From assembly GCA_017503265.1 (NCBI GenBank), contig JAFVTK010000028.1:1-48651 (forward strand): a stretch of 48,651 bases of DNA. Reading direction: 5' to 3'. A program made the translations under genes and the position numbers. The DNA comes from Clostridia bacterium. Its GTDB lineage: Bacteria > Bacillota > Clostridia > Christensenellales > Borkfalkiaceae. The notes beneath the pieces were generated by a model. That model saw only the letters and a list, made by a program, of their open reading frames with translations. It searched no databases and was not told the DNA's origin. Of this stretch, positions 1 through 48,651 are shown piece by piece; within the stretch, counting starts at the first letter, position 1; each line of letters opens with the position of its first letter.

Positions 1-136
1 CACCGTATTCGTGTTCACACTTTGACTGCTTGTTTTTCTTTACTGCGTTTGAAATGGCGATAATACCGCCGGTTACTATAGCGACAGCCAATACTGCGCC
101 GATTATTATTAAAATAAGTCTTGTCTTTTTAGACAT
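1..136 (-). CDS. N-terminal part of a single-pass membrane-anchored protein (gene runs off the left edge)
   Basis: ATG at 136..134 with a GGAGG SD (150..146) 9 nt upstream. Translation is MSKKTRLILIIIGAVLAVAIVTGGIIAISNAVKKNKQSKCEHEYG.., i.e. one N-terminal TM helix. The frame stays open to position 2. Not in the ORF track because it is truncated. Confidence 0.5.
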   Translation of the reverse strand, partial: MSKKTRLILIIIGAVLAVAIVTGGIIAISNAVKKNKQSKCEHEYG

Positions 137-161
137 TTTAATTTTCCTCCTTTAAAAATTT

Positions 162-194
162 AAAGGGGTGTAAACTTAATTACACCCCTTTTTT
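162..194 (-). terminator. Stem-loop terminator (works on both strands) after ORF 215..562
   Basis: GGGGTGTA (165..172) pairs with TACACCCC (181..188) around an 8-nt loop. A T6 run follows on the + strand and TTTAAATTTTT follows on the - strand. Confidence 0.55.
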
Positions 195-214
195 CTATGC
201 TTTTAACTAGAATT

Positions 215-562
215 TTAGCGTAAAAGCATACCAAGTAACGCCTTATCCGACTCTTGGAAGGGCTTAATTTTACACTCGTAAATTACTCCGTCTTCATCTA
301 CGGATTTTACGCCGTAAGTATTGCCCGTCATAGTAACTCTTCCCTTTTCATCCTTGATTTCAAACGGTGAAACGGTAAGTTCGGCTTCGTTTGAGTCACC
401 AAATACTATTTCAAGTACGGTATAACCCCCAAAGTCCGGTGGCGTTATTCTAACCTTTACTTCTTTGCCTCTTATTACGCCTTTTACAAAATACGAAAAA
501 TGCTCTTTATTATCTTTGCCTAAATATGATTCTCTTTCTACCATTATCTTTGCTTTATTCAT
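215..562 (-). CDS. Hypothetical protein, 115 aa (mobile-element/phage-like small gene)
   Basis: Intact ORF with an AGGAG SD upstream of the ATG at 562. No family recognised. Followed by the terminator. Confidence 0.7.
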   Translation of the reverse strand: MNKAKIMVERESYLGKDNKEHFSYFVKGVIRGKEVKVRITPPDFGGYTVLEIVFGDSNEAELTVSPFEIKDEKGRVTMTGNTYGVKSVDEDGVIYECKIKPFQESDKALLGMLLR

Positions 563-583
563 ATTAAATTCTCCTTATTATGC

Positions 584-880
584 TTATTTCTTTCCTTTCT
601 TTTCTGCTTTTTCAGGCTCAGGTAACTTAGTACCCTTTTCTCTTGAATACGCTTCCGCCTGTTCTTTGGTAAAGCCTGCTTCCATTGCCTTCTTGTAACG
701 ATACAAGCCCGCATTATCCGATTGGGCAAGCATATATCCCGACCTTAAACCTTTATTATAATCGTCTAAAGGTTGGTCTTTGTTAGGACCTCTTTCGTGA
801 ATACCTTTCTTACGCTCTTCGGCATAGCCTTTCGCTCTCTTTTTAGGGCTAAACCATTTTCTAATTTTATTGTCTGCCAT
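584..880 (-). CDS. Hypothetical lysine-rich basic protein, 98 aa
   Basis: Intact ORF with an AGGAGA SD. It lies 21 nt upstream of the next gene. No family recognised. Confidence 0.65.
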   Translation of the reverse strand: MADNKIRKWFSPKKRAKGYAEERKKGIHERGPNKDQPLDDYNKGLRSGYMLAQSDNAGLYRYKKAMEAGFTKEQAEAYSREKGTKLPEPEKAEKKGKK

Positions 881-1096
881 ATTAGTTCTCCTAAATTTTT
901 AATTTATTGTGCCTACTTCTGTTGAAAGTTTTTCTTTCGGTTTTCGGCTATTAAGTTGTTTTTTATAATTAGCACTCTTTGCCTTTCTTGGAACAATCCG
1001 TCCCGTGCAAATTTGTGTAGGTGGCCACCTTTACCGCTTGCGACACGAAACTTTTCGTCTAAATCTTCGCAATGAGTGTTATTACCTTATTCTTGG

Positions 1097-1273
1097 CTTT
1101 AAGTCAACGTATGGCTGATTTTTTGAAAGGATTAGATGCAAGCAAGACGGGATTTTTGCGAGATTTTTGCAAGGGAATTACCTTGTTGGTAATCGGAATT
1201 GCAAAAAGCCGTAAAAAGACTAGTATTGCGATCTAGATAAGACTTTCAATTTCTGCCACGAGTTGACTTAAAG
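1097..1273. repeat. 177-bp non-coding segment bounded by a perfect 12-bp inverted repeat, with internal short repeats
   Basis: CTTTAAGTCAAC (1097..1108) is the exact reverse complement of GTTGACTTAAAG (1262..1273). Inside are a tandem GATTTTTGC x2 (1151..1159, 1162..1170), an inverted copy TTGCAAAAA (1199..1207), and an ATTACC/GGTAAT hairpin (1177..1194). Confidence 0.5.
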
Positions 1274-1274
1274 A

Positions 1275-1523
1275 CTATTCAATATAAGTGCGTGTATACA
1301 TTGTGGACGGTAAGCGCTTGCCATTTTTATTCTTTCGCTTGCCATAAACGGTTTTATATGCAATTTCTCTTTCCGGCGTTCGCTTGTAATACGTATCGTC
1401 GCTAACTACCTGACTTGCACCGCTACTATCCGTTACGATATGTATTTCTTGCTTTACGATAAAGCCTTTCGTTCGGTAGACGTTGGTTGCATTTACCATA
1501 AAATCCATCGTCGCTACTATCAT
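1275..1523 (-). CDS. Hypothetical protein, 82 aa (start moved from the ORF-track TTG at 1544 to the ATG at 1523)
   Basis: AAGGAGG SD (1535..1529) lies 5 nt before the ATG at 1523. The ORF-track start at 1544 is a TTG with no SD. No family recognised. Confidence 0.6.
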   Translation of the reverse strand: MIVATMDFMVNATNVYRTKGFIVKQEIHIVTDSSGASQVVSDDTYYKRTPEREIAYKTVYGKRKNKNGKRLPSTMYTRTYIE

Positions 1524-1540
1524 ACCTTCCTCCTTATTTT

Positions 1541-1870
1541 TCAACTTGCGTTTGGCTTACTGAAATCCGACAGTATTGATATCCATATGGATTTTTCTTC
1601 TTCTGGGGCTTGTTCTATGTACTTTCTTATCAAACTTTCTTGTTCGTTTGTTAAATATTGCTTATATAAATAGTATTTATCACTTATATAAACACCCCCA
1701 TCGTGCCCTCGCTTTGTTTCAATCGGATGTTTTAAAGTCAAAAAGGTCAAATCTCGCCTTATCGTACTTTCTCCAACACCAAACTCCACAGCCAAGTGGG
1801 CAACCGTCGTTTTACGGCATCTACATAGATATTTAATTATTTCGATTCTACGTTCTGCCGTATCTATCAT
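1541..1870 (-). CDS. Small HTH transcription regulator (DeoR/HTH_11-type N-terminal domain), 109 aa
   Basis: RRIEIIKYLCRCRKTTVAHLAVEFGVGESTIRRDL fits the DeoR/HTH_11 helix-turn-helix pattern. GAGGTGA SD upstream. Confidence 0.75.
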   Translation of the reverse strand: MIDTAERRIEIIKYLCRCRKTTVAHLAVEFGVGESTIRRDLTFLTLKHPIETKRGHDGGVYISDKYYLYKQYLTNEQESLIRKYIEQAPEEEKSIWISILSDFSKPNAS

Positions 1871-1882
1871 TACTCACCTCAA

Positions 1883-1905
1883 AGTTGTACCCGTAGTTTA
1901 CAACT
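1883..1905. promoter_or_regulatory. Inverted repeat AGTTGTA-N9-TACAACT next to the SD of the HTH gene (candidate autoregulatory operator)
   Basis: The 7-nt arms at 1883..1889 and 1899..1905 are perfect reverse complements. The repeat starts 13 nt upstream of the start codon. Confidence 0.3.
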
Positions 1906-1961
1906 CAAACTGCTAACCTACTGACCAGTTTGAAAAAATAATTTAAAAATTTTTTTTAAAT

Positions 1962-1996
1962 AAAAAAAGACCGCATAATCCTTCTTCGATTACACG
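1962..1996 (-). terminator. Candidate intrinsic terminator closing the long minus-strand operon
   Basis: On the - strand, CGTGTAATC (1996..1988) pairs with GATTATGCG (1980..1972): a 9-bp stem including two G-U pairs, with a 7-nt loop. GUC plus a U7 run follows (A run 1962..1968 on the + strand). Confidence 0.5.
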
Positions 1997-2161
1997 ATCT
2001 TTCCTTAAAGTATTTACTTTTTAAAGCCTATCTTATCCCTTTATTTGTTAATCCTGTTACGTTTTGTCCTTGTACTTCAAAAGATAAATCGTGTAAATCT
2101 AAAGTTTTGCGTCTTTTGTTTATATAATGATTTATCTTTTGTTATAACTTGCTATATCTTG

Positions 2162-3322
2162 TTAGTCAATTATTCCATCCTCTATATCAGCGATATAAAA
2201 CGAAGCATCATATCCTATAACACTTTTATAATGCTCTCCCACGTTTTTGATAAAATCAGCAATTTTATTTTTCTTAACGATACTAACCGTACAACCGCCA
2301 AAGCCCGCTCCCGTCATACGAGAACCTATACATCCCTCTTGCATTTCAGCGCCTTCAACTAAAGCATCTAATTCTTTTCCCGTTACTTCATAATCGTTTT
2401 TCAAGGAATAATGCGATTCGTACATTAACCTACCAAAACGCTCTAGATTGCCCGACTGCAATGCCTCTACACTCTTTTTTACTCTCTCACACTCGCTTGT
2501 AACGTGCTTTGCTCTACGGTATAACCTTTCACCTAACAAATCTTTATACTTCTCTACACTTTCCACTGAAACTTGTGAAAGATTTTCGGCTTTTATCTTC
2601 GTTTGTAAAATTTCTAAAGTTTTTTCAACTTCACTTCTTCGCTCGTTATATTTACTCTCTCTTAAATTGTGTGGTTTATTGCAATTAGCAAGCACCAATA
2701 CGTAATTTTGCAAATCGAGAGGAACGTAAACGTAATCGAGATTTGAGCAGTTTAAAAGCACCGCATAATTCTTCTTTCCGTTTGCCGACGCAAACTGATC
2801 CATAATACCGCAGTTTACACCACAGTAATTATTCTCTGCCCGTTGCGATATAACAGCAAGTTCAACCTTGTCTATTTTGTTTCCACCAAGTTTTGCAAGA
2901 GTGTAAGCAGTAACTACTTCTATCGCTGCGGAAGACGAAAGTCCACTACCGAAAGGAACGGTGCAATCGTACAAAATATCGCAACCAATCAACTTATAGC
3001 CCGCCTTTTTCATTTCATCGGCAACGCCTGCTTGGTAATTTCCCCAAGCAAGATTTTTATAATTTTGAGTGTTTTCTAAATCAATTTCCACCCTATCGTC
3101 AATGGTTGTTGCGGCAATTCTCATAAAATTAGTGCCGTTTTTTCTTACTGCAACCGTGCATTTGAGCGATAAAGCAGCAGGTAAAACTTGCCCACCGCAA
3201 TAGTCTATATGCTCGCCTATTAAGTTTACTCTACCTGCCGCAGAATATATATCCGTTGGATATTCTTTAAAAATATCGTAAAATAGTTGTTTCATTCTAT
3301 TTGTAATAAACAATGTCCTCAA
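2162..3322 (-). CDS. galK: Galactokinase (GHMP kinase)
   Basis: Contains the GalK signature GRVNLIGEHIDYCGG and the GHMP motif PFGSGLSSSAA. The ORF-track start is a TTG at 3322 with a GAAGGAA SD. An alternative ATG at 3295 lies 1 nt after the thrC stop. Confidence 0.93.
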   Translation of the reverse strand: MRTLFITNRMKQLFYDIFKEYPTDIYSAAGRVNLIGEHIDYCGGQVLPAALSLKCTVAVRKNGTNFMRIAATTIDDRVEIDLENTQNYKNLAWGNYQAGVADEMKKAGYKLIGCDILYDCTVPFGSGLSSSAAIEVVTAYTLAKLGGNKIDKVELAVISQRAENNYCGVNCGIMDQFASANGKKNYAVLLNCSNLDYVYVPLDLQNYVLVLANCNKPHNLRESKYNERRSEVEKTLEILQTKIKAENLSQVSVESVEKYKDLLGERLYRRAKHVTSECERVKKSVEALQSGNLERFGRLMYESHYSLKNDYEVTGKELDALVEGAEMQEGCIGSRMTGAGFGGCTVSIVKKNKIADFIKNVGEHYKSVIGYDASFYIADIEDGIID

Positions 3323-4727
3323 TTTCCTTCGTTGTCTTTAAACTCGTCGTTTTTTCCGACTCTTGTAATTTTGCTATTCCTTTAGGAATACTCGTTCCCG
3401 TATGCAATGCAATATCTTTTATAATCTCAAATTCCGACTTGTTATCATCTAAACCTAATGCTATAGCAATAGTACTTGGAAATTTATACGGACTTGCCGT
3501 TGAAACAATAAGTGTTTTACTATCCATTTTCAGATTTTTATAACAGTAAAACGCAACTGCTGTATGCGGGTCAATCAAATAATTATTCTCATCAAACGCC
3601 GTTTTAATAGATTTTAACGTTTGGTTTTCATCCGCATAAAATCCTATAAACTCTTCCATAAAGGATCTTTCTTCTTCGTTTAAAGAATAAACGCCTTTTT
3701 CGTTTAAATCTTGCATAAGAGATTTTACTCTATCTCCGTTTTTTCCAGTCGCCAAATACACGAGTCTTTCAAGATTTGATGAAACTAATATATCCATTGC
3801 CGGGGAATTAGACTTTTTAAACTGCCTATTTTTATCGTAAACACCCGTTGTGAAAAAGTCAGTCAAAACGTTATTTACGTTAGACGCGCAAATAAGTTTA
3901 TTTATAGGAATACCTATTTGCTTAGCAATATAACCTGCAAAAATATCCCCAAAATTACCCGTAGGAACGCAAATATCAAAACTTTCCCCAAACTTAATCC
4001 AACCCGATTCAACACCCCTAAAATAAGCGTATACGTAGTATATAATTTGCGGTACTAACCTACCTATATTGATTGAGTTTGCAGAAGAAATTAGCACCCC
4101 GCTATCTTTAGGGTAAACCTTAAATATGCCTTTTACGAAGTTTTGACAATCGTCAAAGTTTCCTTCTATCGCAAACGCTTTCGTTCTCTCGTCGGTATAA
4201 TATAGCATCTGCTTTTCTTGTATTTCAGACACCCCTTTATACGGATATAATACGACGGTATCAAACGTTCCGCTTTTCATAAAACTAGATAACGCTGCAC
4301 CTCCAGTATCTCCAGACGTTGCAACTAAAATAAGCGACTTGTCCGTAACATTATTTTTCTTTTTAGCAACATCAATGAGGAAGGGAAGTATTGTAAGCGC
4401 CATATCTTTAAAAGCAAGTGTAGGTCCTTTATATAATTCTAAAAAACTTAAACTATTAAAAGTTTTGAACCCAACCATACCCTCTTCAAAATTAACTTGA
4501 TCGTACGCACTATTTACGCAATATGCAATTTCTTCATCCGTATAATCGTCTAAAAAAAGTTTAAATACCTCAATCGCTATTTCTTGGTAAGTTTTTTTAA
4601 TCCACGTAGCATCAAACTCTATGGTAGGAAAAACTTCAGGAATAAACAATCCCCCGTCACTTGCAAGACCTTTTAAAATAGCCTTACTTGCCGTTAATCT
4701 TTCATTACTTCTCGTACTTATATACAT
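3297..4727 (-). CDS. thrC: Threonine synthase (long Firmicutes form), 476 aa
   Basis: N-terminus MYISTRSNERLTASKAILKGLASDGGLFIP, the PLP-lysine context TLAFKDMAL, and the glycine loop TSGDTGGA are typical of ThrC. Confidence 0.9.
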   Translation of the reverse strand: MYISTRSNERLTASKAILKGLASDGGLFIPEVFPTIEFDATWIKKTYQEIAIEVFKLFLDDYTDEEIAYCVNSAYDQVNFEEGMVGFKTFNSLSFLELYKGPTLAFKDMALTILPFLIDVAKKKNNVTDKSLILVATSGDTGGAALSSFMKSGTFDTVVLYPYKGVSEIQEKQMLYYTDERTKAFAIEGNFDDCQNFVKGIFKVYPKDSGVLISSANSINIGRLVPQIIYYVYAYFRGVESGWIKFGESFDICVPTGNFGDIFAGYIAKQIGIPINKLICASNVNNVLTDFFTTGVYDKNRQFKKSNSPAMDILVSSNLERLVYLATGKNGDRVKSLMQDLNEKGVYSLNEEERSFMEEFIGFYADENQTLKSIKTAFDENNYLIDPHTAVAFYCYKNLKMDSKTLIVSTASPYKFPSTIAIALGLDDNKSEFEIIKDIALHTGTSIPKGIAKLQESEKTTSLKTTKEIEDIVYYK

Positions 4728-4759
4728 ATAGCATCACAAATCAATTCTAAATTTTTAGT

Positions 4760-6925
4760 TTATAACCATTTAATTTCATACGGTTTTAACGTAATTTCGT
4801 TTGCCTTACCTTTCATATCGTAAAATACAGTCGTTTGCTTTTCGCTCGTGTTATTTGTTATAGCGTATCTATCGCCGTAGAAATGGGCTTCCGTCAAAGG
4901 ATTTGTACAATAGGACTTCTTGTCCATATCTTCCTTTCCTGCCGTCCAAAGTATCGCTCTATATAAAAGTTTAGCGTTTTCAGCCGAATAAGGAATACCC
5001 GTTATATAAAAACTTCTGCCCTTACCGTAGTTATTGGTAGCCATTTTTACTTCGCCAACGTTTACCTTTCTCGTAAATCTATCCGAGAATACGATATCTA
5101 CGACGTTAGTTCCGTCTAAAGCAAAGATATTTTTCTTGTCTTCGCCGTAGTCAACGGGGGTATTAATTCCGTCTAAAATGAAATGCTCGTCGTGTTTTTC
5201 GATATTATATTTATCTTCGCCAAGGGAAATTCCACACTCTTTATCAACCCCTAAAACGTCCGAAAGTTGGAAGAATTTACCGTTATTTTGAATAGCGGTA
5301 GGCTCGCCTACGCCAATAAATCCACCGCCGTTATAAACGAATTTTCTAACTGCTGTAATTACTTCTTCATCAAGCCAGTTTTCACCGCCACTCCAAGCAG
5401 TTCCTGCGTCGCCTGCGTTTATAACTACGTCAAACTCGTCAAGTCTACCTGCTTTTACGTCTTCAAAATTGATAAATGAAACGTCCACGGGCATTCCCGA
5501 TAACGCTTCGTAAATGCCTTGATAAGAATAACTTTGTTGATACCAAAGTTCGTGAGCCGTCATATTGCACATCCAACTGCGCTTTTTGCCCCAAGCGTTT
5601 AAAACTGCAACTTTTGCAAAATTCTTAGGCGTTTGAGTTTTTACGGTATCGTAAATATATCTAAATTCGTCGCAAATTTCAGCCGCTCTTTGAATAAATT
5701 TGGGGAATTTTGCAGCGAGTTCCAAATAACCGCCAAAACCTATTCTATCAAGTGGATTTCTCATCATTGCCCTTCTTGCAGTTATCCAGTTGTTGTTAAG
5801 TTCTTTTACGGCGTTGTCTTCATTTCCTTCAAAGAAGGTATCGGGGAAGAAATAAGGTAAAAATCTTCCTTCTTTATATCTAACCCCTTCGACGTCGGAA
5901 AGCATTCTAACGGTTACGCCACCCCCGACACTACCAACTAACGCATCCAAGCCCAACTCTTTATATCTTTCACCAAATATTTCCGCGCCTATCCAACAGT
6001 CGCCTAAAAACATCATTGCTTCTTTGTCGTTTTCGTGAGTGATTTTTACTAAATCTTTTACCGTTTCAACAACAAAGTTTTCTACGAAAGCCATCCAGTC
6101 TTTATATTCTTTCGTCGGAATACGGTGAGTTTGATTATAATACCCTGCGTCAACGAGATATTCCGCCCTCATTTTATAGCCGTACTGCTTTTCAAAATCG
6201 TCAAGCATACGTGGACTTACCGCCATATTGTAACCGAACCAGTCTACGTTTCTCTCTTTTCCGTGTTGGTTGAAAACGAGCGAAAACATATATAAAAACG
6301 TCGTAAAACGGATTACGTTGCTTTCAGGGTTTTCGTCGCACCATCTTTGTAAATTTTCTCTTATAAACTTTTTCGTCTTTGGGTAATACGGGTCGTACAT
6401 TATATGGTGTGGCTCGTCCCAGTTGTTGGTTATGTAATTATACATGTGAACGGGATGCCACAACGAAATACCTAAAAACGCAACCGTATATTGATGGAAA
6501 GGCGTAGCGTTTTTTATGACAACGTTACCGCTATCCTGGTCTATAAGCCAATTATCGTGTATTTTGCCCGTCGTTCTGTCTATAACTTCAATATGCTTTA
6601 CTGCATCGGGAGAGAAATCCGGTTTTACCTGTTCGGCGTAAAATGTGTCCATCAAATGAACGGTCAACGTTTCTTCCGTTGCCGTTATAAACGGCGTCAT
6701 AATGAACATATGTTGCCACTCGTCAGGATTGTTTTTCGCCCACTCGTGATTGCCCCTATCTACGAAATATACGTTATAAACCTTGTCGGCAATCTCCTTG
6801 GGATTTTTAGGGAGTTTTACACCGTCGCAATCTCTTACTGCATCTGCTCCCCAAAGGTCGGCTATCTTTTTAGTTCCTTCAACGTAATTTTCGTCTGTGG
6901 GAATAGTAATTCTACCTTTTCTCAT
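4760..6925 (-). CDS. GH112 beta-galactoside phosphorylase (galacto-N-biose/lacto-N-biose or Gal-beta-1,4-Rha phosphorylase family), 721 aa
   Basis: Length and N-terminus (GRITIPTDENYVEGTKKIADLWGADAVRDCDG) match my recollection of LnpA-type GH112 enzymes. No signal peptide. AGGAGA SD. Confidence 0.88.
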   Translation of the reverse strand: MRKGRITIPTDENYVEGTKKIADLWGADAVRDCDGVKLPKNPKEIADKVYNVYFVDRGNHEWAKNNPDEWQHMFIMTPFITATEETLTVHLMDTFYAEQVKPDFSPDAVKHIEVIDRTTGKIHDNWLIDQDSGNVVIKNATPFHQYTVAFLGISLWHPVHMYNYITNNWDEPHHIMYDPYYPKTKKFIRENLQRWCDENPESNVIRFTTFLYMFSLVFNQHGKERNVDWFGYNMAVSPRMLDDFEKQYGYKMRAEYLVDAGYYNQTHRIPTKEYKDWMAFVENFVVETVKDLVKITHENDKEAMMFLGDCWIGAEIFGERYKELGLDALVGSVGGGVTVRMLSDVEGVRYKEGRFLPYFFPDTFFEGNEDNAVKELNNNWITARRAMMRNPLDRIGFGGYLELAAKFPKFIQRAAEICDEFRYIYDTVKTQTPKNFAKVAVLNAWGKKRSWMCNMTAHELWYQQSYSYQGIYEALSGMPVDVSFINFEDVKAGRLDEFDVVINAGDAGTAWSGGENWLDEEVITAVRKFVYNGGGFIGVGEPTAIQNNGKFFQLSDVLGVDKECGISLGEDKYNIEKHDEHFILDGINTPVDYGEDKKNIFALDGTNVVDIVFSDRFTRKVNVGEVKMATNNYGKGRSFYITGIPYSAENAKLLYRAILWTAGKEDMDKKSYCTNPLTEAHFYGDRYAITNNTSEKQTTVFYDMKGKANEITLKPYEIKWL

Positions 6926-6951
6926 TTTTTCTCTCCTATATTTCGTTTCTT

Positions 6952-7230
6952 TTAATCTTTAATAATTACATCTTCATCGCTTAAAATATAAAACGATGCG
7001 TCGTAACCAATAAAGTTTTTATAGTGTTTCCCTAGGTATAATTTCATCTTAAAGTCTATTATATTTTGGTTCTTTGGTCAAGACATTTAAAAATGTTTAT
7101 TAATGTACGAATGTATTAAAATTTATTCCATTTTTTCTAACGACAACACTGCGTTTAAGTGATAAAGCGGTAGGTTAAACTTGCCCACCGCAACAGTCTA
7201 TTTGTTCTCCATTAAGTTTACTCGACTAAT
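6952..7230 (-). pseudogene. galK: Decayed galactokinase remnant (C-terminal and N-terminal pieces, central ~0.9 kb missing)
   Basis: 6952..7044 translates to MKLYLGKHYKNFIGYDASFYILSDEDVIIKD*, compared with the intact GalK C-terminus GEHYKSVIGYDASFYIADIEDGIID*. 7141..7230 aligns at about 80 percent nucleotide identity with 3150..3240 (the GalK GRVNLIGEH region) but carries an indel and in-frame stops. Confidence 0.8.
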
Positions 7231-7244
7231 ATATTTCTTTGATT

Positions 7245-8039
7245 TCACCTATTATCATAATATACCTTAAAATATCTTTCTCCTAGTTCATAAAGGGCTT
7301 GACGGCAAAAATGTATATCGTCGCCATTTCCCGTTTTTTGATTATTTGAAAGCAAATCACAAGTTTCTACAAACCCCGATTTTTTATTATCGTTTACAAC
7401 GCGACGGATTTCGTTTACAATAGGTTCGCAAATTTCTAAATTTTTATTTTTCCAATCGTTTACAAAATCACCTGCAACAAATGGAATTTCCGCGCCATAT
7501 CTGTTACGAACAAAATTAAGTATAAAACTTATTTTTTCGTAGTATTTAGCAGGGGCAAATCCTTCACCTGCATCATTTTCTCCTTGATGCCACAATAGCC
7601 CAACGACTTTATTTTTCGAGTTTAACGATAAGGCATAGTCAACCATATCTTTAAGACGTAAAAATAAAAAACCTTGCTCACTCCAATTCCCTTGTTTAAA
7701 ACCCGTTCCTCCAACAGCAGTTCTTACAATAAGCAATTTTCTCCCTTTCCCCAAAAGTCCTTTCCCTATATACTCTTTTGCAAATGAAAGGGAAAAATCG
7801 CTTCTCATATATCCACAAATTTCTCTTTCTTTTGCAACGTCAATAACGTATGGAAAGTCCTCTTCTGGTTTTATAAAAAGACCCGTTTCAGTCTTTTCTA
7901 TTTCTCTCTTGTCGTAAAGATAAATTATTCTATCGTCTATTTCATACTCTTTATCAATTTCACCGACTCCGTAACCAACGGCATTAGATTGTCCCGCTTG
8001 AATTATTATATCGTAATCACTTAAAAACAATTCACACAT
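7245..8039 (-). CDS. SASA/DUF303-type carbohydrate (sialate-type) O-acetylesterase, 264 aa
   Basis: Motifs QAGQSNAVGYG, LLWHQGENDA and DDIHF match the SASA (sialate O-acetylesterase-like) catalytic blocks. No signal peptide. Confidence 0.75.
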   Translation of the reverse strand: MCELFLSDYDIIIQAGQSNAVGYGVGEIDKEYEIDDRIIYLYDKREIEKTETGLFIKPEEDFPYVIDVAKEREICGYMRSDFSLSFAKEYIGKGLLGKGRKLLIVRTAVGGTGFKQGNWSEQGFLFLRLKDMVDYALSLNSKNKVVGLLWHQGENDAGEGFAPAKYYEKISFILNFVRNRYGAEIPFVAGDFVNDWKNKNLEICEPIVNEIRRVVNDNKKSGFVETCDLLSNNQKTGNGDDIHFCRQALYELGERYFKVYYDNR

Positions 8040-8048
8040 ACTTCACCT

Positions 8049-8849
8049 TTATTTTTTAATATAAAATTTATCGCTTTCTTCAAGTCCTATATAGTCAACT
8101 GCTTTTTCAAAATATTCTCTAGCGTTTTTTGAGACTCCGCGAGAATGTGCGTCGCTTCCCATATAAAACTTACAACCACATTCTTTTGCTATTTTATACA
8201 CGTCGAAATATTGCACGCCTTCGTTTAATATTCTCTTAATATCGTCACGATTAAGTTCTATTCCTACTCCCAACTTAGCCGCCTTTGTAAACAATCTACG
8301 CATATCTTCTTTTTTTATAGAATCAAACGTTTTTCGCCAGTTTTCACTCGTACTTCTATTTGTTAAACCACACGTTAAATGAGCAATACCAACTTTATGG
8401 AAAGGTAAATCGGAATTAAGTAAGCACTCTAATCTTTCCACCCATAATTTTGCACGATATTCAGGATCGAAATTATTAACGTCTGCCGCATGCATATGTA
8501 AATGCGTTGTCGGTACTAAAATAAAAGCAAAATCGTCGTATCTTTCTTTGGGAATACCGATAATATTTTCTTTATCCATATCAGTTTCGCAACCAAACAA
8601 AAACTCCACCCCACCTATTTTAGGCAAAGGAAGAGCCTTACAAATATGCTCGTAATCTTGCGTTTCGTAAAAATCGTCCCTTGTTTTTGAAGGAACTAAT
8701 TTATCCCAGTAATGATCGGTTAAAACTATTTGCTTATAACCTGCCTCTTTTGCTTCTTTAATTATACTATCGGGAATTTGCCCTTCATCTGCAGCGCAAA
8801 CTGAAAGAATTGTATGAATATGCAAATCGTGATCAACTACGTATCTCAT
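8049..8849 (-). CDS. PHP-domain metal-dependent phosphoesterase, 266 aa
   Basis: Carries the PHP motifs DLHIHT, LTDHY and GSDAHS. AGGAGA SD. Confidence 0.75.
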   Translation of the reverse strand: MRYVVDHDLHIHTILSVCAADEGQIPDSIIKEAKEAGYKQIVLTDHYWDKLVPSKTRDDFYETQDYEHICKALPLPKIGGVEFLFGCETDMDKENIIGIPKERYDDFAFILVPTTHLHMHAADVNNFDPEYRAKLWVERLECLLNSDLPFHKVGIAHLTCGLTNRSTSENWRKTFDSIKKEDMRRLFTKAAKLGVGIELNRDDIKRILNEGVQYFDVYKIAKECGCKFYMGSDAHSRGVSKNAREYFEKAVDYIGLEESDKFYIKK

Positions 8850-8876
8850 CTTTATCTCCTTTAAACGATTAAATAT

Positions 8877-9590
8877 CTACTTATATAATTTTTGATTAAT
8901 CAAAACTTCTGAATTCGTACCGTAAAACACGTCTTTTCTTCCGCTTACCATTTTGCAAAACTCGTCGAATTCTTCCCACGATAAATGTCCTGCATCTATC
9001 TCGTACGAATGTCCCCAAACGTAAAAAATCCTATCTTCTGCAGTTTCTTCGCTAATGAACTTTTTCCACAGGGTTTTCATTTCATTTAGATTTACAAAAT
9101 GAACTGTAGGATTAAATCTAAGTAAATTGTCTTGCGGAACAAATTCTCCCGTTGCGGTTATCGTACGGGAATACTTTACCCCCGTTCTTCTTTTAATAAT
9201 TTCAGCAACTCTATCGTCGTTATTCTGTCCGCCGTTAGGGTACGCCATACCAACTACTTCATAACCAACTAAATCGCTTAAAGTGAGCCTATCCCTTTCC
9301 ACTTGATAAACTATCGCTTCTTCGCACATTCTTGGTAAAAACTCGTGAGTTAACGTATGTACGGCTACTTCGTGCCCCTTATATAAGTCTTTAACTTCGG
9401 AAAATTGAACCTTGCTATGGTCAACTATTCTGCCGTTACACTCAAGTTTTGGTTCTAACCCCAAAAGAGAAGAATTAAGGTTAAAAGTTGATTTTAAGCC
9501 GTATTTATTTAATATTTTAACAAGTTGTTTATCTTGTCTTACTCCGTCGTCAAAACTAAACGTAACGGCTTTATTCTTACCTTCCCACAT
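8877..9590 (-). CDS. Polysaccharide/oligosaccharide deacetylase, CE4 (NodB homology), 237 aa
   Basis: Contains NodB motif 1 (TFSFDDG), motif 2 (HTLTHE) and AYPNGG. No signal peptide. Confidence 0.85.
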   Translation of the reverse strand: MWEGKNKAVTFSFDDGVRQDKQLVKILNKYGLKSTFNLNSSLLGLEPKLECNGRIVDHSKVQFSEVKDLYKGHEVAVHTLTHEFLPRMCEEAIVYQVERDRLTLSDLVGYEVVGMAYPNGGQNNDDRVAEIIKRRTGVKYSRTITATGEFVPQDNLLRFNPTVHFVNLNEMKTLWKKFISEETAEDRIFYVWGHSYEIDAGHLSWEEFDEFCKMVSGRKDVFYGTNSEVLINQKLYK

Positions 9591-9592
9591 AT

Positions 9593-10240
9593 TTACTCCT
9601 TATCTAAAAAACTTTTTATTTGCCTATATATGGTGTCCATTCCTTCAACCGTTGGATGCCCACCTTCTTTTTTAACTTCGGACAACTCAATAGTTTCAAT
9701 CCCAAATCTTTTCGTTTCGCTTTTGATATGGCTAACTATCTCATCTTTCAATTCGTCGTTAATAATAAAATATATTTTTGTTTGTGGCAAAACTCTTTTT
9801 AATTCTTGTAATAAATAAGTTATTGCAGGAAATACAAAATATAAATCTTCGTGAGTGATATTATCCGTTTTTACTTCGCCTAACGGAGAGTTTGCCCAAC
9901 TGTCGTTTGTTGCTCCAAAAAGCAATAACATATCTATTTGATTTTTTTCAAAAAAACCGCTACTTAACATATTGTGATAACGGCGTATAAACGATTTCGT
10001 TTGAGAGCAATCTGCACCGTCATATCCCGTGTAGCAAATTGTCGCCCCCGTCCAACTGTCGTTTACGACTAAATTATAACCTTTATCGGCTATAAGTTTC
10101 GCCCACCAAGTATTTTCAAAATCAATTTTGCTTGCAGGCGCACCGTCTTCTCTGCCGTTTTTACAATAGTACGTGCCATACCCTTCAGGTATATAGCCCT
10201 CATACGTTGAATAACTATCCCCAAAAATCATTAAGTTCAT
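9593..10240 (-). CDS. SGNH/GDSL-type esterase, 215 aa
   Basis: Block I is IFGDSYS, block III is FGATNDSW, and a C-terminal GGHP supplies the block V histidine. Confidence 0.7.
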   Translation of the reverse strand: MNLMIFGDSYSTYEGYIPEGYGTYYCKNGREDGAPASKIDFENTWWAKLIADKGYNLVVNDSWTGATICYTGYDGADCSQTKSFIRRYHNMLSSGFFEKNQIDMLLLFGATNDSWANSPLGEVKTDNITHEDLYFVFPAITYLLQELKRVLPQTKIYFIINDELKDEIVSHIKSETKRFGIETIELSEVKKEGGHPTVEGMDTIYRQIKSFLDKE

Positions 10241-11541
10241 TATTTACCTCTTTGTTTACCTTTTATTACTCTTATAATAAATTCTGATATGCCTATCACA
10301 ACTGCGACGAAACAAACAAAAAATAAAAGCCAAAAAACGAAATTCCAACCGTACAAGTCGGCTATAAGCCCTAAACCATAAGAACTTATCATACTTCCAA
10401 TATAACAACAACCGTTAAAAATACCTGCTACCATACCTGAATTTATTTTATCTTTCCAGTAAAGAGGCATTACGCTTGTTATTAGGTTGTTAGTTCCTTG
10501 CATTGAACACGCAATTATAGCAAAACTTATAACGGCAACAATAAAGATATTGAAATGCAACATAGTTATAACAATGCCTATCAAAATACAAGAAACTGTA
10601 AATAATATAGTACAAATTGAAACAAAATTTTTAATTTTTTTATTTAAAGTAACGACAACCGTAGCACCAAATATTGCGCAAAGCGGTAACAATAACGTCA
10701 ATAAAATACTTATGTAATCCGGTAAACCGTAAATGTCTTTTAAAACTATAGGAACCCACGTGGTTAATCCGTCTTTTATTAAATTCGTCATTATCGCATA
10801 AATTCCAAATATAATAAATATGCCCCAAAGGTTTTTCATAGATCCTTTACGTTTAATTTCTACGTTATCTTCACCCTTTTTAAAATCTTTCGATTCTATC
10901 TCGTTACTTAACTGTCCACTTCTTAATTTTTTTGCAAGTAATGGCGACGAAATAAACCAAGTAATGGCAATAACAGGTAACAGTATTCCTGCCATAAAGA
11001 AAATCAGTTTAAAAACTTTTAACGCCACAAATAACGCACTTAATCCGTAAACTAAAAACGTACCCGTAGCAACGGTAGTACCCATAACGACTACGGCTTT
11101 TGACATATACTTTTTATCTAGCGTCTCGGATAAAAATCTAATTAAACTTACCCAAAGCACGGATAACGCACCACCGTTAATAACCCAAAGATATTTAACG
11201 ATTTCAAAATTAGTTACAACGCCTATTAAAATATTGGAAATACCCGATAATATAAGACCGCCAAAAACAACGTATTTAAGATTGTATCTCTTACAAAAAA
11301 GCCCGTTTATAATTTGACCTGCGCCGTATGCAAAAAAGAAGAACGAACTTACCGTCCCCGATTCTGCATGCGAAATGTTGAAAGCGTTTTCTATCTGAAT
11401 TATGTTAGCATTATAACCCAATTTACCTATGTACGAACACGCGTAAACTATCCAACACAAAACTATAAGCAGGTAGGAATATTTCTTTAAATCTTTTTCT
11501 CTATTTTCAGCATTCTTTTCCTTTTTATTTTCCTTACTCAT
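10240..11541 (-). CDS. MFS transporter (region around TM1-TM2 resembles organophosphate:Pi antiporter GlpT/UhpC subfamily), 433 aa
   Basis: About 12 hydrophobic segments. The stretch YIGKLGYNANIIQIE...SGTVSSFFFFAYGAGQIINGLFCKRYN is OPA-like. The start overlaps the DMT gene by 8 nt. Confidence 0.8.
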   Translation of the reverse strand: MSKENKKEKNAENREKDLKKYSYLLIVLCWIVYACSYIGKLGYNANIIQIENAFNISHAESGTVSSFFFFAYGAGQIINGLFCKRYNLKYVVFGGLILSGISNILIGVVTNFEIVKYLWVINGGALSVLWVSLIRFLSETLDKKYMSKAVVVMGTTVATGTFLVYGLSALFVALKVFKLIFFMAGILLPVIAITWFISSPLLAKKLRSGQLSNEIESKDFKKGEDNVEIKRKGSMKNLWGIFIIFGIYAIMTNLIKDGLTTWVPIVLKDIYGLPDYISILLTLLLPLCAIFGATVVVTLNKKIKNFVSICTILFTVSCILIGIVITMLHFNIFIVAVISFAIIACSMQGTNNLITSVMPLYWKDKINSGMVAGIFNGCCYIGSMISSYGLGLIADLYGWNFVFWLLFFVCFVAVVIGISEFIIRVIKGKQRGK

Positions 11542-12496
11542 TTTTTAATTTATCGTTATTATCCCCCTTAATTTCTCTAATATCAGACAATATAGAAATA
11601 AGTATTGCTAAAACCCCAAGCGTTACGCCTATTACAAAACCCCAAGTAACGTTTTCTTTACCCATTAGAATAGATATTATACTTGTTATTATAGAGGAAA
11701 ACGGCATAATAATTGCAACAAAAGTTGCATCTACTACTTTTAACGCTTTCGCTCTCACTACCCAACAAATAGCATTAGTTACAATCGCAACGATTGCAAT
11801 AAATAATAGGTGCAATAAATTAAACGAGATATTAATTTCTTCTATAACCGCACCGTTGATTTTTATAACGCTGAAAGCAATAGCAGTCGTCATAGACAAA
11901 ACGAATTGTACGAACATCTGAATCATTACGTATAACCCAGAGTCTAAATCTTTTGCAAATGCCCCCGTTCCTGCAATATTAACACCATATAAAACCCCCG
12001 CAATAGCACATAAAATATCGCCTATACCAAAACTTATCTTTCCCGTTGACAAATCTATACCGCTTAAAAAAAACGCACTTAAAAGACAAATAAAACTCGC
12101 TATTAACTTAATTAGAGTCGGTTTCTTTTTTATAAACCAAAAAGATAAAAATGGAACTGCTATACAAGACAAATTCTCCAAAAAGGCATAATTTGTTGGC
12201 GTAGTATATTTCAATCCTAATTTTTGACAAATATTAGCAATAGATAAAAATACACCGAACAATATAGCCGTTTTAAAATATCGCGCATTAAGCATTTTCA
12301 ACTTTTGCCAAGAATATATCATTATTACTGCTCCACATATTAAAGCGACGATTGCCGAATAAATAGCGGAAGAATAGTAACTGTATAATACCCCTGTAAC
12401 GATAGGTGAAACACCCCATATTAAAACTACAAATATCAATCCAACGTAGGAAAATAAAATCTTTTTATCTTTTTCTCCTGTTCCTTTCTCACTCAT
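11534..12496 (-). CDS. DMT/EamA-family transporter, 320 aa
   Basis: About 10 TM helices arranged as two similar halves, typical of EamA duplication. Confidence 0.8.
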   Translation of the reverse strand: MSEKGTGEKDKKILFSYVGLIFVVLIWGVSPIVTGVLYSYYSSAIYSAIVALICGAVIMIYSWQKLKMLNARYFKTAILFGVFLSIANICQKLGLKYTTPTNYAFLENLSCIAVPFLSFWFIKKKPTLIKLIASFICLLSAFFLSGIDLSTGKISFGIGDILCAIAGVLYGVNIAGTGAFAKDLDSGLYVMIQMFVQFVLSMTTAIAFSVIKINGAVIEEINISFNLLHLLFIAIVAIVTNAICWVVRAKALKVVDATFVAIIMPFSSIITSIISILMGKENVTWGFVIGVTLGVLAILISILSDIREIKGDNNDKLKNE

Positions 12497-12563
12497 TTCT
12501 GTTTATCCTTTTTTATTATGAAAATTCATTGCAAAACTGAAAAAGGAATATTTGTAATCGATA

Positions 12564-13649
12564 TTATCTTCCTTCTTGTTCTGCAAGTTTATTAAACTTT
12601 TTAATTATTTCTATTTCTTTAGGATCATACGGGAAAAGACTTGGTCTAAACAAATCGTGCATCCACTTAGTAAAATCATAATTAGACCCTTCACCTTTTT
12701 CTAAATCAGCCCACAAGGTATCCCACGGTTCATTCGTTTGAGTTTTCCCAAGCACAAAACCCCAACAATAATTACTTACGTTAGTAATATATAATAGTGG
12801 ATATACTTCTGCAACGTTGTTGTTTAAAATTCTATTTAACCATTCCGTCAAAAATATAGGACGGTTTTTCTGTTGGTAAAAACGAAGTTCCGGCACAAGT
12901 TTTTCAAACCTAGAATAACAGTGGAAACTAATTACGTCTGACATTTCAAGAGCGCATTTCCCAGCATCAGAAACAACCTCACCATCTTTTACTCCTCTCC
13001 ACACGTCTGCAGTTAAAGGCTGAATAGGGTCTTCTGCCCTAACGATTTCAAATAAGGTTTTTAAAATTGCAATAGCACGCTCGTCGCTTATTTGATTGTT
13101 TGGCTCATTGTATATGTTCCAACAAAAAACCCTTTCGTCGTTTTTGTATCTTCTTACAGTCTTTTTTATAAACTCCAAAAACGTTTCTTTTAGTTCAGGA
13201 TACTCATAATAATGCCTTACTGGAATAGCCTTTTCTTCTTCACTTAAAGGAAATCTTCCTTGATGATAACCAAGCGCATATTTTTGTTCACCCATAGCCT
13301 TTGGCACGAATTTTTCGCCACGTGGTAAATCTTCTTCGTGAGTTAATACAACCATTACCTTTTGACCGTATTTTGCGCACAAACTAACGTACTTCTCAAA
13401 AATTTCCATGTACGATTCAGGTTCAGCGTAATAAACGTCGAAATTTGCCCAAAGTCGAACGGTATTAAAACCGATTTTTTGACAAAGCGCAAGTTCTCGT
13501 TCTGCAGTTTTTAGTTTTTCTTCAGACTTGTATTGTTGAAACATATCTAATCTATTCGCACAATCGCTTCCTATAAAATTACAGCCACGAAGCCAACCTA
13601 ATTTTTTATACCATTCATTTGCTTGTTCACAAGTCCATTGCTTATTCAT
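12564..13649 (-). CDS. Cytoplasmic clan GH-A (GH5-like) glycoside hydrolase, 361 aa
   Basis: NIYNEPN is the acid/base NEP motif and FLTEW is a nucleophile-type motif, on a (beta/alpha)8-like pattern. No signal peptide. Family not resolved. Confidence 0.65.
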   Translation of the reverse strand: MNKQWTCEQANEWYKKLGWLRGCNFIGSDCANRLDMFQQYKSEEKLKTAERELALCQKIGFNTVRLWANFDVYYAEPESYMEIFEKYVSLCAKYGQKVMVVLTHEEDLPRGEKFVPKAMGEQKYALGYHQGRFPLSEEEKAIPVRHYYEYPELKETFLEFIKKTVRRYKNDERVFCWNIYNEPNNQISDERAIAILKTLFEIVRAEDPIQPLTADVWRGVKDGEVVSDAGKCALEMSDVISFHCYSRFEKLVPELRFYQQKNRPIFLTEWLNRILNNNVAEVYPLLYITNVSNYCWGFVLGKTQTNEPWDTLWADLEKGEGSNYDFTKWMHDLFRPSLFPYDPKEIEIIKKFNKLAEQEGR

Positions 13650-13661
13650 TTTTAATCTTCC

Positions 13662-14669
13662 TTATCTAAACTTTTTAATTTCTTCCCAAACTATATCATC
13701 ACACCAGTAATGATGTTTAGGCGTAATTACCAACTTGCAATTATCTTTGCAATTCACTTTGGAATATATCTTTTTAACGGTCTCATAACCCCTTTTAACT
13801 CCTTCAATCGGAAAGATAATATCTTCATTCCCGTTTATTATTAAAAGTTTTCTCGGTGCAATTAAAACCGCTAAATCTTGCATATCAAAATATCTATACG
13901 CTCCGTTTATATAATTGCAAGCGCAATGGTAAATATCCATAATTGATTCTGGATACGGGCAAAAGGCGCAACTTGGAGCGGAAAGTTTAATTCTTTCGTC
14001 ATAGCAAGCACAAAAATACGAAGAAGTTCCACCACCCGAATTGCCCGTTATCATAATATCGTTTACGTCGCATTGTGGAAAATTAGGCAAAAGGTCTATT
14101 GCTCTAGAAACGTCCCACATTCTTTCTCCCAAAACACTTCTACCAAGTAACATTGCTACGCTTGCCGTGTGATGACACATTTTACCCCATCTTCTTTTTT
14201 CTTTTTGAGGTTTAGTTTCTCCCATACCCCTTTGCTCTATTGCAAGCGCAATATAGCCTTGTTCAACTGCCTGTAAAGCAAAAGCCACTCTAGGAATATC
14301 TTCTTCGTCCCCGTCGTATTTTGCAACGCCTATAGAGTTATGAAAGCCAGTAGAATGCCCTTGTAGTACGATTGCAACTGGATATTTTTCCTTTCCGGTA
14401 TCCGGAATAAGCATATAGCATGGAACGACTGCCCCACGTTCACTTTCAAAAGTAAAGCGAATAAAACGGTATCCGTCTCTCATCTCGTCAATTTCAATAT
14501 CTAAATTAGGTTCGCAAGCGTTTTGGGCAATCAAATCAAGTCCACTAAGTTCTATGAGTTTTGCCCTTATTCTTTCCTTTTGCGTTTCAAAAGACATGTT
14601 TTCATCAAACGAATATAAAGGCTTATTCTCCGCCAACAAATCGTGACATTTATCTCCGTTTACTATCAT
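13662..14669 (-). CDS. Alpha/beta-hydrolase carbohydrate esterase (acetyl-esterase / Abhydrolase_7-like), 335 aa
   Basis: Nucleophile elbow ITGNSGGG. The overall layout resembles acetyl xylan esterase/dienelactone hydrolase-type proteins. Confidence 0.65.
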   Translation of the reverse strand: MIVNGDKCHDLLAENKPLYSFDENMSFETQKERIRAKLIELSGLDLIAQNACEPNLDIEIDEMRDGYRFIRFTFESERGAVVPCYMLIPDTGKEKYPVAIVLQGHSTGFHNSIGVAKYDGDEEDIPRVAFALQAVEQGYIALAIEQRGMGETKPQKEKRRWGKMCHHTASVAMLLGRSVLGERMWDVSRAIDLLPNFPQCDVNDIMITGNSGGGTSSYFCACYDERIKLSAPSCAFCPYPESIMDIYHCACNYINGAYRYFDMQDLAVLIAPRKLLIINGNEDIIFPIEGVKRGYETVKKIYSKVNCKDNCKLVITPKHHYWCDDIVWEEIKKFR

Positions 14670-14681
14670 TTTATCTCCTTA

Positions 14682-16838
14682 TTACCGTTTTTCAAAGGTA
14701 TAATCAATAGTTGCAAAGTCGTTATTTTTAAATTTTACGAGCAACCCAAAGTTAATTAAATTTCTTCCCGAAAGGGTTAAATCAAGTTCTTTTATATGAT
14801 AATTTGCGTTCTCGTCTAACCCTTGAGCGTAAATACGAGTTTCAACGCCGTTAGGAATAGATATAGGTCGCATAGCAGTAAGTTTTGCAACTCGTTTATC
14901 TTTAGAAACGACCATAACCGCAAATAAGTTTTCTTCAAGCGGATTATTTAGCCTATATAAATCGCCGTCTAATATCAACCTTTCATTTAGCCTATATTTA
15001 TCTACTTGGCTCTTTATTGCCGTTAAGTCTTCTTCGCTTAATTTAGTCGTATCAAGTTCATAACCCGTAGCGCCCAAACTAGCGATATCCCCACGGCTAC
15101 TAAACGGGGTATTTCTTCCGCATTGATGGTTTGGACAAACCGACACGTGGCAAGACTGCGACGATAACGGATAACACATACTCGTTCCGTACTGAATAAT
15201 AGTCCGCATATAAGCGTCTGAATCGTCGCTAGTCCAAATTTGTGGAAAATAATAAAGCATTGCAGGGTCAAACCTACAACCACCGCTTGCGCAACCTTCA
15301 AAGAATATATTTGTAAAACCATTTACTATTCTTTCGCAAATATCGTATAAGCCTAAAACGTACCTATGATGAGTTTCTTTTCCGTTTACGCCAAGCCAAG
15401 CGGAATAATTTTCTGTAAGCGACCTATTCATATCCCATTTTACGTAATCAATAGGATGTTCTCTTAAAATTTTACTTACGCTTTCTACTATATAATCTCT
15501 TACTTCTTTTCTTGTTAAATCTAAAACGAGTTGATCTCTACCCGTACACGGCGTTAAACCATCTACTTTCATTGCCCAGTCGGGATGCGCCTTATATAAC
15601 TCGCTTTGCTCGTTTACCATTTCAGGCTCAAACCAAAGCCCGAATTTTAACCCGTTTTTATGGGTATAATCTATAATCTCTCGTAAATTAACCTTTTCTT
15701 CATTGACAAGCCAATCGCCAAGCCCCGATTTATCGTGATTTCTCACCCCAAACCAACCGTCGTCTAAAACGAAGGTGTCAATGTTGGTATTTTTTACGCT
15801 ATCTACAATTTTACATAATTTTTTTGTATTAAAATCAAAATAAGTCGCTTCCCAGTTATTAATAACGATAGGGCGACTTTTACTTACAAACCTTTCGTTT
15901 ATAAGATATTTGCGATATAAATCGTGGAAAGAACGACTCATTTCCCCCAAGCCTTTATCAGAATATACCATTACAGTTTCAGGCGAAGTAAACTTTTCGC
16001 TAGGTTTTAATTCCCAAGAAAAATCATAGTCGTTTACGCCACCTAAAATACGAACGTTATCGTTTTCCTCAATTTGCGCCTTAAAAACGAAATCCCCACT
16101 ATAAACTAAATTAAAACCGTACGCTTCGCCTTGACTTTCGTCGGTATTTTTTCTTACGAGTGCCATAAAAGGATTCATTTGCCCAGACGAAACGCCACGT
16201 TTACTGTCTATACTGAAAATCCCGTGTGAAAGTTTATTTCTTTCAATAAATCTCTCTCTTAAATGTGCGCCCGGAAGTGTTAACACGTCCCATTTTTTGC
16301 TTGGCAAATCTACACAAAATGAATAGGCTCTATCTAAAACGAACGGCTTATCGCTTTCGTTTAAAATCTCGGTGTGGCGTAAAATAACGGGTAAATCTTC
16401 AAAAACGGTATAATACAACAAAACGCTTGCTCCGTGAAGACCGTCTTTCATCTTTACGACGAGCGTTTCTCCGCCTTTTACCGACGGTATCCCTACTAAA
16501 CTTGGCTTTTTGTCAAGTACGTCAAAACTGTCGAAAACTAAATCTCCGACTCTCACACCGTCAAAATTAAAAGCCAACATACTCTCACGATAATCACTTC
16601 TACCGTACGTTGGGCATTCGTTTTTATACTCGTTTAAGGAATTGTATCTACAAGCGCCTGCAATATTACTTGCATGCCCCCTATCGACAAGACAAACGCC
16701 ACTTGTTAAGTCTTCCCTATCTATGCGTTTGCCAAAATATAGATGTTGCAAAAAACCGTACCTATTCACGCAAAATGAGTAGGTAAGGTTTTTGCTTTCT
16801 AAATAAAAAGTTTTTGTCGTTTTATCAAAATAAATCAT
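14682..16838 (-). CDS. GH36 alpha-galactosidase, 718 aa
   Basis: Carries FVLDDGWFG..GLGDW, YVKWDMNR and CASGGCRFD, the canonical GH36 (AgaA-type) motifs. Confidence 0.92.
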   Translation of the reverse strand: MIYFDKTTKTFYLESKNLTYSFCVNRYGFLQHLYFGKRIDREDLTSGVCLVDRGHASNIAGACRYNSLNEYKNECPTYGRSDYRESMLAFNFDGVRVGDLVFDSFDVLDKKPSLVGIPSVKGGETLVVKMKDGLHGASVLLYYTVFEDLPVILRHTEILNESDKPFVLDRAYSFCVDLPSKKWDVLTLPGAHLRERFIERNKLSHGIFSIDSKRGVSSGQMNPFMALVRKNTDESQGEAYGFNLVYSGDFVFKAQIEENDNVRILGGVNDYDFSWELKPSEKFTSPETVMVYSDKGLGEMSRSFHDLYRKYLINERFVSKSRPIVINNWEATYFDFNTKKLCKIVDSVKNTNIDTFVLDDGWFGVRNHDKSGLGDWLVNEEKVNLREIIDYTHKNGLKFGLWFEPEMVNEQSELYKAHPDWAMKVDGLTPCTGRDQLVLDLTRKEVRDYIVESVSKILREHPIDYVKWDMNRSLTENYSAWLGVNGKETHHRYVLGLYDICERIVNGFTNIFFEGCASGGCRFDPAMLYYFPQIWTSDDSDAYMRTIIQYGTSMCYPLSSQSCHVSVCPNHQCGRNTPFSSRGDIASLGATGYELDTTKLSEEDLTAIKSQVDKYRLNERLILDGDLYRLNNPLEENLFAVMVVSKDKRVAKLTAMRPISIPNGVETRIYAQGLDENANYHIKELDLTLSGRNLINFGLLVKFKNNDFATIDYTFEKR

Positions 16839-17680
16839 AATAAATCTTTTTGAGTTGGTATTCCGTCAATAACGTATTTGCTTTGGACTTTAAATGCAGA
16901 CGCCTTAATTGCAAATTTTATTGCATCAAAAAGGCTTTCGTTATTAGATAGTGAAAACATTAACGCACCGTTAAAAACGTCGCCTGCGCCCGTCGTATTT
17001 CGAGCAACTACTTTTGCCACTTCAAACGTCGTCTTTACGCCGTTTTCTATAAGTTGAACGGACTGCCCACCCTTCGTTATTACTACACGCTGTGGTATTA
17101 TCTGCTTAAAAAGGTTTTCGTATTCCGTTTCATTTGGGGTAAATAGCCAAACGTTTTGCAAGAATTCTTTTGGAAATTCCCTTGCCGGCGACGGATCAAA
17201 TATTATTTTAGTTCCGCTTTGCTTACAAATTTTTGCTATTTCCAATAAAATTTCGTCTTTCATTTCGGCTTGAGTTAATAAGTAATCACTTTCTTTAATT
17301 TCATTTTCAAAACAAGATAAGTCTTTAGCAGTCATATTTTTCGACGCGTCTTGATAGACGGAAACACAGTTGTTCCCGTCTTCATCAGTTAAAATAACGC
17401 CGTAGTCCGTTTTCGTTCCATCTCGTTCAATAACGGTAGCGTTAAAGTTTTCAAAGTCAAAAAACTCTTTGCACTCTCTTCCGTAAGAATCCTTGCCAAG
17501 CGCAGTAAGAAACTTAACGTTGCCGCCAAGCCTATGTGTTGTCAATGCGCTATTGACGCCTTTTCCACCAAGTTCTACGTGCATCTCGTCGTAAATTTTC
17601 GTTTCGCCAATTTGTGATATGGCTTTTCCTTTTAAAAACACCGACTGTCCACAAAGACCAACAACCGTTACTTTTTTCAT
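16835..17680 (-). CDS. PfkB/ribokinase-family sugar kinase (start moved to the ATG at 17680), 281 aa
   Basis: Contains GGKGVNSA and TTGAGDVFNGAL (PfkB signature). AAGGTG SD 10 nt before the ATG at 17680. The ORF-track start at 17692 is a GTG without an SD. Confidence 0.85.
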   Translation of the reverse strand: MKKVTVVGLCGQSVFLKGKAISQIGETKIYDEMHVELGGKGVNSALTTHRLGGNVKFLTALGKDSYGRECKEFFDFENFNATVIERDGTKTDYGVILTDEDGNNCVSVYQDASKNMTAKDLSCFENEIKESDYLLTQAEMKDEILLEIAKICKQSGTKIIFDPSPAREFPKEFLQNVWLFTPNETEYENLFKQIIPQRVVITKGGQSVQLIENGVKTTFEVAKVVARNTTGAGDVFNGALMFSLSNNESLFDAIKFAIKASAFKVQSKYVIDGIPTQKDLL

Positions 17681-17682
17681 TA

Positions 17683-18405
17683 TCAAAGACACCTTATTCT
17701 ACGTTTATATTTGCTTACTAATTTCTGATTATTCTCTATATTTTCAACCAAATTACCACTGCCGAAAACAGGAATATCTACGTCATCATTATAACAACTT
17801 TTTATTCCCTCTGCAATACAAGACTGTATAATAGCAGAAGAAATTGCCGTAGATACGGATACTGCGTTTAGATTTTCGTTAAGTTTTATAACGGCGTCCC
17901 CTTTAGGAACGCAATTATCCAAAAATACGTCGCAGTAGTCGGAAAGGTTTTTCCCTGAAGAATGTCTTGATTTTTCATCAAAATAAGTTGCAGAACCAAT
18001 GCTTATTACTCTTAATCCAAGGTCTTTTCCTTGCTTTGCAACTTCTATAGGCGCACCGTTTATTCCCGAAACTGAAAAAACAAATAAAACGTCGTTTTGC
18101 GTAAATTTATAGCCGTCTAAAGCATATTTGCAACTTAACTGGTCTTTTTCAAGTAAATTGCTATTTGATGCGCTAACGTGTAACATAAGTTCTGGAATAA
18201 ATATCGGTTGGATATTTGCTAACCCACCCGCCCTATAAAAGCAATCGGATGCAATAAGGGAAGAATGACCGCAACCGAACATATAGATTATGCCATCCCC
18301 CTTAATACACTCGTAAATAATGTTAGAAACTTTTTTAACGTTTTCTTTATTTACTTCATCCGCTTTTTTTAATAAATCAATTAAAATTTCAAAATACTGT
18401 GTCAT
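17683..18405 (-). CDS. Single-SIS-domain sugar-phosphate isomerase/binding protein (UPF0309-like), 240 aa
   Basis: MFGCGHSSLIASD and FVFSVSGINGAPIE fit SIS phosphosugar-binding motifs. Confidence 0.78.
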   Translation of the reverse strand: MTQYFEILIDLLKKADEVNKENVKKVSNIIYECIKGDGIIYMFGCGHSSLIASDCFYRAGGLANIQPIFIPELMLHVSASNSNLLEKDQLSCKYALDGYKFTQNDVLFVFSVSGINGAPIEVAKQGKDLGLRVISIGSATYFDEKSRHSSGKNLSDYCDVFLDNCVPKGDAVIKLNENLNAVSVSTAISSAIIQSCIAEGIKSCYNDDVDIPVFGSGNLVENIENNQKLVSKYKRRIRCL

Positions 18406-18449
18406 AATAATGTACTTCTCAATGTATTTTTAGTTGTTTATCAAATTGT

Positions 18450-18490
18450 CCCCCACTTGCTATTTTTATTATAACAAGTGGGGTTTTAAA
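18450..18490 (-). other. Intercistronic hairpin between the surface/uptake genes and the cytoplasmic genes
   Basis: CCCCCACTTG (18450..18459) pairs with CAAGTGGGG (18475..18483). The T-run follows only on the + strand, so this is not a canonical terminator for the minus-strand operon. Confidence 0.35.
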
Positions 18491-18496
18491 TTTCAA
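18468..18496 (-). promoter_or_regulatory. Candidate sigmaA internal promoter (TTGAAA-17-TATAAT with a TG extension)
   Basis: On the - strand: TTGAAA (18496..18491), a 17-nt spacer ending in TGT, then TATAAT (18473..18468). It lies 63 nt upstream of the SIS start codon. Confidence 0.4.
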
Positions 18497-18505
18497 AATT
18501 TATTA

Positions 18506-20521
18506 TCAGAGAGATTCTCTCCACTTTGCTATTTCTTCGTATATAGTTGTCCAAGACCTTAATCCACCGAATTCGCCCATTTTACACAATGCTTCAAAAG
18601 AGTCTATTCGCGCAATCAATTCATCCTTTGAGAAATAACTAGAATGAAGTTTTATTTCAAGATAACGAATATACGACGTTTCTATATCTAATCTATCCAT
18701 TAACACTTGTTTTCTTTCAGGAGTTAACGTAGAGTCGTTTTCAATCGTCTTAAATCCCTTCTCGAAAATTTTCCAAACACTTTGAATAGTTGCAATAGGC
18801 CATTTTTCTAAATTTGCGGTTGCTGAGAAGTTGCCGTTATAACCGTCTTGCGCCCAGTCCAAGTAAATCAACGAAAGTCTATCCATATATTCTTGAACAC
18901 AATCCGCGCCAACGCCATAATATGCAGTCAAAAATTCTTTTGCGAGCGTATCGTAATCGGCATGAATATCCCAAAGAATACGTGTTCTCATCCACATATC
19001 AAACCAGTAGAACGAGAGATTTAACCCATAACTGTTGCCTTGGTTATATATATCTACGTAACCATAATCATAATAAGACTTTAAGTTGTCATACATAGTC
19101 ATCCAAGATGGGAAATGCTGAATCAATTCGCCAAAATTAACCGTATAATCCCAAACTGCAAAATGGTTTGCTAAAGCCTTCCAACCATTCATTTGGGAAT
19201 ATGCGTTTGCATTTTTCTCTTTGTTTAAAAGCGGGAATAAATAGCCCTCTTCAATAGGTGCGTATCTTACAACGATATTATCTCTTACTTTTACCGATTC
19301 GTCAATAGGCTGATATGCGCCATTAACCAACTTAACAGGTGGTTGAACAACCGTTAAGTAAGCAAATACTGTTAAATATATAGTTCTTTCCGGGCAATTT
19401 GCTTCTTGCCACTCTTTAACAACATCTGCAACTTGGTTCACAAATCTAATAACAAGTCCAGTACGAGTATAAGCCGAAATTCCTTCTTTACATCTTGCGC
19501 AGTTGCAGAAATCATTGTTATCACTCATTCCTAACTGGAATAAAGTTTTATCCGTCTGAACAGATACGTAGTTTTTAATTAAATTATAACACAAAGTCCA
19601 GAACAATCCGTGACTGCCGTCGGCATAGCCTTCAATCCAGTTACCATCTTCGTCAAACCACTCGCCTTTTTCATAAGCGTTCATATCGTCTAATGCTTTA
19701 GAAAAACAAAGTTGTGGATTAGTTGCGTTTGATCCACCCGCTTTACCAAAGTACCAGTCCGGATAATTTGCTCTATATTCAGAATAAGGCAATAGTTCTA
19801 GTACGAGCGACTGGTCGCTAAGCGAACTCCACCAAGTTCCTTCGCCGTACATATCCGACCATTTAGAGAACATTGAACCGTTCATATAATAATGCATCGT
19901 TTGGTCGGGATAAAACTTATTTGCATAAGTAAAAACTTCTCTATTAGGGAAATCCGGCCAGTCTTCAAAATCATACTCGTGCATTTTTATAGTTGACGAT
20001 TTATCTAATCTAATTTCGTCCGGCGTATAATACATATAATTACACTGTTTTTCAAAGAAACGGTAAACGCCGTAAATAAGTCCCGTTCTATCACCTGCAA
20101 CAATTAAAAGACCGTCTTTATACGACTTAATTTTAAATCCGTTTCTATTTATGCCGTTAGGGCCTAAAATAGCGTTTGCCTCTTCAGCCATAACGGTATC
20201 GCCGATTGAAATATATTTGGTGGATGCACTTAAATCCGCATCTGTTACTATTTCAAGTTTTACTCCGCTAACTTGTGATAACAACTGATTAAATTCAGAC
20301 GCTGCGTATTCTTCTGCCGAAACAGGTTCTTGTGGGATAAGAATTTTATAATCGCTTTCACCGTTTTCAACCAAAATTTTCGAGCCTTCTTTTATTATTT
20401 GTACCCTACCGTAATAAGTTCCGTCCCCGTTATCTTTTGCGCTATTATTACAAGCGACCAAGGAAAGACAAATTATAAAGCAGGCTATTAAACTAATTAT
20501 TTTTATCAATACTTTCTTCAT
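18506..20521 (-). CDS. Surface lipoprotein, DUF4838-type putative glycosidase (GH20b/GH67N-like N-domain plus barrel), 671 aa
   Basis: Lipobox LSLVAC-N. YKILIPQEPVSAEEYAASEFNQLLSQVSGVKLEIV is the N-domain pattern I associate with DUF4838. Has a Cys cluster CNCARC...NCP. Paralogous to the C-terminus of the 1938-aa protein. Confidence 0.7.
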   Translation of the reverse strand: MKKVLIKIISLIACFIICLSLVACNNSAKDNGDGTYYGRVQIIKEGSKILVENGESDYKILIPQEPVSAEEYAASEFNQLLSQVSGVKLEIVTDADLSASTKYISIGDTVMAEEANAILGPNGINRNGFKIKSYKDGLLIVAGDRTGLIYGVYRFFEKQCNYMYYTPDEIRLDKSSTIKMHEYDFEDWPDFPNREVFTYANKFYPDQTMHYYMNGSMFSKWSDMYGEGTWWSSLSDQSLVLELLPYSEYRANYPDWYFGKAGGSNATNPQLCFSKALDDMNAYEKGEWFDEDGNWIEGYADGSHGLFWTLCYNLIKNYVSVQTDKTLFQLGMSDNNDFCNCARCKEGISAYTRTGLVIRFVNQVADVVKEWQEANCPERTIYLTVFAYLTVVQPPVKLVNGAYQPIDESVKVRDNIVVRYAPIEEGYLFPLLNKEKNANAYSQMNGWKALANHFAVWDYTVNFGELIQHFPSWMTMYDNLKSYYDYGYVDIYNQGNSYGLNLSFYWFDMWMRTRILWDIHADYDTLAKEFLTAYYGVGADCVQEYMDRLSLIYLDWAQDGYNGNFSATANLEKWPIATIQSVWKIFEKGFKTIENDSTLTPERKQVLMDRLDIETSYIRYLEIKLHSSYFSKDELIARIDSFEALCKMGEFGGLRSWTTIYEEIAKWRESL

Positions 20522-20530
20522 AATTTCTCC

Positions 20531-23407
20531 TTATACAACGTTGATATAATAGGTTTGGACGGCGTAATTTCCGCAATTATCTTGCACGTAATAATAAATT
20601 ATCCATTCCCCTTTAATATCGGGAGTGAACGTGTGATTAGTAATCATTCTGTATGATGCGTATGGAGTTCTTGCATAGATCGCGTAAGTCAAATCACTAT
20701 CAACGTTATCCAAAACGATTGCTTTAGGTAATTCTAACGATTTTCCTAATTTAATTTTTGTCGTAACGTTGTCTTTAAGTGTAATTGAAGGTGCAATATT
20801 ATCAAAACACTCTATATTAAAACTTACATAAGTCGTATTACCTTCTTTATCATACGCCTCGATAGATACGCGATAACTACCGAAATCAGTAATTATAAAC
20901 GAACATTTTCCGTCTTTTCCAACAGCATAAGAGTCTTTTCCTTTTGTAATAGTTACGTCAATTTTACATTCGGTGTCAAATAAATCATAACTAGAATAGG
21001 TAAACGAAACAATGTCGCCGACGTTAGCAATTCTGCCAACGCTTGATAAAGAAATCGTAGGATAAGTTATATCTGTTGCATTTACGGTAAAATCTTTATT
21101 TCCACAAAAATCAGAAAACTCAACGGCAGTATTTCCGCTTGCTTTTTCGGTAAACATTTCAAAGAAAACTTTTCCGCTTGCAAATCCGTTGAAAGTTTTA
21201 CCGTTTGCATACTTGTCAATCATACAAATTGACGTATTTCCGTCGTAAATCCATCCGTTGACATAAGACAAATCGTATAAAGTTGCAGATTTTAATCCGT
21301 CAATTTTATCATTTTCAATTTCATCCAAACTACTTCTGTCAAGCGGGGCGCCGTTTATCACGAAAGATTTATCGCCTACAATCAATAAACTCTCCCTTGT
21401 GTTTTCATATTTAATAGTTAAATCAACGTAATTTTCTTTTGCCAAAGAATCGTAAAGTCTAATCTTTATTTGAGATTCCGTCGAAGAATCGTAGAAATTA
21501 AATTCAAATTGAAGATTTTCGTTACTAATTGCATTGACAAATGAAACTCTTCCCGTTTCCCCGACTGTTTTAAATACGAAGTTGTTGTTAAATTCAACCA
21601 ACTCTACGCTATTACGAATAAAATAATCACTTACAAGATTGCATTCTTTACAATTTATTAAATATTCTTTTTCAATCGTATTACTTAAATCAGTAACTTG
21701 CGACACGGTAATTTTTAATTTGTATTCCCCTTCGTTTTGAGGAACAAAACTATTAGAATCTAATAATCTATACTGACTGTCGTTAGGCTCTTTGATTTCA
21801 TATTTTACGATAGCGTCAACGGTATCACTAAAAGAAATATAGTCTATCGCTTTAAATTCAGGGACTACAACTTTCGTACCTGCCACGACGTTTTCGGGCA
21901 TTACGGGGAATTCCACCGTAGGCTTGTCGCCAAACATTGCGTTTAAGAAATAATCAAAACTAAATTCTTGACCGTAATAATCCCATACTACGTATCTTAC
22001 TGTATATACGCCTTGCTTATTTATGCAAATAATGTCTTCTTCTATTTCAACAGTTTTACCATCGTGAAAAACTTCTATTCTATAATCTTTGTTTATAGTT
22101 CCACCGTAAATAATAGGTTTTGGTAACGATATTGTTTCCCCAACAGTGCTTTTACTTTGTACTTCTCGTTCAAGACTAATTTCTATATCGGGAATAACGT
22201 GTTTGATTTCTACTGGAGTTACTAACTTGCCCGTATTGCCAAATCTGTCTTTTGACGTTGTTACAATATAGTAAATCCCTGCTTTATCAGGCGTAAATCT
22301 ACCGTTTACTACTTTGTATTCAACTTGACTTGCTTTATTGTAATTATAATAAACCTTGCTTTCAGTTTGGTTTATATACCCGTCTAAAGCGTCGTAAGCG
22401 TAAAAATCCATAACAGGCATAGGTCTATTAACTTCACCACACAATTTTCCGTCAACTTGAGTTTTTTGTATCACGGTTGGCGATATTTCGTCAACTATTT
22501 CACCCTTGGTAAAATCCATACCGTTAAATCCTAATATTGCAACGGACGCTTTTCTTCCCGAAGTAATGTTGATAAATCTAATACTCACTTCAAGTTCGTT
22601 AGACTCAAAACCCGTCCAAGGAACGTCCGTTCCAATCATGTGAGTTCCTTCATCTAAATCTCTTACTAAAAGTCTTTCGCCTTTATTTTGTCCGGTAACT
22701 GAATATACGCATTTCGTTTCTTCATCAATCGACAAAAATCCCCCGAGAGGTAAATACGGATCATATCCTTCGGGAACACCGTCTAACGCAGAGAAACAAC
22801 CTACGTGGCTTGCCTTTAACCCTGCGCCCCAGTTTCTGTTCACTTCCATAAAGCCAGCCGTAAATCCCTCAACGGATTGTCCGTTAGCACCAACTCTTCC
22901 CGACACTACATTCCTATAAGTCGACGAGTCAGGTCTGTTCGTCGTTCTAAAAACCACGTATTTATCAGGATTATTAACGTCTTTTATCGTTATTTCAAAA
23001 GATTCAAAATCGCTATCCGCAGGTCCATTAATTCCAGCATCTTTAAATGTTTGTAAATTTGTTGGAACTATAAACCATTCTACAATATTAAAATATTTTG
23101 ACAAATGGTCACGATTTAAATGAGTTTTAAAAGTAAACACAGTATTAGCCGATTCGGTTGACAAAACCAAAACTTCATCAATAGTTCCAACCGTATCAAT
23201 AGCGTCAGACTTCCTATTTATATTATATTTATCAAAAAACGGATCAATCTTTTTAAAAGCAACTTCTCCGCCATTAGAAGTTACAATTTCTTCTAAAATA
23301 ACAGCGTCTTCTTTTTCTATACTATTATCAGCATTTGCTATTACAACACATAAAGAAAGACAAATGCTCATTATTAAAGTAAAAATAAGTATAATTTTTC
23401 TTTTCAT
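20531..23407 (-). CDS. Large secreted multi-domain protein A (two copies of the unclassified module plus Ig-like DUF5011/HYR-type repeats), 958 aa
   Basis: Signal peptide MKRKIILIFTLIMSICLSLCVVIANA. Ig-like repeats carry G.Y.V.Y.V.D..GN signatures (GIYYIVTTSKDRFGN, GVYTVRYVVWDYYGQ, GSYRVSIEAYDKEGN, GEWIIYYYVQDNCGN). No C-terminal anchor. Confidence 0.8.
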   Translation of the reverse strand: MKRKIILIFTLIMSICLSLCVVIANADNSIEKEDAVILEEIVTSNGGEVAFKKIDPFFDKYNINRKSDAIDTVGTIDEVLVLSTESANTVFTFKTHLNRDHLSKYFNIVEWFIVPTNLQTFKDAGINGPADSDFESFEITIKDVNNPDKYVVFRTTNRPDSSTYRNVVSGRVGANGQSVEGFTAGFMEVNRNWGAGLKASHVGCFSALDGVPEGYDPYLPLGGFLSIDEETKCVYSVTGQNKGERLLVRDLDEGTHMIGTDVPWTGFESNELEVSIRFINITSGRKASVAILGFNGMDFTKGEIVDEISPTVIQKTQVDGKLCGEVNRPMPVMDFYAYDALDGYINQTESKVYYNYNKASQVEYKVVNGRFTPDKAGIYYIVTTSKDRFGNTGKLVTPVEIKHVIPDIEISLEREVQSKSTVGETISLPKPIIYGGTINKDYRIEVFHDGKTVEIEEDIICINKQGVYTVRYVVWDYYGQEFSFDYFLNAMFGDKPTVEFPVMPENVVAGTKVVVPEFKAIDYISFSDTVDAIVKYEIKEPNDSQYRLLDSNSFVPQNEGEYKLKITVSQVTDLSNTIEKEYLINCKECNLVSDYFIRNSVELVEFNNNFVFKTVGETGRVSFVNAISNENLQFEFNFYDSSTESQIKIRLYDSLAKENYVDLTIKYENTRESLLIVGDKSFVINGAPLDRSSLDEIENDKIDGLKSATLYDLSYVNGWIYDGNTSICMIDKYANGKTFNGFASGKVFFEMFTEKASGNTAVEFSDFCGNKDFTVNATDITYPTISLSSVGRIANVGDIVSFTYSSYDLFDTECKIDVTITKGKDSYAVGKDGKCSFIITDFGSYRVSIEAYDKEGNTTYVSFNIECFDNIAPSITLKDNVTTKIKLGKSLELPKAIVLDNVDSDLTYAIYARTPYASYRMITNHTFTPDIKGEWIIYYYVQDNCGNYAVQTYYINVV

Positions 23408-23426
23408 AAAATCCTCATATAAACAT

Positions 23427-24296
23427 TTATCCTTTTAATCCACCGATAGAAACAGAACCCATAATCTTATTTCTAAATATTAAAAAGATAATAATTATTG
23501 GCATTGAAACTAAAATACAACCCGCCATAATATAGGGAACTCCCGTAGTTTTACCTCCTGCTCCGGGGAACTGGAAAGTATGTAATGCGTACGCTACGGT
23601 TGGCGTACTTGGGAAATACATAAGTGATGCTTGCCAATCGTTCCAGTAAGTTATAAACTGCATAAGCGACAAAGCAAAGAAAGTGGGTACAACCATAGGT
23701 ATCATAATAGCGAAAAATACTTTAAAATGAGATGCACCGTCTACAAATGCCGCTTCTGCATACGTCCAACTTACACTTTTAAAAGTTGCGTAGAAAATAA
23801 GAAAGTTAGTTCCTCCGAAACCTATCTTCATCAAATAGATTCCAAGCATATTGTCATAAAAGCGCAAGGTGTTCATTATTTGAAGTTCCGCAGCGAGCGT
23901 TCCTACAACGGGTAAAATCATATTTACTACGACAAACGTATAAATAATATTTGCAATTTTCCCAGGATATTTTGATACTACGTAAGCAACTATGCAGTTT
24001 GTAAAAACGTGTATTATTGCACTTATAAAAGCATAACTTAAGCCGTTAAAAAACAATTGCGGTAACTTAATTTCTTTTACACCGTTTATTGAAACAGATA
24101 AAGCGTCAAAAACGTCTACGTAGTTAGAAAATAGCCATTTCTTTGGCAAACCGAAGGGATTTGATATGTATTCTAATCTTTGCTTTAAAGACGTTATAAA
24201 CGTCCAGATAAAAGGACAAATTAACGATATACAATATAAAATCAATAAAACAAAAAAGAATATAGAGAAAAATGAATTTAACGTTTTCTTTTTCAT
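23427..24296 (-). CDS. Carbohydrate ABC transporter permease (CUT1, LplC-like), 289 aa
   Basis: Six TM segments and the EAA loop AEAAFVDGASHFKVFFAIMIP. GGAGG SD. Confidence 0.9.
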   Translation of the reverse strand: MKKKTLNSFFSIFFFVLLILYCISLICPFIWTFITSLKQRLEYISNPFGLPKKWLFSNYVDVFDALSVSINGVKEIKLPQLFFNGLSYAFISAIIHVFTNCIVAYVVSKYPGKIANIIYTFVVVNMILPVVGTLAAELQIMNTLRFYDNMLGIYLMKIGFGGTNFLIFYATFKSVSWTYAEAAFVDGASHFKVFFAIMIPMVVPTFFALSLMQFITYWNDWQASLMYFPSTPTVAYALHTFQFPGAGGKTTGVPYIMAGCILVSMPIIIIFLIFRNKIMGSVSIGGLKG

Positions 24297-24309
24297 ATAT
24301 CCCCTCCTT

Positions 24310-25233
24310 TTAGAATTCTGCTTCTGGACCGTATTTTTCTAACACGTATTTAATAATCAACGTGATAGGTGCTGCTACAAGTGTAAACAATACGCCGAAA
24401 GCACTCGCATACGGATATGATGCAGGCGTAGAATTTTCACCTATAACCTTAACGAACATAAAATAACCTAGCGTTCCTATATCTTCCGGCGCGAAATCCC
24501 CGTAGAAATTATAGACGTGCGCTTGACTTGTGAAGAGCCCTGCAACGCCAGTTACTATAAATACGGTTATCGTTGGGAAAATAAGGGGAAAAGTTATCTG
24601 CCAAAACTCTTTCCAAAGAGAAATTCCTTCAAGTTCTCCAACTTCAATTAGTTGATCGGGAATTCTTGACATTGCTCCAAGCGACAAAATAATATTTGCG
24701 CCTATGCCAACCCAAATATTATAAACAATCATTACGCCCAATTTCGTTTCATCATAAAACACGTTAGGCGCTTGTTGCCCCATTGCAACGTATAATTTGG
24801 GAAGTAATTTGTCAACGAGATATTTAAACATTAAAGTAATAACTATCGCCGACACCATTTGTGGCAAATAACACATTATTTTAAAAATCTCCGCACCTGG
24901 GATTTTCTTATAAATAAAGTATGACGTGAATACGGAAAGCGGTAAAATTATAAGCATATTTACGCCATAAAAAATAATTGAATTTTTAGTAGCCGCTTTT
25001 ACTTCGTAGTTATTTGACAAATCATAAAAAACTTGTTTAAAGTTTCCAAAACCCCAAAATGTATAATCCCCTCTATCGTATTGCTTTAACGATAATAACA
25101 CGGAGTTTAGTTTAACCCCAACATTAAACACGCAAAAAAACAAGATTGGAATGCAAAGCATTACAAACATAAAAATATACGTATTTTTTTTGCCTGCATG
25201 CTTTGCCTTTAAGTCTTTAAAATATGCTTTCAT
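24310..25233 (-). CDS. Carbohydrate ABC transporter permease (CUT1, LplB-like), 307 aa (ATG at 25233)
   Basis: EAA-like loop EVGELEGISLWKEFWQITFP. The ATG at 25233 overlaps the SBP stop (TGATG) and has an AGGTGA SD. The ORF-track TTG at 25236 is less likely. Confidence 0.9.
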   Translation of the reverse strand: MKAYFKDLKAKHAGKKNTYIFMFVMLCIPILFFCVFNVGVKLNSVLLSLKQYDRGDYTFWGFGNFKQVFYDLSNNYEVKAATKNSIIFYGVNMLIILPLSVFTSYFIYKKIPGAEIFKIMCYLPQMVSAIVITLMFKYLVDKLLPKLYVAMGQQAPNVFYDETKLGVMIVYNIWVGIGANIILSLGAMSRIPDQLIEVGELEGISLWKEFWQITFPLIFPTITVFIVTGVAGLFTSQAHVYNFYGDFAPEDIGTLGYFMFVKVIGENSTPASYPYASAFGVLFTLVAAPITLIIKYVLEKYGPEAEF

Positions 25234-26852
25234 CAATTCTCACCTGAGTAAATCTTCTTCCAATCTTCTTTGCCCGTATTAAGTAAAGCAACCATATAAT
25301 CGCTTACGGTTAAAGACGACATCGATTTATCTTTAAATTGGTTTAACGGATTGTTAAGCGTCTTACCATCCGAAGTCACGCAACTCCATTCCCAACCCAT
25401 TTCATCAAAATAAGAACAGTTTTTGTAAATGTAGGGATTATCACAAAGATTGTAACAAATATCACTTGCTTTTAATGCTTGCCATGCAGTTTGATAATAA
25501 TAAGGCATTACTTTTAAATCGTCACTGCTCATCTCGTAATTCATAAAACGAATATTACCGCAAGTTTTGGTACAGGTAATTAAAGCCTCGTCGCTATTTA
25601 AGTATGCTAACAACTTTTTCGCGCCTTCTGCTTGTTTTGCATCCTTTTTAATATGCAATGAAGAGTTTGGCGAAGACATAAAGTAAGTTGACTTAGTCGC
25701 AAGCGCATCTTCAAACCATGGGAAAGGCATTACGCCGAATTTTCTATTCTTATACTCATCCGACATTTCAGCCATCATATCCATAGAAACTTTCGCTTCG
25801 TTATGCCAGTGTCCGCCGTCGATAAAGAAAGCGATAGGATACACGTTCTTTTGAGTTTTTGCATTTTCCATACTCATAAGATAGGTATCTTGCGCTGTTA
25901 AGTAGTCCATACTTGCGCCACCCGCTTGAGAATCGTAATAACCCTTCTTACAAATGTCGTAAGCAAACTGTAACGCATCTTTTTTACCGATAGAATTACG
26001 CAATAAATAAGCGTTTGCAGGAGTAATCTTCGTAGGTTCGCTATCACCTGCAAAAGTGTATTCTCCATTCATATGTTTAAACGTATTGAAAGCGTCAACA
26101 CCGTCTTGGGCAACAGAACAAGCGTGTAAGAAATGTTGAGAATATCCGTTGATTGACGACCAAGTAAACGGAATTACGTTTCTTTTCTTCATTCTGTCTA
26201 AAAGTTTTAAAAATTCAGCATAAGTTACAGGCAATCCGTCGTCGTAAGTTCCGGCAACGCCGTCTTGTCCAACTGATAAATCACCCGACATACTACACCA
26301 GTTTCCGTTTTTATCTAAGAAAAACTGCTTTTGGTCAAACAAACCCACGTCGTAGTTAAGCGAATAGAAACCACCGCCGAAAGGAACGTTGTAGAACTTT
26401 CCGTCGTAACTCGTTACGTAGTCTTTCATATCTCCCCACATTTTACTTGCAATAGTTTTTGTTTCCGTTACGGGGATTTTAGAGTCTGCTAAATATTCGT
26501 TAAGCGGAGTCGTAACAACGTCCGTTATGTCCATCAACTTATTTTGATCTAAATAAGAATATAAATCTAATCCACCGTAAAAAATATCTTGGTCGATCAT
26601 ATCTATTTTCTCAAGCAAAGAAGTAGAATCGTAAGATTTTGCATAATGTACGTCAACTTTATATTGCGGATACATTTGCTCAAATTTTGCAATGCTTTGA
26701 TCAAGCCATTCTCTACCCCAACCGCCTTCGTAGCAACCGAAGTAAATATGCTCTTTACCGTCGTCTTTATTTTTCTTACAACCAGCAGTACCGCAAAGCA
26801 GAGATACCGCTAATATTAACACCGTAACAATACTAATCAATCTTTTCTTCAT
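25233..26852 (-). CDS. Extracellular solute-binding lipoprotein (large LplA-type sugar SBP), 539 aa
   Basis: Lipobox LLCGTAGC-K. Size and composition are typical of family-1 SBPs for oligosaccharides. AGGAG SD. Confidence 0.88.
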   Translation of the reverse strand: MKKRLISIVTVLILAVSLLCGTAGCKKNKDDGKEHIYFGCYEGGWGREWLDQSIAKFEQMYPQYKVDVHYAKSYDSTSLLEKIDMIDQDIFYGGLDLYSYLDQNKLMDITDVVTTPLNEYLADSKIPVTETKTIASKMWGDMKDYVTSYDGKFYNVPFGGGFYSLNYDVGLFDQKQFFLDKNGNWCSMSGDLSVGQDGVAGTYDDGLPVTYAEFLKLLDRMKKRNVIPFTWSSINGYSQHFLHACSVAQDGVDAFNTFKHMNGEYTFAGDSEPTKITPANAYLLRNSIGKKDALQFAYDICKKGYYDSQAGGASMDYLTAQDTYLMSMENAKTQKNVYPIAFFIDGGHWHNEAKVSMDMMAEMSDEYKNRKFGVMPFPWFEDALATKSTYFMSSPNSSLHIKKDAKQAEGAKKLLAYLNSDEALITCTKTCGNIRFMNYEMSSDDLKVMPYYYQTAWQALKASDICYNLCDNPYIYKNCSYFDEMGWEWSCVTSDGKTLNNPLNQFKDKSMSSLTVSDYMVALLNTGKEDWKKIYSGEN

Positions 26853-29547
26853 TTTCGACTCCTTTTTTCTTCACCTTTTTTAAAACGATAATCACAAAGA
26901 TTCCTCCCGCAATTACTAACGCTCCACCTATTGATGCAAATATTATCCAAGCGTAATTTCTTGCGCCTACTTGAACTTCATAAACGTAAGTTGAAGTATT
27001 TCCCGAAGCGTCTAACGCAACGATTTTAACTTCGTAAACTCCTTCTTCTTTAGCGATAAATTTATTATCTACAATAGAAACAACTTTGCCGTTGAAGGTC
27101 ACGCTTATCGTATAACCTGTATCCAATTCCGAATTATCTGAAACTTGAACGGTTGCAAGTTCAACCGTACTTCCTTGCGACGAAGTTTTAACTTCGTTTG
27201 ACGTTTTTATTATAGGCGCAACTTTGTCCGTTAAGTAATAAATAAATTCACACGATTTACTACCCGACTCATCTGACACCGTGTAAACGATATTATATAC
27301 GCCGATTGATTTAGGCGTAAATTTACCGTCGGTTACAGAAATTTCGGTATTCTCAAACAAAACTTTGTACGTTCCGTTTTTAAGTTCGTTGCCGTAAAAA
27401 TCTTTTGCTTTGGGAACTTCAATACTTATCTCTTGTCCAACGTCAAACGTTTTATCCGTAGGTGTTTCAATTTCTATCCAATTCGTCTTTACGTCAATAA
27501 AAATGTTTTTACGAATAACGTATATATCTGCAATGTTAATTACGGCAGAAATACAATATAAACCCTCTTCGTTAAACGTTGCCGAGTAAGAACCTGATTT
27601 AAACTGTGACGTTACGTTTTCTACGCTCTCACCGTGAACTTTTTCAACCGTAAAACTTTCCGTACTGCTAAAATATCCGTATGGGAAAACAACTGCTTTT
27701 CCCTTTAACGCTTTAACTCTAACAGAGTCTGAATCTAAAGATGAGCCTTCTACTAATATGGTGTTTGTAGGAACTTTACCCACCGATATAGACGGAAATT
27801 CCTTATATACCGCTATTTTTCTTTGTGCAGAAACGATTTCTCCATCGTAATGGTATTCATATAAAACGTCGTATACACCCTCGTTTGCAAAAGAACTTGG
27901 CGTTAATGCATTCCATTGTCCACCGTTTAAACTGACGCTTATATTAACTTTAGTCGGATTGATTTTTACTCCGCTTACCGCATTTATCATTAAATAGTCG
28001 TTTGCAGTTGGCAAAACAATATCTTCGTTCGCCCTATATAAAACGGACTTTAAAATACCATCGTTTAATTTTAATGCGTAACTGCTTACGTTACACGAAA
28101 AAGACTTTACGACTTTTTGTCCTAAATAGTCGGTTACTTCGTATTCAAAAGTATATTCGCCGTCTTCTTCAAAACGATAGATAAAATCAGCGGGGCATAT
28201 AGCCTTTGAAACAACGACACCGCCGTCTTTTTTTATCGTAAGATAGACTTCCGGTAAATCATCTTGAATATTGCTACTCAAAGAAAAACCAGCGTCTATT
28301 TCGTCGTATATAAGATAGTTACGTTCTACTCCGTTTAAAGTAAGGTTTGAACCGCCTGTTTGCAAAACTGACACTTTAAACGAATACGTCTTTTCTACGT
28401 TTTCGTTTGGATCTATAACGGAATACTCTATCGAGTAAATACCCGCTTTAGTCGGCGTAAATTTTAAATCGTCCGAATATGCAACTTGATCTAATACAAC
28501 GCTATCATCAGGATCTTTTACTGTAACCTTTCCACCGAGTGTTTCAAAATTATAAGACAATGTTTTTGAAAAATATAACGGTTTTGGAACTGTAAATTCT
28601 TTGTTAATAATACCTTTATTTTTATATTCAACCTTATAATTACCCGTCAATACGTTTCCGCCGAGCGAAAGTAATAAAATAGAATAATCGTTATTTTTCT
28701 TGTTTGCAAAATCAACTTTAAAAGTTAAATTGCTCAAGTCGTCAAACCCTTCCCAAATGGTTGATATAATACTGTTACCTTTTTTATAATCGGCTTTGTC
28801 TAAATCACGAATTCTCCATCTTCTTTCACCGTTAGGAGCAAGTTTATACTTATCGGTGAGCGTCCATTCTGCATTTTCGTCGTCGTCACGCCATTTAAAG
28901 CCCATATCTGCATAAATTGCGTTTTCTTCACGGTCGTAATAAATACCTATTACACCGTTTTGACCCGCAACCGCTTTATTTCCGTCTTTATCGTAGAAAT
29001 TAAACCACGAAAAATCTGCGCCGTAACCGTCAAAAGTATAAGGAGAAATAGCCGCGTATTCGTCTGCTAAATACGATTCAGTTTCAGCCCAGGCATAATT
29101 ACCTTGATGTTCGCCTAAAAGCGTTTGGTTTTGTCCCGACGCAAGTCCGCAAATGTAGTTCCACTTTGGAGCGTCTGCTTTTCTTGGAATAAAACTAACC
29201 GACAACGCTTTTCCAGTAGTATCCGACAGCGTAAACGTCAATTTTTCAAAGTCGGGAGTATATAATTTGCCATCACCCCTTTTCGAAGGGGTGATTACAA
29301 ATTGAAATATAGGAGTGTCCAAATCACAAGACGACAAATCAACCGATTCTTTAAACGTATCAACGTTGTTCTTGTCAATTCTAACGCCTGCATAATCTAC
29401 CCCGTCGTAATTAACGACGGAGATAGGATATTCAGTTTTTGCTTGTGCGGAAAAATTGCCAACTCCTAAACAAGCCAACAAACAACATAAAGCCATAATT
29501 ATTGCCGACAATTTTCCGCTTATTGTTTTGAAAATCTTATTTTTCAT
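26833..29547 (-). CDS. Large surface protein B (one unclassified module plus about six Ig-like repeats, C-terminal TM anchor), 904 aa
   Basis: N-terminal signal or lipobox-like segment ALCCLLAC. Repeats include GIYSIEYSVIDPNEN, GEYTFEYEVTDYLGQ, GVYNIVYTVSDESGS and GVYEVKIVALDASGN. The C-terminus is WIIFASIGGALVIAGGIFVIIVLKKVKKKG. The stop overlaps the SBP start by 20 nt. Confidence 0.8.
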   Translation of the reverse strand: MKNKIFKTISGKLSAIIMALCCLLACLGVGNFSAQAKTEYPISVVNYDGVDYAGVRIDKNNVDTFKESVDLSSCDLDTPIFQFVITPSKRGDGKLYTPDFEKLTFTLSDTTGKALSVSFIPRKADAPKWNYICGLASGQNQTLLGEHQGNYAWAETESYLADEYAAISPYTFDGYGADFSWFNFYDKDGNKAVAGQNGVIGIYYDREENAIYADMGFKWRDDDENAEWTLTDKYKLAPNGERRWRIRDLDKADYKKGNSIISTIWEGFDDLSNLTFKVDFANKKNNDYSILLLSLGGNVLTGNYKVEYKNKGIINKEFTVPKPLYFSKTLSYNFETLGGKVTVKDPDDSVVLDQVAYSDDLKFTPTKAGIYSIEYSVIDPNENVEKTYSFKVSVLQTGGSNLTLNGVERNYLIYDEIDAGFSLSSNIQDDLPEVYLTIKKDGGVVVSKAICPADFIYRFEEDGEYTFEYEVTDYLGQKVVKSFSCNVSSYALKLNDGILKSVLYRANEDIVLPTANDYLMINAVSGVKINPTKVNISVSLNGGQWNALTPSSFANEGVYDVLYEYHYDGEIVSAQRKIAVYKEFPSISVGKVPTNTILVEGSSLDSDSVRVKALKGKAVVFPYGYFSSTESFTVEKVHGESVENVTSQFKSGSYSATFNEEGLYCISAVINIADIYVIRKNIFIDVKTNWIEIETPTDKTFDVGQEISIEVPKAKDFYGNELKNGTYKVLFENTEISVTDGKFTPKSIGVYNIVYTVSDESGSKSCEFIYYLTDKVAPIIKTSNEVKTSSQGSTVELATVQVSDNSELDTGYTISVTFNGKVVSIVDNKFIAKEEGVYEVKIVALDASGNTSTYVYEVQVGARNYAWIIFASIGGALVIAGGIFVIIVLKKVKKKGVENEEKID

Positions 29548-29553
29548 AATACC

Positions 29554-32500
29554 TTATTTGTTATCGTTTTTTCTTTTAATCGCAACGATTGCAACCATTG
29601 CAAAAAGTCCAAGGAAAGCAGAAGACGTTACAGAACCCATACAACCGCCGCCATTTTCTTCGTTTTTAGTCCAAGATGCGTATAAAGTAGTCGCTCCAGT
29701 TATTTTTTCACCGTTATATTTTTTAGTGCATTCTTTATCGGTGAATAATCCACCAAACGTATAACCATCTTTAGAAATTGAACTTGTATCAACTGCTTTG
29801 TCATATTCAACTTCAATAGTAGTATTGGCAAAAAGACCGTTTACAATAGTTACAGTAAACTTTTTAGCAATCCACTTTGCAGTTAAAGTGATATCTTCGG
29901 TTAATGCGTTTCCAAATACGAATTTTTCTTCGCCTAAATACCAACCGTCAAAATCATATCCTTCTTTAGTAGTAGTTTCGGTAAATGCGGTTACCACTTC
30001 GCCTTCGGTGTATTCTTTAGCGTCGATAGGCGTACCGCCTGCCGTATCAAAAGTGATAACGTAAGGCTTTAATCCGTAAACCGCATAAGCAGTAACGTCA
30101 CCCGTTATTGCACTATCGCCGTCTATTGACCAACCTTGGATTATATAACCTGCTTTTTCAGGAATTTCAGGAGCGGTTACAGCGCTAAATAAAGTGCCGT
30201 ATTCAACGTTTTCAACAGTATCTAAAAGGTCGTCGCCAACCATATAAGTTACGGTATAAGTTAATTTTTTGAAGGTTGCGGTATATCCAACGTTATCCGA
30301 TACGTCTTGTGCGTCGTAAGTATAATAACCGTTAACAACGTCGGCAGTTACGTCTACTCCACCGATTGTGAAAGTGTCAAGTTCATAACCTTCGCCTGCA
30401 ATAATTTGAATGGTGTTTCCACCCTCAAGTAAGATTGCTTCGCCGTCTAATCCGTTTACTTTTACGCTACCGTTTTCAACTGCTGCGTTTGCCATAATAC
30501 GGGTTTTAACTTCAAACGCTTTACTTACCACGAATGAATCAGTTGAAACGACGATTTCATATATACCTCTGTCTAAAACTACTGAAGTCCAAGTAGAATC
30601 AACCGCGCTATCTGTAGAAACGACTGTTCCGTCTTTAATTAAAACAATTTCAGCGCCCTCTAAAGAAAGGGTATCTTCTGCGATTAAGGATAAATCTGCA
30701 AGAGTTAATACGTTACCTTTAGCAAGTCCTGCTTTAACTTCAAAAGAAGATAATGCAACCAACTCACCTTGTATAGATGCCGAAGAAGTAAACGTAGTTA
30801 CACCTATACTTTCTTCATCAACAAAGTATTCTACCTTATATTCACCAACTTGAACGAAATCAAACTTGCCGTCTACAACGTCACTGATTTGTCCGTCAGG
30901 AGTGGTAATTTTAGCGGTGAAATCTTCTGCGTCTAAATCAACTTTGCCTGCAAGAACGTTATGTCTGAACGGAACGGGAACGCTTACGTCTTTACCTGCT
31001 AAAACTAAACCGTCGCTAGGAGCAAATGCTTTAGCAGATTCGCCTGCGGTAATTTCAACCTTTCCGTCTTTATCCGTGCCGAGTTTTTGTCCGTCAATTT
31101 CTAAAATTCTAACTTTTACAGAGTCAAAACCTTCAGTTAAAGTTGCAGTCATTGAGAAACTTAAAAGTTTATCGCCAAATCCTTCAAAAGCGTTTCTTTG
31201 ACCGTCGTAAGTACTACCAAGGTCTGCAATCTTCCAACGTTTAACGACTACGCCGTCAGGTCTTGTAAAGTTAGTATAATAATCTGCTTTCCATCTACCG
31301 ACGTCAGCGTATAACGAGTTATCTTCCGCATTATAATAAATTGCAAAAGTTGCGTTTGAGGTAGCGTGAGCATCCGTTCTTATATTGTTACTTGAGTACG
31401 CCGTTGCCGATTCTCCCGCGTCAGTATCAACACCGTATTGATCTAAAAGTACAGTTGCCGGATATCTAGGATATCTGTCGAACTGATATGGAATTGGGTA
31501 ACCAAATTCGCCTTTATTAAACGCCGTCGAATTGTTTTGCGCCCATCTTTCTTCACCGTTTACCGAAACGGTATAACAGTTACGGAAATTAATTATATTA
31601 TCTTCAGCATCCGCCTCAGCGAAATCTCTTAAATTAATTAAAAGTTTGTCCGTTCCGTCAGTCAATTCAAATGCTAAATTGTAAAGTCCCGAATTGTTTA
31701 CGGCTGTTGCTTTACCAATATGTTCAGGATAAACTTCAAACTCTACGAGTTTAGTAAATACGTCGTTATCCGAAAGCATTACGTTATAACCTTCAGATAA
31801 AGAAAGTATGCCGTCGTCAGCGGTAAACTCTTTTAATAAACCGCTCGTTCCTTTGTTTGCTTTTAAAGTATCGGCAGTTGCGGTGTTTACTTGCTGACCT
31901 GCTAAACTTGTAATAACGATATCGTGAGTTCCTTGGTATGCAGGGTTCCAGTCTACGTGCATAGTAACGGCTACGCTCTTTGCCTCTTCTTCGGTAAAGC
32001 CGTTCCAAGCAATTTTTGAATTGTATTTTGCAAAAGCACCCGAAGTTCCGTAACCGCCGTTACCGTGAGTTGGAGTAGCCGCGTCTAAAAGTAAGAAATG
32101 ATTATCTCCGTCTTCCGTAGTAACGTGATATTTACCTGTTTTATCATTAGTTACGTATGCGTCGAATTGGGTGTAACTTACAGAGTTTACGTAAAATTTA
32201 GAAGTTTCGTAATCGTAATAAACTTCCGCAGGATAAATTGCGCAATAATCACCCGAGTTACTTGGGTTTTTACTCTTGTTTATATATCTATATTGCTCAA
32301 CGGATGCTTTGTCAGAAACGGACGTTGGCATTGAACCGTCAAATCTAAACGCATAACAACCCGTTGGATCGCCTGCTTCAACCGAATAATACGTACCGGG
32401 GGTATTTCTCGTTCCTTGACCAAGGTGAATATTGTGTCCGTTAAAAGCCACACCTATTGAAGAGTGAGGAGTTTTAGACTCGTAATTTTGCACCATTGCT

Positions 32501-33030
32501 ATGTCGAAATATTTTTCAGGATTTACGGTTGACCTAAACGTATAATAAATACCAAGATAAGGATTAACCGAATCAGCAGGTGCTTTAGGTCCTAAAAAGT
32601 TTACCGTAGGTAAAAAACCTATTACGGGTTCTTCGTCAGTTGCCTTACTTTGCGATAAGTCAACTACACCCATATCTAAAGTAGTAGTTCCGTCTAAAGT
32701 AAGTTTTGCGCCTGCATAACTCCAAGCCTTGCTTACGTCATCAGTACCGATAGGCATATTAGCCATACCGTTTACTGATACATTAGAACCGTTTTCTACG
32801 GTAGCAAGATAACCGCCAACAGTTCCACTAGGAACGTATTTATTGATTAAGTAGTTTGCGTCAGAGATTGTTGCAACTTCAAACAAATTACCCGATGGCG
32901 CAATTCCTCCTGTAAACGCACCAGTAGCGGTTGCATCCGCTTTTGCCCTAATATTAAGCGACGCTACGCCTAATACCATCATAACGCTTAATAAAAGCGC
33001 AACTAAAGATGAACGTGTTTTTTTCAACAT
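29554..33030 (-). CDS. Large surface protein C (two unclassified modules, Ig-like domains, three Listeria-Bacteroides (Flg_new/InlB-B type) repeats, C-terminal TM anchor), 1158 aa
   Basis: Signal peptide present. Flg_new-type repeats are KAGYIIQGWSIDG, KEGYDFDGWYLGEEKF and KDGYTFGGLFTDKECTKKYNG. The tail is SSAFLGLFAMVAIVAIKRKNDNK. AGGAGA SD. Confidence 0.85.
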   Translation of the reverse strand: MLKKTRSSLVALLLSVMMVLGVASLNIRAKADATATGAFTGGIAPSGNLFEVATISDANYLINKYVPSGTVGGYLATVENGSNVSVNGMANMPIGTDDVSKAWSYAGAKLTLDGTTTLDMGVVDLSQSKATDEEPVIGFLPTVNFLGPKAPADSVNPYLGIYYTFRSTVNPEKYFDIAMVQNYESKTPHSSIGVAFNGHNIHLGQGTRNTPGTYYSVEAGDPTGCYAFRFDGSMPTSVSDKASVEQYRYINKSKNPSNSGDYCAIYPAEVYYDYETSKFYVNSVSYTQFDAYVTNDKTGKYHVTTEDGDNHFLLLDAATPTHGNGGYGTSGAFAKYNSKIAWNGFTEEEAKSVAVTMHVDWNPAYQGTHDIVITSLAGQQVNTATADTLKANKGTSGLLKEFTADDGILSLSEGYNVMLSDNDVFTKLVEFEVYPEHIGKATAVNNSGLYNLAFELTDGTDKLLINLRDFAEADAEDNIINFRNCYTVSVNGEERWAQNNSTAFNKGEFGYPIPYQFDRYPRYPATVLLDQYGVDTDAGESATAYSSNNIRTDAHATSNATFAIYYNAEDNSLYADVGRWKADYYTNFTRPDGVVVKRWKIADLGSTYDGQRNAFEGFGDKLLSFSMTATLTEGFDSVKVRILEIDGQKLGTDKDGKVEITAGESAKAFAPSDGLVLAGKDVSVPVPFRHNVLAGKVDLDAEDFTAKITTPDGQISDVVDGKFDFVQVGEYKVEYFVDEESIGVTTFTSSASIQGELVALSSFEVKAGLAKGNVLTLADLSLIAEDTLSLEGAEIVLIKDGTVVSTDSAVDSTWTSVVLDRGIYEIVVSTDSFVVSKAFEVKTRIMANAAVENGSVKVNGLDGEAILLEGGNTIQIIAGEGYELDTFTIGGVDVTADVVNGYYTYDAQDVSDNVGYTATFKKLTYTVTYMVGDDLLDTVENVEYGTLFSAVTAPEIPEKAGYIIQGWSIDGDSAITGDVTAYAVYGLKPYVITFDTAGGTPIDAKEYTEGEVVTAFTETTTKEGYDFDGWYLGEEKFVFGNALTEDITLTAKWIAKKFTVTIVNGLFANTTIEVEYDKAVDTSSISKDGYTFGGLFTDKECTKKYNGEKITGATTLYASWTKNEENGGGCMGSVTSSAFLGLFAMVAIVAIKRKNDNK

Positions 33031-33123
33031 TTTCTTTCTCCTTATAATTTTATTTTGCGGTGTCGTTACCTATTTTACGGCAACAACACCCATCAATCCA
33101 TTAAAATTTTTAAACGTTTTACT

Positions 33124-36100
33124 TTAAGCGGTAAAATCTTCTACCTTAAGATTAATTTCAACCTTCCAGATACCCAACGCTTCACACATGGTCTTAAACG
33201 TTGCCTTATCTGCGCCCTCATAACTACACTTTATTTGTAAGTATCTGTAAAACATTGATAAATAATCTAAACGTCTTGTAATTTCTGCATTTCCGCTAAC
33301 TGAAGAGTAAGCGTTATCAAATATAGTTTTAGTTTGACTTACCCAAGTGCTATTATATCTACTCTTTAACTCGCTTACGGTTAAATCTTCGCCAAGAGAG
33401 AACTCTTTTGAACCGAAAACGCTTTCTATCTTTGAAATGTACTGCAAAACGTAACTAGCCGCAGCACCGTAATAAGCGTTTATAAACTCATCTCTTAAAT
33501 CGTTATAAGAAAGAGATGAATCCCAGTACATTCTACTTCTAATCCAGTCATCCATTTCGGCAAAAGGATAAATTGAAATTTTTTGATAATCCGCAACTCC
33601 TTGCGCAAAAATTTCTTTTACGCCAAGCGATTTAAAATATTCAATGTTTGCTTCGGTAGACTTTTGGAATGGGAGTGGTTGAAGGTAATGGCGGAAGTCT
33701 GCTCTATAATCCCAAATTGCAAGGTTTGCAGCAACTTTTGCCCAACCGTCAAAAATGGTTTTCCACGTAATTCTATTAGTCCAACTGTCGTCATAATAAT
33801 TATTGCTTGCGGTAATGGCTTTAGAATAGTCTAAAGTAATAGGCGCAATTCTTATGATTACGTTGTCGGCAACCGTAACTCCACCTTTTGGCGGTTCGAT
33901 AAACGCGTGATATGCGTATGCCATTAAATAAATTTCTCTTCTTGGACAGTTCATTGCTTGCCAAGTCTTTATATCGCTTGCAAGTTTATTTACAAAGCGA
34001 AGATACACACCGCTTTCGCCGTAAGTGTTATATGCAGATTTACACTGCGAACATTGACAACTTGAAGAAGTATCTACCACACCTATTTCATAATAAATCT
34101 TTTGAGGATTATTTACAATAATAGTTTTTAATTTTTCTAAAACTATATCGTACATTCCGTTATCGTTATTGTACGCTCTTGTAAAACATATTTGTCTTAC
34201 CTTACCGCTTTCCTTATAATACCAGTTGGGATTTTCCGCTCCGTAAGTAAGCCCCGTGCCAAAATAGTCCCAAGAAGAATCGTACGGTAAGAAATAAGTA
34301 ATCATACTTTGGTCGTCAAGCGTTTGAGAAAAAGGAACTACGTTATAACCGTAATTGCCCGTTTTATAATCGTTATTATCAGTATAAACGTAACGAGAAC
34401 CCGTATCGTAAAGATGCATATTGATATACGCCGCTTTCATATTCGCAGGCATATTTAAACCGTCGCCCGTGTAATAGCCTCTTCTAGTTAATTCACTATG
34501 CATAGAACGATATCTAAAATCAGGGAAATCTTCGTAGTTAAAGTTTTTAAGCGTTTGAACGGGACTTTCATCAATTACCGCGCAATCATAAGCGTAATAC
34601 ATATAGCCAAAGTTTTCTTCTAAGAATCTATACATACCGTAGAATAATGCGTAATCGTCTTCGGCGTAAATAGCAACGCCGTCGCCATACGATTTTATAC
34701 CGAAACCGCCTTGATTTTTTGTGTAAGACGAAAGGGTTAATTCAGATTTTTTTTTAAGTTCCGTGTCGCCTAACGATATATACTTAGTTGTAGAAGAGTC
34801 GTAAACACTTACGATGGGCATTTCTGCCCCGTAAGTGTTTTTAATTATCGACTTTAATTCTTCTGCAGCAAAGAGTTCGCTTTGACTGGGAAAGGAAGGA
34901 ACTAAAATAGCGTAGTCGGTTGTGCCGTTATCGATAATAGTAACCGCTTGTTCTACTGCATTTTTAATTCTTGTTGGAAGAGTAAACGTAACGTTAAGTT
35001 TATCACCCGAATCTTCCATTATAAGCGTACTTCCGTTAGCCCAATAAGCCGCTCCGTCATAAACCAAACATCTTACTCCGCTTGCTCCCGAAACAACCAA
35101 ACTAATGGTAGTTTCAGTAGTAGAAACTGAATCAACGGTGTAAGTTGCATCGTCGTTTGCCTTAACGCCAAGCGTGTTTACGTCTATTACCTTATTTAAG
35201 TAATTGTTTTGAAGGAATGTCTTAATTGAAGTAGCGGTAGTTTCATCCATTCCTGCATATTCGTCTTCGTCGTTATATGCAGATTTTGCAACTTCGTAAG
35301 CACTTCTTGAATTGTCTGTTTCGGTATAATTTGAATAAACAAATCCCGTCGTACCGTCGTCGTAAGAAATTTCAACGTAAACTCTTGCAGAGAATTCTCT
35401 TGCCATATTAGTTGCTTTAAGGTGAGTCATAGTAACGTAGAAATGAGTTAAATCTGCACCTTCAACGGTATTTTCAGCAGGTTGCTGATACATTGAGCCG
35501 TCTTGATAATCGTCTAAGGTAAACGCCTTGTTTTCAATATAATCGGTAGGAGCAAGTATCATACCGTATTCTTTGATATTATCTTGAATACTAGCGTCAA
35601 TTTGACTGTCAATAAAGCCTCTAAATCTTAAGCCGGTATAACCGCTAATTCTAATAGACGCGCCTGCCTCGGTATAGAAATCAAGGTATGCAAGTTTATA
35701 TTCCTTGCTTTCTGCTAAAACAACGCCGTTTAAGTCGCTAATGTTCTTTAATAAAGTACCGTCATAATAACCGATTACTCTGCTTTCTTCATTGCTGAAA
35801 AGATCTCCAACGTTTACGATATCATTTTCATTGAGAACAAAAGATTTACCAGTCGTAGTGTCGATAATCGACATATAGGGGCTTAAACCTAACTTATCGT
35901 CTAAAATCTTACCGTCGAATTTTCCGCCTTTTTGAGTAGCGAAAGAAACTCCGTCAATACCCATAATGAAAAATCTAGTCCACTCTTCGGTAATAAGTCT
36001 GTTAGACCTTTCAACGTTAACCGAAAGTTTAACTTTTCCGTCGGTAAAACCATTGAAATAATTTGTTCCGTTTGCAGAAACGTCTTTAAATGAACGAATT

Positions 36101-38940
36101 AAAATACCGTTTAAATAAAGTTTACCCGTTTGATAATCGAAATTAACTTTTATGCTTTCTTTGCCTCTTGAGGACAATCTAACGTTATCAAACGATTTAC
36201 CCGTCTCTGCAATATTTGCATCAATTTGTGTAAATTTTGAACCGTCGTCGTAACCGCTATAACCGATGGTAGCGCTAGCAGCCTCCCAAGAACCGACTGC
36301 GGTTACTCTTAAGTTGTTCATTGATACTGCTTGACTACCGTGCCACGCATCCCATAAATATAACGCGATATATTTAGTACTGTCACTTGCGTCCGCAATA
36401 ACTATTCTATAAGCCTTTGCTTGGTCGTTTTCTCCGTTGTTTGCATTAGCGTCAGCGGGGAAATAAAGTTCAATTAACGTATCGCTTTCTTTGTTATCGC
36501 TAATATCTACCGCTTTATCAAACGCCACGCCCGGTTGATTCTTTGACGTGCCGGCTCCAAAGTTATAAAGCCAAGGATTGTTCTCATTATCAGCAGTCGT
36601 TTGGTTGATATATTTAGTTTCTTTGTTTCGAGTATAGACCATAAGTCCTGAACCTGAAACGCTTGCTCCATTTGATGCCGAACTTGTAAATTCACCGTAA
36701 CTTATACTCTTAACATTTTCGCCGTTTATTGCCGAGAAGTTTGCAACAAACGAATCCGTCGTTACGGCAGATTCATAAATATAAACTGAGGATTTGAAAA
36801 CCCTTCCACTTGCTACGTAAGTTACTTCGTATTCGCCAACTTCGGTAGGTACGAATTTATCGTTTGTAATTTGAATTTCATCTCCCGACGGAGCAACGAC
36901 AGAAAGATCGTAATCGCCGAGTTCGGAAACGGCGCTAGGAGTTGTAAACTCGTAAGTTTGACCTTTTAAACCTCTTTCTAATGCGTCTAAATAAGTGTTT
37001 TCGTTTGGCTTGGTTGAAAGTTTTTGGCCGTCAAGTTCTAAAATTCTAATCTTAACCGAATCAAAACCGCTCATTAAAGTCGTCGCCATTGAGAAGGTAA
37101 GATTTTTATCTCCAAAACCGCCGAAAGCAGTTCTTGCGCCACTGTAAGTTTCGTCAAGGTCTGCTATCTTCCAACGCTTCACCTTTGTTCCATCGGCTTT
37201 CGTGTGTGTGGTATAATAAGACGTTCCCCATCTACCTGCATCGGTATATAAACTGTTATCTGCAGCGTTGTAATAAATTGCAAACGTTGCCTGGGACATT
37301 CTGTTAACGGACGTGCTTATACCATAATGGGGATAAACACCGCCTACAGTTTCGCCCGCATCGGTATTAGCGCTATACTGGTCTAACACCCAAGTTATAG
37401 GATATCTTATGTATTTATCAAAATTGTACGGCACTGGGAAACCGTATTCACTTTTTCCAAATACACCGCCTTGATCTAACGCCCACTTACTTTCTCCGTT
37501 TACTGAAACCGTATAACAGTTACGGTAACTGCCGTTATCTTCAAAGTTCTTTAAGTTAATTTTAAGGTTGTTGGTTCCGTCCGACAAATTGAAAGCAACT
37601 TCAAAAAGACCTGAGTTATTAACCGCTTTTGTAGTACCTACTTGTTCTGGATAAACTTCGAATTCTACGAGTTTAGTAAATATATCGTTATCAGAAAGAT
37701 TTACGCTATATCCATCCGATAAAGTAGCAATACCGTTGCTTGCGGTAAATTCTTTCAATACGCCGACAGTTCCCCTGTTTGCCTTTAAAGAATCTGCATT
37801 TTGGGTGGACACTTTTTGTCCTGCAAAATCGGTAATAACGATATCGTGGCTACCCGTATATTCAGGGTTCCAGTCAACGTGCATAGTAACCGCTACGCTC
37901 TTTGCTTCTTCTTCGGTAAATCCCGTCCAACCGCATTTAGAGTTATAGTGAGCATAACTACCGCTTGTACTGTAACCTTTTCCTTCCGTTTTTGCGCTTG
38001 CATCTAAAAGCAAGAAACGTCCTTCGCCGTTAGTAGCAGTTACAAAATAATTGCTATTGTAACTTGACATATACTCATAGTGAACGGCTTGTGTATAAAA
38101 TTTTGAGGTAGCATAATCGTAGTAAACTTTTACAGGATAAACTGCATTACACTCTGCTGTAATTGCCGTGCCGTTTTTCTTAATTTGATTTATATATCTA
38201 CCGTTTGATACCTTCGCAGCGCTAGAAGTATTCGTAGGCATAGAACCATCAAATCTGAAAGGATATCCTCCTATTCTATCTCCTGCTTCTACAGCGTAAT
38301 AAGTGCCGGCGTTAGCGTTTGATTGACCGTAGTGGTTTGCAACACCGTTATAACTAACACCCAAAGAAGAGAACTCGTAAGCCGTACCAGCCTGTCTCAT
38401 CCCTATATCAAAATATTTATCTGGGTTTACAGTTGACCTAAACGTATAATATATGCCGAGATATGGATTAAGAGAATCCGCTGGCGATTTAGGACCTAAA
38501 AAGTTTACTGTTGGTAAAAAGCCTATTACGGGATCTGCATCCTTTGCACTACTTTGCGACAAGTCAACTACACCCATATCTAAAGTAGTAGTACCGTCTA
38601 AAGTAATCCTTGCCCCCGAATAACTCCAAGCCTTACTTGCGTCAGTCGTTACCGTCGGCATATTAGACATAGTATTTACCGTAACGTTTGAAAGTTTTTC
38701 AAGATATCCACCAACAGTTCCGCTATACGAATACTTATTAATGATATAGTTAGTATCCGAAAAAGTGGCTTGTTCAAACAAGTTTTGATTGCAATCAATA
38801 CCGCCGTTAAACATTTGAGAAATGCTTGCTTGCGCTTTAAGTGGACTTTCAACTTTAATATTTAACCCACCTATTGCAACGCAAACACAGGTAACAATCG
38901 ACAATAAAATTAAAATTTTCTGCTTTAAATTTTTCATCAT
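33124..38940 (-). CDS. Giant surface enzyme D: three unclassified modules, Ig-like domain, beta-sandwich, and a C-terminal DUF4838-type putative glycosidase; about 1938 aa
   Basis: The ORF-track start at 38985 has no SD. AAGGAG (38950..38945) precedes ATGATG at 38940/38937, giving MMKNLKQKILILLSIVTCVCVAIGG (signal/anchor). The N-terminal ~650 aa are paralogous to protein C. The C-terminal ~660 aa are paralogous to the lipoprotein at 18506..20521 (CQCSQC...NCP). Confidence 0.85.
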   Translation of the reverse strand: MMKNLKQKILILLSIVTCVCVAIGGLNIKVESPLKAQASISQMFNGGIDCNQNLFEQATFSDTNYIINKYSYSGTVGGYLEKLSNVTVNTMSNMPTVTTDASKAWSYSGARITLDGTTTLDMGVVDLSQSSAKDADPVIGFLPTVNFLGPKSPADSLNPYLGIYYTFRSTVNPDKYFDIGMRQAGTAYEFSSLGVSYNGVANHYGQSNANAGTYYAVEAGDRIGGYPFRFDGSMPTNTSSAAKVSNGRYINQIKKNGTAITAECNAVYPVKVYYDYATSKFYTQAVHYEYMSSYNSNYFVTATNGEGRFLLLDASAKTEGKGYSTSGSYAHYNSKCGWTGFTEEEAKSVAVTMHVDWNPEYTGSHDIVITDFAGQKVSTQNADSLKANRGTVGVLKEFTASNGIATLSDGYSVNLSDNDIFTKLVEFEVYPEQVGTTKAVNNSGLFEVAFNLSDGTNNLKINLKNFEDNGSYRNCYTVSVNGESKWALDQGGVFGKSEYGFPVPYNFDKYIRYPITWVLDQYSANTDAGETVGGVYPHYGISTSVNRMSQATFAIYYNAADNSLYTDAGRWGTSYYTTHTKADGTKVKRWKIADLDETYSGARTAFGGFGDKNLTFSMATTLMSGFDSVKIRILELDGQKLSTKPNENTYLDALERGLKGQTYEFTTPSAVSELGDYDLSVVAPSGDEIQITNDKFVPTEVGEYEVTYVASGRVFKSSVYIYESAVTTDSFVANFSAINGENVKSISYGEFTSSASNGASVSGSGLMVYTRNKETKYINQTTADNENNPWLYNFGAGTSKNQPGVAFDKAVDISDNKESDTLIELYFPADANANNGENDQAKAYRIVIADASDSTKYIALYLWDAWHGSQAVSMNNLRVTAVGSWEAASATIGYSGYDDGSKFTQIDANIAETGKSFDNVRLSSRGKESIKVNFDYQTGKLYLNGILIRSFKDVSANGTNYFNGFTDGKVKLSVNVERSNRLITEEWTRFFIMGIDGVSFATQKGGKFDGKILDDKLGLSPYMSIIDTTTGKSFVLNENDIVNVGDLFSNEESRVIGYYDGTLLKNISDLNGVVLAESKEYKLAYLDFYTEAGASIRISGYTGLRFRGFIDSQIDASIQDNIKEYGMILAPTDYIENKAFTLDDYQDGSMYQQPAENTVEGADLTHFYVTMTHLKATNMAREFSARVYVEISYDDGTTGFVYSNYTETDNSRSAYEVAKSAYNDEDEYAGMDETTATSIKTFLQNNYLNKVIDVNTLGVKANDDATYTVDSVSTTETTISLVVSGASGVRCLVYDGAAYWANGSTLIMEDSGDKLNVTFTLPTRIKNAVEQAVTIIDNGTTDYAILVPSFPSQSELFAAEELKSIIKNTYGAEMPIVSVYDSSTTKYISLGDTELKKKSELTLSSYTKNQGGFGIKSYGDGVAIYAEDDYALFYGMYRFLEENFGYMYYAYDCAVIDESPVQTLKNFNYEDFPDFRYRSMHSELTRRGYYTGDGLNMPANMKAAYINMHLYDTGSRYVYTDNNDYKTGNYGYNVVPFSQTLDDQSMITYFLPYDSSWDYFGTGLTYGAENPNWYYKESGKVRQICFTRAYNNDNGMYDIVLEKLKTIIVNNPQKIYYEIGVVDTSSSCQCSQCKSAYNTYGESGVYLRFVNKLASDIKTWQAMNCPRREIYLMAYAYHAFIEPPKGGVTVADNVIIRIAPITLDYSKAITASNNYYDDSWTNRITWKTIFDGWAKVAANLAIWDYRADFRHYLQPLPFQKSTEANIEYFKSLGVKEIFAQGVADYQKISIYPFAEMDDWIRSRMYWDSSLSYNDLRDEFINAYYGAAASYVLQYISKIESVFGSKEFSLGEDLTVSELKSRYNSTWVSQTKTIFDNAYSSVSGNAEITRRLDYLSMFYRYLQIKCSYEGADKATFKTMCEALGIWKVEINLKVEDFTA

Positions 38941-38950
38941 TTTTCTCCTT

Positions 38951-39067
38951 TTAAACAAATGGGTCTTCAAACTCGTTATCGCCATCTACGTTTCCTGGCG
39001 AAGTTGTAACTATGTCAGAAACTTCAATTAATAAAATTTCTAACGAGGGTGTATCATAAATTTTCAT
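38951..39067 (-). CDS. Unannotated small ORF, 38 aa, acidic (MKIYDTPSLEILLIEVSDIVTTSPGNVDGDNEFEDPFV)
   Basis: GGGAGGAACGAT then ATG: a consensus GGAGG SD 6 nt upstream. The TAA stop (38953..38951) directly abuts the AAGGAG SD of the giant gene. Below the ORF-track length cutoff. Confidence 0.5.
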   Translation of the reverse strand: MKIYDTPSLEILLIEVSDIVTTSPGNVDGDNEFEDPFV

Positions 39068-39147
39068 ATCGTTCCTCCCACGATTAAAATTTTGCATTTC
39101 AATTATACATCATAATATAAAAGAATTTTTATTCACCCAACAAAAAA

Positions 39148-39180
39148 AAGTATATAATTTTAAAAATTATATGATTTTTT
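39148..39180. promoter_or_regulatory. Conserved palindromic box, copy 1 (candidate operator in the divergent regulator/operon control region)
   Basis: AAGTATATAATTTTAAAAATTATATGATTTTTT. The core 39152..39172 is a perfect 10+1+10 palindrome. 30 of 33 positions are identical to copy 2 at 46425..46457. Confidence 0.5.
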
Positions 39181-39200
39181 ACTCTTTAAAATTTGACAAA

Positions 39201-39230
39201 TTGACTTTTTTCTTATAAAATTGATATAGA
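39201..39230 (+). promoter_or_regulatory. Candidate promoter of the regulator gene
   Basis: TTGACT (39201..39206), an 18-nt spacer containing TG at 39222..39223, then TATAGA (39225..39230). A second TTGACA sits 8 nt upstream (39193..39198). Confidence 0.35.
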
Positions 39231-39260
39231 CTCAATTTTTGCTGTTTTGGATTGGATTTT

Positions 39261-40319
39261 ATGAAACTTAGTAGCGTTAAAAATATTATCAAAGACGACA
39301 TTTTAAATAATAAACTTGGTAGCAGTGGTGAAAGATTTTTTACCACTAACGAAATAATTGAAAAATATGACGTTTCATTTACGTCTGCACTAAAACTTTT
39401 AAACGATTTAACCGAAGAAAACTTTTTACTTGCAATCGGCAAAAAAAAATACGTTATGAACGGTATAATGTCGCAAAATTCTAATTTGCACCAGCACCTT
39501 AAAGGCAGTAAAAAAATAGGGGTTTTGCTTCAATCGATCACGAACCCTTATTTTTCAAAAGTTACAGAGGCATTAAATACGGCAATTTTAAAAAAAGGTT
39601 ATACACCCGTTTTAAAAATAAGTTCTGCAGACGATGAAATTTCCACCTTAATTTCATTCGTTCAAGAAGGCTGTGCAGGGGTTATATCATTTTTTAAAAA
39701 TAAAAATACTGAAATCATTGATATTTACAACAGGCTTCCTATTCCTTGTGTTTTTATTTCTTCTTCCGTCCCTATTGAAAACGCATGTTGCGTACACTCC
39801 GACAATTATTCGGCAGGAAAACAAGCGGCAAAGCATTTGCTTGAATTCGGATATGAAAAACTTTTTTTATGCGGAATAACAAAAGCCCCGTCGCTTAGAT
39901 TCTCGGGATTTATTGATTATTTGAAATCAAAGGAAATACAGTTCTGCGACGAACAATTTTTACTTTATAATATGGTTGACACTTTTGCAAATAGCCATAT
40001 ACTTGCCGAAATAAAAAAATCTGCCCCACAAAGAGTTGGTATTTTTTGCTACCACGACTTAATTGCCGAGAATATTTTTAACTTGTTAAGACACAACAAT
40101 ATAGGCGTTCCCAACCAAGTTGGGCTTATAGGTTACGACCAGTTGGATACGGTTATTCCTATTTCTTCAAATTTAACTACTTTCTATTATTCGTTTACAG
40201 ATATTGCAAATTCTGCAATTAACCTTTTAATTAACAATATAAAGACGCTAAAACCGGTAAAAACGACTATTAAAGAAAAAACAGTTCTTTACATCCGTTC
40301 AACGACGTCAAAAGTATAA
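39261..40319 (+). CDS. Transcription regulator with GntR-type winged HTH fused to a LacI/PBP1 sugar-binding domain (AraR-like architecture), 352 aa
   Basis: The N-terminus GERFFTTNEIIEKYDVSFTSALKLLNDLTEENFLLAIGKKKYV fits a GntR HTH. IGVLLQSITNPYFSKVTEALN onwards fits the LacI-family effector domain. ATG at 39261 is preferred over the TTG at 39252. No clear SD. Confidence 0.82.
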   Translation: MKLSSVKNIIKDDILNNKLGSSGERFFTTNEIIEKYDVSFTSALKLLNDLTEENFLLAIGKKKYVMNGIMSQNSNLHQHLKGSKKIGVLLQSITNPYFSKVTEALNTAILKKGYTPVLKISSADDEISTLISFVQEGCAGVISFFKNKNTEIIDIYNRLPIPCVFISSSVPIENACCVHSDNYSAGKQAAKHLLEFGYEKLFLCGITKAPSLRFSGFIDYLKSKEIQFCDEQFLLYNMVDTFANSHILAEIKKSAPQRVGIFCYHDLIAENIFNLLRHNNIGVPNQVGLIGYDQLDTVIPISSNLTTFYYSFTDIANSAINLLINNIKTLKPVKTTIKEKTVLYIRSTTSKV

Positions 40320-40332
40320 TTCACCAAAAACT

Positions 40333-40375
40333 AAAACCGATTACTTTGTTTGGCAATAGTAATCGGTTTTTTATC
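40333..40375. terminator. Bidirectional intrinsic terminator between convergent genes
   Basis: AAAACCGATTACT (40333..40345) pairs with AGTAATCGGTTTT (40358..40370) around a 12-nt loop. A runs precede it and T runs follow it. Confidence 0.7.
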
Positions 40376-40400
40376 TAATAATCGACTTATAGGGCGCTTT

Positions 40401-41528
40401 TTATATTTTTACTCGCTCCCCTTTATATATGCTTTCATAACAAGCATTTATAACTTGCATCGTCTTTTTATGCTTTTCAAGAGATATCCATAAATCTTCT
40501 TGTTTATTATTCCGTAGGTTTTTAGCAACGCTTTCCATAAACGAAACTCTTGGATTTAATAAGTCATAAAACCTAGGATTTACCCTATATTCAAAATCTT
40601 CAAAACGAAGTTGTTCAGTCGTGTTTGGGTTGTACAAGTCGCTTATTAGCGAGCCTTTAGTTCCACAAACGGAAAGTCCTACTTGTACGGCTTCGGGGTA
40701 ATGGCTTAACCTATCTTTATTACTGTCAAGATTGAACTGCTTAATTTCTCTATTTGCAAACGATGGGTCAAGCGAAATTATAGTTCCGTTTTTAAGTTTA
40801 CCTATTACGTAAACCAAATCTTCAACTAACGCTTCTTCTCTCATACTTGGAGCAGTTTCAGCATAGACAGAATCAAACTCTAAATCAGTGATATATCTTA
40901 TCAAATCAAACACGTGGGGATGGTCGGTTAAAGCACCTCCCCTAAACTTTTCCGCATTAGGATACAACTGAAGACGTTTTCCATAACTTTTTTCAGGGAT
41001 ATTCATCCAAGGAAGCCACCACATAGGAAAATGTGAATAATTATATGCGGTAATAGACGTTATTTCGCCAAGTTCACCACTATTAATAATTTCTTTAATT
41101 CTTTCAACGGTTGCAAACCATCTCATTTCAAGTTCAATATAAATCTTAACACCCGATTCTTTTTCCAACCGCAACATTTCATCATACTCTTCCATATCAA
41201 GCGTAGGGATTTTCATCATTATTACGTTTATTCCACGTTCTGCACATAACTTATATTGTTTAAAATGCTCGCTATTTTCAGCCCCGCATATACAAAGTTC
41301 AATCTCGGGATGACTGTCAAGCATTTCTTCATCACTATAATAATGCGGATACTTATCAAAAAAAGTTGAATCGTGATAACTTTCTTCTATCAATACTTTC
41401 GACTCTTTATCAAATGAAACCGCGATTAGTTCATAATATGGACTCGACTTTACAACGTCAAAAATACCCATAACATGGGAATTTTTGAATCCCATAATTG
41501 CAATTTTTATAGGACGAAACTTTTTCAT
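40401..41528 (-). CDS. Gfo/Idh/MocA-family NAD(P)-dependent oxidoreductase-fold protein, 375 aa
   Basis: N-terminal Rossmann strand IKIAIMGFKNSH, an atypical dinucleotide motif. The C-terminal alpha/beta domain carries SGELGEITSITAY and DHPHVFDLIRYI. AAGGAG SD. Confidence 0.8.
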   Translation of the reverse strand: MKKFRPIKIAIMGFKNSHVMGIFDVVKSSPYYELIAVSFDKESKVLIEESYHDSTFFDKYPHYYSDEEMLDSHPEIELCICGAENSEHFKQYKLCAERGINVIMMKIPTLDMEEYDEMLRLEKESGVKIYIELEMRWFATVERIKEIINSGELGEITSITAYNYSHFPMWWLPWMNIPEKSYGKRLQLYPNAEKFRGGALTDHPHVFDLIRYITDLEFDSVYAETAPSMREEALVEDLVYVIGKLKNGTIISLDPSFANREIKQFNLDSNKDRLSHYPEAVQVGLSVCGTKGSLISDLYNPNTTEQLRFEDFEYRVNPRFYDLLNPRVSFMESVAKNLRNNKQEDLWISLEKHKKTMQVINACYESIYKGERVKI

Positions 41529-41584
41529 ATTTTACTCCTTAAAAAGTGATACTTTTGGCTTAACAACTCGTCACCAAAATTATA

Positions 41585-43915
41585 TCACGCAAATTCAACT
41601 GTAATTTCGTTAATATCTTTTATCTTTCTTCTATCAATCACGTAAGAATTTTCCTTCGCAAGAACTTTTTTACCATTAATAGACACCTCTTTAACCGTTG
41701 AGCCAAAACCTACGTAAGTAATATTTAACGTTTTTCCGTTATAATTAAACTTTACGTTTGAATTCTTATATCTTTTAGGAATACAAGGTTTTATCTTGAT
41801 ACCATCCATCGTAAACTTCAAACCAAAAGTAAATTCGTATAAAATTCTGAATAACGTTGCAACGCTTCCAGTTAAAAAAGAAAAACCACTACGTCCACAA
41901 AAATATGGAACTAAATGATAAACGTTTGTTATTGCATAAGGCGCCGAACAACACCTATCTTCACTATGAATTTCGCTATTAAAAGGAAATATACAATTCA
42001 ATATATCAAGCAACGTATTATAATCACCTATGCTTGCCGCCGCCATTGCCATAAACCCTTGTGAACCATGGCTATATACACTTGCGTTTTCGCAAAAATA
42101 CGGAAGAAAATCTCCTGTTCCCATCTTCCCTATTTTTTCTATTTTTTTCTCACCCATAGGATAAGTAAATAATTTATATCCGTTGCTCGTTCTTAATTTC
42201 TTATAATTTTCTACAATCTTTTCTTCCTTTCCCTTTGCTACGCCTGACATAATCGCAAAAGCGTTGGTTGGAACGAAAAATCTCTCTTTACCGTCTGGAT
42301 CATTACTCGAAAATATCCACTCTCCGTTATCAGTAAATACCCCGTTATAAAAACCTTTTTCATTAAAACATTCATTGACGTTTTTAGTAAGTTTATTTAT
42401 AACGTTTTTATAATATTGCTCATCAATATCTTTCCCAAACTTATTTGCAATCTCAATAAAATGATTGATGCAAATAATAAGTTGACAAGATACCATAACC
42501 CCCTCTCCACGGCCGTTCATACCAACACCATAAAGACAATCAAGCCAATCTCCACCGTGCATTTTAATCAATCCATGCTCACCGATGTTCTCTTCTAATA
42601 AATAATAGTTTATTGCTTTTTCTAAATGGGTAAACCCGTCTTCTAATTGTTCACTATCAAAATACCGATATTTTTCCATTAACACAGAAAAATCTTCGCT
42701 ATACGCCAAATAATTATAAAGAAAATCAATAAAAACACAGGCAGAGTCGATATAATCTCTTAAATCGTATTTACCTCCGTCAACTGTTGGTATTTGTCTT
42801 GGAAACCATCCGTTAGATTTTTGTTTTGATAAAAGATTACGAATGGTATCTTTACACGCACCAATATCATAATTTATATAACTATAAAAATCGGTTGAGC
42901 AGTCTCTTACTCCTCTCATTCCCGTAGGCCAGCCCCTATCAAGAGAAATAACCCAATCAAGTTCAAGAGGTAAAAACCCATTTACGAAACTATTAAAAGT
43001 TTCGTCTTCTGTTTTAACGCTATTAACGGAAATCAATTTTTTGTATTTTTCTCTGACTTTATCCAACTCTATTTCTAGATTTTTTTCGTCTAGATATTCC
43101 TTTGATTTTAACGTTACACAATCAAAATCTTCTTCATTGCTAGCAGAGAATATTTGCGTAAACTTATAACTTTCTTTACTTTTCAAACTTGCAGTCATTG
43201 TTCCGCTATAACATTGTTCAAAAGCGTATAACTCATCTGCGTTATCCTTTGAAAAAGCCAAAGGAAGTATTGAATAATTTTTAGTAACTGAAACTAATCT
43301 TTCTCTACTTATATTTCTAGATTCAAGAGGTTTATTGAACAAACATGAGAACACTCTTCTTTCTTCAACTTTACCATTTACACTATATCTTATCGTTGCA
43401 AACCCATCGTCTATCAATTTAGTTTTTGTATACCACTCTGGTTTATCCCAAGGAGCCATTAATAAATCATTAACGTAAGGGTAAACTGTTGGACAAATTT
43501 TGATTTGTTTTACTCCGCCACTATTATTGATTATTTCCGTCGAAACAAAGAATCTCGCTTCGTTTTCACTAATTGCCACTTCTGTTTTTACTACAATATC
43601 TTGAAAAAATAGCGTATATACCGCTTTCTCTGGCAAGAACTCTATTTTTAAATTTGATGCTGAAAACACGTCGAAATTATGATAAACTTTCCCGTCAACC
43701 TCAAAATAATTAATTATTGGTGAAAACTGTTCTCTTTTTTCTCTTTTAACTAGAACAATACCAGCAGGGGCGTCCATTTGTGCGCTTTGAATTCCATACT
43801 GGTCAACTTTAACTAAAACGTTATGATTTTTGTAAATATATTCATAGGCTCCGTATTGCGGTAATTTATTTATTGTGTAACCACCTAATTTATTTTCAAA
43901 AGTTCCGTATTTCAT
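41585..43915 (-). CDS. GH94-like (alpha/alpha)6 glycoside phosphorylase/hydrolase, 776 aa
   Basis: MRGVRDCSTDF (RD..QD-like), HGGDWLD (GDWND-like catalytic Asp context) and ENASVYSHGS (ENGG.Y.H-like) resemble cellobiose/chitobiose phosphorylase family motifs. No signal peptide. Confidence 0.7.
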   Translation of the reverse strand: MKYGTFENKLGGYTINKLPQYGAYEYIYKNHNVLVKVDQYGIQSAQMDAPAGIVLVKREKREQFSPIINYFEVDGKVYHNFDVFSASNLKIEFLPEKAVYTLFFQDIVVKTEVAISENEARFFVSTEIINNSGGVKQIKICPTVYPYVNDLLMAPWDKPEWYTKTKLIDDGFATIRYSVNGKVEERRVFSCLFNKPLESRNISRERLVSVTKNYSILPLAFSKDNADELYAFEQCYSGTMTASLKSKESYKFTQIFSASNEEDFDCVTLKSKEYLDEKNLEIELDKVREKYKKLISVNSVKTEDETFNSFVNGFLPLELDWVISLDRGWPTGMRGVRDCSTDFYSYINYDIGACKDTIRNLLSKQKSNGWFPRQIPTVDGGKYDLRDYIDSACVFIDFLYNYLAYSEDFSVLMEKYRYFDSEQLEDGFTHLEKAINYYLLEENIGEHGLIKMHGGDWLDCLYGVGMNGRGEGVMVSCQLIICINHFIEIANKFGKDIDEQYYKNVINKLTKNVNECFNEKGFYNGVFTDNGEWIFSSNDPDGKERFFVPTNAFAIMSGVAKGKEEKIVENYKKLRTSNGYKLFTYPMGEKKIEKIGKMGTGDFLPYFCENASVYSHGSQGFMAMAAASIGDYNTLLDILNCIFPFNSEIHSEDRCCSAPYAITNVYHLVPYFCGRSGFSFLTGSVATLFRILYEFTFGLKFTMDGIKIKPCIPKRYKNSNVKFNYNGKTLNITYVGFGSTVKEVSINGKKVLAKENSYVIDRRKIKDINEITVEFA

Positions 43916-44049
43916 TTTATATCCCTACTAAAATTAAATCGTTTGTATTTATAGAAGAATTATTTCTTTCGCTAAAAGTTTCATCTATTCAAAGGCAATG
44001 CAGTCGTTTTTAGTCCGACTCGTAACCAATTGAAGAAGTTTAAAACACA

Positions 44050-44086
44050 ATTCGCAATCTATACTTTCCCTCTTTGAATTGCGAAT
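44050..44086 (-). terminator. Weak hairpin after the GH28 gene (possible attenuator/terminator)
   Basis: ATTCGCAAT (44050..44058) pairs with ATTGCGAAT (44078..44086) around a 19-nt loop. On the - strand it is followed by UGUGUUUUAAAC. Confidence 0.3.
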
Positions 44087-44113
44087 AATCACCGAGCAAA
44101 TCCCACCATCCTA

Positions 44114-46345
44114 TTACACGTCAAAAGTGACGCTTCTTTCGCAATAACTAGATTCATATACTGCATTAATATAGGCTATAAGTTGATTTTCACGATTTTT
44201 TAACCATTTTAAATCAATCTTACCAGTAAGCATTTTATATACGGCTACTGCAATGTTTGCGTCGCGTAAAGAAAGCCCGTACAACTCTTTAATTGCATCA
44301 TTATAAGAATATGGCTCTTTTTTGTCCGTAAACAAATATACAGATTGCGGTCTTATGTTAGTGGAAACAACACGCGTTGATTCCATACCCTCCCTTCCCC
44401 AAACGGTATGTCTAGTTTGTTCTTCTGTGCCGATGGGGAGAGTCGCACCAAGTTCTAACAAAGCAACTTTTTGATTAAACATTTTTAATATCACGTTAAC
44501 CGCATTTGTATTGTGAAAGGCGGTTAATTTTTTTATTTTAGAATCCAAAACCCATTCAGCGCAGTCAATTTCCTTATACAAAAAATTACCTATACCGTAA
44601 ATTTTCTCTATTTGTCCATTTATTTTAACACTACACGACCCCCCTATGTTATATACGCCGTTTCGCATTACGGCTTGCACTTGAGGATCTTCACGCCAAT
44701 AAAAAATAGGATAAATTTTCGTGCCAATTTTTAATTTTGGAGTATAATCATTTTCAGTTTTTGGTAAAATTTCCCAATTTTCATCAACCTTTTCTTGAAA
44801 AGTTTCAATCAGCCTATTTACGCCTTCTTCTACACTTACTGTTTTTCTCATACAATCACTTTGCACTAAACGTTTTCCGTTGTAAACGACGTTTGAACAG
44901 TTTGATACGTCATATTCTTTCAAATTTTCAGTATTCACTATTTTAACGCCTTTAAACGCAATATTTCTAAATTTTTCTTTATCTTTTTCAAATCCGTTTA
45001 CGTAAATATACGAATCCACGTCAACGTAGCCAAACCCAGGGTCGTCACTAGTATATTCAATAATTACGTTTTCAAGCCTTATATCACTAATTTCGGTCAA
45101 AGAATTTGCCCCTTCACCATCATCATTATATCCAATTTGTCTAATAGTTACCCTTGAAATTTTGCTATTTAAAACTTCTACGTCTTTTATATAACCACCG
45201 CGTTTTTCGGTCGTTTTAATATGTAAGCCTAAATATGTTCCTGTAAAATCGCAGTCCCAAAATCTAACTTTTTCTACTCCACCTGAAATTTCACTGCCGA
45301 TTGCTATACCGTGGCTATAACCTATTTCTGCCCTACACGAAAATATATCTATATTTTTACAAGGGATATTCAAAACGTTTCCTTCGGGATTTTTACCCGA
45401 TTTTATAGCAATACAATCGTCGCCAGTATCAAATACACTGTCGAAAATTACGCAATTTTCAGATGAGTCTGGGTCCCAACCGTCCCCGTTCCAAATTCCT
45501 GTTGAAAAAATGTTACAACCACACGTAACTATATCTTTTGAATAAATAAAATGCAAATTCCAAGACGGGGAATTACCGAGATTTAATCCGTCTATAACTA
45601 CGTTTTTACCATTACTTACGTTTATAAGTCGTCCCCTTTCTCTGTGGTCGGTTTTACTTTCTAAATTTGATTGATAATCTACTAATTTTGCTCTTTTTTC
45701 TTTTTCAGTATCTCCATATATACCGCAAACGTTACATAAAAGATTAAACCCACCGCCAACTATTGAGCCTTTGCCATGGATTTTAACGTTTTCGACCGTT
45801 ATTTCGCCCGTATTTTTAAGTTCTCCAACGTTTATAAGCGACTGGTAAGCAAATCTTTCAATTCCCTCAAACCTACTCCAAATCTTTGGGAGATAATCTT
45901 TGGGATTTTCGCTACCCCGTAAAATAGCACCTTCTTCCAAATACAGTTCAGTATTCGACTTTATTTTTAACCCACCGCAAAGGAACACACCTTTAGGTAT
46001 AACAACCCTTTCTTCATCAGTACAATCGTCTAGTGCTTTTTGAATTGCCAAGGTGTTTAACGTTGCTCCGTCGCCAATAGCGTTATACGGACTTTTCGAC
46101 ACGTCAACAGTTCGCTTTACCTTTTCCGTCTTGAAAATTTCCTTGCCTATTAATACGGTGTTTTTTTCATTTATTAGACTTATAGATATTTCATATTCGG
46201 TGTTAGGGGTTAAACCGCTAATTCTACAAAAAGTTTTGTCTATAAGGCAAATTGTCTTTCCATTTAAAGATATAGAATATTCTCCCGATAATTTTACTGG
46301 ATACCAGAAAACAACGATTTCATTTTCATAACAAAACGCTTTCAT
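44114..46345 (-). CDS. GH28 (polygalacturonase/rhamnogalacturonase family) with an N-terminal FN3-like domain and a C-terminal Gfo/Idh/MocA-like alpha/beta domain, 743 aa
   Basis: GH28 motifs are present: NAIGDGATLNTLAIQKALDDC, NGDGWDPDSS, GDDCIAIKSG, SHGIAIGSE and RGGYIKD. The C-terminal ~250 aa (KEIDCAEWVLDSKIKKLTAF...VILKMFNQKVALLELGATL...HTVWGREGM) follow the Gfo/Idh/MocA C-domain pattern without a Rossmann domain. No signal peptide. Confidence 0.85.
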   Translation of the reverse strand: MKAFCYENEIVVFWYPVKLSGEYSISLNGKTICLIDKTFCRISGLTPNTEYEISISLINEKNTVLIGKEIFKTEKVKRTVDVSKSPYNAIGDGATLNTLAIQKALDDCTDEERVVIPKGVFLCGGLKIKSNTELYLEEGAILRGSENPKDYLPKIWSRFEGIERFAYQSLINVGELKNTGEITVENVKIHGKGSIVGGGFNLLCNVCGIYGDTEKEKRAKLVDYQSNLESKTDHRERGRLINVSNGKNVVIDGLNLGNSPSWNLHFIYSKDIVTCGCNIFSTGIWNGDGWDPDSSENCVIFDSVFDTGDDCIAIKSGKNPEGNVLNIPCKNIDIFSCRAEIGYSHGIAIGSEISGGVEKVRFWDCDFTGTYLGLHIKTTEKRGGYIKDVEVLNSKISRVTIRQIGYNDDGEGANSLTEISDIRLENVIIEYTSDDPGFGYVDVDSYIYVNGFEKDKEKFRNIAFKGVKIVNTENLKEYDVSNCSNVVYNGKRLVQSDCMRKTVSVEEGVNRLIETFQEKVDENWEILPKTENDYTPKLKIGTKIYPIFYWREDPQVQAVMRNGVYNIGGSCSVKINGQIEKIYGIGNFLYKEIDCAEWVLDSKIKKLTAFHNTNAVNVILKMFNQKVALLELGATLPIGTEEQTRHTVWGREGMESTRVVSTNIRPQSVYLFTDKKEPYSYNDAIKELYGLSLRDANIAVAVYKMLTGKIDLKWLKNRENQLIAYINAVYESSYCERSVTFDV

Positions 46346-46377
46346 TCGCTACGCCCACCTATAATTATGGTATTATA

Positions 46378-46407
46378 ATTATAAAGTATCGGTTTTAGCG
46401 TTTTCAA
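46378..46407 (-). promoter_or_regulatory. Candidate sigmaA promoter of the GH28 unit (TTGAAA-18-TATAAT)
   Basis: On the - strand: TTGAAA (46407..46402), an 18-nt spacer, then TATAAT (46383..46378). It lies 33 nt upstream of the GH28 start codon, which has an AGGTGG SD. Confidence 0.45.
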
Positions 46408-46424
46408 GGTCAAATGGACAAAAT

Positions 46425-46457
46425 AAGTATATATTTTTAAAAATTATATAATTTTTC
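46425..46457. promoter_or_regulatory. Conserved palindromic box, copy 2
   Basis: AAGTATATATTTTTAAAAATTATATAATTTTTC. 30 of 33 positions match 39148..39180. It sits just upstream of the -35 of the GH28 promoter. Confidence 0.5.
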
Positions 46458-46639
46458 GTGTTCACACTTAAAAAACGATTTAATCTAGTTTCTTTCCTAT
46501 ATTATACCAAATATACAACTAAAAATAAAGAAAAATTTTTTTATTTTTTATTTTAGTGTAAAAAGGCTAAATTTTAAAGACTTTTCTCTCACGCAATGCT
46601 AATAATCGACCTATAGACGCATTTTTATAAGAAAAAGGT

Positions 46640-46677
46640 ACGGCTACCGAAAGTTCGGTAGCCGTTTTTCTTTTTTA
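46640..46677 (+). terminator. Strong intrinsic terminator with no annotated upstream gene (orphan)
   Basis: ACGGCTACCG (46640..46649) pairs with CGGTAGCCGT (46656..46665), followed by TTTTTCTTTTTT. A runs precede the stem, so it could also act on the - strand. Confidence 0.7.
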
Positions 46678-46731
46678 GTATAAAGATACGAATTTTCCTT
46701 TGTTCGGTTGGCTAGAGTCGCATAGGTCAAA

Positions 46732-46819
46732 CCCCAAAGTCAAGGCGAAAAATTCTTGGTAAGCATTGTAGTATTACTTTTTTAATCAACAATTTTTTCG
46801 TTTATCCTTGACTTTGGGG
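46732..46819. repeat. 88-bp long-range inverted repeat upstream of the phage-like gene module
   Basis: CCCCAAAGTCAAGG (46732..46745) is the exact reverse complement of CCTTGACTTTGGGG (46806..46819). The arms extend through CGAAAAA/TTTTTCG with a 5-nt bulge. A second inverted repeat, TATTTTGCC/GGCAAAATA, lies at 46846..46854 and 46882..46890. Confidence 0.45.
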
Positions 46820-46915
46820 CTATTATATTTTTTAACACTCAATTATATTTTGCCCTATGCACTTCGTCGCCCGCCGAAAAAGGCAAAATAAAAATGCAAA
46901 GGAGCAAAAAAGAAA

Positions 46916-47230
46916 ATGAAAAAAGTAGTTTATGGAATTTCAAGATATCGTAATAACGATGTTACCAAGTTAACTGGTGTCGGTTATATAACCGACGAAG
47001 ATTTAATTATCGCTTGCTTAAGCAAGAATCAAAAACCTTACTTAAGAGTATTTGAAGGTTGTGTTAAACAAGCAAAAGCCATTGATGGTAGAGATAACGA
47101 ATTTAAATGTAACTTCTACGAAATAAAAGAAATCGAATACGAAGTCAAAAATTCTAGTGGCGAAAGCGTTGGATTCGACACTAAAGAAATCGAACTTGAA
47201 TATAACATCTGGTTTAAATACGCCGACTAA
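46916..47230 (+). CDS. Hypothetical protein, 104 aa (phage-like module)
   Basis: Intact ORF with an AGGAG about 11 nt upstream. No family recognised. Confidence 0.65.
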   Translation: MKKVVYGISRYRNNDVTKLTGVGYITDEDLIIACLSKNQKPYLRVFEGCVKQAKAIDGRDNEFKCNFYEIKEIEYEVKNSSGESVGFDTKEIELEYNIWFKYAD

Positions 47231-47241
47231 AGGAGGATAAA

Positions 47242-47466
47242 ATGAAAGAATATATACATTTTGATGGTGAAAAAGATATTACTTTTAACGTTGTTCATAT
47301 TGATAACGACAAGCAAATAGCAGTTATTGCATCTACCTATGAGGGTAAAATTAGCGTTTTAGAATATGAAATTAAAGAAGATAGCGACGGTGAATATTTT
47401 GAACACGGTCATTTCTTTAAAAAAATATATTTTAATGACTTTGAAGAAGTTAAGGAGGTGATTTAA
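47242..47466 (+). CDS. Hypothetical acidic protein, 74 aa
   Basis: AAAGGAGG SD upstream. The stop overlaps the next start (TAATG). Confidence 0.7.
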   Translation: MKEYIHFDGEKDITFNVVHIDNDKQIAVIASTYEGKISVLEYEIKEDSDGEYFEHGHFFKKIYFNDFEEVKEVI

Positions 47467-47795
47467 TGTATTCGATTGAAATTAAAAATTTAAGATACCA
47501 AAAACCCACTAAAGAATGGCAAGTTAAAGTTGATCGCTCTTCGGTACTTGGCAATCCGTTTTATTTGAAATCCGAATACGAACGTGGAATCGTTTGTGAG
47601 AATTATAAAAGGTATTTTTACAAGAAAATCTACGATGGAGATTCGGCTTTTGTTAATGAAATCGAAAGGCTAAAAACACTTTTACTTCAATACGGAAAGT
47701 TAGAACTGTATTGTTGGTGTTATCCAAAAATGTGCCACGCACAAACAATAAAAGAATATCTCGAAAGGCACTATACAACGAAAGGATTATTATGA
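47466..47795 (+). CDS. DUF4326-family protein, 109 aa
   Basis: VKVDRSSVLGNPF matches the (I/V)xR.S.(W/L)GNPF core I associate with DUF4326, a family common in phages and mobile elements. AAGGAGG SD. Confidence 0.7.
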   Translation: MYSIEIKNLRYQKPTKEWQVKVDRSSVLGNPFYLKSEYERGIVCENYKRYFYKKIYDGDSAFVNEIERLKTLLLQYGKLELYCWCYPKMCHAQTIKEYLERHYTTKGLL

Positions 47796-48451
47796 AAGAA
47801 AATTTTATTAAAACTAAACCTTTTAAAACTCTTGTAATATCTCAAGGGTTAACGGGCAAAATGGCAGGAATGCCGGCAATTACAACATCTCTTCTTTGTA
47901 ATGAAAATTGCAAAAAATTATCTAACATAATCGGTACTGTTTGTGAAAAATGTTATGCGATTAAATACGTAAAATCACGTCCTAACGTTCAAAAGGTATA
48001 TGAAGAAAATACAACGCTTTTAACTTCTTCTATTATCCCAAGAAAACAGTTACCCTTTATAAACGCTGCGTACTGTAGATTAGAAAGTTTTGGAGATATA
48101 GTAAACGCTACTCACTTACAAAACTACGTAAATTTAGTCAAGAAAAATAACCACTGTGTATTCTCTTTATTTACAAAGAATTACACGGTGGTTTTTAATT
48201 ATTTTAAGGAACGTAAACAACCTAAAAACTTATCTATCGTAATATCATCACTGCTTATAAACGAGCCGTTCAATATAGATTATTTGAGCGAAACGAACTT
48301 AACTAACGTAAAGATTTTTACGGTATATTCAAAGACTTACGCAAACGGTAACAACGTAATTATAAACTGTGGAAAAACACGTTGCATTGATTGTTTAAGG
48401 TGCTATAAACCCAATAAACAACCGATTTACATATCGGAAATTTTAAAATAA
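47792..48451 (+). CDS. Cysteine-rich phage-type protein, 219 aa (start moved to the ATG at 47792)
   Basis: The start overlaps the preceding stop in an ATGA arrangement. Cys motifs are CNENC, CEKC and CIDCLRC, suggesting a metal or Fe-S site. Possibly Gp88-like, but not verified. Confidence 0.65.
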   Translation: MKENFIKTKPFKTLVISQGLTGKMAGMPAITTSLLCNENCKKLSNIIGTVCEKCYAIKYVKSRPNVQKVYEENTTLLTSSIIPRKQLPFINAAYCRLESFGDIVNATHLQNYVNLVKKNNHCVFSLFTKNYTVVFNYFKERKQPKNLSIVISSLLINEPFNIDYLSETNLTNVKIFTVYSKTYANGNNVIINCGKTRCIDCLRCYKPNKQPIYISEILK

Positions 48452-48475
48452 AACATAAAAAAAGGAGGATTTCTT

Positions 48476-48651
48476 ATGAGAAAATTAAAACGACCAAAAA
48501 CACTCACAAACAAAAAAGCATTAAAAATGTTGGCTTTCACAGTATGGGAACTTGTCGAAAACGAAGGACATTCAGAGTGGTGGTTAAACTTCGCTTTTGG
48601 CTTAACACAAAAAGAAACAAGATATTTGTTAAACAAAATTATAAATAATGA
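48476..48651 (+). CDS. 5' part of a further small gene running off the right edge
   Basis: AAAGGAGG SD 6 nt before the ATG at 48476. Translation is MRKLKRPKTLTNKKALKMLAFTVWELVENEGHSEWWLNFAFGLTQKETRYLLNKIINN.., open to the window end. Confidence 0.55.
   Translation, partial: MRKLKRPKTLTNKKALKMLAFTVWELVENEGHSEWWLNFAFGLTQKETRYLLNKIINN

Follow-up and report, generated by a model that had tools for sequence, protein, structure and literature searches.

Genes and modules of the operon

The window (the whole 48,651-nt stretch of DNA analysed here) carries four genes, A to D, for large exported proteins that share a repeated module. Judging by their tight and conserved gene order, these genes form a single operon with those of a CUT1-type ABC importer, as the first-pass annotation had proposed. 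The features are as follows.

39252..40319, plus strand: LacI-family regulator, divergently transcribed and conserved beside the operon
33124..38985, minus strand: gene D, 1953 aa as called (M16, nt 38940, is probably the true start); signal peptide, D1-D2, Ig-like spacer, D3, middle region, C-terminal DUF4838
37789..38823, minus strand: module D1 (aa 55-399, HMM core 105-395), C1/D1 subtype, with an extra N-terminal extension of ~50 aa
37006..37788, minus strand: module D2 (aa 400-660), C2/D2 subtype
35926..36780, minus strand: module D3 (aa 736-1020), D3 subtype
33436..34560, minus strand: DUF4838 (PF16126) catalytic domain of D (aa 1476-1850)
29554..33030, minus strand: gene C, 1158 aa; signal peptide, C1, C2, spacers, three Flg_new repeats, Gly-Cys motif, TM segment, KRK tail
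31855..32925, minus strand: module C1 (aa 36-392, HMM core 89-384)
31066..31854, minus strand: module C2 (aa 393-655)
26833..29547, minus strand: gene B, 904 aa; signal peptide, B1, ~550 aa of Ig-like spacers, C-terminal TM anchor (aa 867-889)
28633..29439, minus strand: module B1 (aa 37-305), the copy modelled by AF2
23427..26852, minus strand: CUT1-type ABC importer genes (solute-binding protein and two permeases)
25233..26852, minus strand: solute-binding protein (SBP), 539 aa
24310..25236 and 23427..24296, minus strand: importer permeases
20531..23407, minus strand: gene A, 958 aa; signal peptide, A1, Ig-like spacers, A2, Ig-like C-terminus, no anchor
22493..23326, minus strand: module A1 (aa 28-305)
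21038..21637, minus strand: module A2 (aa 591-790), a shortened, divergent, probable copy
18506..20521, minus strand: gene E, a lipoprotein with a GH67N-like domain and DUF4838, final gene of the conserved core

Signal peptides and the C-terminal TM anchors of B and C are visible in the sequence, from which the lipobox of E was also read; the importer gene set includes no ATPase gene. PF16126 scored above its gathering threshold in D (aa 1476-1850, 177 bits) and E (aa 312-547, 145 bits), as did PF09479 (Flg_new, or Listeria-Bacteroides repeat) in C (three repeats, aa 921-1122, 75.9 bits), and the matches to the Ig-like spacers (PF16403, OmpL47-type) were sub-threshold only. The DUF4838 and Flg_new matches represent neighbouring domains, separate from the repeated module, which is thus combined with Flg_new repeats in C, DUF4838 in D, membrane anchors in B and C and probable Ig-like spacers, much as originally described. 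No ORF of the window beyond A, B, C and D carries the module. Inspection of the sequences of A and D found no evident membrane anchor, which counts against a binding role for their modules, as does the finding that A, B and C are core operon genes and yet have no catalytic domain recognisable in Pfam/NCBIfam-type searches.

The order D-C-B-SBP-permease-permease-A-E is retained in at least five MAG contigs, with A, B, C and D as conserved core genes whose paralogous subtypes always co-occur. A search for related loci, run with the B-subtype alignment, showed that wherever flanking sequence is available a module protein adjoins a gene for a homologous ABC binding protein, usually with DUF4838 genes as well. 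This adjacency persists at distant loci, where the SBP homologue has only 33-35% identity and where, at L008 and L009, a DUF4838 gene is present too. The locus in the window is rich in glycan-degrading genes (GH28, GH36, GH5, GH112, esterases and the two DUF4838 genes), and, with a regulator, an ABC transporter and glycoside hydrolases encoded together in conserved synteny, it has the make-up of a Gram-positive polysaccharide utilisation locus (PUL).

So strict an adjacency to the SBP gene across distant genomes could also reflect a physical complex, in which the modules would not bind glycan and would instead make the protein-protein contacts that assemble A-D, possibly with the binding protein, on the cell surface. 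The constant co-occurrence of several paralogous subtypes would fit such a complex, as would the lack of anchors in A and D, which would require a partner to remain on the cell. However, cohesin-dockerin and similar assembly modules are far smaller, and variable loops and tandem arrays suit ligand binding at least equally well, so that we regard an assembly function as quite improbable.

Homology of the module copies

Eight copies of ~270-350 aa had been proposed in A-D. All eight are in frame at the coordinates given, and the module spans 200-350 aa; A2, at ~200 aa, is shorter than proposed. Seven copies (A1, B1, C1, C2, D1, D2 and D3) are firmly homologous on the strength of profile-profile comparisons (P 1e-22 to 2e-6), whereas A2, a shortened relative and the least certain, is only a probable eighth; this division follows from the hhalign, BLAST and shuffling results given below. 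The alignments distinguish five recognisable subtypes: B, A1, C1/D1, C2/D2 and D3.

Plain BLASTP connects only some of the copies (C1 with D1 at 63% identity, C2 with D2 at 62%, B1 with C2/D2 at 25%, E 1e-6), and most raw E-values between subtypes exceed 0.05, as would be expected of unrelated beta-rich regions that are alike by chance. Profiles built from the orthologues at conserved loci and the distant relatives found in an exhaustive HMMER search, in contrast, gave strong hhalign matches for Bx-C2x (99.5%, P 1e-22), Bx-C1x (98.9%, P 3.6e-17), A1x-D3x (97.1%, P 7e-11), A1x-Bx (96.9%, P 1.4e-10) and Bx-D3x (89.8%, P 1.8e-6), all five collinear over 155-238 columns. Shallow profiles of close orthologues only left the links of A1, A2 and D3 non-significant; they became significant once the distant relatives were added. 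Those relatives also provide independent BLAST bridges, one linking A1 with P0020, a B-like protein (E 1.5e-6), the other linking D3 with the third of the P0019 modules (E 1.4e-19). In a local iterative HMM search the D3 of the window reached 3e-4 at best and never fell below 1e-4, so its membership rests on hhalign and the BLAST bridges, which connect it with the family by way of A1 and of the third module in both P0019 and P0024.

The evidence for A2 consists of a match to A1x over 122 collinear columns (hhalign P 3.1e-4), a match to the merged A1+D3 profile (P 1.7e-5, 79% probability) and a score against the family of 24.9, compared with 12.2 +/- 2.1 for column shuffles, none of which (0/150) equalled it. 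Considering in addition the gain in AF2 confidence, from pLDDT 61 to 88, once all subtypes shared one alignment, chance similarity is already refuted for the seven copies and has a negligible probability overall; it is marginally possible for A2 alone.

Four sequence landmarks had been reported to recur in the same order in the copies, and a joint MAFFT alignment of 31 modules bears this out, as the landmarks coincide in all five subtypes. In the model of B1 they correspond to beta-strands: landmark 1 to strands 67-73 and 79-86, landmark 2 to the hairpin 165-170/175-178, landmark 3 to strand 207-213 and landmark 4 to strands 239-246 and 254-260. Over 39 modules G262 is the sole invariant residue, while F233, G205, G232, Y177 and Y169 are conserved at 82-97%. 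The residues conserved across subtypes are thus exclusively Gly and aromatic; no acidic or basic residue is invariant and no His is conserved in this set of 39. Such conservation is typical of a scaffold whose binding loops vary rather than of a common active site. The B subtype taken alone has many invariant charged residues (Asp, Glu and Arg), which could mark an active site and count against a binding role. Among orthologues, A1 and B1 are the most conserved parts of their proteins; C1 is conserved less than the remainder of C, another observation that counts against binding.

Known relatives and predicted fold

The module was originally regarded as unclassified, and so it appears: neither any copy nor the 27-sequence family profile matched Pfam, NCBIfam or the sequences of the PDB. 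The eight copies had no match to LamG, Laminin_G_3 or related HMMs at E up to 10, and the Pfam models of LamG and the CBMs, searched at E up to 1, matched none of the 27 family members. Sequence and profile searches of Pfam, NCBIfam and the PDB revealed no likeness to a characterised CBM or lectin, which leaves the novelty of the module standing and also counts against a binding role. Literature searches on DUF4838 and Scatosoma turned up no description of it.

The exhaustive HMMER search of 1.84 billion proteins yielded 16 representatives, all from MAGs of gut or rumen Clostridia. One was spurious: the repetitive adhesin P0022, a false positive with 15 weak repeat matches. A word-indexed homology search, which misses full-length A and D orthologues present in its sources, found at least 11 C-type orthologues with D aa 1-1030 as the query, three fragments with A1 and one 143-aa fragment with a broad 31-sequence profile. 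The module founds a genuinely new domain family, within a familiar type of system; the extreme rarity of this family in a narrow clade of uncultured Clostridia limits its breadth and also makes it a clean test case.

With an alignment of 27 sequences, AF2 produced a confident all-beta model of B1 with 18 beta-strands (pLDDT 88, pTM 0.89); the first run, with 13 sequences, had reached a pLDDT of only 61, so that the Foldseek matches of that model were uninterpretable. B1 is the sole copy modelled, and the common fold predicted for the other copies rests on their alignment to it. Against the PDB, Foldseek returned nothing for the B1 model better than E 0.04 or TM 0.31; in the viral library the best matches had E 3.5e-3 and TM 0.31-0.36. 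GFP, which came first in the PDB list, was a spurious match (TM 0.12).

These results bear on the suggestion that the module is a LamG/ConA-like jelly roll. A very divergent member of that superfamily would be all-beta, as B1 is, and most of the weak neighbours found by Foldseek have jelly-roll or galectin-like domains, such as the coronavirus spike NTD (TM 0.31) and phage tail proteins (TM 0.31-0.36, probability up to 0.96). However, even at E 1 the LamG and CBM models of Pfam match none of the 27 members, no TM-score reaches 0.4 although the model has a pLDDT of 88, and Foldseek with the B1 model detected no two-sheet jelly roll superposing on solved members, nor any PDB entry at E below 0.04. 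The suggestion is therefore not supported, and the assignment, which concerns classification only and would be compatible with a binding role, appears doubtful.

Possible role of the modules

Since conservation across the subtypes is confined to Gly and aromatic residues, with no charged residue invariant, we infer a non-catalytic role in glycan capture: the modules are most likely functionally CBM-like glycan-binding units on putative surface proteins, a reading to which we assign a probability of about 0.5. The module is predicted to lie at the membrane-distal N-terminal end of the exported proteins, behind the signal peptide. In B and C the Ig-like and Flg_new stalks and the C-terminal membrane anchor would hold it away from the cell, and in D three copies precede a glycosidase domain of the GH163/GH185 type. 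Displayed in this way on the surface of a Gram-positive gut bacterium, the modules would take hold of a complex polysaccharide or glycoconjugate and offer it to the two DUF4838 enzymes, D and E, and the released oligosaccharides would stay near the lipid-anchored ABC binding protein, encoded between B and A, for hand-over to the importer.

At ~270 aa the module is larger than most CBMs and close to the beta-sandwich enzymes of GH16 or PL7, which counts against a binding role. The same size and the all-beta structure, as in GH16, GH12, PL7 and PL14, would suit a catalytic domain of a new kind, either an endo-glycanase or a polysaccharide lyase built as a beta-sandwich, with which A, B and C, otherwise devoid of catalytic domains, would cut the polymer into importable oligosaccharides. 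The top viral-library match is annotated as a glycoside hydrolase, the low-confidence first model weakly matched the PL14 alginate lyase vAL-1 (TM ~0.3), and the invariant Asp, Glu and Arg of the B subtype point the same way. Such a function is nevertheless unlikely, given that the five subtypes share no conserved acidic, basic or His residue, that the structural matches are all insignificant (TM <= 0.36) and that divergent tandem copies ahead of the true glycosidase domain of D resemble CBM arrays.

DUF4838 is present in GH163 and GH185 glycosidases, and in the GH163 enzyme BT1035 an F5/8-type C (CBM32-like) domain is attached to the DUF4838 catalytic domain (PMC10570127). The putative glycan-binding module is likewise an accessory, presumably non-catalytic beta domain fused to DUF4838 in an exported glycan-degrading protein; it has, however, no sequence or detectable structural likeness to the BT1035 domain, is about twice as large and N-terminal, occurs in D in three divergent copies and is also found in proteins without a catalytic domain. 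The ConA-like/LamG (Laminin_G_3) modules of bacterial surface glycosidases are similarly all-beta and distal on surface enzymes, but usually have 13-15 strands, compared with 18 in the B1 model, and their HMMs do not match.

The SusE/SusF-like SGBPs of Bacteroidota PULs are non-catalytic surface proteins encoded beside a transporter and glycosidases. A-D, as large surface proteins encoded by a transporter and glycosidases, follow the same genomic logic, but in a Gram-positive host, with an ABC importer in place of SusC/D, C-terminal TM anchors in place of lipidation and unrelated sequences. On a more novel but rather unlikely reading, the module would have a genuinely new fold and would found a new carbohydrate-active enzyme family or else form the glycan-capture part of a Gram-positive counterpart to the Bacteroidota 'utilisome', with A-D docked round the ABC binding protein. 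The glycan surface machinery of gut and rumen Firmicutes is understood far less than the Sus systems of Bacteroidota, and in this operon the prevailing domain has no counterpart in the databases searched or among solved structures, and its genes are linked with those of an ABC importer and of DUF4838 glycosidases. The module, once characterised, could give CAZy a new CBM or enzyme family, possibly with a new fold, and its study could reveal how monoderm bacteria link polymer capture with import; its relevance is to glycobiology, and its taxonomic reach is narrow.

Gut Firmicutes reportedly (Sheridan et al. 2016) possess Gram-positive PULs that combine a regulator, an ABC transporter and multimodular surface CAZymes. 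The operon resembles these in having a LacI regulator, an ABC importer of the CUT1 type and multidomain proteins with GH domains that are anchored or exported. It differs in that its main surface module matches no Pfam or NCBIfam family and appears to lie outside those of CAZy, and in that the genes of two of the giant proteins stand, in constant order, on either side of the transporter genes.

Operon layout, surroundings and cell-surface signals

The window (GC about 36%) is nearly all coding, on the minus strand. The genes for the large exported proteins A, B, C and D form a tightly packed string with those of a CUT1-type ABC importer and of E, a lipoprotein with a GH67N-like domain and DUF4838; intergenic gaps in this D-C-B-SBP-permease-permease-A-E string (SBP, solute-binding protein) range from -20 to +93 nt. 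Pfam coverage of the operon is only partial, comprising the DUF4838 domains of E and of the D C-terminus, the three Flg_new repeats of C, the transporter domains and LacI.

Genes of the operon and its regulator
39252-40319, transcribed divergently: LacI regulator (Pfam)
33124-38985, minus: D (ORF)
29554-33030, minus: C (ORF)
26833-29547, minus: B (ORF)
25233-26852, minus: solute-binding protein, SBP_bac_1 (Pfam)
24310-25236, minus: permease 1, BPD_transp_1 (Pfam)
23427-24296, minus: permease 2, BPD_transp_1 (Pfam)
20531-23407, minus: A (ORF)
18506-20521, minus: E, DUF4838 (Pfam)

The operon lies in a larger glycan-utilisation island that codes for GH28, a GH94-superfamily/rhamnosidase-like protein, a GFO/IDH/MocA oxidoreductase, GH36, GH5, CE15-like and GDSL-like esterases, CE4, SASA, a GH112 lacto-N-biose-type phosphorylase, galactokinase and a SIS domain protein with a PfkB kinase. 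The importer (23427-26852, minus) comprises a large 539-aa SBP and two permeases; the operon encodes no ATPase, and the importer is presumably served by a shared MsiK-type ATPase encoded elsewhere. At the window edge, an ORF with a phage GP88 domain (PF17338; 47711-48451, plus) lies on the opposite strand where the GC skew flips, and may mark a prophage or island boundary.

Read from the sequence, all four of A, B, C and D start with signal peptides, E carries a canonical lipobox, the C-terminus of B is a TM helix (aa 867-889) and that of C (aa 1127-1158; nt 29557-29652, minus) consists of a Gly-Cys motif, then a TM segment and a KRK tail; direct reading revealed no anchor in A or D. A G-C-x-[G/S] motif directly before a TM helix and Lys/Arg tail recurs in C and the homologous proteins P0004, P0016, P0018, P0023, P0024 and P0026. 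This C-terminus resembles a dedicated sorting signal, and no NCBIfam sorting-domain model matched it; the B anchor of the window lacks the Cys. A small acidic ORF (38-48 aa, MKIYDTPSLEILLIEVSDIVTTSPGNVDGDNEFEDPF...; 38951-39097, minus) between the LacI gene and D is near identical in orthologous loci (L001 3889-4005; L005 3980-4126) and has no match in Pfam or NCBIfam. The long ORF called for D extends into it, so translation of D probably starts at Met16 (nt 38940).

Homology of the repeated modules

The first-pass annotation proposed that A-D share eight homologous copies of one module, and all eight of its coordinate ranges proved to be in frame. No module was found in other ORFs of the window.

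Module copies (first-pass coordinates, translated)
A1: aa 30-300 of A
A2: aa 590-790 of A
B1: aa 40-300 of B
C1: aa 40-395 of C
C2: aa 395-660 of C
D1: aa 55-400 of D
D2: aa 400-665 of D
D3: aa 740-1010 of D

BLASTP linked C1 to D1 (63%), C2 to D2 (62%) and B1 to C2/D2 (25%, E 1e-6); all remaining pairs had E > 0.05. Profiles built from a few close homologues alone gave collinear links that were suggestive and non-significant. Significance was reached by adding orthologues of all four proteins (57-76% identity, from loci L001-L006) and the matches of an exhaustive search, distant multi-module relatives among them. For this search, modules of the B1, C1/D1 and C2/D2 types were aligned with MAFFT, which brought all landmarks into register, and the resulting profile retrieved only 16 of 1.84 billion representative proteins at E <= 1e-3. 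With the enlarged subtype profiles (suffix x), hhalign connected Bx with C2x (P 1e-22), C1x (P 3.6e-17) and D3x (P 1.8e-6), and A1x with D3x (P 7e-11) and Bx (P 1.4e-10), each pair being collinear over 155-238 columns. Independent BLAST bridges led from A1 to P0020 (E 1.5e-6) and from D3 to P0019 (E 1.4e-19), and iterating an HMM search locally picked up A1 in the second round (3.9e-5) and, in rounds 3-4, the D3-like modules of P0019 and P0024. Homology of A1, B1, C1, C2, D1, D2 and D3 is thus firm. The weak point of the set is A2, probably a shortened copy judging from its hhalign matches to A1x (P 3.1e-4 over 122 columns) and to an A1+D3 profile (P 1.7e-5, 79% probability), its BLAST bridge to the third module of P0028 (E 2e-4) and its score of 24.9 against the family profile, above all 150 column-shuffled controls (12.2 +/- 2.1).

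The signal peptide of P0001, a C-type orthologue, is the same as in the window's D (D aa 16-55), and the N-terminal ~770 residues of C and D share 55% identity, which suggests recombination or gene conversion between these paralogues. The stretch of D that separates D3 from the DUF4838 region (~300 residues, aa 1021-1307; 35065-35925, minus) is another domain without a family name, with no Pfam match and, in local HMM searches of D, a very weak, non-significant family-HMM signal (iE 0.1-0.3).

A probable common fold without known relatives

AlphaFold2 gave a poor model of B1 from a 13-sequence alignment (pLDDT 61) and a confident one from a 27-sequence alignment of all subtypes (pLDDT 88, pTM 0.89); this jump is evidence for one fold common to the subtypes. 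The model has 18 beta-strands and practically no helix, and the four landmarks of the first-pass annotation coincide with strands in it.

Landmarks in the B1 model (AlphaFold2)
Landmark 1: strand pair 67-73 / 79-86
Landmark 2: hairpin 165-170 / 175-178
Landmark 3: strand 207-213
Landmark 4: W-G-F, then strands 239-246 and 254-260

The module had been called unclassified, and so it appears: the family profile matched no PDB sequence, 27 family members had no recurrent Pfam match, NCBIfam did not match the modules, and Foldseek found nothing with E < 0.04 among 350,542 PDB chains. GFP barrels (TM 0.12) topped the PDB list and the best TM was 0.31 (coronavirus spike), while the best BFVD matches were phage tail or enzyme proteins (E 3.5e-3 to 3e-2, TM 0.31-0.36). 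The system is a recognisable Gram-positive PUL; the main module of its surface proteins represents a new domain family without a detectable structural neighbour.

Distribution, linkage to the importer and proposed function

One of the 16 matches, P0022, was a repeat-driven false positive. P0019 and P0024 have the order D1-D2-Ig-D3, then Flg_new; P0028 resembles A and has three modules; P0020, P0021, P0023 and P0025 resemble B; P0026 and P0029 combine a single C1-like module with Flg_new and an anchor. Judging by the sources of the matches found, which include roe-deer colon and buffalo-rumen MAGs, Candidatus Scatosoma and other Firmicutes MAGs, the family is limited to uncultured Clostridia of animal guts. 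Searches with B-subtype patterns located four loci in 185,579 species genomes and five in 241 million metagenome records. The module is a real novelty for structural glycobiology, tempered by this very narrow distribution and by its still putative function.

Contigs of the C-type matches (L001-L006) carry the whole operon in the same gene order, L015, L016 and L017 are laid out as in the window, and module genes directly precede a homologue of the window's SBP gene at all loci whose flanks are long enough. L008/L009 read LacI, B-like, SBP (33% identity), two permeases, P0028 and DUF4838; L010 reads C-like, B-like, SBP; and L013 has four module proteins, then SBP (35% identity). This linkage outlasts divergence that leaves the modules barely alignable, which argues for functional coupling to the importer; giant, putatively non-catalytic proteins in a fixed arrangement around transporter genes are unusual.

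In L017 (1550-7291, buffalo rumen), the DUF4838 domain of the 1914-aa D-like protein is 55% identical, and the family HMM matched neither its N-terminal ~1300 residues nor the 835-aa protein in the C position; the modules were either replaced or have diverged past detection. In L007 (10001-12241; P0003, GCA_965321175.1), a fusion gene joins the N-terminal ~620 residues of D (D1+D2) to the C-terminal ~125 of lacto-N-biose phosphorylase and is followed, as is the phosphorylase gene in the window, by Thr-synthase-like and galactokinase genes, reflecting either a ~30-kb deletion of the whole operon or an assembly chimera.

Across 39 modules, G262 is the sole invariant residue, F233, G205, G232, Y177 and Y169 are 82-97% conserved, and no Asp, Glu, His, Lys or Arg is common to all subtypes, a pattern that points to a conserved scaffold whose surfaces vary and not to a common active site. 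A new beta-sandwich enzyme family would suit the domain size, the charged residues invariant within the B subtype and the absence of any catalytic domain from A, B and C, but we regard it as unlikely, and modules for complex assembly as slightly less likely again. The distal N-terminal position, the stalk-and-anchor architecture, the tandem divergent copies before a glycosidase domain and the CAZyme-rich neighbourhood favour non-catalytic glycan binding, to which we assign a probability of about one half. Displayed at the cell surface on anchored stalks, the modules would capture the substrate, keep it close to the DUF4838 enzymes and the importer, and hand it over to the SBP. What the data establish is the homology of the copies, the fold class, the lack of known relatives and the genetic linkage; surface display, ligand binding and transfer to the SBP are inferred. 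The GH163 endo-beta-N-acetylglucosaminidase BT1035 and the GH185 6-sulfo-GlcNAcase Sp_0475 both have DUF4838 as their catalytic domain (PMC10570127). GH28, GH112 and the esterases would fit a pectic or arabinogalactan substrate; host glycans would be just as compatible with DUF4838, GH36 and GH112. Among orthologues, A1 is the best conserved part of A (79% vs 63-71%) and B1 that of B (74% vs 62%).
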